A DNA stretch of 64,000 nt, from positions 545,838 to 609,837 of the forward strand of contig JAXLZS010000001.1 of NCBI GenBank assembly GCA_046350775.1, in the 5' to 3' direction. Made by a program: the position numbers and the translations under genes. Under the pieces are notes generated by a model, which did not search any database, had not been told where the DNA came from, and saw only the letters and a list, made by a program, of their open reading frames with translations. Origin of the DNA: Minisyncoccota bacterium. Lineage in GTDB: Bacteria > Patescibacteriota > Minisyncoccia > Phycocordibacterales > UBA5272. Below, one piece after another: positions 1 to 64,000 of the stretch (positions within the stretch are counted from its first letter, which is position 1; every line of letters starts with the position of its first letter).

Positions 1-2
1 CT

Positions 3-914
3 CAATTTACTAACAGTGCAGGATCTTGTACCATCAATCCACTCACTTCTTCTTTATCATGTAGCTCTGATATAAACCTAAAAAAGAATATTACTAAATT
101 ATCAGATGACACACCATTTGTCTTAACCGCATTAAATCTAGTAAGTACTACGACTTTAGATAAAATAAACTCTCTAGACTCTGTAATGTATAATTGGAAT
201 AATGAAAGTGATCAAGATAGTAAACATGCTGGATTCATTGCTCAGCAAGTAGAGCAACTATTCCCAGATCTAGTATCTCTAGACTCTAGAGGATACAAAA
301 CACTTAATTATGCTGGATTTGTACCATATCTAGCTGAATCAATCAAAGAACTCAACAACAAAGCACTATTTGCTAGTGTAGGATCATCAACACTAGTAAA
401 CAATACTCTCCAGACTTCTCTAAATGATTTCTCTTTATTCATATCTACTCTCAATGATAACAATCTAGTATCTACAAATCTCACCAATCTCCACGATCTA
501 TTTTCAAGTTCTTCTCTCTCAGCTATCAAATCTCTAACCAACACTCTCACACAATCAGGATTTGATCTTAATCTAAATGGAAACGCTCTCACCAATGTCA
601 AATCTATTCAGAGTATGAGTGGAAATTGGAGGGTGGGGGAGGATGGGGTGATTTATGCAAATTCATTATGTCTAAGAAATTCTTCCGGACAAAATGTATG
701 TATAAATGCTGATCAATTGCAAAGTTTGACAGGTGTTGCTCCTTCTCAAGGAGTAGTAGACACACCTCAAGAAGTCGCTCAAGACAATACAAACAGTACA
801 TCAAGTACCTCAACAAATGAAAATAATGCAAATTTGAATAGTGAAATAATAGACAATTCTTCAAATTCTTCTACGACTACAGACATAGTCACAGATACAC
901 AAAATAATCCTTAA
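3..914 (+). CDS. C-terminal fragment of a giant tail-fibre-like surface protein (5' truncated by the window edge). It contains the peptidase-S74-type intramolecular chaperone domain and an S/T/N-rich tail.
   Basis: The reading frame is open from position 3; the ORF track only shows the part from the internal Met at 186. It carries the motifs SDINLKKNI and YNWNNESDQDSKHAGFIAQQVEQLFPDLV that are typical of Pfam 'chaperone of endosialidase' / Peptidase_S74. Positions 339-646 are about 99% identical in DNA to 15408-15714. Confidence 0.7.
   Translation, partial: QFTNSAGSCTINPLTSSLSCSSDINLKKNITKLSDDTPFVLTALNLVSTTTLDKINSLDSVMYNWNNESDQDSKHAGFIAQQVEQLFPDLVSLDSRGYKTLNYAGFVPYLAESIKELNNKALFASVGSSTLVNNTLQTSLNDFSLFISTLNDNNLVSTNLTNLHDLFSSSSLSAIKSLTNTLTQSGFDLNLNGNALTNVKSIQSMSGNWRVGEDGVIYANSLCLRNSSGQNVCINADQLQSLTGVAPSQGVVDTPQEVAQDNTNSTSSTSTNENNANLNSEIIDNSSNSSTTTDIVTDTQNNP
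339..646 (+). repeat. Near-identical 308-bp tract shared with 15408-15714 (about 99% nucleotide identity), embedded in otherwise diverged paralogues.
   Basis: Direct comparison shows only about 4 mismatches, for example tctctaaccaac against tctttaactaac and aatgtcaaa against aatgttaaa. Confidence 0.85.
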
Positions 915-1076
915 TATTCAAAATGAGTTATCCACAATTGTCTTTTATAAAAGACTTGTCCTTTATAAAATTGTCGTTTATAATATATACATATAAGCAA
1001 GGGTCGCTCAACTTTATAGTTGGCGACTTTTGTTTTTATTCAAATCATCATTATTAATTTTATAAAAAAAAATATT

Positions 1077-4000
1077 ATGAATAAAGTCATAAAAATATTT
1101 CTAATCACAGCAATTGTTTTCAATGTGTCTTATTTTTCTGCTAGTGCACAGACTGGAGGATTTTGGAGTAATCTATATACAAAGATATCTTGCAGTGTCT
1201 CGAGTATTTTTTCTGGAAAAGAAAAATGTAATATTAACACTAATATTATAAATACAAATACAAAGAAAGCAAAATCTGAAGATACTTCTTTAGTTAAAGA
1301 AAATAACTCTATTCAATCAGAAACAAAAAATTTGAATACTAATACTAGTCAGATTGTGTATCTTCAAGGTCCCGCTGGTCCTGCTGGACAAAAAGGTGAT
1401 AAAGGAGAAAAGGGTGATGTGGTATATGTGAATAATCCAAACCAAAATACAAACTGGTCTAGTCTGTATGTGCCAGAATTAAAATATCAATATGTGCCGG
1501 TCGCCAGCTCTGATGCGACAAATAGAGTCACTCCAAATGCAGCTATAACTGTACAAAATACAGGGTCTTTATTTTCTACTGGTCTCTCTGGATCCGGAAG
1601 CTCTTCAGATGCTAATCATGCAAATATTTTTGGTGTAAATGCTGGATATGATGCTACATATGCCTCTGAGTCCAACTTCTTAGGATATCAATCTGGATAT
1701 CAAGCAATCAATGCCTATAACTCAAACTTCTTTGGATCAAATGCCGGCAATGGTGCAACCAATGCAAACAGCTCAAACTTCTTTGGACAAATGTCAGGAA
1801 AAGATGCTACTGATGCCTATAATTCAAACTTCTTAGGATACCAATCAGGATATGGTGCAACCAATTCATTCCACTCCAATTTCTTTGGATCATACGCTGG
1901 ACAAGGTGCCACCAACGCTGCCAACTCAATATTTATAGGAAGAAGTGCTGGTCAAAATGATACAGTAGATAATACAATCAACGGTCTCTCTTCTATACTC
2001 ATAGGCTCATACACTAATACGGGAGGATATTCTAATTCTATATTACTCGGTAATGGTACAAGCGGATCTCCAATCTCAAATACAAAAGCAAACCAATTCA
2101 TGCTTGCTCCTTCTATCACAGAATTAAATCTAAGAGGAGTTAATTACACTTTGCCTTCTACTATCGGTGCAACAGGTACAGTCCTCACAAATGATGGTAG
2201 TGGAGTACTCAGTTGGGGAGTGGGAGGGGGAGGTGCGACAGATGCTTTTGTGCAAGATGGCAACTCATTTTCTGCTCTAGCTACTCTAGGTACAAATGAT
2301 AATAACGATCTAGCATTTGAGACAAATGGTACAGAGAAGATGAGACTGACAACTGATGGAAGACTCGGTATAAATACCACAAATCCTACATCTCTTTTAC
2401 ATATATCAGTCCCAGAGACAAATACGACCTTTTCTGGTGCAGGATTAAATGATGCTGTCTTCAGTGGCACATATTCTGGTCCTGGTGATTTTGTGACAAT
2501 CACAATAACCTCGACAGACCCATCTGGAGATACCTACTCATACAGCTCATGCTGTGGTGGAGGTAATAATACTATATCTGCTGGAGTTACTCAGAGTCTC
2601 ATCTGGGGTATGTCTGTGACATTTGCTTCTGCTACTGGACATCAGGTAGGTGATAGCTGGACTTATTATTCCTCCTCTCGGGCCTCTTTAAATACGCCTG
2701 CTATTCAAGTAAAAGGGTCATCTGGAAATTATTTTATAGTCAACGCAATTGCTAATAATTCAAACTTTATAGGAGAAGAGGCCGGCTCTCAAGCTACAAA
2801 TGCTGAATTTTCAAATTTTTTTGGTTGGAGATCTGGTTATCAAGCAACCTATGCCAGCGATTCAAACTTCTTAGGTCAAAATGCTGGCTATGGTGCAACC
2901 TCTGCCTCCGCTTCAAACTTCTTAGGTTATTATGCTGGCTATCAAGCAACCTCTGCCCGCCAATCAAACTTCTTAGGACAAGTTGCTGGATATCAAGCAA
3001 CCTCTGCCAACTATTCAAACTTCTTAGGTAACTATGCTGGCTACCAAGCAGCCAATGCCTCCAATTCAAACTTCTTAGGTCAAAATGCTGGACAAGGTGC
3101 AACCTCTGCAGACAATTCAAACTTCTTCGGTCAAAGTGCTGGCTTTAATGCAACAGACGCTAACTATTCCAACTTCTTAGGTAGCTATGCTGGACAAGAT
3201 GCAACAAACGCTAACTTTTCAAACTTCTTAGGTACTGCTGCTGGATATGGCGCAACATACGCTGACCATTCCAACTTCTTTGGATCAAATGCTGGCAATG
3301 GTGCAACAGACGCTTACTATTCCAACTTCTTTGGGCCAAGTGCTGGCTTTAATGCAACAAACGCTAACTCTTCCAACTTCTTAGGTGGCAATGCTGGCTC
3401 TAATGCAACAAACGCTTACTCTTCCAACTTCTTAGGACGTGAGGCTGGCTCTGGTGCAACCGATGCTTACCATTCCAACTTCTTAGGACAGAATGCTGGC
3501 TATCAAGCCACCTATGCCAACTATTCCAACTTCTTAGGTAACTATGCTGGCTATGGTGCAACCGATGCTTACCATTCCAACTTCTTAGGTCAAAATGCTG
3601 GACGAGGTGCAACTTCTGCTTCCTATTCAAATCTATTTGGATATCAAGCAGGAAAGACATTTACTAATAATACTATAGGTGCAAACAATATCATAATCGG
3701 TACAAACATATCTCTACCGAATGGGACAGCTAATGCAATGAATATCGGTGGAGTATTGTTTGGTTCTGGATTTAACTCAGATACATCTAGCGACCCAAAT
3801 ATTACAGCTGTCACAAGTGGTAAAATTGGTATTGCTAAAATCAATCCTCAATATACTCTCGATGTGGGAAATTCTTCAACTATTGGCATCATAGCTCAAT
3901 TCACCAATTCTACAGGCTATTGTACAATCAATCCTACAAACACATCTTTGTCTTGTACTTCAGATATAAATCTCAAGAAAAATATTGTAAATATTAAAGA

Positions 4001-4574
4001 TGGCAGTGAATTTGTACTTGGAAATATAAATGCTTCTGACTCTGTATCTATACTAGACAAAATATCTGGTCTTGATCCAGTCTATTATAATTGGAAATCA
4101 GAACAAGATACTGATGCAAAGCATGCAGGATTCATAGCTCAGCAAGTGGAGCAAGTATTTCCAGATCTCGTCACTACAGATGGCAATACTAATATCAAAT
4201 CTGTAAACTATACTGGATTCACTCCATACATAGTCAATGCTATAAAAGAAATAAAAAATACTATCTCAGGTACTATCACCGCCATGAAGGGATACTTTGA
4301 GGAGATATTTACCAAAAAGATACATACAGATATGCTTTGTGTTAAAAAATCAGACGGTACAGAATTTTGTGCGAATGGTGATCAGTTAGAATCTGCTCTA
4401 AATAATATAAATGGTGGAAGTACGACAAATACTTCTATCTCATCAGGAGATGATAATCTGGAAAATCTTACCGTATCAGCATCTTCTAGTCCTTCTATAG
4501 AAGAAGAGATTTTAGATTCTTCCACAACCGTAGACACATTGATAGATACATCAGACACACAAAATAATAATTAA
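1077..4574 (+). CDS. Giant secreted tail-fibre-like protein: signal peptide, collagen-like GXY tract (GPAGPAGQKGDKGEKGD), about 25 tandem 17-aa repeats (SNFLGxxAGxxATxAxx) and a C-terminal S74 intramolecular-chaperone domain.
   Basis: ORF 1020..4574; the likely start is the ATG at 1077 (MNKVIKIFLITAIVFNVSYFSASAQ signal peptide, AAATATTATG start context). The GXY tract is at about 1366-1416. The 51-bp-period repeats lie at 1620-1960 and 2755-3660. The C-terminus has SDINLKKNI ... DPVYYNWKSEQDTDAKHAGFIAQQVEQVFPDLV (about 3962-4172). Confidence 0.75.
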   Translation: MNKVIKIFLITAIVFNVSYFSASAQTGGFWSNLYTKISCSVSSIFSGKEKCNINTNIINTNTKKAKSEDTSLVKENNSIQSETKNLNTNTSQIVYLQGPAGPAGQKGDKGEKGDVVYVNNPNQNTNWSSLYVPELKYQYVPVASSDATNRVTPNAAITVQNTGSLFSTGLSGSGSSSDANHANIFGVNAGYDATYASESNFLGYQSGYQAINAYNSNFFGSNAGNGATNANSSNFFGQMSGKDATDAYNSNFLGYQSGYGATNSFHSNFFGSYAGQGATNAANSIFIGRSAGQNDTVDNTINGLSSILIGSYTNTGGYSNSILLGNGTSGSPISNTKANQFMLAPSITELNLRGVNYTLPSTIGATGTVLTNDGSGVLSWGVGGGGATDAFVQDGNSFSALATLGTNDNNDLAFETNGTEKMRLTTDGRLGINTTNPTSLLHISVPETNTTFSGAGLNDAVFSGTYSGPGDFVTITITSTDPSGDTYSYSSCCGGGNNTISAGVTQSLIWGMSVTFASATGHQVGDSWTYYSSSRASLNTPAIQVKGSSGNYFIVNAIANNSNFIGEEAGSQATNAEFSNFFGWRSGYQATYASDSNFLGQNAGYGATSASASNFLGYYAGYQATSARQSNFLGQVAGYQATSANYSNFLGNYAGYQAANASNSNFLGQNAGQGATSADNSNFFGQSAGFNATDANYSNFLGSYAGQDATNANFSNFLGTAAGYGATYADHSNFFGSNAGNGATDAYYSNFFGPSAGFNATNANSSNFLGGNAGSNATNAYSSNFLGREAGSGATDAYHSNFLGQNAGYQATYANYSNFLGNYAGYGATDAYHSNFLGQNAGRGATSASYSNLFGYQAGKTFTNNTIGANNIIIGTNISLPNGTANAMNIGGVLFGSGFNSDTSSDPNITAVTSGKIGIAKINPQYTLDVGNSSTIGIIAQFTNSTGYCTINPTNTSLSCTSDINLKKNIVNIKDGSEFVLGNINASDSVSILDKISGLDPVYYNWKSEQDTDAKHAGFIAQQVEQVFPDLVTTDGNTNIKSVNYTGFTPYIVNAIKEIKNTISGTITAMKGYFEEIFTKKIHTDMLCVKKSDGTEFCANGDQLESALNNINGGSTTNTSISSGDDNLENLTVSASSSPSIEEEILDSSTTVDTLIDTSDTQNNN
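1905..2234 (+). repeat. Near-identical 330-bp tract shared with 12518-12847 (about 98% nucleotide identity).
   Basis: Direct comparison shows about 6 mismatches. It encodes NSIFIGRSAGQNDTVDNTINGLSSILIGSYTNTGGYSNSILLG...NYTLPSTIGATGTVLTNDGSGVLSWGVGGGG. Confidence 0.85.
2755..3660 (+). repeat. About 18 tandem copies of a 51-bp (17-aa) coding repeat, SNFLGxxAGxxATxAxx. A further 7 or so copies lie at 1620-1960, and 7 or so in the paralogue at 12228-12575.
   Basis: The nucleotide motif tcaaacttcttaggt recurs with a period of 51. The in-frame protein period is 17 aa. Confidence 0.8.
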
Positions 4575-4584
4575 TTATAAAAAT

Positions 4585-5916
4585 ATGTCACACACATTTA
4601 CATCAAAAAAAATCTTCATGCTGTTATTTTTAGGAATAATTCTTTTCAGTATTCCTCATAATTTTGCTCAGACTGTAGGTCAGTCATACGACACCAGTGG
4701 TTTTTCTCCTATTATGAATGATGCTCCATGTGTAGATTTACAATATGATCTGAGACCAGGATCTAGAGATTATTATATATATGGAAATGTGATGAAATTG
4801 CAAATGTTTTTATATCAAAATGAAATGATGGCGTATCCTCCGACTGGTCTATATGCGAATTATACTTTTAACGCTGTATTAAATTTTCAAAATTCAGTAG
4901 GATTGAGACCTACAGGTGTAGTTGATTACTATACTAGGATGGCTCTAAAAAAAGTATCTTGCCCAGCTGAAAATGTTAATACTAATTATTCAAATCAGAA
5001 TAATTCAAATAATTATAATCAAAACAACTATCAATATGTGATAAATAGTAATCCAGTAATAAATACACAAACTCTATTTTATTGCTCATTTAATGGAGTG
5101 TCATACGCATCTCAGTCTGATTACAATTATTATTGTATAAATAATAATACTCAGATTAAGTATACAGTCTCATTCAATTCTAATGGTGGAAGCTCTATAA
5201 GCTCACAGAGTATCTTAGCTGGCTACACTTTGCCTATATCATCATATGTTCCTACAAAATCCGGATACACTTTCGCTGGATGGTATACAGATACCGGTCT
5301 TACAAATCTTTATGATTTCTCAAATCCAGTGACTTCAAATATCACTCTTTATGCTAAATGGAATGAGGACAATACTGCATATACATACACTGTATCATTT
5401 CAATCTAATGGTGGTAAAAGTATAGATTCTCAATCTGTGACATCAGGCTCATATGCTATTAGACCATCTGACCCTTCAAGATCTGGCTACAATTTTGCTG
5501 GATGGTATACAGATTCTGGACTTACAAATCTTTACGATTTCTCAAATCCTGTGACTTCAAATATCACTCTTTATGCTAAATGGTCTCTTTATGACAGGAC
5601 TTCATTTGGGGCGCAAGTGAGTATGATATTATGCTCATCCTCTGTATTATTTGAGCCTGTTTACGATGACTTTTGGCAGTTGCAAAGTTATAAATCATAT
5701 TGTCTTTCAGATACTTCTGTTTCTGGTTATAATTCTACAAATCCAGGCAAATATCCTGTCTCTCGTGATTATATATTAGTCCCAGCATCAAATATAAATT
5801 TTGGAGCAATAAAAATAGGAGAGGAGTATTATAGTCTGACCGATCAATATATTTATCAGACTATCTCTGGATCTTCATATAAGAAATATCAAGTCTCACT
5901 AATGATAAAACAATAA
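4585..5916 (+). CDS. Secreted protein with an N-terminal peptidoglycan-binding-like domain and two Listeria-Bacteroides (Flg_new) repeats.
   Basis: Signal peptide MSHTFTSKKIFMLLFLGIILFSIPHNFAQ. A PG_binding_1-like motif (MKLQMFLYQ...TGLYANYTFNAVLNFQNSVGLRPTGVVDYYTRMAL). Two copies of YTVSFxSNGG...SGYTFAGWYTDxGLTNLYDFSNPVTSNITLYAKW. Confidence 0.6.
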   Translation: MSHTFTSKKIFMLLFLGIILFSIPHNFAQTVGQSYDTSGFSPIMNDAPCVDLQYDLRPGSRDYYIYGNVMKLQMFLYQNEMMAYPPTGLYANYTFNAVLNFQNSVGLRPTGVVDYYTRMALKKVSCPAENVNTNYSNQNNSNNYNQNNYQYVINSNPVINTQTLFYCSFNGVSYASQSDYNYYCINNNTQIKYTVSFNSNGGSSISSQSILAGYTLPISSYVPTKSGYTFAGWYTDTGLTNLYDFSNPVTSNITLYAKWNEDNTAYTYTVSFQSNGGKSIDSQSVTSGSYAIRPSDPSRSGYNFAGWYTDSGLTNLYDFSNPVTSNITLYAKWSLYDRTSFGAQVSMILCSSSVLFEPVYDDFWQLQSYKSYCLSDTSVSGYNSTNPGKYPVSRDYILVPASNINFGAIKIGEEYYSLTDQYIYQTISGSSYKKYQVSLMIKQ

Positions 5917-5920
5917 ATAT

Positions 5921-6343
5921 ATGTTGAATAAAAAGACACAACAAATAATAGATAGGGAAAATGAGCACTTGCCTCTTTCTGGCAATCTTTATGAGAAAAA
6001 TCAAAGAAGAATATCTCTCTCTAGATCTTTTAAAGTTATGTTTTTGTCTATCGTCAGTGGTCTCGTAGTCGTAATTGTGATTTTTGGATATATAAATAGT
6101 GCCAAAACAAAAGCAGAATCTGTCACTCAAGAAAATGTGATTTCTCAACTTAGTAAACAAATATCTTTACCAAATGAGGCTCCTGTCACTTTTTTGAGGG
6201 TTTCTGATGCAAAAAATCTTTCTCTTCAAGATGAATTTTATAAAAATGTCCAAAATGGAGACTATATTATAGTCTACAGCTCTATGGCCCTAGTTTATGA
6301 TTTTTCAAATAATAAGATAGAAAATGTTAAAACAATCAGATGA
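5921..6343 (+). CDS. Hypothetical single-pass membrane protein.
   Basis: 140-aa ORF with a hydrophobic segment FKVMFLSIVSGLVVVIVIFGYI. No recognisable domain. Confidence 0.4.
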   Translation: MLNKKTQQIIDRENEHLPLSGNLYEKNQRRISLSRSFKVMFLSIVSGLVVVIVIFGYINSAKTKAESVTQENVISQLSKQISLPNEAPVTFLRVSDAKNLSLQDEFYKNVQNGDYIIVYSSMALVYDFSNNKIENVKTIR

Positions 6344-6405
6344 TAAAGAAAAAATATTTTATCAATAATTTTTTCTACTAAAAAATCATTTATAATCATT
6401 TTTAT

Positions 6406-6434
6406 TTGCATATTATCATTATTTATGATAATAT
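6406..6434 (+). promoter_or_regulatory. Sigma70-like promoter TTGCAT-N17-TAATAT upstream of tuf.
   Basis: TTGCAT at 6406-6411, a 17-nt spacer, TAATAT at 6429-6434. The same hexamers and spacing occur upstream of the 16S rRNA gene. Confidence 0.45.
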
Positions 6435-6576
6435 TTGTGGTATTCACTTAGCTTTATCTTTAATTTGGCGGAGTGCATTTATAAGTTTATAAATTTAGTT
6501 TAATAAAGGTCCAATATTATTTCACGAATAGATGTAGAAATAACAAGACCAAATCAATAATAATCAATAAAATTTT

Positions 6577-7770
<1,194 letters not shown>

Positions 7771-7811
7771 TTATAAAAACTAATCGCTCTTTCTAATCAA
7801 GTTATAAATTT

Positions 7812-8252
7812 ATGACAGAAACAAAAAAACCAGCAACAAAAAAAACAGTAGCTAAAAAAGTTGCTACCAAAAAAGCAGTTGCTAAAAAGCCTATCGATAT
7901 AAAGACAGAAGGTGATTTTCCAAAATCTAAAGCTAAAAAAGGAGATGAAAATAAACTTCGAATTTTAGTCAAAGCTTATGAGCCTAAAGTGCTCGACATA
8001 TCTGTCAAACAAATAATTGATACAGCAAAAAGATTTGATGCGGAAATTTTAGGACCAGTTCCTCTTCCAATTGAAATCTCAAAATACACAGTAAACAGAT
8101 CAACATTTGTTTACAAAAATGCTAGAGAGCAATTTGAGATCAGAGTTCACAAAAGACTCATTGATATCATAAATCCAAACCCAAAATTGATCGAAGCTCT
8201 GACAAATTTGTCACTTCCATCAGGTGTAGACATTAATGTCAAAATGGGTTAG
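7812..8252 (+). CDS. rpsJ: 30S ribosomal protein S10 with an N-terminal Lys/Ala-rich extension of about 45 aa.
   Basis: The C-terminal 100 aa match S10 (KLRILVKAYEP...FEIRVHKRLIDI...). The N-terminus is MTETKKPATKKTVAKKVATKKAVAKKPIDIK. Confidence 0.9.
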   Translation: MTETKKPATKKTVAKKVATKKAVAKKPIDIKTEGDFPKSKAKKGDENKLRILVKAYEPKVLDISVKQIIDTAKRFDAEILGPVPLPIEISKYTVNRSTFVYKNAREQFEIRVHKRLIDIINPNPKLIEALTNLSLPSGVDINVKMG

Positions 8253-8360
8253 TATAAGATTCTTAAGATTAAGTTTTTAAGAAAGCAAAATTATTAAAAA
8301 TAAAATAAATCGACCAATGGCTCTCCTCACAAGAGAGAGTTATGTCGTTACTGAAAATAT

Positions 8361-8969
8361 ATGAAATTCATGATTGCCACAAAACAGAATATGACTCAGT
8401 TCTTTGATGATGAAGGAGTGGTGCATCCAGCTACAGTCTTGTCTGCTGGCCCACTTACTGTCACTCAAGTAAAGACCAAAGAAAAAGATGGCTATGAGTC
8501 AGTACAGGTCGCTTCTTTCCCACAAAAGAAAGAAAGAGTCTCAAAATCTGTACTTGGTCACACAGCAGAAGCTTTTAAAGTCATAAAAGAATTTAGAGGA
8601 AATGTTGGTGATTTACAAAAAGGAGCAAGTATCAATATTGATATTCTCCAAGCAGGAGACGTAGTCACATTGTCTGGTATTTCTAAAGGAAAAGGCTTTC
8701 AAGGAGTCGTCAAAAGACATGGCTTCAAAGGAGGCTGGGGACAACATGGACAAAAGCACTCACTTCGCGAGCCAGGATCAATTGGAGGAGGAGGACGTGC
8801 CGGAGGTCGTGTCGTCAAAGGAAAGAAAATGGCCGGAAGAATGGGTTCTGATAGAGTTACCCAAAAGAATGTAAAAGTACTCGATGTCGATGTAGAGCAC
8901 GGACTAATCTTAGTAAAGGGTGCTGTTCCTGGTAAAAGAGGCACAGTTATCGAAATAGTTCAAAAATAA
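8361..8969 (+). CDS. rplC: 50S ribosomal protein L3.
   Basis: MIATKQNMTQFFDDEGVVHPATV...GKGFQGVVKRHGFKGG. The start may be at 8361 or 8370. Confidence 0.9.
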   Translation: MKFMIATKQNMTQFFDDEGVVHPATVLSAGPLTVTQVKTKEKDGYESVQVASFPQKKERVSKSVLGHTAEAFKVIKEFRGNVGDLQKGASINIDILQAGDVVTLSGISKGKGFQGVVKRHGFKGGWGQHGQKHSLREPGSIGGGGRAGGRVVKGKKMAGRMGSDRVTQKNVKVLDVDVEHGLILVKGAVPGKRGTVIEIVQK

Positions 8970-8987
8970 TTTCTGAAATAAAAATAT

Positions 8988-9650
8988 ATGAAAACACAAG
9001 TATACAATCAATCAGGAAAAGCAGTAAAAGAAATTGATCTACCAGAAAATATTTTTGGCTTACCTTTTAATGGAGACTTAGTTTCTCAAGTGCTTTATAT
9101 CCAAAGAGCAAATCAAAGAGCTGGTACAGCTCACACAAAAGATCGTGGCGAAGTGGCTGGTTCAAATCAAAAGCCTTGGCAACAAAAAGGTACTGGTCGC
9201 GCAAGACACGGATCAAAAAGATCTCCAATATGGAGACATGGAGGTGTGACTCATGGACCAAGAAATGAAAAGAGTTACAAAAAAGATCTTCCAAAAAACA
9301 TGAAGACTCAAGCTCTCTTTTCTCTATTATCTGCCAAATTAAAGGATGGAAAAATACTTTTCATCGATGAGATCACAGCTACAACTTCAAAAACTAAAGA
9401 TGCAGTAGCAATAATGAAGAATATTGCAACTGTTAAAAACTTTGAAAATCTAGTTTACAAGAAAAAAGGAAATGTCTATATGACTTTTCCAAAGCTTCTT
9501 GCAAATGAAAAAAGATCATTTAGAAATCTTCCTTATGTCATGGCACATAATATGGAAGATCTAAATCCTAACGATATCGCTAATGCGAGATATCTAGTTA
9601 TTACCAATCCAGAAGCTACTGTCGAGTATCTTAATAGTAAATTAAAATAA
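8988..9650 (+). CDS. rplD: 50S ribosomal protein L4.
   Basis: QKGTGRARHGSKRSPIWRHGGVTHGP motif. Position in the operon. Confidence 0.9.
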   Translation: MKTQVYNQSGKAVKEIDLPENIFGLPFNGDLVSQVLYIQRANQRAGTAHTKDRGEVAGSNQKPWQQKGTGRARHGSKRSPIWRHGGVTHGPRNEKSYKKDLPKNMKTQALFSLLSAKLKDGKILFIDEITATTSKTKDAVAIMKNIATVKNFENLVYKKKGNVYMTFPKLLANEKRSFRNLPYVMAHNMEDLNPNDIANARYLVITNPEATVEYLNSKLK

Positions 9651-9654
9651 ATTT

Positions 9655-9984
9655 ATGACTAAAAAAGAAATCACAACAAAAGATACTAAAGATGAGAATG
9701 TCAAAGTAGAAAAAAATAATTCTCTTATAATTTCTCCAAGATTGACAGAGAAAGCTGCAAATCTTTCATCACAAAATGTTTACACATTCAATGTGAAAGA
9801 AGAGGCGACAAAGATAACTCTTGCTCAAGAAATCAAAAAAACTTATAAAGTAACTCCTATAAAGATTACTATTATCAACAATCCTCGCACAGCAGTATTT
9901 GCTAGAGGAAAGCTTGGATTCCAATCTAAATTTAAAAAAGCTTCTGTCTTTTTAAAGAAAGGAGACAAAATAAACTTAGCATAA
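9655..9984 (+). CDS. rplW: 50S ribosomal protein L23.
   Basis: 109 aa. Position between rplD and rplB. L23-like ISPRLTEKA...YTFNV... Confidence 0.8.
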   Translation: MTKKEITTKDTKDENVKVEKNNSLIISPRLTEKAANLSSQNVYTFNVKEEATKITLAQEIKKTYKVTPIKITIINNPRTAVFARGKLGFQSKFKKASVFLKKGDKINLA

Positions 9985-10046
9985 ATAATCCAACAAGAGC
10001 CGAAATACATTATGGTAAATTAAGCCGATAAATTAATTGTAAAATT

Positions 10047-10895
10047 ATGAAAAAATACAAACCAACAACCCCTTCAAGAAGAACAATGACAGGGATTGAT
10101 TACAGAAAAATCTTAACTAAAAGTAAACCAATAAAATCTCTAACAAGTGGATTTAGTCGTGGTAATGGAAGAAATTCTCACGGTCGTGTCACTACTTACT
10201 ACAAAGGTGGTGGACACAAGAGAAGCTATCGTGATGTGGATTTCAAATATAATAAATTTGATATTCCAGCAAGAATTGCTTCTGTAGAATATGATCCAAA
10301 CAGATCTGGCTTTATCGGTCTAGCTATTTATGCTGACGGAGAAAGAAGATATGTTCTTCTTCCAAAAGAGATCAAAGTAGGAGACAAATTCATCGTCTCA
10401 GAAAAAGCTGATCTGCATGTTGGAAATAGATGCATGCTAAGCAATATACCAGTAGGAACAAATGTCTACAATATTGAGATCAAAAAAGGAGCGGGTGCCA
10501 AGATGGTACGTAGTGCCGGAAGTTTTGCTCAAGTTGTCGCTCATGACAATGGCTTCACTTCTATCAAGCTACCTTCTACAGAAGTCAGAAAAGTGCCAGA
10601 CTTTTGCTACGCTTCAATCGGATCTGTTTCAAATGATGAATACAGATTGAGAGTTATCGGTAAAGCTGGTAGAAGTCGCTGGCTAGGTATCAGACCAAAG
10701 ACACGTGCCAAAGCTAAAAACCCAGTTGACCATCCATATGGAGGAGGGGAAGGAAGCCAACCAAGAGGTACAAGAAAGCCAAAGACAGCTACAGGAAAAG
10801 TTACTGGTGGTCGAAAGACAAGAAGAAGCAAGAAGTATTCTAACAGTCATATTGTGACAAGAAGATCTCGTGGCAAAAAGAACTCTAATGCTTAA
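10047..10895 (+). CDS. rplB: 50S ribosomal protein L2.
   Basis: YKGGGHKRSYRDVDF, GNRCMLSNIPVGT, HPYGGGEG motifs. Confidence 0.95.
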   Translation: MKKYKPTTPSRRTMTGIDYRKILTKSKPIKSLTSGFSRGNGRNSHGRVTTYYKGGGHKRSYRDVDFKYNKFDIPARIASVEYDPNRSGFIGLAIYADGERRYVLLPKEIKVGDKFIVSEKADLHVGNRCMLSNIPVGTNVYNIEIKKGAGAKMVRSAGSFAQVVAHDNGFTSIKLPSTEVRKVPDFCYASIGSVSNDEYRLRVIGKAGRSRWLGIRPKTRAKAKNPVDHPYGGGEGSQPRGTRKPKTATGKVTGGRKTRRSKKYSNSHIVTRRSRGKKNSNA

Positions 10896-10942
10896 TTAGA
10901 ATTTGCAAAAAAGCTATAAATATATTATTATAATTCAACAAT

Positions 10943-11380
10943 ATGCCAACAATTAATCAGTTAATCAAAAATAAAAGAAGTAAAGTCGCTAGAAAATCGA
11001 GATCTTTGACTCTAGGACAAGGCTGGAATTCTGTAAAGAATAAAGCTAATTTTTACAATTCTCCTTTTAAAAGAGGGGTTTGTACAAAGGTGACAACTAC
11101 CACTCCAAAGAAGCCTAACTCAGCTCTTCGTAAGATTGCTAGAATTAGACTCACAAATCAGCAAGAAGTCACAGCTTATATTCCAGGAGAAAAGCACAAG
11201 CTTCAAGAGCACTCAGTGGTCATGATTCGCGGAGGAAGGGTAAAAGACCTAGCCGGAGTTAGATATCACATAGTGAGAGGAAGACTTGATGCTACAGGTG
11301 TAGAAAATAGAAAGCAAGGTCGCTCAAGATATGGCGCTAAAAAGCCAAAAGCAGGAGCTGTTACAGCTAAGAAAAAATAA
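10943..11380 (+). CDS. rpsL: 30S ribosomal protein S12, displaced to follow rplB, with a Lys-rich C-terminal tail.
   Basis: [12 protein letters not shown]...[13 protein letters not shown]...VRYHIVRG. Canonically S12 heads the str operon upstream of rpsG-fusA-tuf. Confidence 0.9.
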
Positions 11381-11390
11381 TTTTCTAAAT

Positions 11391-11428
11391 AAAAACACTT
11401 CACACTTGTGAAGTGTTTTTATTTTTTC
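11391..11428 (+). terminator. Rho-independent terminator after rpsL.
   Basis: Perfect hairpin aaaaacacttcaca-cttg-tgaagtgttttt followed by a T-run. Confidence 0.7.
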
Positions 11429-11524
11429 CACAAAAATTTAAATAAATATTCTGCAATATATTATAGGTTGTGATAGAATGTAGATATGATAATGTGTCTC
11501 TATCTTATATCAAATTAAAACTTT

Positions 11525-14500
11525 ATGAATGTAAAAAAAACCACGTTTAGTTATTTTATAGTATCGTTATTTTTGTTTTCTACTCTTTTTTCTGTGGTTG
11601 GAGCTAAGAATGATAATCTCTTAACAAGATGGGATCTATTTTCTATAAATATATATTGTAAAGTTAATAGTCTTTTTAATATTAATAATCCAAAGTGTGA
11701 CTACACCAATATTCCTAAACAAATATCTGATATACAAATTCAAATAGACAATTTACCTAAAGAAAATAATACTAAAATAGTATATACAGCGACTTCTGGA
11801 GTTCAGTATATATATATCAGAGGCCCTAAAGGTGACACAGGATTACAGGGTCCAAAAGGAGACACTGTGTATATAGGCGCCAATGGTGCCACAACTACAA
11901 GTTGGGCTGATATTTGGAATAGTACAAATAGCCGAGAAATAAAATATCAATATGTGCCAGTAGCTAGTGGAGGAGGTAATGGGATCAATGGCACAAATGG
12001 AACAAATGGTACCAATGGAAAAAATGGTAAGGACGGAAATTATATAACTTTAATCACTCAAAATTCTACAAGTACAACTTATTATATTTATGATCCTAAT
12101 ACGAATTCTACTTCTACAATAGTAGTGGCTAGTCCTTATATCTCTTCAAATTCTCCAGTCACAATAGAAAATGGAAATTCTTTATTTTCAACAGGATTGA
12201 CCGGCACAGGCAGTTCGTCTTTAGCTACAAATTCTGTCTTCTTAGGAGAGGATGCCGGCAATGGTGCAACCAACGCCTCTTATTCAAACTTCTTTGGTCC
12301 TAGTGCTGGCTCAGGTGCAACCAGTGCCTTCCAATCTAACTTTTTGGGATATAAGGCTGGCCATAATGCAACATACGCTTACGGTTCAAACTTCTTAGGC
12401 ACATATGCTGGCAATAGTGCAACTGGTGCTTTTTATTCAAATTTTATTGGACAAAATGCTGGACAAAATGCAGCATCTGCTTACTCTTCCAACTTTTTAG
12501 GAGAGGTTGCCGGCAATGGTGCCACCAACGCTGCCAACTCAATATTCATCGGAAGAAGTGCTGGTCAAAATGATACAGTAGATAATACAATCAACGGTCT
12601 CTCTTCTATACTCATAGGCTCATACACTAATACGGGAGGATATTCTAATTCTATATTACTCGGTAGTGGTACAAGTGGATCTCCAATCTCAAATACAAAA
12701 GCAAACCAATTCATGCTTGCTCCTTCTATCACAGAATTAAATCTAAGAGGAGTTAATTACACTTTGCCTTCTACTATCGGTGCAACAGGTACAGTCCTCA
12801 CAAATGATGGTAGTGGAGTACTCAGTTGGGGAGTGGGAGGGGGAGGTTTTGGTGGAGGAACAACAACCATAACCTCACTTATAACTGGTGTCGCTCCCAT
12901 ATATCAAGGAGTTATATTAGACGAGCATTTCACTGGATCTTCTTTAGATACTGATACATGGTCAGCAGAAACAACTCCTACAGGAGTAACTGTTAATAAT
13001 AAATTAATAGTCTCATCAGGACAATCAGACTGGAGTAGATATATGGAATTTAAAAAGCATTATCTTTATGAGAAAGAAGACATTATTTTCGACTTTAAGC
13101 CATTAACCAAGAATTCAGGAGATGCATGGGGAATTACTCAAAATAGTTTGCTTGTATTATATAATAGCTCAATATATTTAAAAGTAGATCTTTCTAATGG
13201 TGTAAATAGCGGTAGACTTTCTATAGGAAACACAACTGCCGCAAATGAATATGGATATTCACAAGCTTTAGATTTTAATGCTGGAGACAATTTAAGATTA
13301 ACTATAAAACGTACACCGTGGAAAACTATAACAATATTAGAAAATTTGACAGATTCATCAAAACCAAAAGCATATGGTGAGTTTGATTTAAGACAATGGG
13401 GAACTCAAGGCAATTATCGTATCTCTTTTTTGGGTGGACAGCAAGAATTTACAAATATAAAAATTGATTCTAAAGTAAGAAATTATGGAGGCACAAAAGG
13501 GGTAGTATTTTTTGGAGATTCTATAACTAATGGTATTGGGGCCACTTCTGTAAGTAAAAGATGGACGGATGTTTTAATGAAAGGGCAGCAGAATCTGTTT
13601 GAAAATATGGGTATAGGTTCTTGGTTAACTGGTACCATGAATTCATCTAGAGTGACAGAATTATTGACCGGAATAAATGCTAAGTATTTATTTATAAATT
13701 TTGGTTATAATGATTTTGCGCAATATACTCCAACTTCAACTTATAGGGCAAATCTAGAAACTATCGCTACCACAGCCCAAGCTATGGGGTATACAACAAT
13801 ATTCGTTTCTCCATTTCCTAATGCTACGTACGACAGTTCATCTTATGCATCAGCTATGCAGACAGCAGCTGCTAATACTGGTAGTAAATATATAAGTATT
13901 ATTAATGCTACTTCTATTGGTGGAGTAGCAAATCCTAACTATTTATATGATGGAGTTCATCCTAATGATGAGGGATATAGAGTTATCGCTGAAGAAATAA
14001 AAAAACAAATTCCAGAAGTTTACAGTGATATGGTAAACAATATAGATTCAGGAAGTATTAAGAGTTATGATATGCCATTTGCTTTTGGTAATGAGAGTAT
14101 AGTCACTGTCGGATCTGATGGTATATTTAGACAGGCTTTAGCAGAGCAGTTCATAACAAAGAATTCACTAAGATTACAATCTATAGCATACGAGACACAA
14201 GACGGCTCAGTATCTTTATCTGGTGATATCATTCAAGGGGGATCTTTTCAACAAAAAAGTAATAATGGATTAAGGATAGGCTTTAATAATGGAGCTTATG
14301 ATAATAACGGCTCAAATATAACAATAACAAATGCTGGTACAGGAGGATCTGGGCATCCTCAACTCTTCAATACTATAAATGGCACTGAAAATATTATAAT
14401 AAATGCTTTGGCTCAAGTAGGAAAAGCAAATGCTGCTGGCTCTGTTTCCGGAAATAGAAATTTATTATTACAGACACCAATACCAAATTCTTATGATCTA

Positions 14501-16015
14501 TCTGGCAGTAGAAATATATTGATGTCATCAACAAATTTTGCCTTAAATACAGGAAGTGATAATATTTTAATAGGAGATCAATCAGGAGGACTGTTAACTA
14601 GTGGTAGCTATAATATAGCTCTTACTAGTAGACTTAATTATAATGGAGGAAGTTCTAGTTGGTCTGCTAATAATGCGGTAGGTACTATTATGATAGGTAC
14701 TCCATATGATTATTCTGGAGAAGAGCCACTGTCAAATGGAGAGGTTGTCATATCTTCTTATACAAGGTTTCAAAGAATTTATACATTTGGTACAAAGGGA
14801 GGACTTCAAACTTCTGTTGTTTGGAGACCGGGATATCAAGGAGGCATAAACTCTGCTGGAGCACCTCTTTATATACAAGGTACAAGAGCGACAGGTAATG
14901 CTGAGCCTGGTAATATAGTATTTCAGTTCTCGACACCGGGATCATCAGGAAGTGCTGTGCAAGGTACTTTTAGTGATACTCTTACTTTGTCTAGAAACTC
15001 TATATTTGCAAATAAAAACGTTGGTATTTTACAATCAAATCCTTCCTATGCTTTGCATGTAGGATCCTCAAGTATATCTGATGGTGCTACATTATTAAGA
15101 TTGGAAGATATAAATAGTACTTGTGATTTTAACGCTAATTCTGGATCTCCATCTTGTGGATCTGATATCACTCTTAAAAAAGATATATCATCTCTAGATA
15201 CATCTGATATCTTAATTAAGATAGGCAAACTTACTCCAGTGTCTTATCATTGGAAAACTCAAAAAGATGATGATATCTTAAATTATGGATTTATAGCTCA
15301 AGATGTCGGTGCACAATTTCCAGATCTTGTACATGAGGGTACATGGGTTGATGGTAGTAAAAGACTATTTTTGAATACTGGTGGGCTTATGCCTTATGTG
15401 GTTGGAGCAATCAAAGAACTCAACAACAAAGCACTATTTGCTAGTGTAGGATCATCAACACTAGTAAACAATACTCTCCAGACTTCTCTAAATGATTTCT
15501 CTTTATTCATATCTACTCTCAATGATAACAATCTAGTATCTACAAATCTCACCAATCTCCACGATCTATTTTCAAGTTCTTCTCTCTCAGCTATCAAATC
15601 TTTAACTAACACTCTCACACAATCAGGATTTGATCTTAATCTAAATGGAAACGCTCTCACCAATGTTAAATCTATTCAGAGTATGAGTGGAAATTGGAGG
15701 GTGGGGGAGGATGGAAAAATAATAGCAAAGACAATAAGGGTAGAAGGAATAGAGTTAAAAGATATAGATGGAAATTGGTATTGTTATGGATCACAAAATG
15801 GAAATCTGGTAAAAATTGGTATTGCTCCATGCTCGGATTCTGATTTAAACAATCTTCAATTTTCAAATAATCAATCCCCATCTACTCCTATTTCTACGAC
15901 AGAGCCTACAAGTACTGCTACCACCACAAATCAAGATTTAGGTACATCTTCTCCAGTAGAAGCAGATCCTTCTTCTTTAGATCCTAACACTACACCCGTT
16001 TCTGATCTTGAATAA
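11525..16015 (+). CDS. Giant (1496 aa) secreted tail-spike-like protein: signal peptide, two collagen-like GXY tracts, 17-aa tandem repeats, a ConA-like lectin/glucanase-fold domain, an SGNH (GDSL) esterase domain, a beta-rich region, a C-terminal S74 intramolecular-chaperone domain and an S/T/P-rich tail.
   Basis: Signal peptide MNVKKTTFSYFIVSLFLFSTLFSVVGA. GPKGDTGLQGPKGDT (about 11823-11870) and GINGTNGTNGTNGKNGKDG (about 11985-12047). Repeats at about 12228-12575. DEHFTGSSLDTDTWS (about 12910-13470). SGNH blocks FFGDSITNG / GYND / DGVHPNDEGY (about 13480-14040). SDITLKKDI ... VSYHWKTQKDDDILNYGFIAQDVGAQFPDLV (about 15160-15330). Confidence 0.75.
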   Translation: MNVKKTTFSYFIVSLFLFSTLFSVVGAKNDNLLTRWDLFSINIYCKVNSLFNINNPKCDYTNIPKQISDIQIQIDNLPKENNTKIVYTATSGVQYIYIRGPKGDTGLQGPKGDTVYIGANGATTTSWADIWNSTNSREIKYQYVPVASGGGNGINGTNGTNGTNGKNGKDGNYITLITQNSTSTTYYIYDPNTNSTSTIVVASPYISSNSPVTIENGNSLFSTGLTGTGSSSLATNSVFLGEDAGNGATNASYSNFFGPSAGSGATSAFQSNFLGYKAGHNATYAYGSNFLGTYAGNSATGAFYSNFIGQNAGQNAASAYSSNFLGEVAGNGATNAANSIFIGRSAGQNDTVDNTINGLSSILIGSYTNTGGYSNSILLGSGTSGSPISNTKANQFMLAPSITELNLRGVNYTLPSTIGATGTVLTNDGSGVLSWGVGGGGFGGGTTTITSLITGVAPIYQGVILDEHFTGSSLDTDTWSAETTPTGVTVNNKLIVSSGQSDWSRYMEFKKHYLYEKEDIIFDFKPLTKNSGDAWGITQNSLLVLYNSSIYLKVDLSNGVNSGRLSIGNTTAANEYGYSQALDFNAGDNLRLTIKRTPWKTITILENLTDSSKPKAYGEFDLRQWGTQGNYRISFLGGQQEFTNIKIDSKVRNYGGTKGVVFFGDSITNGIGATSVSKRWTDVLMKGQQNLFENMGIGSWLTGTMNSSRVTELLTGINAKYLFINFGYNDFAQYTPTSTYRANLETIATTAQAMGYTTIFVSPFPNATYDSSSYASAMQTAAANTGSKYISIINATSIGGVANPNYLYDGVHPNDEGYRVIAEEIKKQIPEVYSDMVNNIDSGSIKSYDMPFAFGNESIVTVGSDGIFRQALAEQFITKNSLRLQSIAYETQDGSVSLSGDIIQGGSFQQKSNNGLRIGFNNGAYDNNGSNITITNAGTGGSGHPQLFNTINGTENIIINALAQVGKANAAGSVSGNRNLLLQTPIPNSYDLSGSRNILMSSTNFALNTGSDNILIGDQSGGLLTSGSYNIALTSRLNYNGGSSSWSANNAVGTIMIGTPYDYSGEEPLSNGEVVISSYTRFQRIYTFGTKGGLQTSVVWRPGYQGGINSAGAPLYIQGTRATGNAEPGNIVFQFSTPGSSGSAVQGTFSDTLTLSRNSIFANKNVGILQSNPSYALHVGSSSISDGATLLRLEDINSTCDFNANSGSPSCGSDITLKKDISSLDTSDILIKIGKLTPVSYHWKTQKDDDILNYGFIAQDVGAQFPDLVHEGTWVDGSKRLFLNTGGLMPYVVGAIKELNNKALFASVGSSTLVNNTLQTSLNDFSLFISTLNDNNLVSTNLTNLHDLFSSSSLSAIKSLTNTLTQSGFDLNLNGNALTNVKSIQSMSGNWRVGEDGKIIAKTIRVEGIELKDIDGNWYCYGSQNGNLVKIGIAPCSDSDLNNLQFSNNQSPSTPISTTEPTSTATTTNQDLGTSSPVEADPSSLDPNTTPVSDLE

Positions 16016-16024
16016 TACCTTAAT

Positions 16025-16053
16025 TTGCAAATATTTGGTCTTTATGTTAATAT
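16025..16053 (+). promoter_or_regulatory. Sigma70-like promoter TTGCAA-N17-TAATAT upstream of rpsN.
   Basis: TTGCAA at 16025-16030, a 17-nt spacer, TAATAT at 16048-16053. Confidence 0.4.
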
Positions 16054-16187
16054 GAGTCCACTGTTTGTAATCAGTTAATTAAATATATTATTCTTTATTT
16101 ATAGATATTTATATTTGTTTATTAAGAATAATATATTTATTTTACTTGATATTCTTACAGTTTTAAAAACAATTAATATTTTTAATT

Positions 16188-16373
16188 ATGGCAAAAACGT
16201 CTGTCAAAGCAAGAGCTGCAAAGGCTCCAAAATTTTCTTCTCGTATAGTTAGAAGATGTTTTAAGTGTGGTCGAAGACATGGTTACATGAGAGATTTTGA
16301 TCTCTGTAGAATTTGTTTCCGTGAATTAGCAAACGAGGGTATGATCCCTGGTGTTAAAAAATCATCTTGGTAA
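16188..16373 (+). CDS. rpsN: 30S ribosomal protein S14, type Z (zinc-binding).
   Basis: 61 aa with CFKCGRRHGYMRDFDLCRIC. Confidence 0.9.
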   Translation: MAKTSVKARAAKAPKFSSRIVRRCFKCGRRHGYMRDFDLCRICFRELANEGMIPGVKKSSW

Positions 16374-16400
16374 TACAAGCTAAAAAAGAAATAAAAATAT

Positions 16401-16802
16401 ATGGATCAAATAGCAAACATGTTAAGTAGTATAAAAAACGCAGGACTCGTAAAAAGAGATTCTATTGTCGTTCCTCACTCTACCATCAAAGCTTCTATTT
16501 TAGAAGTTTTAAAAAGAGAAGGTTTTATAAAGACTTTTGAAATTATTGACTCTGGAAAAAACAAAAAAGAACTAAAAATAGTTCTAGAATATGTCGGAAA
16601 ACACCCAAACGTTTCTCCACGCGTAAATAATATTGAAAGAGTTTCAAAATTATCAAAAAGAGTCTATATTGGTTATAGAGATCTACACAAATTTAAATTC
16701 GGAAAAGGTTTAATAATTGTCTCTACTCCAAAAGGTATTCTTACCAATAAAGAAGCTCGTAAAGAGTTGGTCGGCGGTGAAGTATTATTTAATATCTGGT
16801 AA
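16401..16802 (+). CDS. rpsH: 30S ribosomal protein S8.
   Basis: MDQIANMLSSIKNA...GLIIVSTPKGILT...GGEVLFNIW. Confidence 0.92.
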   Translation: MDQIANMLSSIKNAGLVKRDSIVVPHSTIKASILEVLKREGFIKTFEIIDSGKNKKELKIVLEYVGKHPNVSPRVNNIERVSKLSKRVYIGYRDLHKFKFGKGLIIVSTPKGILTNKEARKELVGGEVLFNIW

Positions 16803-16811
16803 ACTAAATTT

Positions 16812-17348
16812 ATGTCAAGAATAGGAAAACAAAATCTAAATATTCCATCAGGTGTCAGCGTATCTCTTGCTGATGGTATTTTAACTGTAAAAGGACCAAA
16901 AGGTGAGCTAAAAAGAAATATTAATCAAGATCTTGTTAAGATTAATATTGAAAATGAATCAGTCACCAGTGAGCCTCTAAGAAATGACAAAGTCTCAAAA
17001 GCTTTATGGGGTACATATATGTCTCATATACAAAATATGATAGCTGGTGTTCAAAATCCATTCGAGAAAAAGCTTTTAATAGAAGGAGTTGGTTTTAAAT
17101 GGGAAGTGAAAGGAGACAAGATTCAGCTAAATGTGGGTTTTTCTCATTCTGTATTTCTAGATATTCCAAAAGAATTGACAGTTACAGCAGAAAAAGGAAC
17201 ACTTAGTATAACTGGTCTCGACAAAGAATTGGTTGCTAAATTTGCAATGCAAGTACGCAAACAAAAGCCTGGAGAGCCTTACAAAGGAAAGGGTATAAGA
17301 TATTCAACTGAAGTCTTACGTAGAAAACAAGGTAAGAAGTCTGCATAA
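16812..17348 (+). CDS. rplF: 50S ribosomal protein L6.
   Basis: MSRIGKQNLNIPSGVSVSL...LTVKGPKGEL. Confidence 0.92.
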   Translation: MSRIGKQNLNIPSGVSVSLADGILTVKGPKGELKRNINQDLVKINIENESVTSEPLRNDKVSKALWGTYMSHIQNMIAGVQNPFEKKLLIEGVGFKWEVKGDKIQLNVGFSHSVFLDIPKELTVTAEKGTLSITGLDKELVAKFAMQVRKQKPGEPYKGKGIRYSTEVLRRKQGKKSA

Positions 17349-17365
17349 TATTTAAAAGAAAAACT

Positions 17366-17731
17366 ATGAAAAAAGTAATTTTAAAAACTAAAAATGAAAA
17401 AAGAAGAAAGTTGCATAAGAAAATTCGTGCAAAGATTTTTGGTACTGCAGAGACTCCTCGCCTTGCTGTCTGGAAATCAAACAGATTTATCTATGCTCAA
17501 CTTATCAATGATGATGAAAATAAAATCATAGCTAGCGCAAGTGATATAAAGACTTATCTTGATGCGAAGATTAATAAAGTTGAATCAGCAAAAAAGATAG
17601 GTTTAGAAATTGCAGAACTTGCAAAGAAGCTAAAAATATCAAAGATTGTTTTTGATAGAGGAGGTTTTCCTTATAAAGGTCGTGTAGCTGCTCTTGCTAC
17701 TGGTGCTAGAGAGGGTGGTCTAGAGTTTTAA
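17366..17731 (+). CDS. rplR: 50S ribosomal protein L18.
   Basis: TPRLAVWKSNRFIYAQLINDDENKIIASAS ... FDRGGFPYKGRVAALATGAREGGLEF. Confidence 0.9.
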   Translation: MKKVILKTKNEKRRKLHKKIRAKIFGTAETPRLAVWKSNRFIYAQLINDDENKIIASASDIKTYLDAKINKVESAKKIGLEIAELAKKLKISKIVFDRGGFPYKGRVAALATGAREGGLEF

Positions 17732-17752
17732 AATATTATATATTATAAAGAT

Positions 17753-18385
17753 ATGCCAAATACAAATTTAGAAAATCAAAATGAAGAATTAGAAAACATC
17801 GCAACAGCAGATGTTAAGCAGGTCGTTATTGACGATGAAGTTATTTCCGTTGATGAAAACACACCTTCATCTGGAAGTGATTTCAAAAAAGGTGGTCGCA
17901 AGACTAATGGAAAAGGCAAAGGTGGATCTAGACCTCCTCGCGCTCCTCGCGAAAAGCCTGAGTTTGATACAAAGACAATTGACGTCCGCCGTGTGACTCG
18001 TGTGGTATCAGGAGGAAGAAGATTTTCTCTTGCTGTCGCATTAGCTGCTGGTGATAGAAATGGTAGAATCGGATTTGGTACAGGAAAAGCTCTAGATACA
18101 CAACTAGCTATTGAAAAAGCTACAAAGTCTGCAAAGAAAAATATGATGACTTTAAAGCTCGCAAAAGGTAATAAGATACCTTATGATGTTAAAGTAAAAT
18201 ACAAATCAGCTTCTCTGTGGCTAACTCCAAATAAAGGAAAGGGTATTGTGGCGGGATCTTCTGCTAGAGCAATACTTTCTCTTGCTGGAGTAAATGATGT
18301 GACAGCAAAATTCCATTCAGGAACAAAAAATAAAATGAATAATGCAAAAGCTACAATAAAAGCTTTACAAATGTTTACCAAATAA
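17753..18385 (+). CDS. rpsE: 30S ribosomal protein S5 with an N-terminal extension of about 55 aa.
   Basis: RRVTRVVSGGRRFSLAVALAAGDRNGRIGFGTGKA core. 210 aa against about 166 typical. Confidence 0.9.
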   Translation: MPNTNLENQNEELENIATADVKQVVIDDEVISVDENTPSSGSDFKKGGRKTNGKGKGGSRPPRAPREKPEFDTKTIDVRRVTRVVSGGRRFSLAVALAAGDRNGRIGFGTGKALDTQLAIEKATKSAKKNMMTLKLAKGNKIPYDVKVKYKSASLWLTPNKGKGIVAGSSARAILSLAGVNDVTAKFHSGTKNKMNNAKATIKALQMFTK

Positions 18386-18405
18386 TTAATTTAATAAATA
18401 AATTT

Positions 18406-18840
18406 ATGCAAACCCATCAAATCAAAAGAACTCACAAATTAAAGAAAGCAAAACAAATTGCTCGTGGTGGTAGACGTGGTAAACAAGCTGGTCGTGGAGG
18501 AAAAGGTCAGACAGCACGTGCCGGAAATAAAGTTCGCCCAGCATTACGTGATACAATTAAAAAGCTTCCAAAGCTACGTGGTCACGGCATCAATCGTCCA
18601 CACACAGTAGTATTTAGAGATGCAAAAACTTTTGCTGTTGTAAATCTAGGTCAATTAAATATTTTTGAAAATGGTGAAGTTGTAAATCCAACATCACTCG
18701 TAGCAAAAGGATTAATCAAAAAAAGACATGGCAAACTTCCAAAAGTAAAAATACTTGCCAAAGGTGAAATTACTAAAAAAATCCAAGTTGAAAACTGTAC
18801 TCTCAGTAAATCAGCTGAAGAAAAAATAAAAGCTTTATAA
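18406..18840 (+). CDS. rplO: 50S ribosomal protein L15. It follows rpsE directly, so there is no L30 gene.
   Basis: GGRRGKQAGRGGKGQTARAGNKVRP...LPKLRGH. Only 20 nt separate it from rpsE. Confidence 0.9.
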   Translation: MQTHQIKRTHKLKKAKQIARGGRRGKQAGRGGKGQTARAGNKVRPALRDTIKKLPKLRGHGINRPHTVVFRDAKTFAVVNLGQLNIFENGEVVNPTSLVAKGLIKKRHGKLPKVKILAKGEITKKIQVENCTLSKSAEEKIKAL

Positions 18841-18846
18841 TAAAAT

Positions 18847-20112
18847 ATGAAAACTCTAAAAAGAATTTTTCAAGACAAAGTTTTAAGAAATAGAATTTTG
18901 TTTGTTATTGGTATTTTGGCTATTACAAGATTATTAGCAGCTATACCAGTACCTGGCGTGGATAAGGCGGCTCTAGCCAATGCTATGTCCAGCAATAGCT
19001 TTTTAGGATTTCTAAATATATTCTCAGGAGGAGGACTTTCTTCTTTTTCTATTATAATGCTCGGAGTAGGGCCATACATCACAGCTTCTATTATTATGCA
19101 GCTTTTTACTGTCCTCATCCCAAAGTTTAAAGAGATGTATCAAGAAGAGGGTGAGATTGGTAGAAAAAAGTTTTCTCAATATTCTCGCTTGCTTACAGTG
19201 CCTCTAGCCATAGTTCAAGGTTATGCTATTCTTACTCTTTTGACTTCACAAAAAATAGTCGACCCTCTTTCTGGTCCAGAAATGATTTTTAATATCTTGA
19301 TCATTACTACCGGATCACTACTTCTTATGTGGCTTGGTGAGCAGATAAATGAATATGGTATTGGAAATGGTGTCTCACTTATAATCTTTGCTGGTATAGT
19401 AGCAAGTCTTCCAACAAAAATTTTCCAGACCTTCGTCGCTTTTGATGTTTCTATGATACCTATGATTATAGCTATTTGTATTTTAGCTTTAGTCGTGATA
19501 GCTGGCATTGTCTATGTCACAGAAGCTGAAAGACCTATCTCTATAACCTACTCAAAACAAGCAAGTAGCTTTTATGGTTCATCTGGTATTACCAATACTT
19601 ATCTTCCGTTAAGACTTAACCAGGCGGGAGTCATACCGATAATCTTTGCTGTCTCCCTTCTTCTCTTTCCTCAGATGATAGCTCAAATTTTAAAAAATTC
19701 TGCAAACCTCACTCTTCAATCCGTCTCTACAAATATAAATTCTTTCTTATCAAATACTCTTTATTATGGAATTATTTATTTTGTGTTGGTAGTTTTGTTT
19801 ACTTATTTTTATACCGCAGTGACTTTCGATTCTGCAAAGACCGCTGAAAATCTACAAAAGTCAGGAGCCTTTATTCCTGGATATAGACCTGGAGTGGCTA
19901 CTGCGGACTATATTGGAGGTGTGCTTTCTAGGGTTACTTTCTTCGGAGCTTTCTTCTTAGGATTTATTGCTGTATTACCAATTATAGTCCAAGGATTAAC
20001 AAATGGAGCAAGTAGTATCACTATTGGTGGTACATCTCTTCTCATCGCAGTATCTGTGATTATAGACTTTGTAAAAAAAGTAGATGCCCAACTCACAATG
20101 AGAGAGTACTAA
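18847..20112 (+). CDS. secY: Preprotein translocase subunit SecY.
   Basis: 421 aa with 10 predicted TM segments. Position after rplO. Confidence 0.92.
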   Translation: MKTLKRIFQDKVLRNRILFVIGILAITRLLAAIPVPGVDKAALANAMSSNSFLGFLNIFSGGGLSSFSIIMLGVGPYITASIIMQLFTVLIPKFKEMYQEEGEIGRKKFSQYSRLLTVPLAIVQGYAILTLLTSQKIVDPLSGPEMIFNILIITTGSLLLMWLGEQINEYGIGNGVSLIIFAGIVASLPTKIFQTFVAFDVSMIPMIIAICILALVVIAGIVYVTEAERPISITYSKQASSFYGSSGITNTYLPLRLNQAGVIPIIFAVSLLLFPQMIAQILKNSANLTLQSVSTNINSFLSNTLYYGIIYFVLVVLFTYFYTAVTFDSAKTAENLQKSGAFIPGYRPGVATADYIGGVLSRVTFFGAFFLGFIAVLPIIVQGLTNGASSITIGGTSLLIAVSVIIDFVKKVDAQLTMREY

Positions 20113-20142
20113 TTAGACTAAAAGATAAAGTATTATAAAAAT

Positions 20143-20176
20143 AAAATCCTCTTTATTTAAGAGGATTTTATTTTTT
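20143..20176 (+). terminator. Rho-independent terminator after secY.
   Basis: Hairpin aaaatcctctt-tattt-aagaggatttt followed by a T-run. Confidence 0.65.
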
Positions 20177-20202
20177 ACAAAATTCAAAATTCGTGATATT
20201 AT

Positions 20203-21024
20203 TTGTCTAATATCATGTCTAATATAAAACTAAAAACAGACTTAACAACTATTAAAAATCTTCGTGAATCCTGTAGAAGAATAGCTTTTGTTATTAAAAA
20301 AGTCGGCGAAGAAATAAAACCAGGAGTATCGCTTTTAGAATTAGACAAATTAGCTTATCGATTGATAACTGAAAGCCAAAATGGAAAGACAGATAAAGAT
20401 AAGCCAGCTTTTTTAAATTATCAGCCGTATGGTGCAGCTTTTCCATATCCTGCATCACTTTGTATTTCAGTAAACGATGCAGTGGTACATGGTATACCAG
20501 ATGAATATATTTTAAAAGAGGGGGATATTGTGACTCTCGATGGTGGCATAAATCACAAAGGTATGATATCTGATCATGCTATCACATTTCCAGTCGGAAA
20601 AATTTCTAAAGAAAATGAAGAATTGTTGCGAGTCACAAAGGGTGCTCTTATGGCTGGTATAAAGGTAGCAGTAGCAGGAAATTATGTAAATGATATTTCT
20701 AAAGCTATAGAAAATTATATTGTCAGTGAAGGTAAAAAAATAAATATGAAATTTGGTATTATAAAAATCTTGTCTGGTCATGGTGTGGGATACAAAGTAC
20801 ATGAAGAGCCTTTTGTGCCAAATTTTGATGATGGAGTACGTGGTCCAAAGCTTGTCCCTGGTATGGTACTCGCAATAGAGCCAATGCTCAATCTTGGTAG
20901 TGAAGAAGTTTATTTAGAAGATGACGGATATACATTTAAAACTGTTGATGGTAAAAACTCAGCTCATTTTGAACATACTATTTTAATCACCAAAAACAAG
21001 CCAGAGATACTTACAGTAATGTAA
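20203..21024 (+). CDS. map: Methionine aminopeptidase, type I.
   Basis: AVVHGIPD, DGGINHKG, HGVGYKVHEEP, MVLAIEPM metal-ligand blocks. Confidence 0.9.
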   Translation: MSNIMSNIKLKTDLTTIKNLRESCRRIAFVIKKVGEEIKPGVSLLELDKLAYRLITESQNGKTDKDKPAFLNYQPYGAAFPYPASLCISVNDAVVHGIPDEYILKEGDIVTLDGGINHKGMISDHAITFPVGKISKENEELLRVTKGALMAGIKVAVAGNYVNDISKAIENYIVSEGKKINMKFGIIKILSGHGVGYKVHEEPFVPNFDDGVRGPKLVPGMVLAIEPMLNLGSEEVYLEDDGYTFKTVDGKNSAHFEHTILITKNKPEILTVM

Positions 21025-21117
21025 TTATTGATAATTTTTTATTTGACCAATCATCATTATAATGGTAGTATGTATACCTGTTCTTTAAACAATTATTTTT
21101 CACATAATATTTAACAA

Positions 21118-21531
21118 ATGTCAAAGCGAATTGTCTCAGCAGAACTTAAATTTTTTACAGAAAAGTTCGAATTATTTTTTCGGAAAAACATTGCTTCCGG
21201 TACCTATATTATTTATAAGTATCTTAAAAAAGATTACGATTTTCTATTATATATAATGTCTTCAAAGCCCGGAAGATGGAATGATTATATAACAGAAAAT
21301 GTTAGGTATACTCTGTTCAAGAATTTACCAAGCGAAACAGGCGATGTTTCCATTCCAAAATATTTAAGGAAAAAGATTTTTAAACCACGTATTTCTTTTT
21401 CCCACACTGGAGAAAACATTGTAAGAATGTTTGAAAAAAGTGAAGGATTAAAAAAATATTGTAAGGAGTGGTTTAAGGAGAATTATTATAAAGAGATTCC
21501 TGCTGAAATCCTTAAAAAAATCGAAAAGTAA
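21118..21531 (+). CDS. Hypothetical protein in the slot where infA/rpmJ normally lie.
   Basis: 137-aa basic ORF with no recognisable motif. Confidence 0.4.
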   Translation: MSKRIVSAELKFFTEKFELFFRKNIASGTYIIYKYLKKDYDFLLYIMSSKPGRWNDYITENVRYTLFKNLPSETGDVSIPKYLRKKIFKPRISFSHTGENIVRMFEKSEGLKKYCKEWFKENYYKEIPAEILKKIEK

Positions 21532-21550
21532 TTCTGAAAAATTTTTTAAA

Positions 21551-21578
21551 AAGCGGTATACGGTGCCGCTTTTTTTAT
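21551..21578 (+). terminator. Hairpin followed by a T-run.
   Basis: aagcgg-tatacggtg-ccgcttttttt. Confidence 0.5.
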
Positions 21579-21689
21579 TTGCTAAAAATATCATTTTGTA
21601 TTATAATAGCTATCTATTAATAAAAAATAAGTTAGGTGCTAGTACCAGATGTCGCTGGGAAATATATGCACTCTAAAAAAGATAAGTTT

Positions 21690-22157
21690 ATGCGACGTCC
21701 CGTCAAAAATAGAAACGTGGTCAAAAGCGATCTTCGCTATGACAATGTAAAGGTTTCAAAGTTTATTAATTATATAATGCAAAATGGTAAAAAAACTGTA
21801 GCACAAAAAATAGTCTACGGTGCTTTTGATATAATCAAAGAGCAAACCAAAAAAGATGCTCTTGAATTATTTGAGCTTGCCCTCAAAAACGCAGGTCCAA
21901 CAGTCGAAGTGAGAAGTAAAAGAGTCGGAGGATCAAATTATCAGATCCCAGTAGAAGTTCGTGACTCCAGAAAATTCTTATTAGCTTCACGTTGGTTAAT
22001 CGATGCTGCTAGAGGAAAAAAGGGAAAGCCTATGCATGAAAAGCTTGCTGAAGAATTATTGCTCGCTTCAAATAATGAAGGTTCAGCAGTAAAGAAAAAA
22101 GAAGATGTACACAAGATGGCAGAGTCAAACAAAGCCTTTGCACACTTTGCAAGATAA
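21690..22157 (+). CDS. rpsG: 30S ribosomal protein S7, displaced to follow map.
   Basis: MRRPVKNRNVVKSDLRYDNVKVSKFINYIMQNGKKTVAQKIVYGAF matches the S7 N-terminus. The in-frame ATGs at 21636 and 21666 are alternative starts. Confidence 0.88.
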   Translation: MRRPVKNRNVVKSDLRYDNVKVSKFINYIMQNGKKTVAQKIVYGAFDIIKEQTKKDALELFELALKNAGPTVEVRSKRVGGSNYQIPVEVRDSRKFLLASRWLIDAARGKKGKPMHEKLAEELLLASNNEGSAVKKKEDVHKMAESNKAFAHFAR

Positions 22158-22193
22158 TTATTAAACAAATAAAAACAAAAATAAAATATATTT

Positions 22194-24338
22194 ATGTCTA
22201 GAGATTATCCATTAAATAAAGTTCGTAATTTTGGTGTGATTGCACATATTGATGCCGGAAAGACTACAACTTCTGAAAGAGTCCTCTTTTACACAGGTGT
22301 TTCTCACAAGATCGGTGAAGTTCATGAGGGTGAGGCTACAATGGACTGGATGGAGCAAGAAAGAGAAAGAGGTATCACAATTACTTCTGCTGCTACCACA
22401 GCTTTTTGGTCACCTACATATATGCCAAAGGGTGATGATTCAAAGAAATGTCGTTTTAATATTATCGACACTCCTGGTCACATTGACTTTACAATTGAAG
22501 TAAAGAGATCACTTCGTGTTCTCGATGGTGCGGTCGTAGTATTTGACTCTGTAGCAGGAGTAGAGCCTCAATCAGAGACAAACTGGAGATATGCAAACGA
22601 TGCTAATGTGCCACGTATTTGTTTTGTGAATAAATTAGACAGAATGGGAGGAAGTTATGACAAATCATATCAATCAATCCTAGACAGACTTTCTAAAAAA
22701 GCTGTCAGAATGCAAATCCCTGTAGGAGAAGAAGAAAATTTTTCTGCTATTATCGATCTTCTAAATCTTAAATATGTGACTTTTGTAGGAGATAAAGGAA
22801 AGGATGTTGTTTATGAAGATATTCCTGCTGAATTTGCAGAAATTGTAAAGACAAGACGTGCTGAAATGATTGAAAAGATTGTCGAGACAGATGAAAATAT
22901 GATGACAGCGTATCTTGAAGGAAAAGAATTTACAGTTGAAGAACTAAAAAATACAATCAGAAAAGCTGTGATTGCTAATGAGCTCTTCCCAGTATATTGC
23001 GGATCAGCTCTTAAAAATAAAGGAGTACAGCTCGTACTAGATGCGGTCGTTGATTTTCTACCATCACCACTCGATATTGCAAAGCCTCATGGTATTGATC
23101 CAAGAACAGGAGAAAAAATTGAATTAGAAGTTTCTGATACAGCTCCTCTTGCGGCTCTTGCTTTCAAGCTTGCTACTGACCCATTCGTAGGACAATTAGT
23201 ATTTATCCGTGTATATTCTGGTACTCTTGAGGCTGGATCATATATTTACAATGCTACAAAAGATAAAAAAGAAAGAATTGGACGTATTCTTCGTATGCAC
23301 GCAAACGATAGAGAAGAAGTAAAAACTGTCTATGCAGGAGAAATCGCTGCAGCGGTAGGTCTAAAAGATACAGTGACTTCAGACACACTTTGTAATGAAG
23401 ACAGTCCTGTAATTCTAGAAAAGATTGTGATCCCAGAATCTGTGATCTCTATGCGTATCGAGCCAAAAACAAAAGCTGATCAAGAAAAAATGGGTCTCGC
23501 TTTATCAAAGCTTGCTATCGAAGATCCTACATTCAGAGTATCTTCTGATCCAGAGACAAATGAGACAATTATCTCAGGAATGGGCGAGCTTCATCTTGAT
23601 ATTATCGTAGACAGAATGAAAAGAGAATTTAATGTAGAAGCTACAACAGGCAAGCCTCAAGTAGCCTACAAAGAGACAATCAAAGGTTCTGCTGATGGTG
23701 AAGGAAAATATATCAAGCAATCAGGAGGTCGTGGACAATATGGACATGTCAGACTAAAGATCAAGCCTATTGACTACACAATCAAAGATGAAGATCTTCC
23801 AAAAAATATCAAGAGATACGATCACTTTGAGTTTATCAACTCTATTAAAGGTGGAGCCATCCCTCAAGAATATATCCCAGCTGTAGAAAAAGGTCTTCGT
23901 GAGTCTATGGACAGAGGTACTCTTGCTGGATTCAAGATGGTGGATGTATCTTGTGAAGTTTATGATGGATCATTCCACGAAGTAGACTCATCAGAAATCG
24001 CTTTCAAGCTTGCAGCTGCAATGGCACTCCAAGATGCTGTATCACGCGCAAAGCCTGTGATTCTTGAGCCTATCATGAAAGTAGAAGTTATCACTCCAGA
24101 TAAGTTCTATGGAGACATTACAGGAAATCTTTCAAGTAAGCGTGGACAAATAGAAGGAATGGACGAAAGAGGAATGGATAAAGTTATCAGAGCAAAAGTT
24201 CCACTATCAGAAATGTTTGGATACATGACCAATCTTCGCTCTATGACAGAAGGTCGTGCATCGTTTACAATGGAGTTTTCACATTATGATGTCGTGCCAG
24301 CAAGTATAGCAAAAGAAATTCAGGATTCCAGAAAGTAA
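22194..24338 (+). CDS. fusA: Elongation factor G.
   Basis: [37 protein letters not shown]. 714 aa. Confidence 0.95.
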
Positions 24339-24345
24339 TTTAGAT

Positions 24346-24377
24346 TAAAAAACCTCTCATTTTCGAGAGGTTTTTTA
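24346..24377 (+). terminator. Rho-independent terminator after fusA.
   Basis: aaaaacctctc-attttc-gagaggtttttt. Confidence 0.7.
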
Positions 24378-24406
24378 ATGTTATAATTTTTATATAAAAT
24401 TAAATT

Positions 24407-25387
24407 ATGCCTCCTTTTCCTCCTATTTTTGCTTATGTTTTTTTTGGATTTCTTTGGTTTATAGAGGTGATTTTTACTCTTTTTGTTGTTACTATACCAG
24501 CCAGTGAAGTCATTGCTATTTTTAGTGATATTTTGATCCTTTTGTGGCTATGGATGCGTCTTGGTCCATCACTGATAACAAAATTTAGAAATCCAAAAGC
24601 CAATAAAAAATTTATTAGAAGGTTTCTTACTCAGACTATAGGAGAACTTATACCAATAATAGATCTTTTTCCTTGGAATGTTTGGTTTATATATAAACAG
24701 TATAAGGATGAGGTAGCTGAATATCATAATAAAGTCGCAAAATTAGATGCTAAAAATCAAGAAATAGAAGAAAATAATAAAGATATAGAAGAGGGGGATA
24801 AAGAAATAAAAGAAGAAATAGAAAAGCAAAAATTACAAGAAAAAATTCAAGAAGAGATAGATTCAGATAATCAAGTGAGAGACATGAGGGCGGTATCCAA
24901 TTTTACTGGAGTAGGGCAATGGATGACAAGAAACAAAAGGGTCTCAGCTGGTAATCCTGATCTTGATCGACAAATAAATAATGCTAAAAGAAAAGAAAAG
25001 GAAGCAAGAATTAAAAAAGAAGATCTGCCGTATGAGATGAGACTCGGTGAACAGCTAGAGAATCCAGAATCATTGACTGACAAGCAGACTAATTATAGTA
25101 AATTTGAGACATATGAAGCTGAAAGAAAAAGATTGGAAGATATAAAAAAGCAAAAGATATTAGAGCAAAAAGAAAAAGATAAAGTCACACAAGTAAAAGT
25201 GAGACAGATGACTGAAGCTTTTGCTGATCAAAAAGCTAAAGAAGCAGAGAGAAAGTATGGTGAGTCTGCAAATCTTGTAGTAAGACTAAAAGATAGAGCC
25301 CAAAAAGCAAAAAGTGATCAAAATGGAGGTGACGGATTGATTGGTTTTAATGACGGAGAAGACCAAGAAATGGATATAGCAGCCTAG
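24407..25387 (+). CDS. Hypothetical membrane protein with a long charged coiled-coil-like C-terminal region.
   Basis: Two to three N-terminal TM helices, followed by a K/E-rich low-complexity region (KDIEEGDKEIKEEIEKQKLQEKIQEEID...). Confidence 0.5.
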   Translation: MPPFPPIFAYVFFGFLWFIEVIFTLFVVTIPASEVIAIFSDILILLWLWMRLGPSLITKFRNPKANKKFIRRFLTQTIGELIPIIDLFPWNVWFIYKQYKDEVAEYHNKVAKLDAKNQEIEENNKDIEEGDKEIKEEIEKQKLQEKIQEEIDSDNQVRDMRAVSNFTGVGQWMTRNKRVSAGNPDLDRQINNAKRKEKEARIKKEDLPYEMRLGEQLENPESLTDKQTNYSKFETYEAERKRLEDIKKQKILEQKEKDKVTQVKVRQMTEAFADQKAKEAERKYGESANLVVRLKDRAQKAKSDQNGGDGLIGFNDGEDQEMDIAA

Positions 25388-25492
25388 CTTTTTGTTAAGA
25401 AATATATTTGACAAATAAAAATAGATATTATATACTATAGATATCTTATAAAATATAAGTTAAGGTGGCTATAAGACCAAAATTATAAATAT

Positions 25493-26209
25493 ATGAAAAA
25501 AATTTTCACAAAAATAATCACAGCTTACATTATCATAGCTTCACTCGCTATAGTTTTGAAAGTTGGTGATAATATGATCGCAAAAGCTGATGTTTTATCT
25601 TCACAAAATTGTGGATATAATACTGGCTGGATTTGGAACGGTACACAATGTGTAAATACTTGTGATCAAAATCATCCTTGGGATCCCGTAAATCAGAGAT
25701 GTTCTAATGGATATGGCTATTATGGTAATTCATACGGATATGTTCCTGGTAATTCAAATTATATGGGATCATGTGACGCATATGGAAGTAATTTTTACTG
25801 GACAGGATCTGTCTGTGCACAGATAGTACCAGGACAAAATTATCCTTATCAAGGATCAAATCCTTATAATGGTGGATATACTTATATAAATGATAATTAT
25901 AATTATTACAATTATCCAACATATCAAATTCAAAGTGTGCCTGTAAATAATACTGTCTACAATCTATCAAATAATTATCCTTACAATAATTACAATTATT
26001 GTGACAACTCTTGTTGGCATGATCCAGCACCAAAAGTCACTACTACTTATCAGGTCTATACTTATACTACTATTTCACAACCTAGCTATCCAAATTATTT
26101 CTATTTAGGATCAAATTCTAGTCAATATTACAATGATTATTTAGATTGTAATTATCTTGATTATAGAAATCTTGGTTACTATGATATTTACGGATACTAT
26201 CACTACTAA
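25493..26209 (+). CDS. Secreted Tyr/Asn/Gly-rich, Cys-containing low-complexity protein.
   Basis: Signal peptide MKKIFTKIITAYIIIASLAIVL. Repeated YNYYNYP/YGY motifs. About 12 Cys. Confidence 0.5.
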   Translation: MKKIFTKIITAYIIIASLAIVLKVGDNMIAKADVLSSQNCGYNTGWIWNGTQCVNTCDQNHPWDPVNQRCSNGYGYYGNSYGYVPGNSNYMGSCDAYGSNFYWTGSVCAQIVPGQNYPYQGSNPYNGGYTYINDNYNYYNYPTYQIQSVPVNNTVYNLSNNYPYNNYNYCDNSCWHDPAPKVTTTYQVYTYTTISQPSYPNYFYLGSNSSQYYNDYLDCNYLDYRNLGYYDIYGYYHY

Positions 26210-26229
26210 AAATAAATAAAAATATTTTT

Positions 26230-26263
26230 CAAACCTCTCTTTATAAAGAGAGGTTTGTTTTTT
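26230..26263 (+). terminator. Rho-independent terminator.
   Basis: caaacctctctt-tata-aagagaggtttgtttttt. Confidence 0.7.
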
Positions 26264-26293
26264 AATGATATAATATTCTTGATATAAATCATT

Positions 26294-29080
26294 ATGCCCG
26301 ATCAATTTTCTCAAGAAGTTGGAATAAATGGTAGCGAGCCACGCTTTTCTTCTCCGGAAGAAGAGATAAGATTTTTGCGTCAAGAGATAGAAAAAAGAAG
26401 AGATATAACCAAAAATTTTGGTGACAGAATCTCTAAAGAGGATCATGCTAGAGATGTCCTCAGAGCTCACGTATCACAACCTCCTCAGTCTGTTTTGCCT
26501 GGCCAGTATCAGATGCAAAATTATGAAAAGAAAAAACTACTTCAAGATCTAGAGGTAAAGTCTACTGACGAGCAAGTATCCGATCTTGTCTCTCTTATGC
26601 TTGATAAGGGTATACACAATACTATAGAAATAGTCAGGGAAAATAAAAATAAAGAAGTGGAATCAGATTTTCATCGCTTTCTCATAAATTATTTGCTGCT
26701 GCCTCATGAAGAAAAATTAGAAAAAAGTCTTAGCAAGACAGAATGGAAAGCTCTACATCTCAGACTCTACGAGATAGTGTTGCCAGAAAGCAAAGAAAAA
26801 GGTGAGACAAAAAATGCAAAAGAATTTATAGCTTTCATGGAGCAATTTTATGCCAGTATGTTAAGTATTTCTAGCGATATAAATAATAAAGAAAATAATT
26901 ATTATACTCTTGAGATTGCTAAACCAAATAATTCAAATGAAGTATCATTTTTTGTATCAGTTTTAAATGAAGTAGCAGATCTTTTTGAGAAGACACTTTT
27001 TGGTCTTTTTCCAGATGCGATAATCAGGTACTCAAAAGAAGACTATAATATTTTTTCTGAGACAGGATTTCAGCTTTCTGCTTATGCATCTCCGGTCAAG
27101 ACTTCCGCATTGCCATTTCGTACTTATGACAGTATGGAAGGGGATCCGATTTCTCTTATCATTTCAGCTTTTACAAAATTACAAAAGACAGGTGAGGGCG
27201 CAGCTCTTCAAATAGTCGTCCGCCCAGCAGGTGATAAGTTTTTCAAAAAATATTCTGAGATGGTCAATAGTCTTCGCAAAGGTGACACTTTAAAAAGAGT
27301 TTTAGATAGAGAGTCTTTTATAAAAGATTTTATTTCAACTTTTAAAGAATCAAATAAGTCAAAAGAAGAGATAGAAAAAGAAAAAGCAAAACCTAAAAAG
27401 ATAGAAGATGAAAAAGCTGAAAAAAATATAAGCAAAAAAATAGAATCTACCATACTAGATACAAATCTTCGTCTTGTGGTAAATGCTCCTGACCTCACTA
27501 GAGCCAAGAGTATTTTAAATGAGCTCGCCTCTACTTTTATGCAATATTCAGAAGCTGATGGAAACTCTCTTCAATTTAAGATGGTAGAAGGAAAAAGATT
27601 AAATGAAGTCATACATAATTATATTTATCGTTTTTGGGATGAAGATCAAAGTCTTCCTCTAAATTTTAAAGAATTGGCTACTTTTTATCATCTACCAAGC
27701 TATGTAAAAAATTATAATCAGCTCAATAAAGTCGATGCTACTTCTGCTCCAGCTCCGATGGATCTGCCACAGACAGGACTCTTTTTAGGTGTAAATGAAT
27801 ATAGACATCTAAAGACAGATATCTATTTGCCTGAGGCAGATAGACTTCGTCATATGTATATCATCGGTCAGACAGGTACAGGTAAGTCTGTCATGCTGGT
27901 CAACTCTATAATCCAAGATATTATAAATGGTCACGGTTGCTGCTTTATAGATCCGCATGGAGATGATATTTTAAAAATTTTAGGAAATATTCCAAAAGAA
28001 AGATGGGATGATGTGATCTATTTTGATCCTGCTGATACTGAGATGCCATTTGGTCTCAATATGCTTGAGTTTGATCCTATGAGGCCTGAGCAAAAGACAT
28101 TTGTGATCAATGAACTATTTTCTATCTTTAAAAAGCTTTTTGCTGAAGCTAGTCCAGAGTCTATGGGTCCAGCCTTTGAGCAGTATTTTAGAAATTCAGC
28201 AGCTCTTGTCATGGAGCATCCAGAGAGCGGTTGTACACTTTTTGATATTTCAAGAGTGCTTTCAGATGCTGATTATCGTGATTATAAATTGGCCCATTCC
28301 AAAAATCCTATTATCAATCAATTTTTCAAAAACGCTCTAGCTACAAGTGGTGAGCAAGGTTTTGAAAACTATGTGCCATACATCACGAATAAATTCGACA
28401 TCTTTACCTCAAATGAAATTATGCGTCCAATCATAGGACAGGAAAGATCTTCATTTAATATTAGTGAGATTATGGATAATAAAAAGATCCTTTTAGTAAA
28501 TCTATCAAAGGGTAGATTGGGTGATATTAATGCTTATTTGATTGGCCTCATACTTGTAGGAAAGTTTTTGATGGCAGCTTTAGGAAGAGAGGATTTAGAA
28601 AACAAGCCTCCATTTTATCTATATCTAGATGAATTCCAAAATGTAGCTACCAAATCCATCTCCGCTATTCTTTCTGAGGCGAGAAAGTATAAACTTTCTC
28701 TCATCATGGCTCATCAATATATCAAGCAGCTTCCAGAAGATATAAAAGGTGCGGTCTTTGGAAACGTCGGTAGTAAAATAGTATTTCGTATTTCAGAAGA
28801 TGATGCGAAAGCTCTCGAAGCCAGCTTTGCTCCGACCTTTACTTACACTGATATTATGAAGATAGCAACTTTTAATGCTTACGCTGCACTTCTCATAAAA
28901 GGATATCCTCAAAAGCCATTCAATATAAAAGAAGAATATTTTGCTGATAGGAGTATGCCTTATGCCCCAAAGCCAAATCCTGACACCATCAACGCCATAA
29001 AGATTTTGAGTAAAGAGAAATATGGTAGACCAAGAAGAGAAGTGGAAGATGAGATAATGAGGAAGTTTAGTTTTAATTAA
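26294..29080 (+). CDS. Large soluble P-loop ATPase of the TraG/TraD/VirD4 (type IV coupling protein) / HerA-FtsK superfamily.
   Basis: Walker A YIIGQTGTGKSVMLVNSI followed by DPHGDD. Walker B LYLDEFQNVAT. A SLIMAHQYIKQL motif. There is a 500-aa N-terminal region with no predicted TM helix. Confidence 0.6.
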   Translation: MPDQFSQEVGINGSEPRFSSPEEEIRFLRQEIEKRRDITKNFGDRISKEDHARDVLRAHVSQPPQSVLPGQYQMQNYEKKKLLQDLEVKSTDEQVSDLVSLMLDKGIHNTIEIVRENKNKEVESDFHRFLINYLLLPHEEKLEKSLSKTEWKALHLRLYEIVLPESKEKGETKNAKEFIAFMEQFYASMLSISSDINNKENNYYTLEIAKPNNSNEVSFFVSVLNEVADLFEKTLFGLFPDAIIRYSKEDYNIFSETGFQLSAYASPVKTSALPFRTYDSMEGDPISLIISAFTKLQKTGEGAALQIVVRPAGDKFFKKYSEMVNSLRKGDTLKRVLDRESFIKDFISTFKESNKSKEEIEKEKAKPKKIEDEKAEKNISKKIESTILDTNLRLVVNAPDLTRAKSILNELASTFMQYSEADGNSLQFKMVEGKRLNEVIHNYIYRFWDEDQSLPLNFKELATFYHLPSYVKNYNQLNKVDATSAPAPMDLPQTGLFLGVNEYRHLKTDIYLPEADRLRHMYIIGQTGTGKSVMLVNSIIQDIINGHGCCFIDPHGDDILKILGNIPKERWDDVIYFDPADTEMPFGLNMLEFDPMRPEQKTFVINELFSIFKKLFAEASPESMGPAFEQYFRNSAALVMEHPESGCTLFDISRVLSDADYRDYKLAHSKNPIINQFFKNALATSGEQGFENYVPYITNKFDIFTSNEIMRPIIGQERSSFNISEIMDNKKILLVNLSKGRLGDINAYLIGLILVGKFLMAALGREDLENKPPFYLYLDEFQNVATKSISAILSEARKYKLSLIMAHQYIKQLPEDIKGAVFGNVGSKIVFRISEDDAKALEASFAPTFTYTDIMKIATFNAYAALLIKGYPQKPFNIKEEYFADRSMPYAPKPNPDTINAIKILSKEKYGRPRREVEDEIMRKFSFN

Positions 29081-29082
29081 AA

Positions 29083-29448
29083 ATGAAAGAAAACGAACCT
29101 AAAAATAATTATAAAAAATTGTTTAACCTTTCAAGACAGTTAAGAAAAGACCAAACCAATTCGGAAGATATTGTTTGGTTTGCTTTAAGAAATAGAAAAA
29201 TATTTGATTTAAAATTTTCTAGACAAAAAATATTTGGTGAATTTATTGTAGATTTTTATTGTGCAAGACTAGGTCTTGTTTTAGAAATAGACGGAGAGAT
29301 ACACGAATCTCAAAAAGAGCATGATCAAGAAAGAGAAAATTATTTAATAAATAATTACAATTTAAAGATTTTGAGAATTAAAAATTCTGAAATTGATGAA
29401 TCGACAATATTTGAATTATTAGAAAATAAAATAAAGAAATACTTGTGA
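29083..29448 (+). CDS. DUF559 / Vsr-like PD-(D/E)xK endonuclease-fold protein.
   Basis: FSRQKIFGEFIVDFYCARLGLVLEIDGEIHE...LKILRIKNSEI matches the DUF559 pattern. Its start is 2 nt after the ATPase stop. Confidence 0.7.
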   Translation: MKENEPKNNYKKLFNLSRQLRKDQTNSEDIVWFALRNRKIFDLKFSRQKIFGEFIVDFYCARLGLVLEIDGEIHESQKEHDQERENYLINNYNLKILRIKNSEIDESTIFELLENKIKKYL

Positions 29449-29492
29449 GTATTTCTTTATTAATTTACTCACCCCAATATCTGCGATATTAC

Positions 29493-29533
29493 CCCTCTCT
29501 AAAAATATTTTCTAAAATATTTTTAGAGAGGGG
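29493..29533. terminator. Bidirectional terminator formed by a perfect 41-nt palindrome between convergent genes.
   Basis: cccctctctaaaaatatttt-c-taaaatatttttagagagggg. Confidence 0.7.
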
Positions 29534-29560
29534 TCGAATACGAAGTATTCGGGGGAGAGT

Positions 29561-30151
29561 TTATCTACTTGCTCTTTCTACGTATTCACCTGATTCTGTA
29601 TTTATTATAATATTGTCTCCTTCTTCGATAAATAGGGGAGCAGTGACTTGAGCTCCAGTCTCAAGAGTCACTAATTTTCCACTGGAGTTGCCAGCAGTAT
29701 TTCCTTTGATTGATGGAGGTGCTGAGGTGACTTTGAGAGATAGCTTTATTGGTAGACCAATACCGATAATTGTCTCTTCATCATCGTCGTCTGTAAATAT
29801 TTTTGCATCTACCACAGAATCAGCTTTCATAAATTTTATCTGATCACCGATCACTTCACTAGGAATAGTAAATCTTTTTGATGGATCTTTTATTTCGCAA
29901 AACCAATTTTCTCCTTTGTTGGTATAAAGATATTTTACTTCTTTTTTAGATATATCAGCCTCATCTACCATGTCAGAAGCATGAAATGTAGCAGGTATCA
30001 CTTTTCCATTAATCAAGTTTCTTAATTTTACTTGATTTTGTGGTTTTCTTTGTTGGGTTCTAGCCACATGGTACTCGAGCACCTCGTACGGTGCGTCATC
30101 ATAGATGATGAATTTTCTAGGTTTGATTTCATTATATTCTAGTTTTGCCAT
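29561..30151 (-). CDS. efp: Elongation factor P.
   Basis: 196 aa with an EF-P three-domain pattern (KFIIYDDAPYEVLEYHVARTQ...VKLRNLINGKV...). Confidence 0.8.
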   Translation of the reverse strand: MAKLEYNEIKPRKFIIYDDAPYEVLEYHVARTQQRKPQNQVKLRNLINGKVIPATFHASDMVDEADISKKEVKYLYTNKGENWFCEIKDPSKRFTIPSEVIGDQIKFMKADSVVDAKIFTDDDDEETIIGIGLPIKLSLKVTSAPPSIKGNTAGNSSGKLVTLETGAQVTAPLFIEEGDNIIINTESGEYVERASR

Positions 30152-30336
30152 AATTTTTAATATTTAAAATTCTATAATGTTCTTGATTTTATCATATAAA
30201 TTGATTTTTATAAAATAAAAAAAATGGGGCCAGGATAGAAATCCAGCCCCTCAAATCCAATATCCTATGAAAAACCTCTAAGACTATAGCATGTATTTTA
30301 TAAAATTGCAAGTCTGGGTTTTATTTAGTTTTCCAC

Positions 30337-30365
30337 TTGACATTTTAGCTTTAATTTGCTATACT
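30337..30365 (+). promoter_or_regulatory. Sigma70 consensus-like promoter TTGACA-N17-TATACT for the downstream lipoprotein gene.
   Basis: TTGACA at 30337-30342, a 17-nt spacer, TATACT at 30360-30365. Confidence 0.5.
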
Positions 30366-30466
30366 ATATATAGTAAATTTGTATATAAAAATAAAAAAAT
30401 AACTCTATATATAAAAAAATAATTCTTTAAAAACAATTTAAATAAAAACAATAAAAATCATTAACG

Positions 30467-31765
30467 ATGAAACATCAAACTCTGATTTTCCTATTGGCAT
30501 CAGTGATGTTGATAGTAGGATTTTCTTGCGGTTGCAAGAAAGAACCGGCACCAGTGGTGCCCCACACTTACACTGTAAGTTTTAATGTGAACGGTGGAAA
30601 TGGCTCTATAGCTTCTCAATCAGTAACAGCAGGCAATTCATTTACTTTTCCAAGTGGCTCCAGTTTAACCTACACAGGCTACACTTTCCAAAGTTGGAAT
30701 ACTTCTGCTGATGGTACTGGTACGAGTTACAATGCTGGTAGTACTTTTGTACCGACAGGTAATATCACTTTCTTTGCTATTTGGCAAAAGAATGCCCCTG
30801 TTTATACCGCTGTCATCAGTAGTACAGGGACTTATGATGCTAGTACTACTGCAGTAGATAAAGTTTTACTTGGTCGCTCTGTAGCAAAGGCGTTCGTACT
30901 GAATGTGACGACAGCAGGTACAGCAAAGATTGATGTTATTGGTAGCCTGTCAAATAGTAATCCAGCGATTGCTGAATACTGGATAAATACTATCGACAAT
31001 ACTGATCTGAATGTTGCCGCAAGTACACTAAATGCTACAAAAGTAGCTATTACATCCTCCTCATTTACTGTAAAGTTGAATGTAGGTATCAACGTAATTT
31101 GCTTTAAAACAGTAGCGTACAGTGGAAGTATTGCAAACGGAGTGTTGGTTGGTCTCAAAGTTACCGGAGCAAACGAATTCACTTTAGCAAATGCAAGTTA
31201 TACTGCAGATGCAAGTTACAATGTTGCAGCTGTTCAAAAGCAGGAACATAAGACGAACAATACTGTGACTGTATCAGCAAACACAGAAAGTGATAATGGC
31301 GGTTGGGGGATTATTCAACTTACTCCATACAGTGATGAAGCTGGTACCGTTTATGACGGTACTTTGTATCCGAAGATTTTAAGTTTAACACTTCGTACAA
31401 CTCCTGATTGGAGTACTGGTGATACTACAGGTTGGAGTAAATTGGATTTTACCAACGCACGCGGAACAAGTGGGCAATATTTTGATTTAAAGCAAGACAA
31501 TTCTACTACAGGGTCGTCCTTTGTGTTTTCTAATTCAAATGCTTTTTTTTCAAATAATAGTCTACAATTTCAGTTGAGTAACGCAGCTCAATTAAATAAA
31601 TCATTTATGGGTAATTATTCTTTTATAATTTTACACTTAAATGTATTTAATACAAATCCGAATCCATTTGGTTCTGCTAATGTTTCGTTCGTTTACAAAT
31701 CTGTGAAGTATGTTGGCAATCCTGAAACTTGGGTTTACAACACTGCTGGTGTAAGAGTTCAGTAA
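30467..31765 (+). CDS. Lipoprotein with an N-terminal Listeria-Bacteroides (Flg_new) repeat and a large beta-rich domain.
   Basis: Lipobox LIVGFSCGC. YTVSFNVNGGNGSIASQSVTAGNSFTFP...YTGYTFQSWNTSADGTGTSYNAGSTF...ITFFAIW. Confidence 0.6.
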   Translation: MKHQTLIFLLASVMLIVGFSCGCKKEPAPVVPHTYTVSFNVNGGNGSIASQSVTAGNSFTFPSGSSLTYTGYTFQSWNTSADGTGTSYNAGSTFVPTGNITFFAIWQKNAPVYTAVISSTGTYDASTTAVDKVLLGRSVAKAFVLNVTTAGTAKIDVIGSLSNSNPAIAEYWINTIDNTDLNVAASTLNATKVAITSSSFTVKLNVGINVICFKTVAYSGSIANGVLVGLKVTGANEFTLANASYTADASYNVAAVQKQEHKTNNTVTVSANTESDNGGWGIIQLTPYSDEAGTVYDGTLYPKILSLTLRTTPDWSTGDTTGWSKLDFTNARGTSGQYFDLKQDNSTTGSSFVFSNSNAFFSNNSLQFQLSNAAQLNKSFMGNYSFIILHLNVFNTNPNPFGSANVSFVYKSVKYVGNPETWVYNTAGVRVQ

Positions 31766-31790
31766 AAAATATTGTTTAACTTTTTAAAAT

Positions 31791-31824
31791 AATCGCATGA
31801 GATAACTCGTGCGATTTTTATTTT
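31791..31824 (+). terminator. Rho-independent terminator.
   Basis: aatcgcatgag-ataa-ctcgtgcgattttt (one G-U pair). Confidence 0.55.
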
Positions 31825-31903
31825 GTGGACAACTTTTAAATTTTATGAGTTTTATAATGTTATAATTTATTTATAATTACCAACATTAAAATTTATAAAT
31901 AAT

Positions 31904-33673
31904 ATGTTTAAAAAAATCTTTATTGTAATTTTATTTATAGTAACAGCTATATTTATATCTCAACAATCATTCGCTGCATTTAATTTAAATAATAGCTGTA
32001 TTGCTACAAGTACATCGCAAACTTTGAGTGTAATTTCTCAAGATGATTTATCTGGCACAATCCCGCTTTGTATTATTGCCAATGCTAATTTTCCTGTTAA
32101 TGTAACAGATAATAATAGAAATACTGTATATACAACAAACACGTCCGGTACTAGTAACTTTAATTATCCAACTACAGGACAAATAACTTTCGCTACATCT
32201 TCCTTTGGAAAAGATCAAAGGTTTGATTTTTATATTTCCGATTCTGCAAGTAATTCAAGTAACGCTACAATTGTACTTACACCGATTCCTGTACCCATCA
32301 CCCTCACAGCAACAGATACCACTTCAGGCTTAGCTATAAAAAATGGTGATAGTATCAAGTTGGGCGATAGTGTCTCAATGAATTGTAAAAATGCGACAGA
32401 GCTTTATTATGACACCTCCTCTCCAAATTCACCAACAGTATCTGATTATACGGGAGCCAGTGGATATAATCTATCTCATTCAGTGGTCACGCCGCCACTA
32501 GGATCTCATACTATAGAGTGTGACAATATTGGCTATGGTGCGACAAGACAAGTTTTAACTTTTAATGTTGTTCAAGATAATATATCTGGATCAATATCTG
32601 CTCCAGACTGTACTATTGCTATAGGTGCTAGCAGCTGCAGCACTACAGTCACTTGGTCAACTACAAATCCAGGAAGCAATATATCAGGGGTAAGAAGTAA
32701 CACAAACGAAAGCGGGGCGACATCTTCTAATTTTGTAATATCAACTCCCGACAGAAATAATGGATCTGAAAGTGTTCAAATATCTTTCTTGGTACAAGGA
32801 TCTCATCAAGGAAGAAATTTTTATTTATATAATAATGGGACACAGCTCGCTCAAGCTACATCTGTAGCAAATTGTGTCGCTGGTAGCACATGGGATGGAA
32901 GTGTGTGTAAATCAGATTCTTCTTGTCCGCCTGGACAAAATAATATAAACGGTACATGTGGAGTCTGTCCAACAGGATCGACTTACGATTCTTCTGCAAG
33001 TAAGTGCGTCTGTGATAATAATGGAAATTATGTCGGAGTGGGTGGATCTTGTACAGGCAAGCCACCTGCACCTATTTGTAGTTTTACTGATGGTACATAC
33101 AATTTTGTAAAATGTGTAAATATACCTACATGTCCAGATGGAAATCCAGCAGAAGTCCACGTCATATCTTCTGATGGGTCAGATCAGATAGTCCCTCCAC
33201 CTTATACATTTGACTGGTCTTCTACACAATATATGTACAGATTTGTATGTCCAGCGAGTATTACAACATTACAGAGCGTCAATAGGCCATATACTCACTT
33301 TATAAATTTCAATGTCTCAGCAGGATATATTAAAAAAGGAACCGGTATAAATCTCAGCTGGATAGTCCAAGATCCTACATCTACTTGCAAGATTGTGGCT
33401 ACAGATATAAAGACAGGTGATACTTTATTTGATACATCTACAGACGCATCTTATAGCAAGATTAACAAATCGGTCACCACTTCTTCATCCACTTCACAGA
33501 TAAATAGGATTTCAAGTAGTAATTATAAGGCTCTAATAAATTCCCTTTATACTGTAAATCAGTCTACGAGATTTACAGCTAGCTGTATAAATCCCCCAAA
33601 TAGCAAGAATTATATGGTCGGTCTACACAAGCTTGTCCGTGATGTATATTTGACAGGAGAGTCAGAAAGATAG
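31904..33673 (+). CDS. Secreted Cys-rich hypothetical protein (589 aa).
   Basis: Signal peptide MFKKIFIVILFIVTAIFISQQSFA. Many CxxC/C-x-C pairs (CPPGQNNINGTCGVCPTGSTYDSSASKCVCDNNG). Confidence 0.5.
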   Translation: MFKKIFIVILFIVTAIFISQQSFAAFNLNNSCIATSTSQTLSVISQDDLSGTIPLCIIANANFPVNVTDNNRNTVYTTNTSGTSNFNYPTTGQITFATSSFGKDQRFDFYISDSASNSSNATIVLTPIPVPITLTATDTTSGLAIKNGDSIKLGDSVSMNCKNATELYYDTSSPNSPTVSDYTGASGYNLSHSVVTPPLGSHTIECDNIGYGATRQVLTFNVVQDNISGSISAPDCTIAIGASSCSTTVTWSTTNPGSNISGVRSNTNESGATSSNFVISTPDRNNGSESVQISFLVQGSHQGRNFYLYNNGTQLAQATSVANCVAGSTWDGSVCKSDSSCPPGQNNINGTCGVCPTGSTYDSSASKCVCDNNGNYVGVGGSCTGKPPAPICSFTDGTYNFVKCVNIPTCPDGNPAEVHVISSDGSDQIVPPPYTFDWSSTQYMYRFVCPASITTLQSVNRPYTHFINFNVSAGYIKKGTGINLSWIVQDPTSTCKIVATDIKTGDTLFDTSTDASYSKINKSVTTSSSTSQINRISSSNYKALINSLYTVNQSTRFTASCINPPNSKNYMVGLHKLVRDVYLTGESER

Positions 33674-33701
33674 GTTAAAACTACAATTTGATTTTGAATA
33701 T

Positions 33702-33729
33702 AAAAGCCACTCTTTTGAATGGCTTTTAT
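33702..33729 (+). terminator. Hairpin followed by a T-run.
   Basis: aaagcca-ctcttttgaa-tggcttttatttt. Confidence 0.45.
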
Positions 33730-33734
33730 TTTAT

Positions 33735-33763
33735 TTGACTTTATTTCTGATTTTTGCTAATAT
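33735..33763 (+). promoter_or_regulatory. Sigma70-like promoter TTGACT-N17-TAATAT upstream of rpsS.
   Basis: TTGACT at 33735-33740, a 17-nt spacer, TAATAT at 33758-33763. Confidence 0.45.
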
Positions 33764-33836
33764 TGGAGTTAACAAATAAATCTATTTATTTAGTGTATTT
33801 TTTATACTGAAACGCTTGGTTTATTTTTAAAATATT

Positions 33837-34187
33837 ATGACAAGATCAGCAAAAAAAGGTCCATATGTGGATGAGAGAGTTTTGAAAAAAGTTCTCGGCA
33901 AAAAACCAGAAAATACTCCGGTTATTAAGACCTGGATTCGTTCATGTGTTATTTCACCAGAGATGGTTGGTTTTACTTTTGGTGTTTACAATGGTAAATC
34001 TCATATTGAATTTTTAGTATCAGAAGATATGGTCGGTCATAAATTGGGTGAATTTTCTCCAACACGTAAATTCGTGAGACACGGAGGAAAGATGCAAAAG
34101 GAAATCGATCAAAAAGCAAAGCAGTCTGAGATCGATGCAGCCAAGACAGCAAAAGCAGCCGCAGCTCCTGCCGCAAAGAAAAAATAA
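33837..34187 (+). CDS. rpsS: 30S ribosomal protein S19 with a Lys/Ala-rich C-terminal tail.
   Basis: [19 protein letters not shown]...[18 protein letters not shown]. Tail [16 protein letters not shown]. Confidence 0.9.
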
Positions 34188-34273
34188 TTAATCAAGCAAA
34201 AATAATATAGGTTTCCAATCAATTATTTAAAATAATGAAGACAGGAAAATAAAAATAAATTAATCGTAAAACT

Positions 34274-34609
34274 ATGAAAGCAATTTTACAAAATTACAGA
34301 CAAGCACCAAGAAAAACTGCACTTATTGCGGCCCTTATTCGTGGTAAAAGTGTAAAAGAGGCAAGAGTTATTTTAGCTCATCTTATCAAAAGAGGTGCAG
34401 CTCCAACTTTAAAGCTTCTCGAGTCAGCTGTAGCCAATGCTAAAGAAAATAATAAGATCAGTAATGTTGATAATTACATAATCTCAGCTTATGTAAATAA
34501 AGGAAAAGTTTTAAAAAGATGGATGCCAAGAGCTATGGGTAGAGCTTTTCCTATTCACAAGCACACTACTCACATGGTGATAGAGCTCAAGGAAGTAGTT
34601 AAAAAATAA
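34274..34609 (+). CDS. rplV: 50S ribosomal protein L22.
   Basis: MKAILQNYRQAPRKTALIAALIRGKSVKEARVIL. Confidence 0.88.
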   Translation: MKAILQNYRQAPRKTALIAALIRGKSVKEARVILAHLIKRGAAPTLKLLESAVANAKENNKISNVDNYIISAYVNKGKVLKRWMPRAMGRAFPIHKHTTHMVIELKEVVKK

Positions 34610-34626
34610 TTTATTAAAATAAACTT

Positions 34627-35355
34627 ATGACACACATAGTAAATCCATATTCACATAGAATCGGTATCGTACGCGGATGGAAATCTCGCTGGTTTGGCTC
34701 AAAAGGAAATTATGTCTCAAATCTAAAAGGAGATGTACTACTTCGTGAGTATTTAAACAAAAGATTGCGTGGTTTTTATGTGGGAGGTGTAGAAATAGAA
34801 AGAAGTCAAAAAGAGTTTAGAGTTATAATTCACACTTCTCGTCCTGGTATGATAATTGGTCGTGGTGGAGACGGTATTGAAAAATTAAGAAAGGATATAG
34901 TTAAAGAAATGAAGAGAGTGAAGATTGATCTTCCTGCAAATTTCAAACTTGATATCGCAGAAGTGGCTTCGCCTGAGGCTTCAGCAGCAATTGTGGGAGC
35001 TATGGTTGCTGAGCAAATTGAAAAAAGAATTCCTTTCAGAAGAGTTTTAAAGACTACTATTGAAAAGGTGATGGCAAATCGTAATGTCCTAGGAGCTCGT
35101 ATAGTCGTCTCTGGTCGTCTCGGAGGCGCTGAAATGGCTCGTACCGAGCAGATTAGAAAAGGAGGTATTCCTCTACAAACACTTCGCGCTGATATTGATT
35201 TCGCAAAAGAAAGAGCAAATATGGCCTATGGAGTTATCGGTATCAAGGTTTGGATTTATCGTGGTATGAAATATGAAAAAGATGCACACTTGCAAACTCT
35301 TTCTGCCGCAAATGGAGAAACAAAACAAAATTTTTCTGAAAGAAGAAAAAGATAA
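34627..35355 (+). CDS. rpsC: 30S ribosomal protein S3.
   Basis: KH-domain GMIIGRGGDGIEKLRKDI. RVVSGRLGGAEMARTE. Confidence 0.92.
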   Translation: MTHIVNPYSHRIGIVRGWKSRWFGSKGNYVSNLKGDVLLREYLNKRLRGFYVGGVEIERSQKEFRVIIHTSRPGMIIGRGGDGIEKLRKDIVKEMKRVKIDLPANFKLDIAEVASPEASAAIVGAMVAEQIEKRIPFRRVLKTTIEKVMANRNVLGARIVVSGRLGGAEMARTEQIRKGGIPLQTLRADIDFAKERANMAYGVIGIKVWIYRGMKYEKDAHLQTLSAANGETKQNFSERRKR

Positions 35356-35377
35356 TTATTAATTTAAAAATAAATTT

Positions 35378-35800
35378 ATGTTATTCCCAAAAAAAGTAAA
35401 ACATCGTAAATGGCAATCACAGAGATCTTCTCCAAAGAAAGAATCTCGTCCTGAGACAAAAGGTATCACTGTAGCTTTTGGTTCTTTCGGTCTAAAAGCT
35501 GAAACTGATAAAAGAGTCACAAGTAATCAGATTGAGGCAGCACGTCGCGCCATGGTCCGCTCTGGAGGAAAGACTGCGAAGTTTTGGATTCGTATTTTCC
35601 CTGACAGACCTTTCACTCAAAAGGGTGCTGAGGTGCCTATGGGTAAAGGAAAAGGAGATCCAAAAGGATATTGTTTTGATGTGAGACCAGGAAGAATCCT
35701 TTTTGAAATAGACGGTGTGCCAGAAGCAGCTGCTAGAGAGGCTCTTCGCAAAGCTGGTACAAAGCTTCCAGTGAAGACAAAGGTAGTAGCAAGAAATTAA
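35378..35800 (+). CDS. rplP: 50S ribosomal protein L16.
   Basis: FPDRPFTQKGAEVPMGKGKGDPKGYCFDVRPGRILFEIDGV. Confidence 0.92.
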   Translation: MLFPKKVKHRKWQSQRSSPKKESRPETKGITVAFGSFGLKAETDKRVTSNQIEAARRAMVRSGGKTAKFWIRIFPDRPFTQKGAEVPMGKGKGDPKGYCFDVRPGRILFEIDGVPEAAAREALRKAGTKLPVKTKVVARN

Positions 35801-35854
35801 TTCAAGAAAACAAACCTTGAAAAATAACAAAAAATTTAGTATATTTAAAAAACT

Positions 35855-36109
35855 ATGAACAAACAAACAACAACTAAAAATAGAAAAAAGATCGATGGAG
35901 TAGTCGTCTCTGACAAAATGGATAAAACCGTTGTTGTTAATGCTCAAAGATTTGTAAAGCATAAAAAATACGGCAAATTCTATAAGATAGATAAAAAATA
36001 CAAAGCTCATGATGAAAACAATGAGTACAAAGTTGGAGATAAAGTCACTATTGAGGAGACTAGACCAATTAGTAAAGATAAGAACTTTAAAGTCTTAAAA
36101 AAGAGATAA
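35855..36109 (+). CDS. rpsQ: 30S ribosomal protein S17. There is no L29 gene between L16 and S17.
   Basis: [18 protein letters not shown]...[29 protein letters not shown]. Confidence 0.88.
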
Positions 36110-36131
36110 TTAATAATTAATTTATAAATAT

Positions 36132-36512
36132 ATGTTACAAGCAGGATCAAATGTAAAAATCACAGACAACTCTGGCGCAAAGCTCGGTAGAATTTTCAAA
36201 GTTCTTGGAGGCTCAAAGAGAAGATATGCAAGTATCGGGGATCTTGTTTGTCTATCTATTAAAGTCGCTGACCCTAGAAAGCAAGTCAAAAAGAAAGACG
36301 TGGTTTATGGTATTGTTGTGCGTACTTCAAAAGAATTTCGTAGAAAGGATGGATCCTATATTCGTTTTGATGACAACGCTGTCGTGATAGTAGACAAGAC
36401 CAAAAAGGATCCAAAAGCGAGTCGTGTCTTTGGTCCAATTCCAAAAGAAATCTCAGAAAGTAAAAATGAGAATATTAAAAAGATAGCTACAATGGCCCCA
36501 GAAGTCATCTAA
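36132..36512 (+). CDS. rplN: 50S ribosomal protein L14.
   Basis: MLQAGSNVKITDNSGAKLGRIFKVLGGSKRRYASIGDLV. Confidence 0.92.
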   Translation: MLQAGSNVKITDNSGAKLGRIFKVLGGSKRRYASIGDLVCLSIKVADPRKQVKKKDVVYGIVVRTSKEFRRKDGSYIRFDDNAVVIVDKTKKDPKASRVFGPIPKEISESKNENIKKIATMAPEVI

Positions 36513-36532
36513 TATATTTAAATAATAAATTT

Positions 36533-36748
36533 ATGCAAATCAAAAAAGGAGATAAAGTTATAATATTGACTGGTAAAGACAAAGGTAAATCTGGTACTGT
36601 GTCTAAGTCTATGCCAAAAGAAAACAAAGTCATCGTCGATGGTCTTAATCTTGTAAAACGTCACAAAAAAGCTAGAAAGCAAGGTGAAAAAGGGGTGATA
36701 GTCGAAGTCTCATCTCCTATAAATGCAAGTAATGTCAAAAAGGCATAA
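36533..36748 (+). CDS. rplX: 50S ribosomal protein L24 (short, KOW).
   Basis: MQIKKGDKVIILTGKDKGKSGTV. Confidence 0.85.
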   Translation: MQIKKGDKVIILTGKDKGKSGTVSKSMPKENKVIVDGLNLVKRHKKARKQGEKGVIVEVSSPINASNVKKA

Positions 36749-36779
36749 TAATAAAATATAGAGATTTAATTATAAATAT

Positions 36780-37346
36780 ATGAAAGAAGAATCAAAAAAA
36801 GTAAACTATAAAGTAAAAGCTAAAGTCGCGGAAGCATATGAAGTAATGAAAAAAGATTTTCATTATAAAAATAAATTGCAAGCTCCAAGACTTGTAAAAA
36901 TCTCTGTTGCCGTAGCTACTGGTAGAGCAATGAAGCAAGATAAAAAGAAAAATGAATTTGTGATTGGCAGACTAACAAAGATTGTCGGACAAAGAGCTGT
37001 AGAGAGACAAGCAAAGAAAGCTATAGCTTCTTACAAGACTCGTATCGGCGACAAGATCGGTGTGGCTGTCACACTTCGCGGTCCAAGAATGTATGGATTT
37101 TTAGAGAAACTTTTAAATGTCTCTCTTCCTCGTACAAAAGACTTTCGTGGTATTTCAAAGAATTCAGTTGATCAGATTGGAAATCTTACTTTTGGTATAA
37201 AAGAGCATACTATCTTCCCAGAGATTCGTGATGAAGAACTAAAAGATATTTTTGGTATGGCTATCACAATTGTGACTACAGCTAAAAATAAAGAAGAGGC
37301 TACAAGATTTTTTGAAGTGATTGGTGTCCCATTCAAAAAAGATTAA
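36780..37346 (+). CDS. rplE: 50S ribosomal protein L5.
   Basis: RGPRMYGFLEKLLNVSLPRTKDFRGIS...FGIKEHTIFPEI. Confidence 0.9.
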   Translation: MKEESKKVNYKVKAKVAEAYEVMKKDFHYKNKLQAPRLVKISVAVATGRAMKQDKKKNEFVIGRLTKIVGQRAVERQAKKAIASYKTRIGDKIGVAVTLRGPRMYGFLEKLLNVSLPRTKDFRGISKNSVDQIGNLTFGIKEHTIFPEIRDEELKDIFGMAITIVTTAKNKEEATRFFEVIGVPFKKD

Positions 37347-37368
37347 TATAAAAATAATTTAAAAAATA

Positions 37369-37403
37369 AAAAACCGCCATTCGTAATCGATAGGCGGTTT
37401 TTG
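37369..37403. terminator. Terminator between the convergent rplE and hpf genes.
   Basis: aaaaaccgcc-attcgtaatcgat-aggcggttttt. Confidence 0.6.
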
Positions 37404-37424
37404 CTTGGCAAGTAATTAAAAAAA

Positions 37425-37763
37425 TTAAGAAGCAAGCATAATTTTTTTCGGTCGTTTTTTTACAACCCTTTGTAATCCTTCGCCGAGCTGAATCTTGCGA
37501 ACCGCTTCCATGAATTGATGGATTGCAAAGTCAAAAGCTCTGTAAACATCAAAATCTTTTTTCTGAGCAATAACTGTTTTGGTTTTTTCACCAATTACAG
37601 TCACAACTTTTTTTCTTTTTTGTGTCCTGTGATGGTTTTTGCCAATCCGCAACCCTTTCGTTGTAACATAAAATGTTTCGTGTCCAAGCTGAGAAAGAAT
37701 TTCGTTGCAATAGTTGATTTCAGCTTGTTTTCTGTTCTCTAAAAAGAGTTTTTTGATCTTCAT
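37425..37763 (-). CDS. hpf: Ribosome hibernation promoting factor / RaiA-like (short form).
   Basis: 112 aa. The C-terminal pattern KDFDVYRAFDFAIHQFMEAVRKIQ resembles the HPF DxY.AID....+L.RQL+K helix. The beta-alpha-beta-beta-beta-alpha length fits. Confidence 0.5.
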   Translation of the reverse strand: MKIKKLFLENRKQAEINYCNEILSQLGHETFYVTTKGLRIGKNHHRTQKRKKVVTVIGEKTKTVIAQKKDFDVYRAFDFAIHQFMEAVRKIQLGEGLQRVVKKRPKKIMLAS

Positions 37764-37905
37764 CTCAAAAGATTTAATAGATTTAAAAAAATGAAAAAAA
37801 AGTACGACAACTGAAATTTTTCAGTTGGAAAAACAGTATACCAGCTATTTAAAATAAAGTCAAATGAAAATCCTCCGATTATCTATCGGAGGATTCCAAA
37901 GTTTT

Positions 37906-38229
37906 TTAAGCAGTTTCTTTTCTTAAAACTGGTCTCACAAAAGTTTTTTTTTCATTGGTGATGATTTTAGCCCGTTTTTTATAACCGGTCTTTCTGCTTG
38001 CAATTTCAAGAGCTTTCTTGTGTGCAAGATGCTCCAATTTATCGCTGCCTACAATCGGTCTGACTGAAGAATGAATTTTTATGTAACAATAGCAGATTCC
38101 TTTTTTCTTACTATTAGTCACTATCAATTTTTTCTTATCAGGATTTGATTTTGTACTGTTGTGCCATTCTTCAAATTCTAATAAGGCTTTTGCAATTTTG
38201 TCATGTTCGTTCAAGTGTGGTCTGTTCAT
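37906..38229 (-). CDS. Hypothetical basic protein.
   Basis: 107 aa, Lys-rich, no confident motif. Confidence 0.35.
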   Translation of the reverse strand: MNRPHLNEHDKIAKALLEFEEWHNSTKSNPDKKKLIVTNSKKKGICYCYIKIHSSVRPIVGSDKLEHLAHKKALEIASRKTGYKKRAKIITNEKKTFVRPVLRKETA

Positions 38230-38355
38230 GCTTATTGTTTTTTATGGGTTAAAGAACGTTGATTTGGATAAGTAGTATATCAGATAAAAATATTATGTCA
38301 AATTAAGAAAATTTTCAAAATTCTATTTAATTTTTTAAAATGATATAATTTTAAA

Positions 38356-40683
38356 ATGATTTCAAAATCTTCCAATAATATTAATTTAGATACAGAAATT
38401 TCTAAAATTACCAGACTTTCAAAAGATCACCTCGCTGCTCTTAAAAAGTTGAATTTAAAAACTTTACAAGATCTTTTAAACTATTTACCAGCTCGCTATG
38501 CTGACGAAAGAGAAAATAGAAATATAAATAATTTAAATAAAGGAGAGTCGGTCATTCTTTTTGGAGAAATAAAAAATCTAAAAATAAAAAGAAGCTTTCA
38601 TGGTCATATACCTATGTGCGAAGCAAAACTCGTCGATGCTACAGGTAGTATAAAGCTGGTCTGGTTTCATCAAGCCTATATCGCTAAGATGTATCAAGAA
38701 GATGACTTTGTAAAAGTCTCTGGAATTGTACAAGAAAAAAATGGAAATATATCTTTACTAAATCCAAATATAGAGAAAGTCAGCAGAGATCATATTTTTT
38801 ATGAAAATAATATTTTTGAAAAAAAGGAAGATAGTAAAAATCAGATAGAGTTAATTCCTATATACAAAGAAACAAAAGGTCTAACTTCGAATTATATTCA
38901 TACTCTCATAAAAAAAGCTATCTTAGAATATAAAATTCTAGATGAAGTCAAGAATTCTGATCCTATACCAAAAAATATTTTGGAAGATTTTCATTTGCCA
39001 ACTCTAGACAAAGCTTATCTCTATTTACATTTACCAAAAGCAAAAAATCTGAAATTAGCTGAGAGTCAAGTACTGGTTGCTAGAAAAAGATTTTCTTTTC
39101 AAGAAATATTTTATATTCAAATAATAAAGCAGATAGAAAAGCAAAAAGCTAAAAACAGTCTTTCTTACAAAATATCAGACTCCAAAAACATTTTACAGGA
39201 ATTTATCTTAAAAGTGGAATCACAAAATAAATTTAGACTCACTTCTGCTCAGACTAGAGCTTTGAAAGTATTGTCTGAAGATATTCAAAAAGAAGAGCCT
39301 ATGAGTAGATTGCTAGAAGGTGATGTAGGAAGCGGAAAGACTCTTGTCGCGGCAGCCATATCTAGTATTGTGACTCACGATATAAACAGAGACAATATTA
39401 CGAGAAAGAGACTCCAAGTAGCATATATGGCACCGACAGAGATTTTAGCAACTCAACATTTTGAATCTTTCCAAAGATTTTTTTCTGATACTGGTATCGA
39501 GATTGCTCTTTTGACGGGTAAAACCTGTAAAAAATTTCCAAGCAAATCAAATCCAAAATCTAGTACAAATTTAGCAAAAAGTCAGATTAAAAAAATGGTT
39601 GAGTCTGGCGACATATCTATTGTTATAGGTACTCACGCACTGATACAAAAAACTTTATCATTTCACGATCTTGCTCTCGCTATCATAGATGAGCAACACA
39701 GATTTGGAGTAAAGCAGCGTGCGGCACTTGCAAACAAAAAATCTTCTTCAGTAAAAGTCCTTGCAGCTAATGATATTAAAAATCTTTCAAATAAAAGACA
39801 AAAAATCGTTTTACAAAAAGAAAAGCTACCACATCTTTTATCTATGACTGCGACACCGATACCGAGGACTCTCGCTTTGACTATTTTTGGAGATCTAGAT
39901 TTGACAGTCTTGGATGAGCTTCCAAAAAATAGAAAGCCGATACAAACAAAAATCATAAATGAAAGCGACAGAGAAAAGATTTACAAAGAAATAAAAAAAG
40001 AAATAGAGTCTGGGTATCAAGTATATATCATTGTCCCTCGCATAGATGAAGCTGATGAGGAAGAGATGCAAAAAGCTAAAAAATTAAATCTAAGATCTAC
40101 TGCTAGTGAGCTGAAAAATTTGAAAGAGTTTTTTATCGAAAAAGAAAAAATGGATATAAAAATTGTCTCGATTCATTCTAAATTAAAGAAAGAAGAAAAA
40201 GAAAAAATAATGGAAGATTTTTCTGAAAATAAAATTCAGATTTTGATTTCTACATCTATTGTGGAGGTAGGTGTAAATGTTCCAAATGCTACTCGTATGA
40301 TAATAGAAGGGGCTGAGAGATTTGGACTCGCACAGCTTCATCAGCTTCGTGGACGTATTGGTCGTGGAGAAAGAGAGAGTATATGTTATCTTTTTACAAA
40401 TTCAGATTCTGATATCACAGCTGAGAGACTATCATCACTAATGAAAGCGAAAAATGGATTTGAATTAGCAGAGCTTGATCTTAATCAGCGTGGTATCGGG
40501 TCTCTACTGTCTGGCAAACAATGGGGAGTATCAGATCTTGCAATGGAAGCTATAAAGAATATTAAATTGGTCGAAGCTGCTCGAGAAGAAGCAAAAAAAA
40601 TAGTGGAGAAAGATATGGATTTAAAAAACCATCCACAACTCTCCAAGATAATTCTAGACAAAGAAAAAGCACATATGGAATAA
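38356..40683 (+). CDS. recG: ATP-dependent DNA helicase RecG. It has a low-complexity insertion between helicase motifs I and II.
   Basis: GDVGSGKTLVAAA, IIDEQHRFGV, LSMTATPIPRTLALTIFGDLDLTVLDELP, QLHQLRGRIGRGE. The wedge domain is at the N-terminus. Confidence 0.85.
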   Translation: MISKSSNNINLDTEISKITRLSKDHLAALKKLNLKTLQDLLNYLPARYADERENRNINNLNKGESVILFGEIKNLKIKRSFHGHIPMCEAKLVDATGSIKLVWFHQAYIAKMYQEDDFVKVSGIVQEKNGNISLLNPNIEKVSRDHIFYENNIFEKKEDSKNQIELIPIYKETKGLTSNYIHTLIKKAILEYKILDEVKNSDPIPKNILEDFHLPTLDKAYLYLHLPKAKNLKLAESQVLVARKRFSFQEIFYIQIIKQIEKQKAKNSLSYKISDSKNILQEFILKVESQNKFRLTSAQTRALKVLSEDIQKEEPMSRLLEGDVGSGKTLVAAAISSIVTHDINRDNITRKRLQVAYMAPTEILATQHFESFQRFFSDTGIEIALLTGKTCKKFPSKSNPKSSTNLAKSQIKKMVESGDISIVIGTHALIQKTLSFHDLALAIIDEQHRFGVKQRAALANKKSSSVKVLAANDIKNLSNKRQKIVLQKEKLPHLLSMTATPIPRTLALTIFGDLDLTVLDELPKNRKPIQTKIINESDREKIYKEIKKEIESGYQVYIIVPRIDEADEEEMQKAKKLNLRSTASELKNLKEFFIEKEKMDIKIVSIHSKLKKEEKEKIMEDFSENKIQILISTSIVEVGVNVPNATRMIIEGAERFGLAQLHQLRGRIGRGERESICYLFTNSDSDITAERLSSLMKAKNGFELAELDLNQRGIGSLLSGKQWGVSDLAMEAIKNIKLVEAAREEAKKIVEKDMDLKNHPQLSKIILDKEKAHME

Positions 40684-40736
40684 TTTTTTGTGTATAAAAA
40701 TAATTTATATAGATTTTTGTATGATAAAATTAAATC

Positions 40737-43316
40737 ATGGCAAGTTCTCCTATTAAAAAAAATACAATAAAAGAAAAAAGAGATTTTTCTCCTATCAAAA
40801 AATATTTACGTGTTGTAAATTATTTATCAGCCGCACAGCTTTATCTCAAAGATAATTTCTTTTTAGAAAGAGAATTAAAAAGCGATGATATTAAAAATAG
40901 ACTACTTGGTCACTGGGGTGGAGCGACAGGTGTAAATTTTATATTAGCTCATTTAAATTTTTATTTAAAACAAAATCAAGTCAAAAATTCAAAGCTCCGA
41001 GATATTATGTTTGTGCTTGGTCCTGGACACGCTTTTCCAGCATTGCAAGCAAATTTATTCTTAGAAAAAACTCTTTCATATTATTTTGACAATAAGAATA
41101 ATTTGCAAAATAAATATTTAAAAAATATTTATGATTTTGATTTGTCTTATGACAAAGAAGGTCTTCAAAATATGATAAAAAATTTTGGCACACCTACTGG
41201 TTTTCCAACTCACGCTTCCCCAGTGACTCCTGGAGCGATACTAGAGGGTGGTGAGCTTGGATATTCTATTTCAAACGCATCAGGAGCTGTCATGGACAAC
41301 AAAGACTTGATAGCTGTCACAATTGTAGGTGATGGTGAGGCAGAGACAGCATCTCTAGCTACCAGCTGGCATGCATCTAAATTTATAAATAGTAAAGAAA
41401 ATGGAGTCGTACTGCCAATTCTTAATTTAAATGGATACAAGATCTCTGGTCCTACTATATTTGGTCGTATGAGTGATGATGAATTAAAAAGCCTTTTTAT
41501 TGGGCTTGGATATGAGCCACATATACTGGACGCTCGCAGTGATACAAATATTTTTGCTAACAAAGACAATCATAATCTCGAAAAAGACAATGTGCATATA
41601 TTGATGCAAGATATTTTAGATAAATCTTTTTCTAAAATATTGGAGATGAAAAAGACTGGCTCTACAAAAGGATTGCCAATGATTATTTTAAAAAGCGACA
41701 AAGGCTGGACAGGCCCAAAAATATTTAGAAAAATAAAAATAGAAGGAAATTGTGAGGCTCATCAAGTACCTTTTGCGAATTGTAAAGATGATAAAGAAGA
41801 ATTGAGAGTCCTCGAAGAGTGGCTACGAAGCTACAATATACAAGAATTGTTTTTAGAGAAGCCTGTCACAGCTGATAAAATTTTAAAGAAAAGACTAAAA
41901 GGTGAAGACTCTTTATTTGTGGAAGACATAGAAAATATGATACCTGAAAAGATGTGGAGACTCGGTATGAATTTACATGTTCAACAAAATGGCAAAGGTA
42001 GATTGAAAGAGCTAAAGTTGCCAGATCTCACAAAAGTCTTTAAAAATTCTATATTGAATTCCAATAAAGATTGGAGTAAACATTCACCAATGGATCTCAC
42101 CGGAGAATATTTAAAAGAAGTTTTTAAGTTAAATGAATCTACAAGAAATTTTAGATTTTTCTCTCCTGATGAGACATATTCAAATAAATTGAATTCTATA
42201 TTTGAAGAAGAATCTAGGGGCTGGACACAAGAGATAAAATCTTGGGATAAAGATCTATCTAAAAATGGTAGAGTGATAGAAATGCTCTCAGAAAATACTT
42301 TGGTAGGAATGATGATGGGATATATTTTGACTGGTAGACATGCATTTTTTGCGTCTTATGAGGCCTTCGTGCAAGTAGTAGCATCTATGGTTGATCAGTA
42401 TTTGAAGTTTTTACGCATAGCTCAAGAAGTGAATTGGCGTGGAGATGTTGGTGGGTTTAATATTATTTTGACTTCTCCTGGCTGGCTACAAGAGCATAAT
42501 GGGTACTCGCATCAAAATCCAGGATTTATAGATGATATGCTAATTAGAAATTCTAATTTAGTTGATATATATTTTCCAATCGATGCTGTAGCTACAGGAT
42601 TTGCACTTGAAGCCATGTGTAGATCGAAAAATAAGATAAATATATTGTGTGCTGGCAAAGATGATGCGAGACCAATATTTTTAGGAGAAATTGAAGCGAA
42701 AATAAATATGAGAGACGGTATGAGTTTTTTGAAAAACTATTCTGACAAACTAAAAGACAAAGAAAAATATGATTTGATAGTGTGTGGAGTGGGAGATTAT
42801 TTATCTTTAGAAGGTATAGCTGGTATCGATTTTATAAATCAAATATTTGATAGATCTGGTCTAAAATCTGAAAGAAAGAAAATTAATATTGGATTTTTAA
42901 ATATTTCAAAACTCACTAGTGCTGCACCAGACAGTAAAGATAGAAATAAATTTATTAAAAAATTGTCAGAATTGGTAGGGAACTCAAAAATCTTTGCTAA
43001 TTTTCATGGACATCCACAGACTCTAGAAAGATTCTTTTATGAAGCCGGAATTGAAAAAAGTAATTCTGAAGTGCGTGGATACATAGAAAGAGGTGGTATC
43101 ACTACACTTCTTGATATGCATATCTTAAACAAGACCAGTCGCTATCATGTGGCTAGCTGGATTACTGAAAGTCTTTTTGGGATAAAAAAGATAGACAAGA
43201 TGACTCGGGATTTCATTCAAAAAGAAATAAGAAGAGAAATGATGAGGGAAAAGTCATATATAAATCAAAATTTTAAAGATAGTGAGAAAATAAAAAATTG
43301 GGAATTTAATAAATAA
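40737..43316 (+). CDS. xfp: Xylulose-5-phosphate/fructose-6-phosphate phosphoketolase.
   Basis: GHWGGATGVNFILAHLN, EGGELGYSISNASGAVMDNKDLIAVTIVGDGEAET, NGYKISGPTIF. 859 aa. Confidence 0.88.
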   Translation: MASSPIKKNTIKEKRDFSPIKKYLRVVNYLSAAQLYLKDNFFLERELKSDDIKNRLLGHWGGATGVNFILAHLNFYLKQNQVKNSKLRDIMFVLGPGHAFPALQANLFLEKTLSYYFDNKNNLQNKYLKNIYDFDLSYDKEGLQNMIKNFGTPTGFPTHASPVTPGAILEGGELGYSISNASGAVMDNKDLIAVTIVGDGEAETASLATSWHASKFINSKENGVVLPILNLNGYKISGPTIFGRMSDDELKSLFIGLGYEPHILDARSDTNIFANKDNHNLEKDNVHILMQDILDKSFSKILEMKKTGSTKGLPMIILKSDKGWTGPKIFRKIKIEGNCEAHQVPFANCKDDKEELRVLEEWLRSYNIQELFLEKPVTADKILKKRLKGEDSLFVEDIENMIPEKMWRLGMNLHVQQNGKGRLKELKLPDLTKVFKNSILNSNKDWSKHSPMDLTGEYLKEVFKLNESTRNFRFFSPDETYSNKLNSIFEEESRGWTQEIKSWDKDLSKNGRVIEMLSENTLVGMMMGYILTGRHAFFASYEAFVQVVASMVDQYLKFLRIAQEVNWRGDVGGFNIILTSPGWLQEHNGYSHQNPGFIDDMLIRNSNLVDIYFPIDAVATGFALEAMCRSKNKINILCAGKDDARPIFLGEIEAKINMRDGMSFLKNYSDKLKDKEKYDLIVCGVGDYLSLEGIAGIDFINQIFDRSGLKSERKKINIGFLNISKLTSAAPDSKDRNKFIKKLSELVGNSKIFANFHGHPQTLERFFYEAGIEKSNSEVRGYIERGGITTLLDMHILNKTSRYHVASWITESLFGIKKIDKMTRDFIQKEIRREMMREKSYINQNFKDSEKIKNWEFNK

Positions 43317-43320
43317 AATT

Positions 43321-44472
43321 ATGAAAAAAAATGCTTCTCAAAAAATAATTTTAGTTTCAAATATCGGATCTGCTTCTAGAAAGTATTTTGTTTATAGTGT
43401 ATCTGGCTCTGATAAAAAAATAAAAGAGCTATTTAATATTCAGTTTGATGAAAAAGAATTCTATCCAAACATAAAATTGGAGGATGCTATTTTAGAATTT
43501 TTTGAAATAGCGAAAGAGAAATATGATCTAAAGATTGGAGACATCGATATTATCGCAGAGAGAGTGGTGGCTGTCGGGGAGTATTTTTTAGAAAATAGAC
43601 TAATAGATAAAAAATATTTTGAAGAATTGGAAAAAGCTAAAAAGTATGACGTACTCCACACCGAGAGCCTGATCAAAGAACTAGAAAAGCTCTTTCTAAT
43701 AAGAGAAGTTTGTTTTAAAAAGAAAATCAAATGTAAATTCAAGGTAGTCGGAATATCAGATTCTGAGTTTTATAATTCTATAGCAGAAGAGACTTATGCT
43801 TACGCTATAAAAGATTTTAAACCAGATCATAATTTTAGAAAATATGGATATCATGGCATCTCAATGAGTGAGGTCAATAATGTTGTTGGTAAAAAATATA
43901 AAAAGATTATAGCTGTACATCTTGGCGGCGGGGGATCTGTCACTGCGATAGAAAATAAAAAGGCGATATTTAATTCTTTTGGAATGACGCCGGTCTCGGG
44001 ATTGGTTAGTCTCACTAGAACAGGAGATCTTGATCCTTTTGTAGTTTTACATATTTATAATAAAAACAAAAAAAGCTTTTCTTTATTAGACAGTGGCGAT
44101 TACGCTTTTGATAAGACTAAAGAAGATATTTATGAGAAGTCTGGACTCTTTGCTCTGACTGGAGAAAAGGACATGAGGGATATTTTGATAAATCTTAATT
44201 CAAAAAATAAGATCGTAAAAGCGAAAAATACTTTTGCTATAGATGTCTATATAAATAGAATTAACGAATATGTGGGTTCTGCCTATGCTCATCTTAGTGG
44301 CTGCCAAGCTCTTGTCCTTACTGGATCAATATTAGAAAAATCAGAAATATTTAGAGAAAAATTGCTAAAAAAGGTATCTTGGCTTAATTTAAAAGAAAAA
44401 GATATTTTAATATTAAAAACTGAAGAAGAAAAGGAAATCGTCAGACTTCTAATAAAGGGTAAATTTATATAG
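43321..44472 (+). CDS. ackA: Acetate kinase.
   Basis: N-terminal KIILVSNIGSASRKY. HLGGGGSVTAIENKKAIFNSFGMTPVSGLVSLTRTGDLDP. Adjacent to xfp. Confidence 0.8.
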   Translation: MKKNASQKIILVSNIGSASRKYFVYSVSGSDKKIKELFNIQFDEKEFYPNIKLEDAILEFFEIAKEKYDLKIGDIDIIAERVVAVGEYFLENRLIDKKYFEELEKAKKYDVLHTESLIKELEKLFLIREVCFKKKIKCKFKVVGISDSEFYNSIAEETYAYAIKDFKPDHNFRKYGYHGISMSEVNNVVGKKYKKIIAVHLGGGGSVTAIENKKAIFNSFGMTPVSGLVSLTRTGDLDPFVVLHIYNKNKKSFSLLDSGDYAFDKTKEDIYEKSGLFALTGEKDMRDILINLNSKNKIVKAKNTFAIDVYINRINEYVGSAYAHLSGCQALVLTGSILEKSEIFREKLLKKVSWLNLKEKDILILKTEEEKEIVRLLIKGKFI

Positions 44473-44584
44473 CTCTTTGTTTTTTATAGTTATTTTTGCT
44501 ATAATTCGAGTAATAAAATATATTTTAGTCTCTTGACTAAAATTGTTATTTATTTATTAAAAATTAGGGATTATTATCTAAATT

Positions 44585-45964
44585 ATGAAAGAAAAATATT
44601 TAACTTATCGTGTTATAGCTGTATGGCTATTTGTTTTAGCTGGAGCCGTGTGGTTTTTATTGGCTTATAAGACTCCAGCTTTCAAGTACGGTCTTGATCT
44701 TAATGGCGGCACCTCTCTTATATATGTTGCAGATCTTTCAAAGATTGAGCAAGCAAATCAATTAGCAATGAGTGCCTCTAGTACAGTCTCTACTACTACA
44801 GGAAAAGTTGTCGAAACTGTAGAAAATTCAAAGTTAAATATTGAAGATAGTATGAACGGCCTTCGTGATGTGATAGAAAAGAGAATAAATGTCTTTGGTG
44901 TGTCAGAGCCAATTATAAGAACAGAATATTCACAATATACTGGTGAGCATAGGCTGGTCGTAGAGTTGCCAGGTATTACTGATATAAATAAAGCCATCTC
45001 AACTATCGGAGATACTCCTACATTAGAATTTAAATTGGTAAATATCGAGACCGCGGCAGACGGATCTACTTCTACAAAGTTGATAGATACAGGATTGAAT
45101 GGAAATTATTTAAAAAAATCAATTTTAAGTTTTGATTCTTATACCAATAAGCCTCAAGTGGTAGTGAGTTTTAATGATGAGGGAGCGAAGATGTTTTTAG
45201 ATATTACTGCTAATAATATTGGCAAGCAAATGGCTATCTACCTTGATGGTAATGTAGTATCGTCTCCTATAATTCAAGAAAAAATTGCCGGTGGACAAGC
45301 TACAATCTCTGGAAACTTTACCACAGATGAAGCAAAGACACTCGTGACAAGACTTAATTCCGGAGCTCTTCCTGTGCCTATAAAGCTTGCATCATCGCAA
45401 GTAGTAGTCGCTACTCTTGGAGATCAAGCAAAAGCGCAAGGTTTATTAGCTGGAGAAATTGGTCTCGTTGTCATTATTTTGCTTATGATCCTTTGGTATA
45501 GGTTGCCAGGATTTATAGCTTCTATTTCTTTGCTTGCTTATGTTGGTATAGTTTTGATTTTGTTTAAGACCATGCCTGTAGTTTTGACTGCTGCTGGTAT
45601 TGCTGGCTTTATCATTTCTATCGGAGTAGCAATAGATGCAAATATATTAATCTTTGAAAGATTGAAAGAAGAAATTAGAAGGGGTAAAAATATTGCCGAT
45701 GCTGTAGAAGAGGCATTTTCTAGAGCCTGGACTTCTATTCGTGATTCAAATATCGCTTCGATACTTGTGGCTTGGACACTATTTTACTTCGGATCTTCAC
45801 TTTTAGCCGGATTTGGATTGGTGTTTGGTATCGGTGTCGTAGTGTCTATGATCTCAGCTATGTTTATATCAAAGTATTTCTTGAGAGCTGTGGTGCCAAC
45901 AGATACAAATGGTAAATATTATAAGGTTATGAAATTTTTATTCATGTCAGGATTTAGTAAATAA
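44585..45964 (+). CDS. secD: Protein translocase subunit SecD.
   Basis: GLDLNGGTSLIYVADLS. A large periplasmic domain followed by 6 TM helices. Confidence 0.88.
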   Translation: MKEKYLTYRVIAVWLFVLAGAVWFLLAYKTPAFKYGLDLNGGTSLIYVADLSKIEQANQLAMSASSTVSTTTGKVVETVENSKLNIEDSMNGLRDVIEKRINVFGVSEPIIRTEYSQYTGEHRLVVELPGITDINKAISTIGDTPTLEFKLVNIETAADGSTSTKLIDTGLNGNYLKKSILSFDSYTNKPQVVVSFNDEGAKMFLDITANNIGKQMAIYLDGNVVSSPIIQEKIAGGQATISGNFTTDEAKTLVTRLNSGALPVPIKLASSQVVVATLGDQAKAQGLLAGEIGLVVIILLMILWYRLPGFIASISLLAYVGIVLILFKTMPVVLTAAGIAGFIISIGVAIDANILIFERLKEEIRRGKNIADAVEEAFSRAWTSIRDSNIASILVAWTLFYFGSSLLAGFGLVFGIGVVVSMISAMFISKYFLRAVVPTDTNGKYYKVMKFLFMSGFSK

Positions 45965-45972
45965 AGAAATAT

Positions 45973-46914
45973 ATGTTTATAATCAAATACAAATGGATAT
46001 TTTTAACAATCAGTGCAGTTTTGGTTTTTGGTTCTATCTTTTTAATAAGTACCAAAGGTATCAAAAAAAGTATAGATTTCACTGGTGGTACAGAGGTGGT
46101 GATATCTTATAATGGGTACACTTCTACCGCCGAAGGTAAAATTGATTTAAATTTTATAAAAGAAAATTTAGTAAAAAATAATTTTTCTGTAAAAGATATT
46201 TCTCTTCAAAAAATTAATACAGACGGTAGTGCGTTAGTCGATATTAAATTGGTGGGCGAATTATCTAATAATGATAGACAGAATTTTGAAAATGCTTGGA
46301 GCTTTAATCATGATGGACATTATGATGCAAAGCAAGTATCTGAGACTATTATTGGTCCGTCAATTGGAAAGGAGCTTACTCAAAAAGCCATTCTTTCTGT
46401 GATATTTGTGGCTCTTATCATAATCTTATTTATAGCTTTCTCATTTAGACATGTGTCAAAGCCTGTGGCTAGCTGGAAGTTTGGACTTATTGCTATTGTC
46501 ACCCTTTTGCATGACGTAGCTATACCTACAGGTATGTATGCTTTGCTTGGAGAGAGAAATGGAGCAGAGGTGGATTCTTTATTCGTTATCGCTCTTCTCA
46601 CCATCATGGGCATTTCTATTGCTGACACTATAGTAGTTTTTGATCGTATTCGTGAAAATTTGAAGAATAGAAAATCAAATGAAACCTTTCAGGAAATAGT
46701 AGGAAATTCATTAAGCCAAACTTTACTTCGCTCATTCAATACTTCTTTTGCTGTAATATTGGTACTTGTATCATTATTTTATTTCGGTCCAGCTTCAATT
46801 CATAATTTTGCTTTGACTTTGATTGTGGGAATGATAGTGGGTACATATTCATCAATATTCGTTGCTTCACCATTACTTGTCTTGGTTGAAAAATGGCAAA
46901 GAAAAAGTAGGTAA
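45973..46914 (+). CDS. secF: Protein translocase subunit SecF.
   Basis: IDFTGGTEVVISYN. A 6-TM C-terminal region. Immediately downstream of secD. Confidence 0.88.
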   Translation: MFIIKYKWIFLTISAVLVFGSIFLISTKGIKKSIDFTGGTEVVISYNGYTSTAEGKIDLNFIKENLVKNNFSVKDISLQKINTDGSALVDIKLVGELSNNDRQNFENAWSFNHDGHYDAKQVSETIIGPSIGKELTQKAILSVIFVALIIILFIAFSFRHVSKPVASWKFGLIAIVTLLHDVAIPTGMYALLGERNGAEVDSLFVIALLTIMGISIADTIVVFDRIRENLKNRKSNETFQEIVGNSLSQTLLRSFNTSFAVILVLVSLFYFGPASIHNFALTLIVGMIVGTYSSIFVASPLLVLVEKWQRKSR

Positions 46915-46920
46915 TCAAAA

Positions 46921-46957
46921 CAAAAACTCGATAATTTTATCGAGTTTTTGTTTATTT
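46921..46957 (+). terminator. Rho-independent terminator after secF.
   Basis: caaaaactcgataa-ttt-tatcgagtttttg followed by a T-run. Confidence 0.7.
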
Positions 46958-46985
46958 AAAAATGTTATAATTTATATATAAATAT

Positions 46986-47390
46986 ATGAAAAATAATTTT
47001 AAAATAATTTTAGTTATCTTATTTCTTTTAATTGTATGTCTAGGAGGGTCTTATTTTTATAATAGGTTCTATGCCAATAAAAATGTACCAAAGATAGGAA
47101 TTGGAGAGTCATTTTCTCTTGGAAAAGATCAAAAGATTCTTACTACAGATAATGGTAATGTAGTACTCGTTGAATTTAAGGGTATTCAAAGTATCGGAGG
47201 TGGCAGTGGAATATTTGTATATTTTAACAATAAACGAATAGAATTAAGTCATTGCCCTAATCCATCTTTAGGTCCAGCAGCTTGTGATTATAATATGAAA
47301 ATTTTATCAGATTATGGATATGATTTAAAAGATATATCAGTTGATGGTGACAATAATAATCTTATTGCAAAAATTGAAAAGATAAATTAG
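46986..47390 (+). CDS. Hypothetical secreted or membrane-anchored small protein.
   Basis: N-terminal TM/signal IILVILFLLIVCLGGSYF. Confidence 0.4.
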   Translation: MKNNFKIILVILFLLIVCLGGSYFYNRFYANKNVPKIGIGESFSLGKDQKILTTDNGNVVLVEFKGIQSIGGGSGIFVYFNNKRIELSHCPNPSLGPAACDYNMKILSDYGYDLKDISVDGDNNNLIAKIEKIN

Positions 47391-47403
47391 TTATATTAAT
47401 TAG

Positions 47404-48081
47404 CTAGACTATTTTTCCATCGTCGAGAGTTATAACTCTATCTACGATTTTTCTATATTCATCTTCGTGTGTCACCATCACAATTGTTAGACCTTTTTCT
47501 TTATTTAATTTTTTAAATATATCTATGACTGTATTTGAGTTGGTATGGTCGAGATTGGCTGTAGGCTCATCAGCAAAAAGTATTTTAGGGTTATGAACAA
47601 CAGCTCTAGCGATACTGACACGTTGCTGCTCACCACCAGAAAGTTGAGCTGGAGTATTATCTGTCTTGTCAGCCAGTCCTACAGCAGACAAAGATTCTTT
47701 AGCTTTTTCAAAAGCTTCTTTTTTTGAATATCCTTTCATCAAAAGTACAATAGCCACATTTTCTATAGCGTTGAGATCGTTCATGAGGGAGTAATCTTGA
47801 AATACATATCCTAGCTCATTAAGTCTGAAATTAGTCCTCTCTTCTTGACTCATATTGTGAGTATCTACCCCATCCAAAAATATTTCTCCACTTGTTGGCT
47901 CATCTAGTAATGATAACTGATACATAGCAGTACTCTTTCCGGCTCCAGATCTACCCATGATGGCTACAAATTCACCCTTTTCTATTTCTAGTGATACGCC
48001 TTTTAAAACTGTAGTTATTTTATTTCCATCTTTAAAACTTTTTATAATATCTTTACCAATTATCATTTTGTTAGTTTTCAT
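47404..48081 (-). CDS. ABC transporter ATP-binding protein (MacB/LolD type).
   Basis: Walker A GRSGAGKST, signature LSGGEQQRVSIARA, Walker B ILFADEPT. Confidence 0.9.
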   Translation of the reverse strand: MKTNKMIIGKDIIKSFKDGNKITTVLKGVSLEIEKGEFVAIMGRSGAGKSTAMYQLSLLDEPTSGEIFLDGVDTHNMSQEERTNFRLNELGYVFQDYSLMNDLNAIENVAIVLLMKGYSKKEAFEKAKESLSAVGLADKTDNTPAQLSGGEQQRVSIARAVVHNPKILFADEPTANLDHTNSNTVIDIFKKLNKEKGLTIVMVTHEDEYRKIVDRVITLDDGKIV

Positions 48082-48098
48082 ATTTTTCTTTATTTTTT

Positions 48099-49376
48099 TT
48101 ATCTTCCCAATATTGCGTCCAGAGTATTTCTTTTTACGACCATTCTGGCTGGTATGTATCCAGCAATTAAAGATATGATTATCAGTACAAAGACTTTTGT
48201 CAGTGTGCTACCAATCTCGACCACCAATATGCCATCAGAGAAAGGAAAATCTATAGGATTTGCATCAATAGCTGGTTTTATCAAAAAGAATACTATGATT
48301 AGTCCGATGATACATCCTATAGTAGCGTAGATTATAGCTTGAAATATATATGAAAACTCTATAGCAAAGCTATTTATGCCAATACCTTTTAATATTCCGA
48401 TTTGCTTTCTTCTGGTGATAGCGTTTATAAATACCACAATAAATAATGTGATGGCGGCCACAAATATGCCGATAGATCCAAACATGGTCCCCATGAGATC
48501 AAATAATTGCTTCATTTGTATTACGAATGCAGGTGTACCCTCTTCAAAAGTTTGAATTTTAGCATATTGGTCAAAACCATTTGCTACAAGAGTAGCTTTT
48601 ACCTCTCTAGGATCAACATCTTTTTTTAATCTCACAGCGATCATCGAGACATCTTGAGGTAAAAGATTAGCTAGTCTTCTTAATTCTGAATCTACCATAA
48701 ATACTTTCGATCCGACTTCTTGATTTTTTATCACTATGACACCTTTTACTGTGTATTCATTAGTACTGCTTCCAATTTGAATTCTGACTTTTGCTCCAGG
48801 TTCCACATCTCTTAATAATGTCTCATCGACATCTGAGACTACCGAATATTTTTTGACAATCTCTTTTCCAAGTAAGACATATTTGGAAGCGTCATCTCTT
48901 GTTAAAAATTCTCCTTCTTTTATATTTTCAGAAAGATTGGTCGTAGCATCTTCTTTATCAGGATCAATACCAGCAAATTGTACATTTCTTTTATTTGGAA
49001 TATCATTTGAGGACAATGTTTTCCAATTTGCTTCTACAGATCCTGCAGCTTGATATCTGTAAGAAAATCCAGCAATTCTGTCATCATTTTTTAGTATGTT
49101 TATTATGTTTTCAGTATTTTGGACTATGCTCTTTTTGTCGAGAGGGGAAATTATCACATCGCCAAGAGATTTTTCTCTAAAAGATTTTATACTACCTTGA
49201 ATCAGGCCACTCATGACCCCGGATACCACTACTAGATTTAAAAATGTTATGACCATGATGAAAATGATGAGACCAGTCATCCACTTGTTGCTTCTTTTTA
49301 TAGAAGAAAAAGCTAAAAATATTCCTACTCTTATAGAATTAAAAAATGAATTAAAATTTTTAAAGATAAGATTCAT
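48099..49376 (-). CDS. ABC transporter permease, FtsX/MacB family, with a large periplasmic domain.
   Basis: 425 aa. An N-terminal TM helix, a periplasmic domain of about 250 aa, and three C-terminal TM helices. Confidence 0.8.
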   Translation of the reverse strand: MNLIFKNFNSFFNSIRVGIFLAFSSIKRSNKWMTGLIIFIMVITFLNLVVVSGVMSGLIQGSIKSFREKSLGDVIISPLDKKSIVQNTENIINILKNDDRIAGFSYRYQAAGSVEANWKTLSSNDIPNKRNVQFAGIDPDKEDATTNLSENIKEGEFLTRDDASKYVLLGKEIVKKYSVVSDVDETLLRDVEPGAKVRIQIGSSTNEYTVKGVIVIKNQEVGSKVFMVDSELRRLANLLPQDVSMIAVRLKKDVDPREVKATLVANGFDQYAKIQTFEEGTPAFVIQMKQLFDLMGTMFGSIGIFVAAITLFIVVFINAITRRKQIGILKGIGINSFAIEFSYIFQAIIYATIGCIIGLIIVFFLIKPAIDANPIDFPFSDGILVVEIGSTLTKVFVLIIISLIAGYIPARMVVKRNTLDAILGR

Positions 49377-49385
49377 AAATATTTT

Positions 49386-51092
49386 TTATTTTGTACTAGT
49401 AGCCGTCAAGACTTCTGATCCGACTCCAAACAATTTATCGTTGGCGTTGATACCAGACAATACTTCTATTGCTCCATCAGCTCCTCTTATACCTATCTCA
49501 ATATTTCTGATTTCAATATTTGGATCAGAGTCGCTGGTTGTGGTCTTTTTTATTTTATTTATATCTTTTATAACTTTGACTGTAGCTATACCATTTTTTA
49601 TTAGGACGAATTTATTTGACACATAATTGGCATTTTCTTTTGTGCTGGTATTTATTTCTGCAGTCGCGTTCATGCCGGACTTTATTCTTGGGTCATTGTT
49701 TAAGAAATTTATTTTTGCATAATAATTTGAGACTCCGTTTACAGCTGTGGCTGCAGGATCTACTTGTGATACTACTCCATCAAACTCTACACCATCTCCA
49801 TAGGTGTCCAGAGTTATCTTTACTTTATCTCCCACTTTAACTTTTACTACATCAATTTCTGTAAGCTTAGCTTTAATTTCAAAATTTCCATCAGATATCA
49901 TTTTTATAGCTGGTATATTTGGAGAGGATATTTCTCCAAGATTCAGATTTACTTCTGTTATCACTCCAGAAAATGGAGCTATTAAATAATTTTTACCATT
50001 ATTACTCTCAGCTGACAAAAGATTTGCTCTAGCATAGTCTACTTGAGCTGTTAAGGATTTTATTTTTTCTTGACTAGCTCCAGCTTTTAATTGGTTTAGA
50101 GACAATACACTAGAAGAATATGCGTTTCTGTAGCTTGTAATTTGAGATTTAGAAGTATTGATTGTAGAAATTGTAGAGGCAATAGTAGTCTTTAGTAGAG
50201 ATATTGTAGCTCTTTCATCATTTAGACCTGTGTCAGAAATAGTGCAGGGATAGGTCAAGATACTAGAAAGATCGTCTATTAGATTTGAGACATTTTTAGC
50301 TGATAGTGATGCAAGATTTTGAGCTTGATCTATGTTTTGATTATCTGTATTTTCATCTTGAGTTAAATAAAAAGATGACGATAGTGATGAAAGATCTGAA
50401 ATATTTTTGTCTATACTTTTTCTTTCTATTTCTATTTGTGAAGAAAAGTTCTGATCACATCCACCGTAATTTAATCTATAAAACCCAGAATTGTCGGTAA
50501 AAAATCCACCCAATTTATTTTTTACTATATCATTTAGGCTAGAGTTCACATTTCTCAAAGTGTCTTGTACGGCATTATTTGCGTTTGCAAGATTTGCTTT
50601 TGCGGCTGAGACAGCGTCTTCTTTTAGTTTGAGATCTGATTCACTAGGACCCTTTTTTACATCTTCAAGATTGGCTTCGGCTTGAGAAAGATTTGCTTTG
50701 GCAGATAAGACAGATGCATAATCTGCTCCGTTTGAAAGGTTTGCCATTACTTGGCCCATATTGACCTTGTCTCCCACTTTCACATTTATGTTTTGTATTT
50801 TTCCAGATTTTTCAAAAGACAATGATGATTCTTGGCTTGGCTCTACAGATCCTGATACTGTCACAACTTCTTTTATGGTACCAGTTTTCAATTCTCCTAT
50901 AGCTATAGTAGTATTGTCTCCAGAAAATATTTTCCAGATTATTATGATTATTACTAGTAGTGAGACTAATGATTTTTTAAAGTGATTTTGATAAATATTT
51001 TTGAAGAAGTTTTTTATTTTAGACATATCTTTCTTATCTTTCTTAATTTTAGTAAATAATTTTATAAAAGCAGACCAAACTGCCGAATACAT
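49386..51092 (-). CDS. HlyD-family periplasmic adaptor (MacA-like membrane fusion protein).
   Basis: An N-terminal TM helix, biotinyl-lipoyl-like VGDKVNMGQVMANL, a long coiled-coil, and APFSGVITEVNLNLGE. Confidence 0.75.
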   Translation of the reverse strand: MYSAVWSAFIKLFTKIKKDKKDMSKIKNFFKNIYQNHFKKSLVSLLVIIIIIWKIFSGDNTTIAIGELKTGTIKEVVTVSGSVEPSQESSLSFEKSGKIQNINVKVGDKVNMGQVMANLSNGADYASVLSAKANLSQAEANLEDVKKGPSESDLKLKEDAVSAAKANLANANNAVQDTLRNVNSSLNDIVKNKLGGFFTDNSGFYRLNYGGCDQNFSSQIEIERKSIDKNISDLSSLSSSFYLTQDENTDNQNIDQAQNLASLSAKNVSNLIDDLSSILTYPCTISDTGLNDERATISLLKTTIASTISTINTSKSQITSYRNAYSSSVLSLNQLKAGASQEKIKSLTAQVDYARANLLSAESNNGKNYLIAPFSGVITEVNLNLGEISSPNIPAIKMISDGNFEIKAKLTEIDVVKVKVGDKVKITLDTYGDGVEFDGVVSQVDPAATAVNGVSNYYAKINFLNNDPRIKSGMNATAEINTSTKENANYVSNKFVLIKNGIATVKVIKDINKIKKTTTSDSDPNIEIRNIEIGIRGADGAIEVLSGINANDKLFGVGSEVLTATSTK

Positions 51093-51174
51093 ATCAATTT
51101 TAACATATAAAAAGTCTTCTCCCTAAAAATATCAGCATTGTGATATAATTATTTTTATAATAAAAAATAAAATT

Positions 51175-51738
51175 ATGTCCGATCCAAAATTAGTTGTTTT
51201 GCAGTTTTTAAATCATTATATGCCAATACTAACATTGATTGGCTTTATTTTACTGGTAGTGATTTATTTACATCATTTTCATTTTCATTTAACTAAAAAA
51301 GAGTCAAAAATTTTAAATAAGATTTCTGATCTGGCTTTACCTTTAGGATTTTTGGCTTCACTTTTTGCGACTCTTATTTCTTTGATTTATTCTGATTATC
51401 TTGATCAAGCGGCCTGTGGACTTTGTTGGTTTCAAAGAGTCTTTATTTATTCTCAATTAGTACTTTTTGCAGTTGCTTATATTAAAAATGATTTAAAGAT
51501 ATTTCAATACACTTTTTGGCTGTCAGCGGTCGGTGGTCTTATAGCTATTTATCACGAGTATCTCCAGCTCGGCTACTCAGAGCTCATTCCTTGTCCTGCG
51601 GTAGCGTCACTCGTTGATTGTGCTAAGCCAACATTTATAGCTTTTGGATTTGTCACATTTCCATTCATGAGTATCACTCTCTTTTTGTTCTTGATTTTAC
51701 TTGCTATAGCAGTCAGATATCACAGAAAGGAGAAATAA
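51175..51738 (+). CDS. dsbB: Disulfide bond formation protein B (DsbB/BdbC family).
   Basis: Four TM helices. AACGLCWFQRVFIYSQ redox motif and a second Cys pair (CPAV...C). Confidence 0.7.
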   Translation: MSDPKLVVLQFLNHYMPILTLIGFILLVVIYLHHFHFHLTKKESKILNKISDLALPLGFLASLFATLISLIYSDYLDQAACGLCWFQRVFIYSQLVLFAVAYIKNDLKIFQYTFWLSAVGGLIAIYHEYLQLGYSELIPCPAVASLVDCAKPTFIAFGFVTFPFMSITLFLFLILLAIAVRYHRKEK

Positions 51739-51772
51739 AAATTGTTGAATTGTATATTTATATTAGAATAAT

Positions 51773-52768
51773 ATGTCTTTAATAGAAATCTCTAGAAATA
51801 ACCAAAATAAAAAAAATGAAAGATTGGTAAAAAATAAAGAAGATGCTAATAATTTGTTGCGAAAATTAAGAAATCTTTTTATTGCTGCTGCAAGTACTAT
51901 TGCAATGACAAGTTCAGTCTTAGCTCAAAAACATAAAGGGGTAGAAAAAGAGAGAGAGCCAATAGAAGTTACAGATAAAAATGATAAAAGGCTTTTAAAA
52001 TATCAAGATAGTTTAAATTTATATAAATCATATGAATTTCAGAAAAGGAATCTAAATTGGAAAGCTTCTCTACAGAAAATAGTAGCCAGTCTGAATGAAT
52101 CGGCTAAGGGTAGTAAAATATTAAAGCCTACAACAGTAGAAGAATTAAATGAGGCTAGGCAGAAAAACATGGGTAAAATTGGCGAGACTCAAAAAATTAA
52201 GAAAGATTATAATTATAATAATTATAAAAAAGATCCAACACAAGGATATGACCCTATGGATAGAGATGCGGGTGATTATAAGGTATATGACTACGATAAA
52301 TCTCTAAAATTTAATGAGCCTGTGGTCGTAGGAAAATACAGTTCTCCAGACATAGTTCACAAGACAATAAAACCAATAGGAGAATATTTTGATGGAATTG
52401 CTATAAGCCCCGTCTACAAAAAACCCGTTCAACCTGTAATATATAAGAAGCCAGAAATTAAAAAGGATACTGTTTACGTAGAGAAAGTAATCGTAGGAGA
52501 GAAGAAAGTAGTAGGTCCAACTACTACAAAAAAAGAAGAAGTGCCTGCTCCACAAATACATTTCAGAGACTTCGGGGCGTTACCACTTTACGATGCACAA
52601 CAGCATTTCGTTGGCCAGCCAGTACTACTTAAAAATGGTATGGTTCAGCTTATAGATCAGAATGGTAAGCTCATTGGTAAACCAACAGAAAGGGGACTGG
52701 TAAATCAATATGGAAATACTAATAGAGGTAACGCTAAACTTGAAGAATTGTTTGGGGTTAATAAATAA
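51773..52768 (+). CDS. Hypothetical secreted protein.
   Basis: 331 aa with an N-terminal hydrophobic segment AAASTIAMTSSVLA. The true start may be internal. Confidence 0.4.
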   Translation: MSLIEISRNNQNKKNERLVKNKEDANNLLRKLRNLFIAAASTIAMTSSVLAQKHKGVEKEREPIEVTDKNDKRLLKYQDSLNLYKSYEFQKRNLNWKASLQKIVASLNESAKGSKILKPTTVEELNEARQKNMGKIGETQKIKKDYNYNNYKKDPTQGYDPMDRDAGDYKVYDYDKSLKFNEPVVVGKYSSPDIVHKTIKPIGEYFDGIAISPVYKKPVQPVIYKKPEIKKDTVYVEKVIVGEKKVVGPTTTKKEEVPAPQIHFRDFGALPLYDAQQHFVGQPVLLKNGMVQLIDQNGKLIGKPTERGLVNQYGNTNRGNAKLEELFGVNK

Positions 52769-52840
52769 AATTATAGACTTATATTTTTATTTTATATATA
52801 ATTAAAATAAAGATCATTGGTATTATTTTAATATAAATAT

Positions 52841-53308
52841 ATGAAAAAAATTTTAAAAATACTCTTACTTATTATTGTAATAATTATTCTGGCGATATTG
52901 TTTTTTAATTTTTATAAAAACTTTAAAACTGATTCTAATAAATTTTCAGATAAATCTAAAGAAAATATTGTTGCAACTACAACTTATTTATATAAAAATC
53001 ACGGATTTAGTATCGAATTACCAAAAGGATATACGCCAAAAGAGATCCAGTCTGAAGGTGGACCTTCAATTTCTATTTCCTTACCAGACGCAAATTTAGT
53101 TTATGTCACCAATGCTTATTTTTGGGAGAAGAATGTCATACCAAGCTATACTTATATAAGGGAAGAGAAAATAGGATCAACAATGTTTAAGGTTTATAAT
53201 TATGGTAATGATTTTGTTTTTTATTGGTTTAAACAAGCAAATGTTGGATATGAATATCGTGGTAATCTAGAACTGCTAAAAACATTCAAATTTACAGGTT
53301 GGCAATAA
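52841..53308 (+). CDS. Hypothetical membrane-anchored protein.
   Basis: N-terminal TM ILKILLLIIVIIILAILFF. Confidence 0.45.
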   Translation: MKKILKILLLIIVIIILAILFFNFYKNFKTDSNKFSDKSKENIVATTTYLYKNHGFSIELPKGYTPKEIQSEGGPSISISLPDANLVYVTNAYFWEKNVIPSYTYIREEKIGSTMFKVYNYGNDFVFYWFKQANVGYEYRGNLELLKTFKFTGWQ

Positions 53309-53379
53309 ATAGAAATTTTGCCTTAAAAATCAAGCTTATTTTGGGATTTATAAAAAGGCTTTAAAATAAGGACTTTTCC

Positions 53380-53408
53380 TTGCATTATTTTTCCCTTTAT
53401 GCTAATAT
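53380..53408 (+). promoter_or_regulatory. rRNA promoter TTGCAT-N17-TAATAT.
   Basis: TTGCAT at 53380-53385, a 17-nt spacer, TAATAT at 53403-53408, about 210 nt upstream of the mature 16S 5' end. Confidence 0.5.
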
Positions 53409-53621
53409 TATTTAACTTAGCTAATAGGTTTTTATTTACTCTAATTTTTAAAATTAAGTATAAAAATACTTACTAGTTTGGGTGCGCTTTTTGTAAATAA
53501 AATATAGATTAACAGGAGCCTGTCTAACTCAATCAGACAGGTTCGCAACAACATAATGAATCTTCGAAAAGATTCAAAGCAAAGAATTTATACAAATTTC
53601 TTTTGCTCCGTTTTTATTTTT

Positions 53622-55147
<1,526 letters not shown>

Positions 55148-55369
55148 TGCACACGCTATAGCGTGCATGCATTTGTCGAACAAATCTTTTGATTTCGTAA
55201 AAGTTTATTAGAACTCAAAACTAATCGAGATACTTCGAGATGTATCAAAAGTCGCGTGCTAAATAGAGATAATATTTATCTCGCAGGATAAATCGCGCTA
55301 GAAGCGGAGCAAAAGAAAGGTGTATAAATTTTATGTTGATTCTATATTTTATTCTTCAAAAAAGAAATT

Positions 55370-55393
55370 AAAACTCCTAGTAACAGGAGTTTT
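55370..55393 (+). terminator. Hairpin in the region downstream of the 16S gene.
   Basis: aaaactcct-agtaac-aggagtttt. Its 3' flank AGTTTTAATTTTGTTG recurs at 56843. Confidence 0.35.
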
Positions 55394-55486
55394 AATTTTG
55401 TTGCTATTTTTATTGTATTGTTGTATAGTATTAATACTACTAAATTAATAGTAGTATTACATAATCATTAACATAAATAAAAATAT

Positions 55487-56011
55487 ATGAACAATAAATT
55501 CGTTTTAATAATAAATGGGCCTATAGATTCAGGATCGAGAAGGGTTGTAGAAATTTTAATGGAAAAATTAAAAAGAGTTTTTTTAGCTTCTGCTAATAAA
55601 ATTAAATTTTTAATTTCCGATTATACTCCAGATAAAGATAGAAAAATTATTCATGAATCAGTTTTATTTTTAGCAGAGAAAATGCTTCAAAATGATATCT
55701 CGTTAATCGTGGAAGGTGGATCGGTAGAACAAGAGAATTTAAATAAAAAGATAAAAGATTTAGCTAATAAAGAAAATATAAAAATCATTACAGTAAATAT
55801 TGAGTCACCAGTAGAAGTATTGAGAGAGAGGTTTTTAAAAAGACTGGAAAAATCAGCAACATCAGGACAAAAAGCTAGCGTGTTTGATGAAGAGGGATTT
55901 ATGAAAAGAGTAAATGCTTATTTTGATCTTAAAAATCCTGAAGACGCAACATTTGATTCAAGCGTCGAAGCCCCAGAATCAATTGCAAAAAAGATATTAT
56001 TATTAATTTAA
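55487..56011 (+). CDS. Hypothetical P-loop-kinase-like protein with a degenerate Walker A.
   Basis: LIINGPIDSGSRRVVEIL in place of GxxxxGK[ST]. Size and the LIVEGG segment are reminiscent of AAA_33/zeta-like kinases. Confidence 0.35.
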   Translation: MNNKFVLIINGPIDSGSRRVVEILMEKLKRVFLASANKIKFLISDYTPDKDRKIIHESVLFLAEKMLQNDISLIVEGGSVEQENLNKKIKDLANKENIKIITVNIESPVEVLRERFLKRLEKSATSGQKASVFDEEGFMKRVNAYFDLKNPEDATFDSSVEAPESIAKKILLLI

Positions 56012-56019
56012 TACATTTT

Positions 56020-56826
56020 ATGAAAATTTTAATAATGGCAGATATTCATCATGGTAATAATGTAAATTATGAATATCTAAATGGAAAAGATTATATAAAT
56101 GTATTTGGTGAAGAATTCAAAAATGTTTATAAGAAAATACAACCATTAACAAAAGAAGTAGATTTAGTTGTTAATCTGGGAGATTTAATTCAAGATGAAA
56201 ATAAAGAAAAAGATATTGCGCTATATAAAGAAGCATTATCTCTTTTAGAAGAAAACAATTCTAAAAAGATACATTATGTTTTAGGTAATCATGATTTAAG
56301 AAATCTGGAACATAAAGATTTAAATATTATTTTAGATAGAGAAAAAGAAACATATTCGTTTGATTTGGATGGATATCATCATATTATTCTTTCCGCAAAG
56401 AGAGATGATAGTTTATTGAATACGGAAGGGTATCATAGAGGTAAAGAGCAATATTTTGTAGAGGATAAAGATCTTAAATGGCTAGAAGAAGATTTAAATA
56501 ATACAAAATTACCAACAATTATTTATTCACACTATCCAATTGACGAACAAGGATTTACAAATAATTATTATTTTAAAAATTTACCAGAAAGTGGGAGGTT
56601 GCAAAATAGAAAAATCGTTAGAGAAATTTTAGAAAAATCTAAAAAAGTAAAAGCTTTCTTTTCAGGGCATATTCATTTTTATAATAAAGAAATTATAAAA
56701 GATATAGAGTATATTAGCATTCCTTCTTTCTCAGAAAATGATGGAGAAGGAAAACCAAATCATTTATTAGCGATAATAACAATAGAAACTAATATTATTA
56801 TAGATTTAATAAAGATACAAAATTAA
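56020..56826 (+). CDS. Calcineurin-like metallophosphoesterase.
   Basis: ADIHHGN, GDLIQD, GNHD, GHIHF motifs. Confidence 0.7.
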   Translation: MKILIMADIHHGNNVNYEYLNGKDYINVFGEEFKNVYKKIQPLTKEVDLVVNLGDLIQDENKEKDIALYKEALSLLEENNSKKIHYVLGNHDLRNLEHKDLNIILDREKETYSFDLDGYHHIILSAKRDDSLLNTEGYHRGKEQYFVEDKDLKWLEEDLNNTKLPTIIYSHYPIDEQGFTNNYYFKNLPESGRLQNRKIVREILEKSKKVKAFFSGHIHFYNKEIIKDIEYISIPSFSENDGEGKPNHLLAIITIETNIIIDLIKIQN

Positions 56827-56870
56827 GACCTCTGACAACAAGAGTTTTAATTTTGTTGTATAATTAATCC

Positions 56871-57275
56871 ATGACTAATCATCAGCATCTTTTTCGTTAT
56901 ATAAAAAATAAAACATCCTCTGGATCTTCAAAGGAAGAAATTAAATCTATATTGATGGAAGTTGGCTGGAAAGATGAAATTTTGGAAGAGGCTTTTATTA
57001 TTGTAGAAGAAAAAGAAAGAAAGAGAAAAAATAAATTTAAAAAAGCTGGATTTTTGATATTTATATTTTTAATTTCAGCAATTTTGTTTTTTAGTTTTTT
57101 GTTTTATCAGAAAAATGAAATGAATGAAAGATTATATAGACAGAAAGAGATAAAAATAGAAACTGTAGAAAATATTAATCCAAATCTTAGTCAGCAGGAG
57201 TATGTTGAAAAGATGTATGGGAAAGAAAGAGTTTATTCTGCTACCACTTCCTCGACTTCTGTTATTAGAAATTAA
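56871..57275 (+). CDS. Hypothetical single-TM protein.
   Basis: TM segment AGFLIFIFLISAILFFSFLFY. Confidence 0.4.
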   Translation: MTNHQHLFRYIKNKTSSGSSKEEIKSILMEVGWKDEILEEAFIIVEEKERKRKNKFKKAGFLIFIFLISAILFFSFLFYQKNEMNERLYRQKEIKIETVENINPNLSQQEYVEKMYGKERVYSATTSSTSVIRN

Positions 57276-57277
57276 TC

Positions 57278-57808
57278 ATGTTAAAAAGTCTACAAAATAT
57301 ATTTCAACAAAAGTTTTATAGAAAATTATTTATAATTTTAAATATTATTTTTCTTTTAGTTTATTTTTTCTTTACCAATTTTTTTTCAGCTGTCAAGATT
57401 TTTAATGCGCCTCTTTTTTCTCAGTCAGAAAAATGGAGTATTTTTTTTAGGTCATTTTTTGACATTTCTAGTTTAGAAAATATTTTAATGTTGACGCTGG
57501 CAATTCTTTTTATTTTATCTTTATCCTTATTTTCTATTTTATTACTGGTGCTTTTTAGTAGTTCAAAGAAAATATATAAGAAAAAGAGTTTTTTAGGAAT
57601 CGTTGGTATTTTTATATCTGTATTAGGTCTTTCTTGCGCTACTTGTGGAATTGGTCTTCTAGCCTCTCTTTTGTCACTTTTCGGACTTTCTGGACTTGTG
57701 ATTTATTTTCCTCTCCATGGCCTAGAATTTGGCTTTTTAGGGCTTTTAGTATTAAATATTAGCAATTATATCTTATTAAAGAGAATTAAAAATCCATATA
57801 TTTGCTAG
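57278..57808 (+). CDS. Hypothetical polytopic membrane protein.
   Basis: Four or five hydrophobic helices with no recognisable motif. Confidence 0.4.
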   Translation: MLKSLQNIFQQKFYRKLFIILNIIFLLVYFFFTNFFSAVKIFNAPLFSQSEKWSIFFRSFFDISSLENILMLTLAILFILSLSLFSILLLVLFSSSKKIYKKKSFLGIVGIFISVLGLSCATCGIGLLASLLSLFGLSGLVIYFPLHGLEFGFLGLLVLNISNYILLKRIKNPYIC

Positions 57809-57859
57809 ATCCCATTTATTGCTCAAAGTGGCTTTTTGTGATAAAATGTAAAAACATTT

Positions 57860-57932
57860 GCGCGAATAGCTCAGCTGGTAGAGCACTCGACTGATACTCG
57901 AGCGGTCCCAAGTTCGAATCTTGGTTCGCGCA
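57860..57932 (+). tRNA. tRNA-Ile (anticodon GAU).
   Basis: Acceptor GCGCGAA/TTCGCGC. D-arm TAGCTCAGCTGGTAGAGCA. Anticodon stem-loop CTCGA-CTGATAC-TCGAG. T-arm CCAAG-TTCGAAT-CTTGG. CCA is not encoded. Confidence 0.85.
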
Positions 57933-57997
57933 CAAAATCAATAAAATAAAAAAAGACCGTTATTTAAACTAGTCTTTTTTGTAAAAATCATACAGTT

Positions 57998-58387
57998 TTA
58001 TTCTGTGACTTTCGTTTTAGGTTTTAACTCACAGTAAATTGTCCCGACACGACCTTTGTATTTTGTTTTCATTTCTCTGAAAATTTGGACATTAGGTGTC
58101 CCTCTTAATTTTTTAAAAATCTCAAAGGTTTTTATAGGTATGCAACTAAGAGACCCTTCACCGTGTTCTATTTGTACATAGTCAGCATCATTATTGTATT
58201 CAATTAATTTTCTCAATAGTTCATGATCTATACTATGAACATAGAACTTGTGTCTTGAGAACTTCAAAGAGTAATTTTTTTTCGATTTTATCTCTTTTGG
58301 TTCACCAGAAATTACACCTTTTTCAATATCTCTTAACTGTTGAATTGTTTGTCTTCGAGTTTTTTCTGGACCTTGCGATTTTCTCAT
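57998..58387 (-). CDS. Hypothetical protein.
   Basis: 129-aa ORF convergent with tRNA-Ile. No confident motif. Confidence 0.35.
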   Translation of the reverse strand: MRKSQGPEKTRRQTIQQLRDIEKGVISGEPKEIKSKKNYSLKFSRHKFYVHSIDHELLRKLIEYNNDADYVQIEHGEGSLSCIPIKTFEIFKKLRGTPNVQIFREMKTKYKGRVGTIYCELKPKTKVTE

Positions 58388-58507
58388 GTTTATTTTTTTT
58401 AATGGTTTACAATTTTTTTAAGAACGAGTCTTTATTCTACAACTTTTTCAGAAAAATGCAAGCCACTTTAAAAGTGCATCTATGATAAAATATTTTCATA
58501 AATAGCT

Positions 58508-59671
58508 ATGAAAATCTTTGATATTTTAAGAAAAATTCGCAAGGATTTTTCCCCTTATGAAAACTCTATAGAAGTTTTGATTTTTAGAGATAATCTACTT
58601 CATAATTTAAATGAATATAAAAACAGATTTCCAGATTTCTCTTTTGCTCCAGTTTTAAAAAGTAATGCTTATGGTCACGGACTTCTAGAGGTAGCAAAAA
58701 TTTTAGATAAAGAAAAAGTCCCTTTTTTTGCAGTAGATTCACTTTATGAAGCCAGACTTTTAAAAGCGAAAAATATCAAAAAAGATATTTTAATAATCGG
58801 CTATACAAGACTAGAGAATCTTTCAAGATTTAATTCTTCTCAATTTATTTTTACTATAGTCAGTTTGGCGGAATTAAAAAGATTATCAGAAAATTTTTCT
58901 AAATCTAAAAAATTGAGAATTCATATAAAGATAGATACTGGCATGCATAGACAGGGAGTTTTGATAGATGAAATAGATGAGGCTATAGGCATTTTAAAAA
59001 ATAATAAGAATCTGAATTTAGAGGGTATTTGCTCACACCTAGCTGATGCTGACAGTGAAGAAAAATCTTTTACTCAATCTCAAATTGAAAACTGGAAAAA
59101 GGTGGTGAATAAATTTAAAAATAATTTTTCAGATATAAAATATTTTCACACTTCTGCTACAGCTGGAACTTTTTATAATCAAAAAGATTTTGGCAATGTT
59201 ATCCGTCTCGGCATTGGTCTTTATGGTATAAACAATTCTCCATTTTTGGATATGAATTTAAAGCCCGCCATGCGGGTCGAATCTGTAGTCAGCACGATAA
59301 GAAATCTAAAAAAAGGTGAAAGTGTTGGCTACAATCACACTCACACCCTTGATCGTGATTCAAAAGTCGCCACTGTGCCGATGGGATATTTTGAGGGCAT
59401 TGATAGGAGACTTTCTAATATAGGATCATTTAAAATCGGAGAAAAATATTGCGATATACTCGGTAGAGTAAGTATGAATATGTCTTCTGTAGATGTCACA
59501 GAGTTGCCTGATTTAAATCTGGATGACAAAGTTATAGTTTTAAGTGAAATTCTCGACGATAAAAATTCTGTAGTTAATCTTGCTAAGCTGGCAAATACTA
59601 TCCCATATGATATATTGGTAAATATTATGCCACATTTAAAGCGACGAATCATAGGAAATTATGAAAAATAA
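58508..59671 (+). CDS. alr: Alanine racemase.
   Basis: PLP-lysine motif APVLKSNAYGHG. Two-domain length (387 aa). Confidence 0.85.
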   Translation: MKIFDILRKIRKDFSPYENSIEVLIFRDNLLHNLNEYKNRFPDFSFAPVLKSNAYGHGLLEVAKILDKEKVPFFAVDSLYEARLLKAKNIKKDILIIGYTRLENLSRFNSSQFIFTIVSLAELKRLSENFSKSKKLRIHIKIDTGMHRQGVLIDEIDEAIGILKNNKNLNLEGICSHLADADSEEKSFTQSQIENWKKVVNKFKNNFSDIKYFHTSATAGTFYNQKDFGNVIRLGIGLYGINNSPFLDMNLKPAMRVESVVSTIRNLKKGESVGYNHTHTLDRDSKVATVPMGYFEGIDRRLSNIGSFKIGEKYCDILGRVSMNMSSVDVTELPDLNLDDKVIVLSEILDDKNSVVNLAKLANTIPYDILVNIMPHLKRRIIGNYEK

Positions 59672-60374
59672 AGAAGAAAAAACATACTCTACATTTTATA
59701 TAGTCGGTACTCCAATTGGTAATCTAGAAGATATGACTTTTAGAGCTGTAAGGATTTTAAAAGAAGTGGATTTGATTTTGTGTGAAGATGTCTCAAATGC
59801 TCAAAAAATTTTAAGACATTTTGATATAGATACAAAATGTACAAATTATTTTGCCAATTCTAGACTGAGTAAAATAGATGATATCGTAGATATGTTGAAA
59901 GAAGGAAAAAATGTAGCATTAATTTCTGATGCTGGTATGCCAACTATTTCTGATCCAGGTAGTCTTTTGATAGAAAAGATTTATCAAGCTAAAAAAGATG
60001 ATCTGGCTATAGATATAAAAGTTATACCTGGTCCGACAGCTATCACAAGTAGTTTTGCTTTATCTGGTCTCACTGGCAATGAATTTACATTTTTAGGATT
60101 TTTGCCACACAAAAAAGGTAGAGAGACTTTGTTTAAAGAGATAGCCGACAATAAAAGAGTTTCTATTTTTTATGAATCTGTACACAGATTTGAGAAATGT
60201 CTAGAAAGTCTAGAGAAAGTTTTAGAAGAAGATAGGATGATAGTTGTAGCTCGTGAGCTCACAAAAATTCACGAAGAAGTAGTGAGAGGAAATATTGGAG
60301 AAGTAAAAGAGTATTTTGAGCAAAATAAAGATAAAGTGAGAGGTGAGTTTGTCATACTGGTCGACGGGAAATAA
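59661..60374 (+). CDS. rsmI: 16S rRNA (cytidine1402-2'-O)-methyltransferase RsmI.
   Basis: YIVGTPIGNLEDMTFRAVRILKEVDLILCEDVSNAQKIL. Tetrapyrrole-methylase fold. Overlaps alr by 11 nt. Confidence 0.85.
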   Translation: MKNKEEKTYSTFYIVGTPIGNLEDMTFRAVRILKEVDLILCEDVSNAQKILRHFDIDTKCTNYFANSRLSKIDDIVDMLKEGKNVALISDAGMPTISDPGSLLIEKIYQAKKDDLAIDIKVIPGPTAITSSFALSGLTGNEFTFLGFLPHKKGRETLFKEIADNKRVSIFYESVHRFEKCLESLEKVLEEDRMIVVARELTKIHEEVVRGNIGEVKEYFEQNKDKVRGEFVILVDGK

Positions 60375-60415
60375 TGTTATAATTCAAAAACACAAAATTA
60401 TAAAATTAAAATATT

Positions 60416-61762
60416 ATGTCTGGATTTAAAATCACCGGTGCAAGAAAATTAAAAGGAAAAGTAAAGACCAATACTTCAAAAAATGGTGCAGTCAATATGA
60501 TAGTAGCCTCACTGCTAAATGAGGGAGAGACTATTTTACACAGGATTCCAAAGATAGAAGAAGTGTTTCGCTATATAGAGATTGTACGTAGTCTAAATGT
60601 AGAGATAGATTGGATTGATGAAAAAACAAAAGAGAAAAAAGAATCTGGTACGAGTCTAAGAATAAAAATCAAAAAAGGGGGAATTAGTTTTAAAAATTTA
60701 GATATAAAGACAGCTAATATGGTGAGAAGTTTCACTTTCGTGGGAGCTCTGATTCATGCTAGTAAAAATTTTAAATGGCCAAATTCTGGAGGATGTAAAA
60801 TGGGAGAGAGGACAGTGGCAGCTCATAAATATGGTCTAGAATATTTTGGTGTAGATATCAAGACAAAAGAAAGTTTTTATGAGATAAAAAGTAAATCTTT
60901 ACATTCCGCAAAGCTTATACCAATGTATGAATCTAGTGATACTGGCGCTATAAATTTACTTTTAGCAGCAAGTAAAGTAAAAGGTGAATCTGTCATAAAA
61001 TTTGCTCCACCAAATTATCAAGTTCAAGACGTATGTTTTTTACTTGAAAAATTTGGAGTAAAAATAGAAGGTATAGGTACTAGTACTTTGAGGGTGATGG
61101 GGACAGAAAATATAAATCTCAATGTGGAGCATTTTAATTCAGAAGATCCAATTGACGCTATGTTTTTCATTTCCTCTGCCATCGTCACCAATTCTATTTT
61201 GACTGTTACTCATGCTCCAATAGAATTTCTTGAACTCGAATTAGAAAAATTAAAAAGAATGGGAGTAAGATTTGAAATGGGAAAAGAGTATTTGAGTGAA
61301 AACAAAAAGACAAAATTAGTAGATATTAAAATATTAGAAAGAAAGACCGGTGAAAAATTAATAGCTCTACATGACAAGATTCATACAGCAGCTTTTCCGG
61401 CTATCAACAATGACAATCTTCCATTTTTTGTGCCAATTGCTGCTCTTGCAGAAGGGATCACACTTGTCCATGATTGGACATGGGAAAATAGAGCTATTTA
61501 TTTTACAGAATTAAATCGTCTTGGAGCGGATGTGAGATTGGCTGATCCTCATCGTGTATTTATAAACGGAGTAAAAGAATTAAAGGGTGCAGAAGTTGTC
61601 TGTCCTCCAGCACTTCGTCCGGCTGCTATAATTTTAGTTGCTATGCTGTCAGCCAAAGGTGTGTCTATTTTGAGAAATGTCTACTCTATAAAGAGGGGAT
61701 ATGAAGGTATAGCAGAAAGACTCAACAAGCTGGGAGCCAGGGTGGAAGTTTTAAAAGATTAA
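60416..61762 (+). CDS. murA: UDP-N-acetylglucosamine 1-carboxyvinyltransferase (EPT-fold).
   Basis: FKITGARKLKGKVKTNTSKNGAVNMIVASLLNEGETILHRIPKIEEV matches the MurA N-terminus. 448 aa. Confidence 0.75.
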   Translation: MSGFKITGARKLKGKVKTNTSKNGAVNMIVASLLNEGETILHRIPKIEEVFRYIEIVRSLNVEIDWIDEKTKEKKESGTSLRIKIKKGGISFKNLDIKTANMVRSFTFVGALIHASKNFKWPNSGGCKMGERTVAAHKYGLEYFGVDIKTKESFYEIKSKSLHSAKLIPMYESSDTGAINLLLAASKVKGESVIKFAPPNYQVQDVCFLLEKFGVKIEGIGTSTLRVMGTENINLNVEHFNSEDPIDAMFFISSAIVTNSILTVTHAPIEFLELELEKLKRMGVRFEMGKEYLSENKKTKLVDIKILERKTGEKLIALHDKIHTAAFPAINNDNLPFFVPIAALAEGITLVHDWTWENRAIYFTELNRLGADVRLADPHRVFINGVKELKGAEVVCPPALRPAAIILVAMLSAKGVSILRNVYSIKRGYEGIAERLNKLGARVEVLKD

Positions 61763-61793
61763 ATATATTTGCTATAATAATCAAAAACAAATA

Positions 61794-61973
61794 TGACCAA
61801 AAGATTTTTTCAAAGATTACTTTTAACAATAATAGTATTGCTTGCCATTTTTATACATGTACCAAATATTTTCAAGGACGCACTCATAATTTTACTTTCT
61901 GCAGCTTTATTTCTTTCTACTTTTGATGTTTATCCAAAAAAGAAGCAAAGGACGGAAAATGTGGTAGGATAAA
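61794..61973 (+). CDS. Possible small membrane protein (59 aa).
   Basis: MTKRFFQRLLLTIIVLLAIFIHVPNIFKDALIILLSAALFLSTF. Below the ORF-track cutoff. Confidence 0.25.
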
Positions 61974-62062
61974 TCATTTTATACTAAAATCTTCATTTTT
62001 TTCACTTTTGCATTTCAAATTATTTTTTGGTATACTTATTGAGTTATTTTATAAATAAAATA

Positions 62063-62110
62063 TTCCGCTTTAGCTCAGCGGCAAAAGAAAGATGGACAGT
62101 TGACTGTCAG
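62063..62110 (+). pseudogene. tRNA-like fragment: a decayed duplicate of the tRNA-Asn 5' half.
   Basis: aaataaaatattccgCTTtagctcagcgg here, against aaataaaatattccgTGGtagctcagcgg 100 bp downstream. No complete cloverleaf. Confidence 0.35.
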
Positions 62111-62160
62111 CCAAAATAAATCATTTTTTTGAAAATGAGTTAAGTTTTAAAATAAAATAT

Positions 62161-62232
62161 TCCGTGGTAGCTCAGCGGTAGAGCAGTTGGCTGTTAACCA
62201 ATTGGTCGCAGGTTCGATCCCTGCCCACGGAG
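62161..62232 (+). tRNA. tRNA-Asn (anticodon GUU).
   Basis: Acceptor TCCGTGG/CCACGGA. D-arm GCTCAGCGGTAGAGC. Anticodon loop CTGTTAA. T-arm GCAGG-TTCGATC-CCTGC. Confidence 0.85.
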
Positions 62233-62373
62233 CTAGACTTGACATAATATATTTATAATGTTATACTTTATATAGTTTTTTATTAGGTAGTTTTTATTAT
62301 GTTTGTTTAGTTTTTAAGAATCTTAAGAGTTAAACAGACATAATAATTATTTAACCCAATAAATCTTTAAACA

Positions 62374-62910
62374 ATGAACACAATTGATTTTGTTCTTAAA
62401 CAAAAAGGAACTGGCTATTATTTTTCCAATCCCAAAAAAGATACCGAAAATGAAATCTTCCACAACAAACAAGACGGAGTTAAAATACTCGTCGATTATT
62501 TAGAGGAGAAAATTATTTCGGTATGTAAAGCTCTTGAGCTTATAGACGAAATAACCGCTTTAAGATATTTTCCGATAACAAGAGAAGTTAAAGCTTATCA
62601 ACTTGCGGAAGATATTTTATCCTTATCTGTAATAATGAAAGTTAAGAAAGATTTGCAGGAACTTTCCGAAACAGAAACCGAAACAGATTTACCTAAATTC
62701 AAAATATGTAATTGCGGTAAGCACGGTAAAATAATCGGACAGGATTTTGTTTCTTTAGAACTCACAAGTAAAGAAGCTGGCGGAGATGCTATAGAGGAAC
62801 TTTTTGGAGACGGAAAAATTAACCGCGATGAAAGAGAGAAACTCAAAGTACAAATTGAGGAAAGTACATTGCCTAAAAAGGTAAGCACCAGAAATCCTTC
62901 GTTAAATTAG
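62374..62910 (+). CDS. Hypothetical protein.
   Basis: 178-aa acidic ORF with slightly higher GC than its surroundings. Confidence 0.4.
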   Translation: MNTIDFVLKQKGTGYYFSNPKKDTENEIFHNKQDGVKILVDYLEEKIISVCKALELIDEITALRYFPITREVKAYQLAEDILSLSVIMKVKKDLQELSETETETDLPKFKICNCGKHGKIIGQDFVSLELTSKEAGGDAIEELFGDGKINRDEREKLKVQIEESTLPKKVSTRNPSLN

Positions 62911-62931
62911 ACGGTGGTTAGTTAAATACAA

Positions 62932-62968
62932 AGCTGAGCAAATCTTTATGATGAGCTCAGTTTTTTTA
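62932..62968 (+). terminator. Hairpin followed by a T-run.
   Basis: agctgagc-aaatctttatgat-gagctcagttttttt. Confidence 0.5.
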
Positions 62969-63126
62969 TTTATATATAGTGATACAGGGTGTAGGGGATA
63001 TTATCCTTTTATTATTTCCTTCCGAACATCATCCCACACTCGGAGCAAAATTTTAAGCTAGGTTTTTCAATAGTTATTTTCGTCTGTACTTAGGACAGTT
63101 CGAACCTATTTTTATATAATTCGTTT

Positions 63127-63549
63127 TTGTTGTATAATAAAAATATTATGAGAATTTGGGATAAAACAAAATCTGTAAAAAAGTTAGCAATTTTAGTTCT
63201 AACAGTTTTCCTTGTCATTTATGTTGGTGTGTTTTCTATGAGCATGAACATGGACTCTAGTATGCATGAAAACTGTCCTTTCATGGTTGGGACATCAATT
63301 TGTAATATGACAGTAGTCGACCATTACTCAGCAGCTACAACAATTTTCACAGCTTTACCACAAATAAATTCATTTCTATTTTTATCTTTAATAGTCTTAG
63401 GATTTTTATCTCTTGTATTTTTTATTCCTAAATTATTTGCCCCACCACCATTAAAATTCAAACCATTTAATATTTCAATATACTCACCTCTACACAATTA
63501 TCTTCAAGAAGCATTTTCAAATGGTATCTTAAATCCTAAGACTTTTTAA
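63127..63549 (+). CDS. Hypothetical membrane protein with a Met-rich segment, a putative Cu-binding companion of copA.
   Basis: SMSMNMDSSMHENCPFM (MxM/MxxM-type motifs) between two TM helices. Immediately upstream of the copA-like gene. Confidence 0.4.
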   Translation: MLYNKNIMRIWDKTKSVKKLAILVLTVFLVIYVGVFSMSMNMDSSMHENCPFMVGTSICNMTVVDHYSAATTIFTALPQINSFLFLSLIVLGFLSLVFFIPKLFAPPPLKFKPFNISIYSPLHNYLQEAFSNGILNPKTF

Positions 63550-63631
63550 TTAAATATATTTTATAAAGGGTAATTATTTACTCTGTTTTTGTGTTTCAGT
63601 TAGTTATTAAAAATATAATATAATTAAAATT

Positions 63632-64000
63632 ATGGATTCAAAAATATTCAAAATTAAAGGTATGCATTGTGCTTCTTGCGCAAGCATTATCGAAAAGACT
63701 CTTAAGAAAGTCGAAGGTGTGAACTCTATTGAAGTAAATCCTGGTACAGAAAAAGCTAAGATTAATTTTGATTCAAATCTCACAAGTGTAGATTCGTTGT
63801 CTAAACATATTGAACCACTTGGCTACTCAATCATTAATAGTGATAAAGAAGCAGAAGCGATGGGTATGACTCCTGAAGAACATGCTGCTCACACTGGTAT
63901 TGGTCAATCAAAAAAGGAAAAGCTAGATGAGATTAAAGAACAAAAAACAAAAGTTCTTTCTTCTATTCCTCTTGCTATTATAAGTCTCTTTATTATGACT
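63632..64000 (+). CDS. copA: Heavy-metal (copper) translocating P-type ATPase, N-terminal part (3' truncated by the window edge).
   Basis: HMA domain IKGMHCASCASIIEKTL, followed by the first TM helix. The frame is open to the window edge. Confidence 0.75.
   Translation, partial: MDSKIFKIKGMHCASCASIIEKTLKKVEGVNSIEVNPGTEKAKINFDSNLTSVDSLSKHIEPLGYSIINSDKEAEAMGMTPEEHAAHTGIGQSKKEKLDEIKEQKTKVLSSIPLAIISLFIMT

Follow-up and report, generated by a model that had tools for sequence, protein, structure and literature searches.

Candidate cell-surface fibres made from phage tail-fibre parts in the ribosomal-protein cluster of a Paceibacteria (CPR) genome

Three genes in the window, the 64-kb stretch of DNA analysed here, were found to encode proteins with a C-terminal Peptidase_S74 chaperone domain, and are referred to as fibres 1, 2, and 3. 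We consider it reasonably likely that they are S74-chaperoned cell-surface fibres with exchangeable heads, which a Paceibacteria (CPR/Patescibacteria) cell makes for itself from phage tail-fibre parts, and that they are not prophage genes. By analogy with phage fibres, they are probably trimeric. The evidence that was observed or computed covers the domains and their catalytic residues, the folds predicted for them, the cellular context and its synteny, the exchange of cassettes, the parts held in common with phages, and the strain-level hypervariability of the shaft. In the mechanism that we infer from it, the signal peptide would be cleaved, and the fibres would be exported, trimerise, cleave themselves, stay on the cell, adhere to a partner, and remodel its glycans. 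As predicted exported fibres of a CPR cell with a tiny genome, built from the parts of phage tail fibres and, in one of them, bearing a putative sugar-binding and de-acetylating head that phages of Bacteroidota also have, they are good candidates for partner recognition.

The S74 domain in three fibres

A sequence-only reading of this DNA had proposed three open reading frames, at 3..914 (partial), 1077..4574, and 11525..16015, each with an S74 domain. All three were present; these, their mapped parts, and the two genes downstream of fibre 2 are on the + strand. PF13884 matched fibres 1, 2, and 3 with E-values of 7e-15, 2e-14, and 9e-14, all above its cut-off of 22 bits, and the proposed SD(I)xLKK and GFIAQ motifs were found in place. 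An S-x5-K dyad is present in the domain of each fibre, and S, D, K, G..AQ, and P were invariant across 20 C-termini of the family. The pieces C-terminal to the conserved Ser are 282 (fibre 1), 204 (fibre 2), and 284 aa (fibre 3) long, which agrees with the 200-280 aa or so predicted earlier. A profile of the C-terminal modules matched intramolecular-chaperone domains of known structure, and the Ser and Lys were aligned in these matches; they are the domains of phage fibres (8jov and 6f45), MyRF (7dc3), T5 pb1 (8hqz), and phi29 gp12 (3gud). The best Foldseek match to the predicted S74 fold was the MyRF ICA, with a probability of 1.0. By analogy with phage fibres, the domain would bring three chains into register and would then cleave itself. 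The cut would fall at the conserved serine, Ser962 of fibre 2 and Ser1213 of fibre 3, and would depend on the Lys that lies five positions further on. The block after the S74 domain shows far stronger conservation (about 85% from species to species; 96% in nucleotides between paralogues) than the domain itself, which is not what one would expect if the chaperone were simply thrown away.

Fibre 1 (3..914) is the 303-aa C-terminal fragment of a gene that continues past the window start. Its S74 domain was placed by an HMM match at aa 22-91 (nt 66-275), where Ser22 (nt 66-68) is the predicted nucleophile and Lys27 its predicted partner, and its tail is acidic and rich in S/T/N. In a nucleotide alignment, its post-S74 block (311..646) was 96% identical to nt 15379-15714 of fibre 3, and the S74 domains adjoining this block have diverged between the two. 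The 311..646 block is a recombination or gene-conversion tract between these paralogues.

Architecture of the fibres

From the N- to the C-terminus, the proposed order is a signal peptide, a Cys-pair module with a short collagen-like tract, a β-solenoid shaft, a neck, a cassette, and S74. The neck is conserved and ends in a poly-Gly junction, after which the cassette would be the exchangeable distal part. The same architecture had been claimed for all three proteins. This was overstated, since any signal, collagen, and repeat regions of fibre 1 would lie outside the window.

The fibre 2 gene (1077..4574) has an ATG start and encodes 1165 aa; an alternative TTG upstream, at 1020, is also open. 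The protein matches P0008 with 100% identity; in NCBI, P0008 is a "tail fiber domain-containing protein" from a Candidatus Paceibacterota MAG, encoded on a 614-kb contig. Fibre 2 begins with a predicted Sec signal peptide (MNKVIKIFLITAIVFNVSYFSASA|QT; 1077..1148) and a W-x7-C-x11-C module (about nt 1158-1229), both read from the protein, and continues with a collagen-like (GXY)6 tract (nt 1368-1421) and a YQYVPV motif (nt 1485-1502). Repeat block 1 (1620..1925) consists of six 17-residue units, S-N-F-x-G-x-x-A-G-x-x-A-T-x-A-x-x. The conserved neck (NSIFIGRSAGQ...WGVGGGG) lies at 1923..2234, where the protein is nearly identical to that of fibre 3 (nt 12536-12847), and the two fibres diverge from the poly-Gly junction at its end. 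The middle domain (2235..2759; aa 387-561) is present in many family members and had no match in an HMM search. Repeat block 2 (2760..3680) has eighteen 17-residue units, and its structural model is a regular β-solenoid (pLDDT 94-98), in agreement with the β-helix or β-roll proposed earlier. After a solenoid cap (NNIIIGTNISLP...) and lead-in (3681..3959) comes the S74 domain (3960..4175), assigned by HMM, profile, and fold, with Ser962 (nt 3960-3962) and Lys967 as the predicted dyad and GFIAQ at nt 4128-4142. The post-S74 region (4176..4571) has a Cys pair (LCVKKSDGTEFC) and then an acidic S/T-rich tail. No enzyme domain was found in fibre 2 by Pfam HMM search, and it carries more solenoid in place of the fibre 3 cassette.

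Fibre 3 (11525..16015) encodes 1496 aa. Its N-terminal part has a predicted signal peptide (…FSVVGA|KN; 11525..11605), W36-C45-C58 (nt 11630-11698), a (GXY)5 tract (nt 11822-11866), a YQYVPV motif (nt 11945-11962), and a G-x-N tract of 8 triplets (nt 11972-12043). These are followed by a block of six 17-residue units (12185..12545) and the neck block (12536..12847), whose poly-Gly junction, WGVGGGG, is at nt 12827-12847. The S74 domain (15161..15334) has Ser1213 (nt 15161-15163) and Lys1218 as the predicted dyad. In the post-S74 region (15379..16012), the conserved block KELNNKALF…SMSGNWRVGEDG…C…C, about 85% identical to that of the sister-species protein P0044, precedes an acidic S/T/P-rich tail.

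The fibres have a 51-nt tandem periodicity (TRF scores 189-609; 20 in-register copies). The earlier count of 20 to 25 repeats held for fibre 2, with 24 (6 + 18), and failed for fibre 3, with 6; the fibre 1 fragment has no visible repeat region. The nearest solved folds to the β-solenoid model include phage tailspike depolymerases. Collagen-like GXY tracts had also been claimed, and the 6 triplets of fibre 2 and 5 of fibre 3 were found, but they score below the Pfam threshold (19.1 bits; threshold 27.2) and give weak NCBIfam matches to SclA/SclB. The Sec-type signal peptides claimed for fibres 2 and 3 are consistent with their N-termini, in which one can read a basic n-region that leads into a hydrophobic core, with AxA-type sites (SASA|Q, VGA|K) after it. 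The fibres have no LPXTG, SLH, C-terminal TM, lipobox, or other feature recognisable as an anchor to wall or membrane. Were the signal peptide cleaved, nothing in the fibres themselves would account for retention on the cell.

Retention may occur through a neighbouring protein. A predicted exported protein with PG_binding_1 and Flg_new (Listeria-Bacteroides repeat) domains is encoded at 4585..5916, 10 nt after fibre 2, and its position is kept in the sister genome L096. Another 4 nt downstream is the gene for a 140-aa protein with one transmembrane segment (5921..6343), also conserved in L096. The first of these may anchor fibre 2 to the wall or act as its partner, and the conservation of both genes directly downstream of fibre 2 suggests a docking system.

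The distal cassette of fibre 3

A jelly-roll β-sandwich (12899..13483; aa 459-653; DEHFTGSSLDTDTWS at nt 12920-12964) was located in the predicted structure of fibre 3, where it has a ConA-like/CBM-like fold (pLDDT 80-93). Foldseek matched it to the legume lectin FRIL (E 3.9e-6, TM 0.49), and HMM searches with aa 459-653 gave no match. The ConA-like domain proposed earlier was therefore supported at the level of the fold and not by an HMM, and the label "lectin" was overstated. An SGNH/GDSL esterase domain (13502..14035; aa 660-837) was assigned by HMM and model. Lipase_GDSL_2 covers aa 662-820 (E 1e-20), and FFGDSITNG (aa 662), GYND (aa 727), and DGVHPN (aa 809) were located, as expected of the complete SGNH domain that had been claimed. 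Ser666, Asn729, Asp809, and His812 were invariant across 17 homologues. The model of the two domains together is confident and matches the carbohydrate acetyl-esterases 7toh and 2o14 and sialate O-acetylesterases. The distal β-rich part (14036..15154; aa 838-1210) is homologous to the phage-context proteins P0121-P0134; its model confidence is low and an HMM search gave no match. With a carbohydrate-binding-type jelly-roll, an SGNH O-acetyl-esterase, and a β-rich domain, the cassette would bind and then de-O-acetylate a surface glycan of the partner cell.

Homologues of the cassette from phage or prophage-like contexts are 36-52% identical to it over >90% coverage, which strengthens the earlier analogy with deacetylating tailspikes. 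One (P0130) is encoded in a phage genome with TerL (6e-158) and an amidase. Another (P0121), from a Sphingobacteriales MAG, lies in a prophage-like region, beside a phage integrase and GH108 lysozymes. Fibre 3 shares the lectin–SGNH cassette with phage/prophage proteins of Bacteroidota; the cassette had no match among deposited phage genomes. Distal cassettes are exchanged between related fibres: a fibre of L096 has the same N- and C-termini as fibre 3 and a β-propeller cassette in that slot.

Strain variation and spread of the family

When fibre 3 was compared with its orthologue in strain L001, 133 of the 176 nucleotide differences and a 51-nt indel fell in the repeat block (12185..12545), and the rest of the gene differed by about 1%. 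The repeat block is a strain-level hypervariable region. Between strains at 98.5-99.6% identity, surface loci are the variable parts. The shaft, rather than the distal head, varies most, unlike what a simple model in which the tip binds the receptor would predict.

The family comprises 959 clusters at E ≤ 1e-30. Relatives come almost entirely from Patescibacteria, in which a genome has several of them, and signal-like N-termini were seen in 65-70 of 113 members. The two signal-less members checked (P0074 and P0048) are both encoded in large phage genomes. The 17-residue repeats are also present in Sphingomonas phage PAU gp257 and in two IMG/VR contigs. CPR proteins of this type are already named "tail fiber domain-containing protein" by NCBI, and a literature search found no description of them. 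The earlier statement that the S74 chaperone is otherwise known from phages needs qualifying, given the NCBI name of these CPR proteins and a family of about a thousand clusters.

Genomic context and alternative explanations

Fibre 3 is flanked by rpsL (10943-11380) on one side and by rpsN (16188-16373) and rpsH (16401-16802) on the other. This slot between S12 and S14-S8 is filled likewise in L001 and L002, both with a 96% identical protein, and in the sister genome L096. The fibre locus adjoins tuf, and the flanks of the fibre genes hold ribosomal-protein, EF-Tu, SecY, and 16S rRNA genes, which argues for the proposed reading as cell-surface fibres. The evidence also supports the interpretation in the earlier reading, that of co-opted fibres of the cell surface.

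The fibres could instead be secreted, as free tailspike-like fibres or enzymes that strip or modify the capsule or wall glycans of neighbours, for nutrient scavenging, for conditioning of the host surface before attachment, or as a bacteriocin-like weapon. This is unlikely. The AxA-type sites after the hydrophobic N-terminus, the lack of an anchor motif anywhere in the proteins, and the resemblance of the SGNH cassette to soluble carbohydrate esterases are consistent with secretion, and phage depolymerases are functional as free trimers. However, long shafts and collagen-like stalks would be costly on a diffusible enzyme, fibre 2 is without any enzyme domain, and the exported PG-binding protein and small membrane protein are kept downstream of it in two species.

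A still less likely explanation is that the fibres serve the cell's own envelope, by forming a structural coat or a spacer whose SGNH domain would modify the cell's O-acetylated peptidoglycan or glycans, or by serving as decoys or shields against phages with fibres of the same kind. The location in a core, highly expressed ribosomal-protein cluster and the adjacent PG_binding_1 protein would suit such a role, and hypervariability of an exposed solenoid is expected of a coat under pressure from phages or antagonists. Yet the nearest relatives of the cassette are phage/prophage proteins that act on the surfaces of other cells, and its replacement by an unrelated β-propeller in the sister species is unexpected of a housekeeping wall enzyme.

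It is very improbable that these are tail-fibre genes of a prophage or degraded phage located here by chance: S74, the shaft repeat, and the cassette all occur in phages, and the repeats on IMG/VR contigs, but about 60 ORFs in the window yielded none for a capsid, terminase, portal, baseplate, or integrase (as the earlier reading had stated of phage structural genes), synteny is kept in strains and the sister species, the GC content resembles that of the flanks, and the ORFs are intact with predicted signal peptides that the phage relatives checked do not have.

Comparison with known systems

The preferred explanation, cell-made surface fibres, was compared with systems already described. Tail fibres and tailspikes of phages (K1F endosialidase CIMCD, T5 pb1, phi29 gp12, S16 gp37; PF13884) are alike in the C-terminal S74 with its Ser-Lys dyad, in the β-solenoid shaft, which is akin to tailspike bodies, and in modular receptor-binding or enzymatic cassettes; the CPR shaft repeat and cassette are directly homologous to phage proteins. 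Unlike phage fibres, the CPR fibres have their genes in a cell's core genome, among those for ribosomal proteins. They have a predicted Sec signal peptide in place of an N-terminal virion-attachment domain, and their chaperone is followed by a conserved block of 100-150 aa and by a tail that is acidic and rich in S/T. Phage receptor-binding proteins that de-O-acetylate, and carbohydrate esterases with two domains (PbeAcXE 7toh, YxiM 2o14, sialate O-acetylesterases) share the jelly-roll and SGNH domains with a complete catalytic set, and homologues of the cassette occur in a phage genome and a prophage-like region. In contrast to these esterases, the fibre 3 cassette lies mid-way in a predicted-exported fibre, between the solenoid shaft and S74.

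Trimeric autotransporter adhesins (YadA, UspA1, BpaC) and β-helical adhesins (pertactin, PfbA) were also considered. No match to Hep_Hag or another TAA HMM and no YadA-type membrane anchor was found among the window proteins; trimerisation would be by a cleavable S74, by analogy, rather than by a β-barrel, and the fibres come from a CPR bacterium. Collagen-like surface proteins of other bacteria (Scl1/Scl2, BclA) likewise start with a signal peptide and continue with a GXY tract, which in them forms a trimeric stalk, whereas the CPR fibres have only 5-6 sub-threshold triplets and no LPXTG, and the remainder is unrelated. MyRF, the eukaryotic myelin regulatory factor, is a likeness of another kind, a phage S74 chaperone domesticated by a cell (profile match to 7dc3 at 3.5e-10). 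The MyRF domain frees a transcription factor from the ER membrane, whereas the CPR domain would end an extracellular fibre.

The Fibre Genes and Their Setting

Fibre 1 (3-914, forward strand) is a 3'-terminal gene fragment and encodes a 303-aa C-terminal piece. Fibre 2 (1077-4574, forward strand) encodes 1165 aa, with the frame also open from an in-frame TTG upstream at 1020, and fibre 3 (11525-16015, forward strand) encodes 1496 aa. No extra fibre copies were found when the three proteins were used in a tblastn search of the whole window. Fibre 2 was identical (100%) to a protein that NCBI lists as 'tail fiber domain-containing protein [Candidatus Paceibacterota bacterium]', encoded on a 614,345-bp contig. 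NCBIfam assigned fibre 2 to no family and gave only sub-threshold Scl matches for fibre 3.

The motifs quoted in the sequence-only reading were all found in place, but its account of a single architecture in three paralogues needed correction. The S74 domain is present in all three proteins, whereas fibre 1 consists only of its C-terminal piece. The count of 20 to 25 copies of a 17-residue repeat was right for fibre 2, which has 24 units in blocks of 6 and 18, and wrong for fibre 3, which has 6. The underlying 51-nt periodicity was strong (TRF scores 189-609; in-register copies n=20). Collagen-like GXY tracts do occur, but they are short (6 triplets in fibre 2 and 5 in fibre 3) and score below the Pfam collagen threshold. 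The N-termini of fibres 2 and 3 are signal-like as read from the sequence. A search with the N-terminal module gave only 2 matches, and the middle domain of fibre 2 had no Pfam or PDB sequence match.

The window is cellular DNA. It carries genes for EF-Tu, S10, L3, L4, L23, L2, S12, S14, S8, L6, L18, S5, L15, S7, EF-G and EF-P, together with SecY, Map, RecG, phosphoketolase, acetate kinase, SecDF, an ABC exporter, DsbB, alanine racemase, a MurA-like EPSP-fold enzyme, 16S rRNA and two tRNAs. There was no match to capsid, terminase, portal, baseplate or integrase families within the 64 kb. The earlier statement that no phage structural or integrase gene lies nearby was thus confirmed, the flanks being ribosomal-protein, tuf, secY and 16S genes. 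Fibre 3 occupies a slot between rpsL and rpsN-rpsH. Two JGI metagenome contigs, whose fibre protein is 96% identical, have the same order, and so does the 611,968-bp scaffold of a sister species, which makes the arrangement syntenic in four assemblies overall. An assembly chimera as the source of the fibre-in-operon arrangement was ruled out, since three independent assemblies have the same order. The sister genome also keeps the upstream set, in the order 1628-aa fibre, PG_binding_1/Flg_new protein, 140-aa membrane protein and tuf. In the window, 10 nt separate fibre 2 from the PG-binding gene and 4 nt separate the latter from the 140-aa gene, a spacing suggestive of co-transcription. In a separate observation, a 2041-aa homologue from another metagenome (P0004) ends in EF-Tu sequence (PF00009), so in another lineage the fibre gene is either directly upstream of tuf or fused to it through a gene-calling or frameshift artefact.

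The S74 Chaperone Domain and the Repeat Shaft

All three proteins matched PF13884 (Peptidase_S74) at 52-55.5 bits (E 7e-15 to 9e-14), above the curated Pfam cut-off of 22 bits, which bears out the S74 module proposed from the sequence. The motif S-D-x3-K … G-F-(I/L)-A-Q was found in about 80 of 120 homologues among the matches listed, and an alignment of 20 diverse C-termini had invariant S, D, K, G, A, Q and P columns. Ser22 of the fibre 1 fragment, Ser962 and Ser1213 are the predicted nucleophiles, and a Lys follows each of them five residues on (K27, K967 and K1218). When a profile of 20 family C-termini was compared with solved chaperone domains, it matched those of the phage fibres 8jov (5.6e-16) and 6f45 (1.1e-15), the MyRF ICA domain 7dc3 (3.5e-10), T5 pb1 8hqz (1.1e-6) and phi29 gp12 3gud (4.7e-5). 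The Ser and Lys columns of the family aligned with those of the solved domains (SDERLK and SDRRIK in solved fibres). The S74 structures were reached only by this family profile; phmmer with the single fibre 3 sequence against the PDB found the SGNH domain only. In an AlphaFold2 monomer model of fibre 2 aa 700-1100, the S74 domain had a pLDDT of 80-90, and Foldseek matched it to MyRF ICA 7dc3 with a probability of 1.0 and a TM(target) of 0.53-0.55.

Autocleavage at the conserved Ser would be expected to release a C-terminal piece, with 282, 204 and 284 residues lying C-terminal of the predicted cut in fibres 1, 2 and 3. Part of this piece is a post-S74 block (15379-15844 and 311-646; KELNNKALF…SMSGNWRVGEDG…) with a Cys pair and no Pfam or PDB match. 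Between species the block has about 85% identity, and between paralogues 96% at the nucleotide level, whereas the S74 domain itself is far less conserved. Such strong conservation was unexpected for a piece that should be discarded.

In the same fibre 2 model, the repeat block reached a pLDDT of 94-98 and formed one short strand per 17 residues. The Foldseek search that matched MyRF ICA returned no solved relative of the shaft. Sequence relatives were found in viruses: Sphingomonas phage PAU gp257 carries the same repeat (51% identity over aa 560-910), as do a Methanosarcinales virus 'virion structural protein' and a Leptolyngbya phage. PHROGs gave a match to the tail-fibre family phrog_5481 (2.5e-9). 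A 49%-identical repeat-fibre match was also present on a 193-kb IMG/VR contig labelled 'viral' (3300040786_000030), where it is itself broken into pieces. Very few ORFs of at least 120 aa were called on that contig under table 11; its genetic code may be non-standard, or the contig may be a CPR fragment that was wrongly classified.

The Fibre 3 Cassette

Fibres 2 and 3 are nearly identical up to the poly-Gly linker WGVGGGG and diverge after it; the cassette of fibre 3 (aa 448-1210) starts directly behind this linker. The sequence-only reading had placed a complete SGNH/GDSL hydrolase domain here, and this stood. Lipase_GDSL_2 matched aa 662-820 with an E of 1e-20 and 75.2 bits (cut-off 32.9), and the catalytic residues S666 (the Ser of GDS), N729 (the Asn of GxND), and D809 and H812 (the Asp and His of DxxH) were invariant in 17 sequences. 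The block II Gly is present in fibre 3 (MGIGSW), in a column that is not invariant among the homologues. The domain was modelled at aa 660-837 with a pLDDT of 80-97 and had a TM(target) of 0.75-0.84 to TesA, EstA and other SGNH esterases.

The reading had also proposed a ConA-like lectin, and this is a suggestion at the level of fold. An all-β domain was confidently predicted at aa 459-653 (pLDDT 80-93), and Foldseek with this β-sandwich alone matched the legume lectin FRIL 9vbx (E 3.9e-6, TM 0.49) and the GH43 C-terminal domain 1yrz. The N-domains of esterases matched it as well as those two did. The ConA-like clan (Laminin_G, legume lectin) had no Pfam match in the whole protein at E <= 0.01, and a permissive Pfam scan (E <= 5) of other sub-regions gave nothing relevant. 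The β-rich remainder of the cassette was poorly modelled and had no Pfam or PDB sequence match. For the cassette model, the best Foldseek matches were two-domain carbohydrate esterases, the acetyl-xylan esterase 7toh/7tog and YxiM 2o14, together with many SGNH esterases including sialate O-acetylesterases. A jelly-roll plus SGNH carbohydrate esterase is a well-supported prediction from the models, and 'lectin' is a suggested label for the predicted fold. The fold neighbours and the phage-protein context suggest that the esterase may act on an O-acetyl glycan.

Cassette Relatives in Phage and Prophage-like Contexts

A search with aa 448-1210 found 16 proteins, 14 of which cover 62-98% of the query at 36-52% identity (at least 91% in 11 of the 14). 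None of these relatives has an S74 domain, and 12 of the 14 have no signal-like N-terminus. The solid phage case is P0130, on a 73-kb contig. Its neighbours are a large terminase (phrog_6681, 6e-158), an amidase endolysin and a helicase, and the contig is therefore a phage. The region around P0121, a 52% identical relative in a Sphingobacteriales MAG, looks like a prophage: upstream lie successive small ORFs of the same strand and two genes for GH108 lysozymes, and downstream a phage integrase and then host genes. For the neighbours of P0121, PHROGs gave only endolysin-type matches, and it gave none for those at a further locus, L005. Another relative, P0126, comes from an 86-kb contig that carries unannotated genes and encodes a 4308-aa polyvalent protein. 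A tblastn search of 50,697 deposited phage genomes with the cassette gave no match. Por_Secre_tail domains, which are type IX secretion signals, were seen in a phage ORF near the cassette protein P0130 (8638-9189 of its contig) and in a host gene adjoining the prophage-like region of P0121 (18803-20095 of that locus), and they support a Bacteroidota host for the cassette-bearing phages.

Spread and Deployment of the Family

The homologue search listed at least 320 proteins, mostly PF13884 proteins of 800-2500 aa from Patescibacteria MAGs. An exhaustive HMMER search gave 959 clusters (at 50% identity) at E <= 1e-30 and 3887 at E <= 1e-10. In species-representative genomes, 59 loci were found, often several per genome, and nearly all were labelled Nomurabacteria, Paceibacteria, Patescibacteria or Saccharibacteria. 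A signal-like N-terminus was present in 65-70 of the 113 members that start with Met. The two signal-less members that were examined, P0074 and P0048, are encoded in phage genomes of 128 kb and 378 kb with a T4 gp13-like protein, an intein-bearing PolB and endonuclease VII. Judging from these sequences, the N-terminus appears to decide deployment, with a virion adaptor in phages and an export signal in cells.

Modularity and Strain Variation

The paralogues of the window are mosaic in structure. A 336-nt stretch downstream of diverged S74 domains is 96% identical in fibres 1 and 3, and a stretch of about 600 nt is 83% identical in fibres 2 and 3. The sister-species fibre in the fibre 3 slot (P0044) is 34% identical to fibre 3 in the N-terminal module, has the repeats in common and is 57% identical overall in the C-terminus; its middle part consists of NHL/SGL-type β-propeller repeats in place of the lectin-SGNH cassette.

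Compared to the near-identical strain contig L001, fibre 3 has 133 of its 176 nucleotide differences inside a 360-nt repeat block (12185-12545), which amounts to about 28% divergence versus about 1% elsewhere. The block also differs by a one-unit (51-nt) indel, and the changes hit variable, non-scaffold repeat positions. Residues 351-1496 are identical to L001; the hypervariability is in the shaft and not in the head. A diversity-generating retroelement was unsupported, with no RT among the window ORFs of at least 250 aa and no template-like copy, and a donor cassette inside the window was ruled out, the best other match being 72-73%. The region 1-6398, which includes fibre 2, the PG-binding gene and the 140-aa gene, had no megablast match in L001 or in the second strain contig, L002, which are otherwise 98.5-99.6% identical at the nucleotide level from 6399. 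At that spot, upstream of tuf, both contigs encode another fibre C-terminus, and their PG_binding_1 protein is shorter (242 aa). The fibre 2 locus as a whole has been replaced between strains. Variation thus concentrates at the fibre loci, which change fast within a region that is stable elsewhere.

Interpretation

The evidence best supports fibres that the cell itself encodes and would export, folded with the help of an S74 chaperone, probably trimeric and fitted with a distal cassette that can be exchanged. In function they would be analogous to a phage receptor-binding protein or a trimeric adhesin. Three observations weaken this reading: the fibres have no recognisable anchor, the post-S74 block is more conserved than expected, and the hypervariable part is the shaft instead of the head. 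The hallmarks of trimeric autotransporter adhesins (a C-terminal YadA-type β-barrel anchor and Hep_Hag/HIM repeats) are absent from the window fibres. The head of fibre 3 would be a phage-type module that binds and de-O-acetylates glycans.

Free secreted enzymes or fibres seem an unlikely alternative. A coat on the cell's own envelope or against phages is distinctly improbable, and a phage remnant hardly credible: the shaft and head modules are homologous to phage proteins, but the window fibres differ from phage tail fibres and tailspikes in their signal-like N-termini and in cellular flanks without phage structural genes.

A wider reading extends that of the cell-encoded fibre. Patescibacteria and phages may draw on a common pool of receptor-binding modules, the former having core-genome Sec-exported S74 fibres with phage-derived heads, head swaps and a solenoid diversification that tracks partners; the post-S74 block would be a second functional product. 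We regard this as possible but tentative. If it is true, the head predicts the partner. The nearest relatives of the present cassette occur in phage and prophage settings of Bacteroidota, and on this basis the partner would be a Bacteroidota (Sphingobacteriales-like) cell whose surface glycan is O-acetylated. Comparing fibre heads with the receptor-binding proteins of phages of known host suggests itself as a route to predicting partners. To date, the structures implicated in CPR partner attachment are mainly type IV pili, along with some unnamed adhesins (PMC11623550, PMC10633639). The roughly 1000 sequence clusters of putative cell-encoded fibres of phage receptor-binding type are concrete candidates for partner recognition. 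In the eukaryotic protein MyRF, the S74 chaperone has likewise been taken over by cells, and the present fibres would be the second clear cellular takeover of this phage chaperone.

All the parts are already known, and databases label the family 'tail fiber domain-containing'. In the full-text literature searched, coverage of which is incomplete so that an earlier description is possible, we found no description of S74 fibres in CPR. What appears to be new is the cellular Sec-exported deployment, the placement in a ribosomal-protein cluster, the exchange of cassettes at a fixed locus, the head in common with Bacteroidota phages and the localised strain-level hypervariability.

Other Features of the Region

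The ribosomal-protein superoperon (6577-37346) is scrambled. It runs tuf-S10-L3-L4-L23-L2, S12, fibre 3 and S14-S8-L6-L18-S5-L15-SecY-Map-(137 aa)-S7-EF-G, with the S19-L22-S3-L16…L14…L5 block set 10 kb further on (33837-37346). This order is real, since L001, L002 and the sister-species genome L096 share it up to EF-G. Between S5 and L15 (17753-18840), an L30 gene is lacking, as is expected of CPR/Patescibacteria genomes. The S10 protein is extended at its N-terminus by about 49 aa (7812-7960), which are encoded by A-rich 15-nt tandem repeats (TRF 7815-7888), and the length of S10 is kept in L001 and L096 (146-147 aa). At 26294-29448, a 928-aa VirD4/TraG-type coupling-protein-like ATPase (TraG-D_C, TrwB_AAD_bind, DUF87) is followed by a DUF559 endonuclease-like protein, and these genes may be part of a patescibacterial type IV secretion system. 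Two putative surface proteins of 432 aa (Flg_new) and 589 aa (weak DUF5874 match) are encoded just upstream of the S19 block (30467-33673). The 16S rRNA gene (53615-55137) is not followed by 23S in the window; ORFs at 55487-57808 intervene before tRNA-Ile at 57860 (region 53615-57933), and the rRNA genes look unlinked.

Follow-up and report, generated by a model that had tools for sequence, protein, structure and literature searches.

The 64,000-nucleotide stretch of DNA that we analysed (the window) is part of a Candidatus Paceibacterota (CPR/Patescibacteria) chromosome and contains three paralogous Peptidase_S74 fibre genes, here called A, B and C:

3..914, + strand: 3' part of fibre gene A, from translation, in a frame open from the window start
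1077..4574, + strand: fibre gene B (1165 aa), from Pfam, repeats and a database protein match
11525..16015, + strand: fibre gene C (1496 aa), from Pfam, neighbours and orthologues
15161..15334, + strand: Peptidase_S74 core of gene C, beginning at the catalytic SDITLK (Pfam residues 1213-1270)

Fibre architecture and gene neighbourhood

The fibres have a common series of parts, consisting of a signal peptide, a short collagen-like run, a 17-residue repeat stalk, a conserved neck module, variable distal domains and S74. The portion of gene A in the window encodes a Peptidase_S74 domain (Pfam PF13884, E 7e-15, 55.5 bits against a cut-off of 22; SDINLK at residue 22, nt 66), a segment we call module 2 and an A-type Cys-Cys tail, and its orthologue in a related species (L113) is complete at 1628 aa with a matching 3' architecture. 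Gene B opens with a signal peptide, a collagen-like GXY run (1368-1421), repeat array 1 and neck module 1, and continues through a unique distal domain, repeat array 2 (about 2750-3713), S74 (53.7 bits for PF13884, cut-off 22; SDINLK at residue 962, nt 3960) and a tail. In gene C a signal peptide, GXY runs, a repeat array, module 1 and an unknown domain are followed by a GDSL/SGNH esterase (about 13502-13999), further domains, S74 (52.0 bits for PF13884 against the cut-off of 22; SDITLK at residue 1213), module 2 and a tail.

The catalytic Ser-Lys dyad, SDxxxK with Lys five residues after Ser (motif as defined in PMC10769870), is found in A, B and C and invariant in a 20-sequence alignment. 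By analogy, the C-terminal S74 chaperone should self-cleave at the SDxxxK serine once the trimer has assembled, and based on the signal peptide, S74 and tail-fibre homology we infer that A, B and C are trimeric surface fibres that would bind the envelope of prey or host. An AlphaFold2 model of the predicted released piece of C placed residues 10-90 at pLDDT 70-87, and the top Foldseek matches were the MyRF ICA domain (7dc3, E 6e-5, probability 1.0) and an endosialidase chaperone (3gw6, probability 1.0), with low TM-scores, as the remainder of the model is of poor quality. The endosialidase tailspike and MyRF ICA proteins share PF13884 and the catalytic Ser/Lys with the fibres described here, and their fold agrees with the one modelled for roughly the first 130 residues of the piece to be released. 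Compared to these ICA domains, A and C have in addition module 2, a helical segment about 100 aa long that lies mostly past the end of phage profiles and is followed in both by a small beta unit containing Cys and then by a low-complexity tail; module 2 is missing from B and from a distant orthologue of C (L007). A PDB sequence search with C returned GDSL esterases only, with no informative match beyond the GDSL domain.

Gene C lies between rpsL (S12) and rpsN/rpsH (S14/S8) within a scrambled ribosomal-protein cluster, and has orthologues at 96% amino-acid identity (P0001) and at 79% over 72% of the query (P0002). The same S12|S14 slot holds other fibre types in L113 and in a further genome, L114. 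Gene B is known from one assembly: an identical protein (P0008), labelled 'tail fiber domain-containing protein [Candidatus Paceibacterota bacterium]' at source, lies on a 614,345-bp contig, no close orthologue was found among 5.8 billion proteins, and L113 lacks the gene at the corresponding position, where window 1054-4561 is a one-gene indel. An exact-protein look-up gave no match for C, a 443-aa protein, EF-Tu or P0008, and a promoter/terminator scan of the window gave no usable result. The window also contains a RecG helicase gene. We rejected a prophage tail-fibre locus given the neighbouring tuf, ribosomal-protein genes, secY, fusA and 16S rRNA. A search of 2.9 million viral contigs in IMG/VR found no close relatives and only distant S74 relatives, so a viral origin is unlikely.

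Near-identical tracts in diverged paralogues

Two modules of these genes are shared as near-identical DNA, and the 3' edge of the second is a G-rich 23-mer:

1905..2234, + strand: tract 1, B copy, comprising the last stalk repeat and neck module 1, up to the GVGGGG linker
12518..12847, + strand: tract 1, C copy, from base-by-base comparison with the B copy
340..646, + strand: tract 2 (module 2), A copy, from base-by-base comparison with the C copy
15408..15714, + strand: tract 2 (module 2), C copy, from base-by-base comparison with the A copy
624..646, + strand: G-rich 23-mer AATTGGAGGGTGGGGGAGGATGG, 3' end of the A copy of tract 2 (15692-15714 in the C copy)

An initial annotation of this DNA had claimed that two tracts are about 98-99% identical between otherwise diverged paralogues, and we found 326/330 identical bases in tract 1 (4 mismatches, 98.8%) and 304/307 in tract 2 (3 mismatches, 99.0%). 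Self-BLASTN of the window recovered both pairs, 1639-2234 against 12252-12847 (E 2e-173) and 311-646 against 15379-15714 (E 7e-155). The tracts are also, as claimed, more similar than the surrounding gene, since beyond their sharp edges identity drops to about 62% or to the random level. On the 5' side of tract 1 lies a 51-nt (17-aa) repeat array with 16-21 matches per 30 bases. Ungapped identity is at the random level 3' of tract 1, as it is to either side of tract 2. Synonymous divergence (Nei-Gojobori) was compared within and outside the tracts, a check that the annotation had proposed. Tract 1 has a dS of 0.036 (3 synonymous changes, 1 non-synonymous) against 1.24 in the repeats immediately upstream, and tract 2 a dS of 0.043 (3 synonymous, 0 non-synonymous) against 1.49 in the S74 flank and 1.13 in the downstream tail. 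From 1.1-1.5 in the flanks dS thus drops roughly 30-fold, to about 0.04 within the tracts, and the identity therefore reflects DNA transfer rather than protein-level selection.

The placement of both modules in the fibre agreed with the annotation. Tract 1, which contains the last repeat and the neck module ending in GVGGGG, sits at the transition from repeat stalk to unrelated distal domains. Tract 2 corresponds to C residues 1295-1397 and begins 82 residues past the catalytic serine of SDxxxK (residue 1213), which places it within the piece predicted to be released. All four B/C differences in tract 1 are B-specific, and, with B and the sister-strain allele left out, module 1 of C is closest to P0002 (86% amino-acid identity; other homologues at most 80%). 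Tract 1 thus probably passed from gene C to gene B, which is specific to this lineage. Across the family, module 1 is kept at 65-80% amino-acid identity.

Comparison with strains and related species

A sister strain is represented by contigs from two independent JGI metagenome assemblies (L005 and L006) that are 98.6% identical to window 6399-26015. Both reproduce gene C with its two tracts and matching flanks, and other junctions of the locus were matched by seven short contigs from independent assemblies, five at 100% and two at about 98%. One block of gene C differs between the strains:

12270..12515, + strand: strain-variable repeat block of gene C, with 5 units in the window and 4 in L005/L006

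In this block the strains are about 62% identical in any register, compared to 99-100% over the remainder of C, and its right end falls at the left edge of tract 1. A search for the donor of this block was unsuccessful, the best matches being 72-74% identical. Tract 2 differs between the C genes of the window and L005 at 8/307 sites, against about 8/2400 in flanking C, an excess for which the simplest single-event model fails to account. Overall, divergence between the two strains is patchy, with 0 mismatches over 7.5 kb and 0.2-3% elsewhere, indicating that homologous recombination is active in the population.

The related species L113, on an independent 612-kb scaffold with ribosomal-protein genes at about 90% nucleotide identity, has a comparable tract. 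There the orthologue of A and the fibre in the S12|S14 slot are 100% identical over about 585 nt (1392-1976 against 14267-14851), from the catalytic Ser codon to a WRVGEDG border, and the right border is the same as in the window. In a four-way comparison, module 2 is 99.0% and 100% identical within the two genomes and 76.5% identical in each of the four pairs across species, so that the tract 2 paralogues of these species cluster by genome rather than by locus. In the distant orthologue L007, C-left sequence, module 1 and C-right sequence follow one another as in the window, and homology to window C ends at 15418, at the left edge of tract 2. Window C is itself chimeric: its body and S74 resemble those of L007, and past a junction at about 15408-15418 its module 2 and tail resemble their counterparts in L113 and L114. 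Across strain and species comparisons, breakpoints recur at about 12270, 12515, 15408-15418 and 15714.

In a scan of 72 GTDB loci that carry sequences like module 1, most tracts with 90% identity or more were repeats within a gene or matches between orthologues of different genomes, and near-identical tracts between paralogues were not shown to be general. A degenerate IUPAC pattern of both tracts found nothing in metagenome_contigs, a collection that may lack the JGI samples or a search that may not handle the pattern; L005 and L006 themselves fit it. Exact 30-32-mers gave no match in genome_contigs for tract 1 and none in metagenome_contigs for tract 2.

Probable recombination between fibre genes and its alternatives

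Together our results make it very likely that the tracts arose by non-allelic homologous recombination (interlocus gene conversion) between fibre paralogues, and recent homologous exchange among fibre genes, as first annotated, is the best reading of the locus. For tract 2, identity of 99-100% within genomes against 76.5% across species shows that conversion has recurred between fibre A and the fibre in the S12|S14 slot, a case of concerted evolution. Heteroduplex or gap repair would reach only as far as the paralogues remain alignable, and we infer that the tracts stop for this reason at module borders, where the neck module, the canonical S74 domain and module 2 end. A point against conversion is that the sequence 3' of both tracts is non-alignable, so that a classical two-sided event must have ended exactly where homology ends. 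The 1.0-1.2% nucleotide divergence of the tracts suggests that the last conversions are about as old as the split of the co-occurring strains.

Larger blocks (the repeat array, a whole fibre body, a 3' tail) have been exchanged between strains and species at the same borders, and the conserved modules therefore serve as homology anchors for cassette-like shuffling and are homogenised themselves. The annotation had suggested that exchange could produce surface-fibre diversity. This is upheld for the flanking blocks, which are swapped at the tract borders, and diversity arises from these swaps. The suggestion does not hold for the tracts, which homogenise and do not diversify the mature tip because the converted parts are the conserved neck and the released chaperone segment.

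An account by single recent module transfers, in which B was newly assembled with the neck module of C and the A/C overlap is the remnant of nested 3'-end replacements, is unlikely for the locus as a whole. It agrees with the lineage-specificity of B, with the non-homologous sequence adjoining the 3' tract edges and with the chimeric joint of window C. For tract 1 one such transfer when B was built fits equally well, and recurrent conversion is inseparable from it because B has no orthologue. The orthologues, however, show that module 2 was present in A and in the slot fibre as early as the ancestor shared with L113, and the within- and between-genome identities of module 2 then need repeated homogenisation rather than one transfer. 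Assembly or polishing could in principle create such tracts by collapsing or cross-correcting paralogue reads or by mis-resolving repeat paths; the source is a metagenome-assembled genome, and contigs of other assemblies often break at repeats within fibre genes. We nevertheless regard an artefact as very improbable, given that gene C with both tracts is present in two independent JGI assemblies, that L007 keeps the same order around module 1, that a like tract lies on the independent scaffold of another species, and that the copies are distinguishable, B from C at the 4 B-specific sites and A from C at 3 sites. Alternative paths through direct repeats would moreover excise a circle and not yield the observed linear order. 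The least credible reading is strong purifying selection on the protein modules or on the nucleotide sequence with no DNA exchange. The family-wide conservation of module 1 and the retention of the G-rich 23-mer at the module 2 end between species are compatible with it, but it is refuted by the contrast between low dS inside the tracts and saturation outside, together with the four-way comparison, in which orthologous module 2 copies are just 76.5% identical; module 1 is likewise far more diverged across the family than between B and C.

Programmed cassette exchange for host-range or antigenic variation, with the G-rich motif as a recombination signal (of the pilE G4 or Chi-like kind), seems to us quite improbable, even though the motif has several suggestive properties. 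Of all 20-nt windows in the 64 kb, the four richest in G are those at the 3' edges of the four tract copies, the 8-mer GGGGGAGG occurs 5 times against 0.36 expected, the motif is built of rare G-ending codons, and the 23-mer is the longest stretch of module 2 that is unchanged from the window to L113, whose own tract also ends there. The radical difference of the slot fibre between related species points the same way. Yet the end of homology alone accounts for the edges, at the edge of tract 1 the motif is coding sequence for an ordinary poly-Gly linker and is altered in L005, glycine linkers after module 1 across the family have no GGG-codon enrichment (9.9% against 10.3%), and the motif is missing at the module 2 end of L114; the lack of GGG excess and the absence in L114 weaken it as a selected DNA signal. 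The genes are also all full-length ORFs of expressed type, and silent cassettes are absent, which leaves the antigenic-variation likeness drawn by the annotation as an analogy only; cassette variation of the pilE/pilS, vlsE or MgPa type was rejected since B and C are complete ORFs with signal peptide and S74 and the A-orthologue is complete. A diversity-generating retroelement was rejected because the tract differences are not adenine-specific, and no reverse transcriptase was found among the scanned ORFs, which were those of the window outside about 56.9-63.5 kb. A wider but improbable reading is that fibre genes in this Paceibacteria clade form a maintained exchange system for host-attachment fibres. 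It would comprise a hypervariable S12|S14 slot, one or more satellite fibre genes upstream of tuf, modules and G-rich 23-mer 3' ends that act as recombination anchors or signals, whole-body swaps, and a trimerisation chaperone held identical between co-resident fibres.

The closest known counterparts of these genes are the MAT fibres of Bdellovibrio bacteriovorus, which include an S74 subgroup (Caulton et al. 2024, PMC10769870). MAT fibres and those described here are chromosomal, multi-copy, phage-tail-fibre-like surface fibres of a bacterium living on other bacteria, with a signal peptide, a long repetitive stalk, variable tips and a C-terminal S74 bearing SDxxxK. The terminal motif of module 1 (YTLP...VLTNDGSG.LSW) has tblastn matches in Bdellovibrionaceae loci. 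In contrast to MATs, the host phylum here is Patescibacteria, the stalk combines a 17-residue SNFxG repeat with collagen-like runs, and one fibre lies inside a ribosomal-protein cluster. [quoted passage not shown] A term search of the accessible text of that paper met 'recombination' in Methods only, for strain construction, and no report of near-identical conversion tracts or concerted evolution. T-even phages shuffle modules of gp37/gp38 at conserved motifs (Tetart et al. 1996/1998, cited in Trojet et al. 2011, PMC3157838), and in those adhesins, as here, exchange takes place in or beside the most conserved motifs bordering variable segments, with Gly-rich conserved motifs at module borders. 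Phage tail fibres and the fibres here also both terminate in an S74 chaperone (PHROG tail-fibre matches). Unlike phage shuffling, exchange here is between paralogues of one genome and not between co-infecting phages, and the genes lie in a cellular chromosome with ribosomal-protein genes and 16S rRNA.

Interlocus conversion in surface-protein gene families is a well-known phenomenon, and among bacterial paralogues it affects, for example, Neisseria opa/pil, the Mycoplasma MgPa repeats and the tuf duplicates. These share with the present locus sharp-edged islands of identity, grouping by genome and a need for residual homology. The present case differs in having no silent donor cassettes, in that the converted segments are conserved, non-tip parts, and in its organism, an ultra-small CPR bacterium. 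To our knowledge, gene conversion of surface-fibre genes was not previously described in CPR/Paceibacteria.

Members of the CPR/Patescibacteria are presumed to live attached to other microbes, and their host recognition is little understood. The lineage studied here carries several S74 tail-fibre-like surface fibres, one with an SGNH esterase domain, and these genes are concrete candidates for host-recognition proteins. Treating such genes as simple orthologues leads to mis-assembly and mis-phylogeny. In a genome of about 0.6 Mb they evolve as phage receptor-binding proteins do, by module exchange at conserved borders, strain-level gain and loss of content, and ongoing conversion, which shows homologous recombination to be active in such reduced genomes.

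Fibre genes and their near-identical tracts

The window is cellular, not viral, carrying tuf, many ribosomal-protein genes, secY, map, fusA, recG and a 16S rRNA gene. Its three Peptidase_S74 fibre genes (A, B and C) share two stretches of near-identical DNA, tract 1 in a conserved neck (module 1) and tract 2 in module 2.

Fibre genes, tracts and G-rich sites (window coordinates)
A, ends at 914: 3' part only, cut by the window start; Peptidase_S74 end
B, 1077-4574: 1165 aa
C, 11525-16015: 1496 aa; includes a GDSL/SGNH esterase
Tract 1, 1905-2234 (B) and 12518-12847 (C): 326/330 bases identical
Tract 2, 340-646 (A) and 15408-15714 (C): 304/307 bases identical
G-rich sites containing GGGGGAGG: 624-646, 2214-2234, 12827-12847, 15692-15714

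All three genes end in a Peptidase_S74 domain with an SDxxxK catalytic motif. B and C run in full from a signal peptide through a short collagen-like GXY run and arrays of 17-residue SNFxG repeats to module 1, which ends in a Gly linker, followed by unrelated distal domains and the S74 domain. B is identical to a database protein (P0008) from a 614,345-bp contig, named by its source 'tail fiber domain-containing protein [Candidatus Paceibacterota bacterium]'. PHROG tail-fibre profiles cover the S74 region and stop where module 2 starts. An AlphaFold model of the C piece predicted for release is confident at residues 10-90 only and resembles the MyRF ICA domain and the endosialidase chaperone; module 2 is predicted, with low confidence, to be helical.

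Self-BLASTN of the window and base-by-base comparison recovered both tracts, which the initial annotation had described as gene conversion between otherwise diverged paralogues, and revealed abrupt edges on each. It had also placed them correctly, tract 1 at the stalk-to-distal junction and tract 2 in the predicted released piece, 82 residues beyond the catalytic serine. Immediately 5' of tract 1 both genes lie within a 51-nt (17-residue) repeat array matching at ~62%, and ungapped identity is at random level 3' of tract 1 and on either side of tract 2. Synonymous divergence (dS, Nei-Gojobori), which the annotation had proposed comparing inside and outside the tracts, is 0.036 in tract 1 and 0.043 in tract 2, against 1.24 in the repeats upstream of tract 1, 1.49 in the S74 domain upstream of tract 2 and 1.13 in the tail downstream of it. 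This contrast rules out protein-level constraint as the source of the identity and places the likeness at the DNA level. The four B/C differences in tract 1 are all specific to B, and the three A/C differences in tract 2 are all specific to the window's C.

Histories of the two modules

The history of tract 2 is clearest from L113, a 612-kb scaffold of a related species whose ribosomal-protein genes are ~90% identical in nucleotide sequence to the window. L113 has the same synteny: an A-orthologue, a PG_binding/Flg_new gene, a 140-aa gene, tuf through L2, S12, a fibre gene (P0044), S14, S8 and onwards. The 3' ends of its A-orthologue and of the fibre in the S12/S14 slot are 100% identical over ~585 nt (1392-1976 and 14267-14851), beginning at the catalytic Ser codon and ending at the exact border (…WRVGEDG|) that closes tract 2 in the window. 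Across module 2 (307 nt), A and C are 99.0% identical in the window and their counterparts 100% identical in L113, while all four cross-species pairs stand at 76.5%. Paralogues thus cluster by genome and not by locus, the classical mark of recurrent interlocus gene conversion, which strongly supports the proposed homologous exchange between fibre paralogues for tract 2. In the sister strain (contigs L005 and L006), C differs from the window's copy at 8/307 sites in tract 2 compared to about 8/2400 in flanking C, and copy A has no unique change, being intermediate between the two. The simplest single-event model does not account for this excess, which could reflect independent conversion in each strain.

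Module 1 is family-wide: of 180 homologues retrieved, at least 83 have it, at 35-100% amino acid identity (median 60%) and in as many as four copies per protein. In the ~60 copies inspected a repeat array comes before it, and a Gly-rich linker and then unrelated sequence come after. Leaving aside B and the sister-strain allele, the module 1 of C is nearest to that of P0002, its distant orthologue on contig L007 (86% amino acid identity, compared to <=80% for other homologues). This indicates that C kept its native module, and judging from these comparisons C was probably the donor of tract 1 to B. Compared with L113, B itself is a precise indel of a single gene (window 1054-4561), and no close relative was found among 5.8 billion proteins searched. 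The 3' end of A plus its downstream spacer (892-939) matches the corresponding stretch of B (4552-4599) at 75%. These data suggest that B arose by insertion or by unequal exchange anchored at gene ends. Because B lacks a close relative and is missing from L113, the claim of recurrent conversion is limited to tract 2. For tract 1, the near-identity and the drop in dS uphold an exchange, and recurrent conversion and a single recent transfer of the module into a newly built B fit equally.

Two further module observations were made. In P0002 (L007 2531-7399) a segment, NGNSFSALATLGTNDNNDLAFETSGTEKMRLTT..., precedes the repeat array and is homologous to the segment following module 1 in B (window 2235-2390), so that one module occupies different positions. 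A full module 1 (72% amino acid identity) also lies in a 1443-aa ORF at 10001-10327 of a 4.18-Mb sequence labelled Bacteroidales (OY781965.2), which could be due to horizontal transfer, or else to an assembly that is mislabelled or chimeric.

Breakpoints, slot variation and assembly

Window C and sister-strain C are 99-100% identical outside 12270-12515, where five repeat units replace four at ~62% identity whatever the register; on its right the block ends where tract 1 begins. L007 C is homologous to window C as far as 15418, at the left edge of tract 2, and module 2 with its following tail is common to the window, L113 and a further related lineage (L114) and not found in L007. Window C is therefore itself chimeric, its joint lying at the border of S74 and module 2. 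The fibre in the slot has a body of GDSL type in three cases (the window, L005 and L007), of beta-propeller type in L113 and of a third type in L114. Divergence between the window and L005 is patchy, with zero mismatches over 7.5 kb (18500-26015) and adjoining segments at 0.2-3%, indicating that homologous recombination is active in the population; the mosaic pattern is typical of between-strain recombination.

Upstream of tuf (window 1-6399) the sister strain has unrelated genes. Where the window has fibres A and B and the proteins of 443 and 140 aa, it encodes a BNR-like repeat protein and a PG_binding protein of 242 aa (L005 1-2083, L006 1-2639); L113, though more distant, keeps the window arrangement minus B.

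The initial annotation had named assembly collapse as a possible cause of the tracts. The JGI contigs L005 (32.6 kb) and L006 (15.9 kb) match window 6399-26015 at 98.6% identity, and in them C has its two tracts between the same unique flanking sequences; the distant orthologue of C in L007 and L008 preserves the order C-left, module 1, C-right. From independent assemblies in ENA and Logan, seven short contigs (five 100% identical, two ~98%) match the L2-S12-C and 443aa-140aa-tuf junctions. B is known from one assembly only. With C's tracts in other assemblies, the L007/L008 order and tract copies that are not identical, an assembly artefact appears very unlikely.

Several other features of the window were recorded. 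The ribosomal-protein cluster is scrambled (6577-24338: tuf-S10-L3-L4-L23-L2, S12, fibre C, S14-S8-L6-L18-S5-L15-secY-map-?-S7-fusA), with S19-L22-S3-L16-L14-L5 ~18 kb beyond (33837-37346). The three related lineages with contigs extending this far keep the S12/fibre/S14 order, with varying fibre bodies; in L007 the slot fibre is followed by another fibre gene, and there the contig ends. The 443-aa protein (4585-5916; PG_binding and Flg_new, the Listeria-Bacteroides repeat) has an internal 128-nt repeat in its gene (5234-5361 and 5456-5583, 86-88% identity), where contigs assembled from the short reads of other samples break off; another Flg_new protein is encoded at 30467-31765. The 16S rRNA gene (53615-55137) is followed by 8.9 kb holding protein-coding ORFs and two tRNAs only, with no 23S gene in that remainder of the window, and the rRNA genes appear unlinked. 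The stretch 26294-29448 encodes a protein of 928 aa that has TraG/VirD4-type coupling-protein motifs, and after it a DUF559 protein. Perfect or near-perfect palindromes at 11387-11424, 16073-16146, 20137-20175, 26230-26257, 29468-29557 and 46918-46953 are probably terminators.

Probable mechanism and meaning of the exchange

Among all 20-mers of the window, the top four in G content (14-15 G in 20 nt) mark the 3' edge of each tract copy. GGGGGAGG has five occurrences, against an expectation of 0.36; besides those at the tract edges there is one in the 16S rRNA gene. The 23-mer closing module 2 uses rare G-ending codons and is the longest run in module 2 conserved between the window and L113, identical base for base; the motif is missing at the module 2 end in L114. 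At the end of tract 1 it encodes an ordinary poly-Gly linker and is changed in L005, and Gly linkers across the family have no excess of GGG codons. A functional signal is unlikely.

Among known proteins, the MAT fibres of Bdellovibrio that belong to the S74 subgroup (PMC10769870) come nearest; for the way the genes evolve, the nearest parallel is the exchange described at conserved motifs of T-even tail-fibre adhesin genes (PMC3157838). The literature searched yielded nothing linking Patescibacteria with endosialidase or S74 fibres. Of the two likenesses first proposed, that to phage tail-fibre shuffling holds, through exchange at conserved motifs; that to antigenic-variation loci is an analogy only, since silent cassettes, a defining feature of the cassette type, are missing. 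A DGR was also rejected, with no RT among the ORFs scanned and tract differences that are not adenine-specific.

Together our results support homologous exchange between fibre paralogues, and non-allelic homologous recombination between these genes is the best-supported account, with tract ends set by the end of alignable homology; the direction of transfer, its non-reciprocity and the enzymes involved we infer. The initial annotation had suggested that exchange could produce surface-fibre diversity. Conversion has affected a conserved neck and a section of the chaperone predicted to be released, so the tracts themselves homogenise and do not diversify the mature tip; diversity comes from flanking blocks swapped at tract borders. 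The tracts' likely evolutionary role is to keep homology anchors at which flanking arrays, bodies and tails are exchanged.

Follow-up and report, generated by a model that had tools for sequence, protein, structure and literature searches.

An anchor-less T4CP-class ATPase gene of the Paceibacteria and the DUF559 gene that adjoins it

The Patescibacteria account for a substantial part of bacterial diversity, and many of their core genes are without a known function. On the stretch of DNA analysed here (64 kb, referred to as the window), a gene for a large P-loop ATPase is followed almost immediately by a gene for a nuclease-fold protein. This raises the question of whether the two constitute a conserved ATPase-nuclease module, possibly one of defence, as a first-pass annotation had proposed, or are neighbours of separate origin.

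Organisation of the locus

The ATPase and DUF559 genes are located between fusA (22194-24338) and rpsS (33837-34187), beside genes for secreted and membrane proteins. The features of the locus are given below with their coordinates on the window and strand.

25493-26209, + strand: gene directly 5' of the ATPase for a signal-peptide protein rich in Tyr, Asn and Cys, of no known family
26230-26257, + strand: intrinsic-terminator-like hairpin (12 bp, 4-nt loop, then TTTTTT), found by terminator scan
26266-26274, + strand: extended -10 promoter-like motif TGATATAAT
26294-29080, + strand: ORF of the soluble T4CP-class ATPase, DUF8128 family (928 aa, ATG start)
26351-26698, + strand: all-helical N-terminal domain of the ATPase (aa 20-135; AF2 secondary structure)
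26759-27703, + strand: alpha/beta domain of the ATPase (aa 156-470), core of Pfam DUF8128 (Foldseek, hhalign)
27746-28933, + strand: RecA-like P-loop ATPase domain (aa 485-880; Pfam, PDB sequence matches, Foldseek)
29083-29448, + strand: DUF559/Vsr-fold PD-(D/E)xK endonuclease-like gene between the ATPase gene and efp (121 aa, ATG start)
29430-29461, no strand assigned: perfect 14-bp hairpin with a 4-nt loop across the DUF559 stop codon
29462-29566, + strand: structured repeat of ~100 nt forming a three-way junction (RNA MFE -60.9 kcal/mol, z = -10.5)
29561-30151, - strand: efp (elongation factor P), convergent, the conserved 3' anchor of the ATPase gene in the clade

The hairpin at 26230-26257 meets the definition of a Rho-independent terminator and ends the upstream secreted-protein gene, parting it from the ATPase gene. 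The promoter-like motif, which was read from the sequence and not listed by the scan, lies 19 nt before the ATPase ATG and suggests that the ATPase and DUF559 genes may form a transcription unit of their own with a very short leader. The stop codon of the ATPase (TAA, 29078-29080) and the DUF559 ATG (29083) are separated by 2 nt, confirming the gap first reported. The gene for the Tyr/Asn/Cys-rich protein was found to be conserved directly 5' of the ATPase at related loci (L081, L082, L086-L088 and L172) and was matched at L001, with L084 and L085 giving weak fragment matches only, 2.8 kb upstream.

Domain composition and distribution of the ATPase

The ATPase possesses the motifs Walker A GQTGTGKS (aa 525-532, nt 27866-27889), DPHGDD (aa 553-558), Walker B LDEFQNV (aa 778-784, nt 28625-28645) and AHQ (aa 806-808, nt 28709-28717), with G525-K531 and D779-E780 being invariant. 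These motifs and the absence of an N-terminal transmembrane (TM) anchor had been noted in the first-pass annotation, and both were borne out. No hydrophobic segment was identified in aa 1-744 by hydrophobicity scan and in the AF2 model (pLDDT 84.5, all domains soluble); the sole hydrophobic 19-mer (aa 745-765) corresponds to a helix within the ATPase domain (H744-763 in the model), just 5' of Walker B. A database protein with 100% identity (P0001, Ca. Paceibacterota), named by NCBI as 'TraM recognition domain-containing protein', carries PF26449 (DUF8128), PF10412 and PF12696.

The protein is built of four parts: a helical N-domain and an alpha/beta domain (both DUF8128), a P-loop motor of the TraG/VirD4 type into which an all-alpha stretch is inserted (~aa 600-720), and a short tail of helices. 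A charged insert of low model confidence lies within the alpha/beta domain (aa ~333-385). A representative search also identified a class of proteins of ~790-840 aa that do not possess the helical domain of aa 20-135 and match the query only from ~aa 150.

Matches of the ATPase to Pfam TraG-D_C (28.7 bits, cut-off 22), TrwB_AAD_bind (23.8 bits, cut-off 20.5) and DUF87 (also above its gathering cut-off), together with a Foldseek match of the full model to TrwB (TM 0.6 over ~425 columns), support the assignment of the C-terminal half as a motor of the TraG/VirD4/TrwB class (FtsK-HerA superfamily) without a TM anchor. Further Foldseek matches were to HerA (4d2i, 9x1m), DndH-C, DotL and Cag-beta. 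The type IV coupling protein (T4CP) or HerA-FtsK class originally proposed thus stands as regards the motor, but not as regards a TM anchor, linkage to a relaxase or MPF genes, or membership of curated T4CP families, as the NCBIfam models for TraD, CD1115, MobC and CedD all scored far below cut-off (best 45 bits against 366). The NCBIfam HerA model gave 15.6 bits against a cut-off of 970, and Pfam and NCBIfam profiles gave no signal for the FtsK gamma domain or the HerA HAS-barrel. TrwB, VirD4, TraG and DotL (PDB 1e9r, 6sz9, 8dol), the best PDB sequence matches, share the Walker A/B motor and the all-alpha insert, whereas the window protein has a soluble N-region of 480 aa in place of their TM domain and no linked relaxase or T4SS. 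The N-terminal TM domain is required for function in TrwB, PcfC and MobB (PMC7431656).

The N-terminal region, previously described as uncharacterised, belongs to DUF8128 and has, in the structure model, a fold like that of the VirB4 N-domain, which is a new observation. With the model of aa 1-482, Foldseek recovered solely TrwK/VirB4 chains (n=14, E 6e-6 to 1e-3; next match E 0.015). With the full model, TrwK/VirB4 gave the best E-value (5.7e-14 over ~900 columns). TM scores against VirB4 were low (0.3). VirB4/TrwK proteins (PDB 7o42, 7o43, 8rtd) are likewise soluble, of two domains and ~800-900 aa in length, but profile similarity to the ATPase was absent, with no CagE_TrbE_VirB/AAA_10 Pfam match and an hhalign probability of 1.9 against the VirB4 of plasmid pBM69. 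In Patescibacteria a bona fide VirB4 is encoded separately, near dnaA.

A homologue was identified on the Bacillus plasmid pBM69, namely an 833-aa DUF87 protein (WP_003349917.1; hhalign probability 99.8, E 2e-29, 643 columns, query 200-893). This homology between the Patescibacteria ATPase and a Bacillus plasmid ATPase, of ~640 residues at the sequence-profile level, is new here. The alpha/beta domain corresponds to aa 54-330 of the plasmid protein, which has no TM segment and gives DUF87 and TrwB_AAD_bind signals. Both proteins are therefore anchor-less and share the alpha/beta N-domain and the motor domain; the pBM69 protein differs in being plasmid-borne, in lacking the helical domain of aa 20-135 and in its identity of ~27%. 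Its gene adjoins a gene with a Replic_Relax domain, conjugal transfer genes and an AAA_10 VirB4, and from this context we infer that it may be the coupling protein of the plasmid, a role not given in its annotation.

The ATPase is a member of a large, vertically inherited family of Paceibacteria (Patescibacteria/CPR) and a core chromosomal gene. Full-length homologues (n=263, 46-81% identity over 95-100% of length) were all from Patescibacteria and carry PF26449 with PF10412 and/or PF12696. Relatives were found in at least 589 species genomes (41-81% identity) and at least 581 metagenome contigs, and the N-domain as sole query returned 846 clusters at 50% identity. A dN/dS of 0.04-0.13 indicates strong conservation. 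In most lineages the gene is situated at the tail of the ribosomal spc operon in the order secY-adk-map-ATPase-ndk, its ancestral position being directly after secY-adk-map. Over 80 loci its neighbours were map (39), adk (35), ndk (34), secY (31) and a beta-CASP nuclease (30), with map directly 5' in 17 and ndk directly 3' in 23; a UMP-kinase-like gene, CYTH, SLOG and HD were also found. None of the conserved neighbour families at these 80 genome loci was of T4SS type, and no VirB, relaxase or integrase gene was found within the 64-kb window.

The pair had been regarded as part of a cargo region splitting fusA from rpsS. Its position and its secreted-protein neighbours agree with this description, but the ATPase gene is not cargo, given its ancestry behind secY-adk-map, its GC content of 0.349, matching that of the window (0.335), and an order fusA-...-ATPase-efp-...-rpsS that is stably inherited in the clade.

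In a survey of 3,035 Patescibacteria genomes, 5,713 VirD4-type T4CP homologues were identified in 2,918 genomes (~96%), only 148 of these homologues being near virB4; VirB4 was present in 2,417 genomes (80%), and relaxases numbered only 109 (Quinonero-Coronel et al. 2025, PMC12102498). Since more genomes have a T4CP homologue than VirB4, a T4SS may be missing from some carriers. The window ATPase is one of these ~5,700 orphan homologues, being of the same family, chromosomal, near-universal and far from virB4, with nothing to separate it from them. The fold of the N-domain, the absence of a TM anchor, the synteny with the spc operon and the insertions of DUF559 are not described in the survey, whose authors state that exaptation of these homologues 'cannot be ruled out' (PMC12102498). 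In Southlakia, the T4CP homologue is dispensable while the T4SS is essential, and the T4SS cluster was described by Wang et al. as having no recognizable coupling protein.

The DUF559 gene beside the ATPase

Matches to Pfam PF04480 (E 2.8e-26) and PDB 3hrl (E 3.4e-10) support the second gene as encoding a genuine DUF559/Vsr-fold protein, which is endonuclease-like in sequence. The core DFYC...E(I/L)DG..H...R was kept in every copy examined, with the D, E-x-D, H and R columns constant in 7 copies, and is common to DUF559/Vsr-like proteins such as the E. coli PRK09767 family (PDB 3hrl) and a related homing endonuclease (PDB 3r3p). Vsr, DUF559 and a group I intron homing endonuclease have been placed in one PD-(D/E)xK cluster (PMC3424549). 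A function in Vsr repair would suggest a neighbouring cytosine methyltransferase, but none adjoins the DUF559 gene of the window. The window gene is free-standing and not encoded within an intron. The GC content of the gene is 0.232, against 0.349 for that of the ATPase.

The linkage of the two genes was investigated at 160 unbiased loci, picked by the ATPase alone. A DUF559 gene adjoined the ATPase at four of these (~3%), and one further locus had a DUF559 domain 1.8 kb away. Side and orientation varied, the gene being upstream and antisense at L029 and downstream and antisense at L136. In relatives with ATPases of 79%, 69% and 62% identity, the ATPase gene leads straight to efp across a spacer of 42-72 nt with a small hairpin, and DUF559 is absent. 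Furthermore, hosts with ATPases 77-90% identical were found to have DUF559 copies of only 37-50% identity. In the clade of L101 and L136, the ATPase-ndk spacer (48-59 nt) is enlarged by differing inserts. The DUF559 gene looks like a lineage-restricted insertion into the ATPase-efp spacer of one subclade, rather than a conserved partner of the ATPase; as a later insertion, it does not form a conserved two-gene system with the ATPase, and the module first proposed does not hold across these loci.

The few DUF559 genes are not placed at random. Of the five present across 1.93 Mb of unbiased flanking sequence, four are less than 400 nt from the ATPase gene (P ~3e-4), suggesting either homing or a hot spot for insertions. 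The co-occurrence of the two genes thus had a mixed outcome, linkage being essentially unconserved in related genomes, yet with the rare DUF559 genes clustering at this locus. DUF559 shows both sporadic presence beside a conserved gene and a phylogeny discordant from the host gene, features by which free-standing homing-type endonuclease genes are recognised.

Within the subclade of the window, DUF559 is kept 3' of the ATPase in five related genomes, immediately in four and after one gene at L172. The gap measures 2, 5, 16 or 22 nt, or spans a whole 202-aa gene, so the translational coupling read from the 2-nt gap of the window is not conserved. The gene has diverged in step with the ATPase while under purifying selection (dN/dS 0.11-0.32), and this, together with the enrichment at the locus, leaves room for a facultative functional tie to the ATPase.

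One DUF559 copy was found inserted in frame within tgt (L112), and in other bacteria DUF559 genes occur in unrelated contexts (oppB/oppC, dnaE, tatD).

Possible roles of the two genes and the adjoining repeat

The account that we consider probable is that of two unrelated neighbours, namely a core Paceibacteria T4CP-class ATPase exapted as the motor of an envelope channel and a homing-like DUF559 insertion. It builds on the identity, domain folds, homology, synteny and insertion pattern observed above. By analogy with other FtsK-HerA/VirD4-class motors, the ATPase would form a ring and would use ATP to feed a macromolecular substrate into the channel. Docking to membrane partners, of which the monoderm-type T4SS of these bacteria is the most plausible, would rely on its VirB4-like N-domain in place of TM helices. 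Against this account, the ATPase gene is essentially never linked to virB4, T4CP homologues occur in more genomes than VirB4 does, and the Southlakia homologue is dispensable beside an essential T4SS whose cluster has no recognizable coupling protein. As relaxases are almost absent from the phylum, plasmid DNA piloted by a relaxase is probably not the substrate. The ATPase would thereby serve in an exapted role. The DUF559 genes would be mobile insertions that landed repeatedly at the flanks of the conserved ATPase gene by a homing-like process, with the copy in the ATPase-efp spacer being kept by purifying selection without being an obligate partner.

A translocase-nuclease module, HerA-NurA-like or HerA-effector-like, in which the ring would thread DNA to the nuclease for processing or against phages, appears quite unlikely. 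It would account for the 2-nt gap, the promoter-like and terminator-like bounds of the pair in the window, the selection on DUF559 and its enrichment at the locus, and there are weak PADLOC matches to mad8 (E 1.8e-14) and HerA for the ATPase and to mREase_II for DUF559. HerA-NurA and HerA-effector pairs and the mad8 of MADS likewise set an ATPase of the FtsK-HerA superfamily, a putative ring here, by a nuclease-fold gene. The nuclease of the window is of the Vsr fold, however, and not NurA, Sir2 or DUF4297, and pairing in ~3% of loci, with variable side, orientation and spacing, speaks against the module, as do the divergent copies of close hosts, the nearest relatives without DUF559 at the site and the copies in tgt and elsewhere. 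The ATPase is a syntenic core gene and not part of an island; the PADLOC matches were of single proteins, with no component among the four neighbouring proteins, and the defence role first suggested is at odds with housekeeping synteny over hundreds of species. That the stretch between fusA and rpsS is what remains of an integrated element, conjugative or mobile, with the ATPase as a leftover coupling protein, is extremely unlikely. The T4CP-like domain, plasmid-borne relatives outside the CPR and a ribosomal cluster scrambled and broken up by surface-protein genes in the window would be consistent with such a remnant, but integrase, relaxase and VirB genes were absent from the window, the ATPase matches the genome in GC, and its synteny, with one housekeeping locus shared by hundreds of species (41-52% identity) and a gene order inherited in the clade, contradicts it.

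A T4SS-independent housekeeping translocase of nucleic acids, acting in segregation or dimer resolution (as a soluble FtsK/SftA-like protein) or on imported DNA or RNA for nucleotide salvage, is an unlikely alternative to the exapted channel motor. The fixed place of the gene in the spc-operon tail amid nucleotide-kinase genes (adk, the UMP-kinase-like gene, ndk), the CYTH, SLOG, HD and beta-CASP nuclease neighbours, the low dN/dS, a motor of the FtsK-HerA superfamily and the near-universal T4CP homologues away from virB4 (96% vs 80% for VirB4; PMC12102498) all fit it. Conversely, the closest full two-domain homologues outside the CPR are proteins of plasmid conjugation clusters, and neither the FtsK gamma domain nor the HerA HAS-barrel gave a signal. 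Since adk and map are standard spc-operon genes, the neighbourhood may also be plain housekeeping synteny. A combined scheme, in which the orphan ATPase would be an exapted T4SS-independent translocase serving scavenging and feeding nucleotide salvage, with DUF559 proteins as exchangeable, facultative partners that are not purely selfish, is very doubtful.

If the two genes are unrelated neighbours, the reading of ATPase plus nuclease as a module would reflect no more than the chance arrival of a small nuclease gene beside a core gene, a caution for guilt-by-association in compact genomes. The absence of an anchor, the predicted VirB4-like docking domain and the two domains in common with the Bacillus plasmid ATPase offer starting points for experimental work on those few strains that can be cultivated.

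The pair had also been described as closed by a 41-nt palindromic terminator. The palindrome is perfect, but it is 42 nt in length (29492-29533; 20+2+20), lies 44 nt past the DUF559 stop and is the central arm of the three-way-junction repeat; as no T-run follows position 29533, it was not called by the terminator scan. The repeat fills the space to efp, slightly overlapping its stop codon. Repeated DUF559 insertions at one locus, the in-frame tgt insertion and this repeat may inform the spread of selfish DNA in naturally competent, reduced genomes. The ~100-nt repeat is conserved, dispersed and invariant in sequence, near-identical copies having been found with a covariance model (R1) at L086, L087 (three copies), L088 and L172.

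The ATPase gene and its chromosomal context

The window was found to be a low-GC (0.335) Patescibacteria chromosome segment whose genes include those for ribosomal proteins, secY, map, fusA, efp and 16S rRNA. The pair of ATPase and DUF559 genes described in the first-pass annotation was confirmed in both ORFs, their motifs and the 2 nt that separate the ATPase stop codon from the DUF559 start, with corrections limited to its "41-nt terminator". The features of this region are:

24407-25387, membrane protein whose TM helices are N-terminal and whose long tail is highly charged and Lys/Glu-rich
25493-26209, signal-peptide Tyr/Asn/Cys-rich protein
26230-26257, canonical hairpin and T-run terminator closing the gene that precedes the ATPase (terminator scan)
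26266-26274, TGATATAAT, after this terminator and ahead of the ATPase
26294-29080, + strand, ATPase, 928 aa, with GQTGTGKS (aa 525-532), DPHGDD (aa 553-558), LDEFQNV (aa 778-784) and AHQ (aa 806-808)
29083-29448, + strand, DUF559 gene, 121 aa (Pfam E 2.8e-26; PDB 3hrl E 3.4e-10)

A homologue search identified 263 full-length homologues of the ATPase (~900-930 aa, 46-81% identity over 95-100% of length), all from Patescibacteria, while one homologue from Ca. Paceibacterota, named "TraM recognition domain-containing protein" by NCBI, was 100% identical. Precomputed domains of the homologues were PF26449 (DUF8128) with PF10412 and/or PF12696. Relatives were found in at least 589 genomes (scanned with one genome per species) and on at least 581 metagenome contigs, and the N-terminal 482 aa by themselves matched 846 clusters at 50% identity.

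Clustering of the neighbours (~1,300 ORFs from 80 ATPase loci) revealed a conserved context of rpsH-rplF-rplR-rpsE-rplO-secY-adk-(UMP-kinase-like)-map-ATPase-ndk-(CYTH)-(small membrane protein)-beta-CASP nuclease, with map immediately 5' of the ATPase in 17 loci and ndk immediately 3' in 23. Among these ORFs, the search for a conserved operon partner returned housekeeping families only. The clade of the window differs in its order (fusA, membrane and secreted protein genes, ATPase, convergent efp, surface-protein genes, rpsS), and the arrangement fusA...ATPase-efp...rpsS is inherited among relatives with 62-79% ATPase identity. The GC content of the ATPase gene (0.349) matches that of the genome and its dN/dS is 0.04-0.13. 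The ATPase gene belongs to the syntenic core, and given its synteny, inherited order, GC and dN/dS it fits neither the "cargo" between fusA and rpsS that had been proposed, nor an ICE remnant, nor a defence island. For the ATPase, PADLOC returned only isolated mad8 and HerA matches, and the DUF559 protein matched mREase_II, DpdF and PDC-S69 weakly; the suggested role in defence was rejected because of the core-gene synteny of the ATPase. In one comparison locus (L002, 2484-5978), a 1164-aa ORF that seemed to fuse map with the ATPase was discarded as artefactual, since the publicly available sequence has a masked stretch of N between the two genes.

The upstream membrane and secreted protein genes are kept only inside the clade of the window, the latter lying directly 5' of the ATPase in comparison loci L081, L082, L086-L088 and L172. 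Neither product had a family match; they could be envelope partners or merely syntenic surface proteins.

Fold and possible function of the ATPase

No TM segment was identified in the ATPase, its sole hydrophobic stretch (aa 745-765) being a helix that the model places in the ATPase domain, immediately ahead of Walker B. Residues ~500-840 matched the Pfam families TraG-D_C, TrwB_AAD_bind and DUF87, each only slightly over cut-off; the protein fell far under the cut-offs of the curated NCBIfam T4CP (type IV coupling protein) and HerA models, and PDB sequence and profile searches matched only TrwB and DotL, around Walker A. An AlphaFold model, generated from an 81-sequence alignment (pLDDT 84.5), comprised:

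aa 20-135, helical domain
aa 156-470, alpha/beta domain with a charged, floppy insert
linker between the alpha/beta and RecA-like domains
aa 485-880, RecA-like domain with an all-alpha insert at ~aa 600-720
two C-terminal helices

Using Foldseek, the best match of the whole model was TrwK/VirB4 (E 5.7e-14, ~900 aligned columns), followed by HerA, TrwB (TM 0.6 over ~425 columns), DotL, Cag-beta and DndH-C. When aa 1-482 were modelled on their own (pLDDT 84.5), the only matches were to TrwK/VirB4 (14 chains, E 6e-6 to 1e-3), the next match, at E 0.015, being noise. As VirB4 chains were its only matches, the modelled N-terminus is considered VirB4-N-domain-like in fold. This is a likeness of fold alone, with modest TM scores (0.33); at sequence level, hhalign against the VirB4 of Bacillus methanolicus plasmid pBM69 gave a probability of 1.9, and the PDB profile search likewise linked the N-domain to no VirB4. 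The earlier call of a T4CP-type ATPase was upheld and refined to a DUF8128, anchor-less T4CP-class protein with a VirB4-like N-domain; for its "uncharacterised" N-terminal region, the lack of a TM anchor stands, and a likeness of fold can now be named.

Outside Patescibacteria, tblastn with the ATPase matched 607 plasmid records, from Bacillus, Streptomyces, Clostridium, haloarchaea and Sulfolobus. On pBM69, the gene for an 833-aa "DUF87 domain-containing protein" (WP_003349917.1) lies between primase-C and Replic_Relax genes, with conjugal transfer genes and an AAA_10 VirB4 downstream. Comparison of the ATPase family profile with this protein using hhalign (probability 99.8, E 2e-29, 643 columns; query 200-893, template 54-733) covered both the alpha/beta domain and the motor. 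The pBM69 protein likewise has no TM segments, while the ATPase of the window has an extra helical N-domain. By the match over two domains and the shared lack of TM segments, the ATPase represents, on Paceibacteria chromosomes, a two-domain family without a membrane anchor that has another member in the conjugation-gene cluster of a monoderm plasmid. The 833-aa protein, annotated only as "DUF87", is probably the coupling protein of pBM69 because of its position beside the Replic_Relax gene.

The closest non-CPR relatives of the ATPase domain were alphaproteobacterial 'T4SS DNA-binding domain' proteins (~700 aa, no TM; 32% identity, E 4e-54). One such relative, on a Bradyrhizobium plasmid (NZ_CP064708.1; locus L089, 6104-8230), lies amid genes for CHAT-protease and TPR proteins, a setting that resembles a conflict system and differs from that in CPR.

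A survey of 3,035 Patescibacteria genomes counted 5,713 VirD4-type T4CP homologues, spread over 2,918 genomes; just 148 of these homologues were close to virB4. VirB4 was present in 2,417 of the genomes and relaxases in no more than 103 (Quinonero-Coronel et al. 2025, PMC12102498). The same study found the T4CP homologue of Southlakia to be dispensable and its T4SS essential, and stated that exaptation "cannot be ruled out". The essential T4SS cluster has no recognizable coupling protein or relaxase (Wang et al. 2023), and canonical T4CPs without a TM domain lose function (PMC7431656). DUF8128 was mentioned in no paper found by our literature search. By these published counts, the DUF8128 ATPase family is already catalogued.

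The ATPase would most likely be a ring-forming, ATP-driven VirD4-class motor, recruited to an envelope channel by a VirB4-like N-domain that would stand in for TM helices. The channel would most plausibly be a monoderm-type T4SS, and the substrate would differ from relaxase-piloted DNA. Such a T4SS-associated motor has as its chief rival a T4SS-independent housekeeping translocase, which is supported by the near-universal distribution of the family, its lack of linkage to virB4 and its neighbours in nucleotide metabolism. The interest of the locus lies mainly in the possible role of this near-universal CPR ATPase, and in the behaviour of the DUF559 insertions beside it.

The DUF559 gene as an insertion

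The proposed ATPase-DUF559 module was not supported by comparison with other loci. Relatives whose ATPases are 79%, 69% and 62% identical have no DUF559 gene beside the ATPase; there the convergent efp stop is found 42-72 nt past the ATPase stop, with no more than a small hairpin between. The closest DUF559 homologues (59-66% identity) come from four related genomes and each follows a DUF8128 ATPase gene, separated from it by 5, 16 or 22 nt or by a 202-aa gene. Within the subclade of the window, L086-L088 and L172, DUF559 co-diverges with the ATPase and has a dN/dS of 0.11-0.32; it was gained once in this lineage and is a functional gene. Ancestral vertical inheritance with many losses was accepted inside this subclade and rejected family-wide, as identities are discordant.

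An HMM of DUF559 was run on 160 loci picked for the ATPase alone (1.93 Mb), in which five DUF559 genes were identified:

L011, downstream of the ATPase, same strand
L101, downstream of the ATPase, same strand
L136, downstream of the ATPase, opposite strand
L029, upstream, between map and the ATPase, opposite strand
L112, 1.8 kb downstream of the ATPase

DUF559 copies are discordant with their hosts: L011 and L101 share 77% identity in the ATPase and 38% in DUF559; L101 and L136, with opposite orientations, 89.5% and 50%; and the window and L081, whose copy is 2.7 kb off on the other strand, 79% and 53%. Close relatives of L101 and L136 without DUF559 have the ndk start 48-59 nt past the ATPase, a spacer which in L101 and L136 holds differing inserts of 0.8-1.5 kb. 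The linkage raised in the first-pass annotation was seen as proximity, in that four of the five genes are no more than 400 nt away from the ATPase (chance expectation 8.6%; P about 3e-4), but with discordant copies in mixed orientation. A facultative functional tie between the two proteins, to which this proximity might be attributed, is unlikely.

Elsewhere in bacteria, DUF559 genes were found splitting oppB/oppC, or after dnaE or tatD. At 0.232, the GC content of the DUF559 gene of the window is below that of both the neighbouring ATPase gene (0.349) and the window as a whole (0.335), which is consistent with a foreign source or recent mobility. A published PD-(D/E)xK cluster holds Vsr and DUF559 together with a homing endonuclease of a group I intron (PMC3424549). 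The DUF559 gene is an insertion and not an obligate partner of the ATPase, the simplest reading being a mobile, possibly homing-type endonuclease gene that prefers the flanks of the conserved ATPase gene.

In L112 (9563-11221), the DUF559 domain forms aa 251-355 of a 553-aa stop-free frame, in frame inside tgt (queuine tRNA-ribosyltransferase). The 146-aa segment containing it lies between residues 222 and 228 of an uninterrupted homologue, residues there being contiguous in uninterrupted TGT, and no Hint/intein domain was detected. Here an endonuclease domain sits within a housekeeping enzyme.

The structured repeat and other features of the window

The "41-nt palindromic terminator" described after the DUF559 gene proved to be a perfect palindrome, but one of 42 nt without a T-run, and the arm of a three-way junction instead of a plain terminator:

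29462-29566, three-way junction, MFE -60.9 kcal/mol, z = -10.5
29492-29533, perfect palindrome (20+2+20 nt), its middle arm

The stems of this element are sequence-identical in L086, L087, L088 and L172, directly after DUF559, despite synonymous sites near saturation between those genomes (dS 0.9-2.1). Copies of this ~100-nt element were located at:

L086, 6380-6480
L087, 645-744, 6379-6479 and 7070-7172
L088, 5640-5740
L172, 5376-5406

Beyond the copy after DUF559, a covariance model identified further copies in L087, in the spacer downstream of fusA and on the far side of efp (its third hairpin showing compensatory changes), and a weak copy between two upstream genes; in the other 160-odd loci it gave no clear copies and four weak or partial matches (17-21 bits). 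A known RNA was dropped as a candidate, since Rfam returned only sub-threshold hairpin look-alikes for the palindrome and element, with no family match, and ARAGORN no tRNA at the palindrome. The element resembles REP/MITE structured repeats, is dispersed and specific to this clade, and may well stop transcription from both strands.

The ribosomal-protein supercluster of the window (6577-37346) was found to be shuffled, in the order:

tuf-S10-L3-L4-L2, then S12 (10943-11380, apart from S7), then a 1496-aa surface protein
S8-L6-L18-S5-L15-secY-map, then a 137-aa unknown, then S7-fusA
the ATPase block with efp, then S19-L22-S3-L16...L5

Very large predicted surface proteins with a Peptidase_S74 'chaperone of endosialidase' domain, which is typical of phage tail fibres, are encoded at 186-914, 1020-4574 and 11525-16015. 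One of them, the 1496-aa protein whose gene interrupts the ribosomal cluster midway, carries a GDSL lipase domain as well and weakly matches a phage connector.

The rRNA operon appears unlinked: no 23S gene was found in the 9 kb left after the 16S rRNA gene (region 53615-57933), and four ORFs (55487-57808) lie between 16S rRNA and tRNA-Ile(GAT). Beside recG, at 40737-44472, a phosphoketolase (XFP) gene is directly followed by acetate kinase, a compact ATP-yielding fermentative pair.
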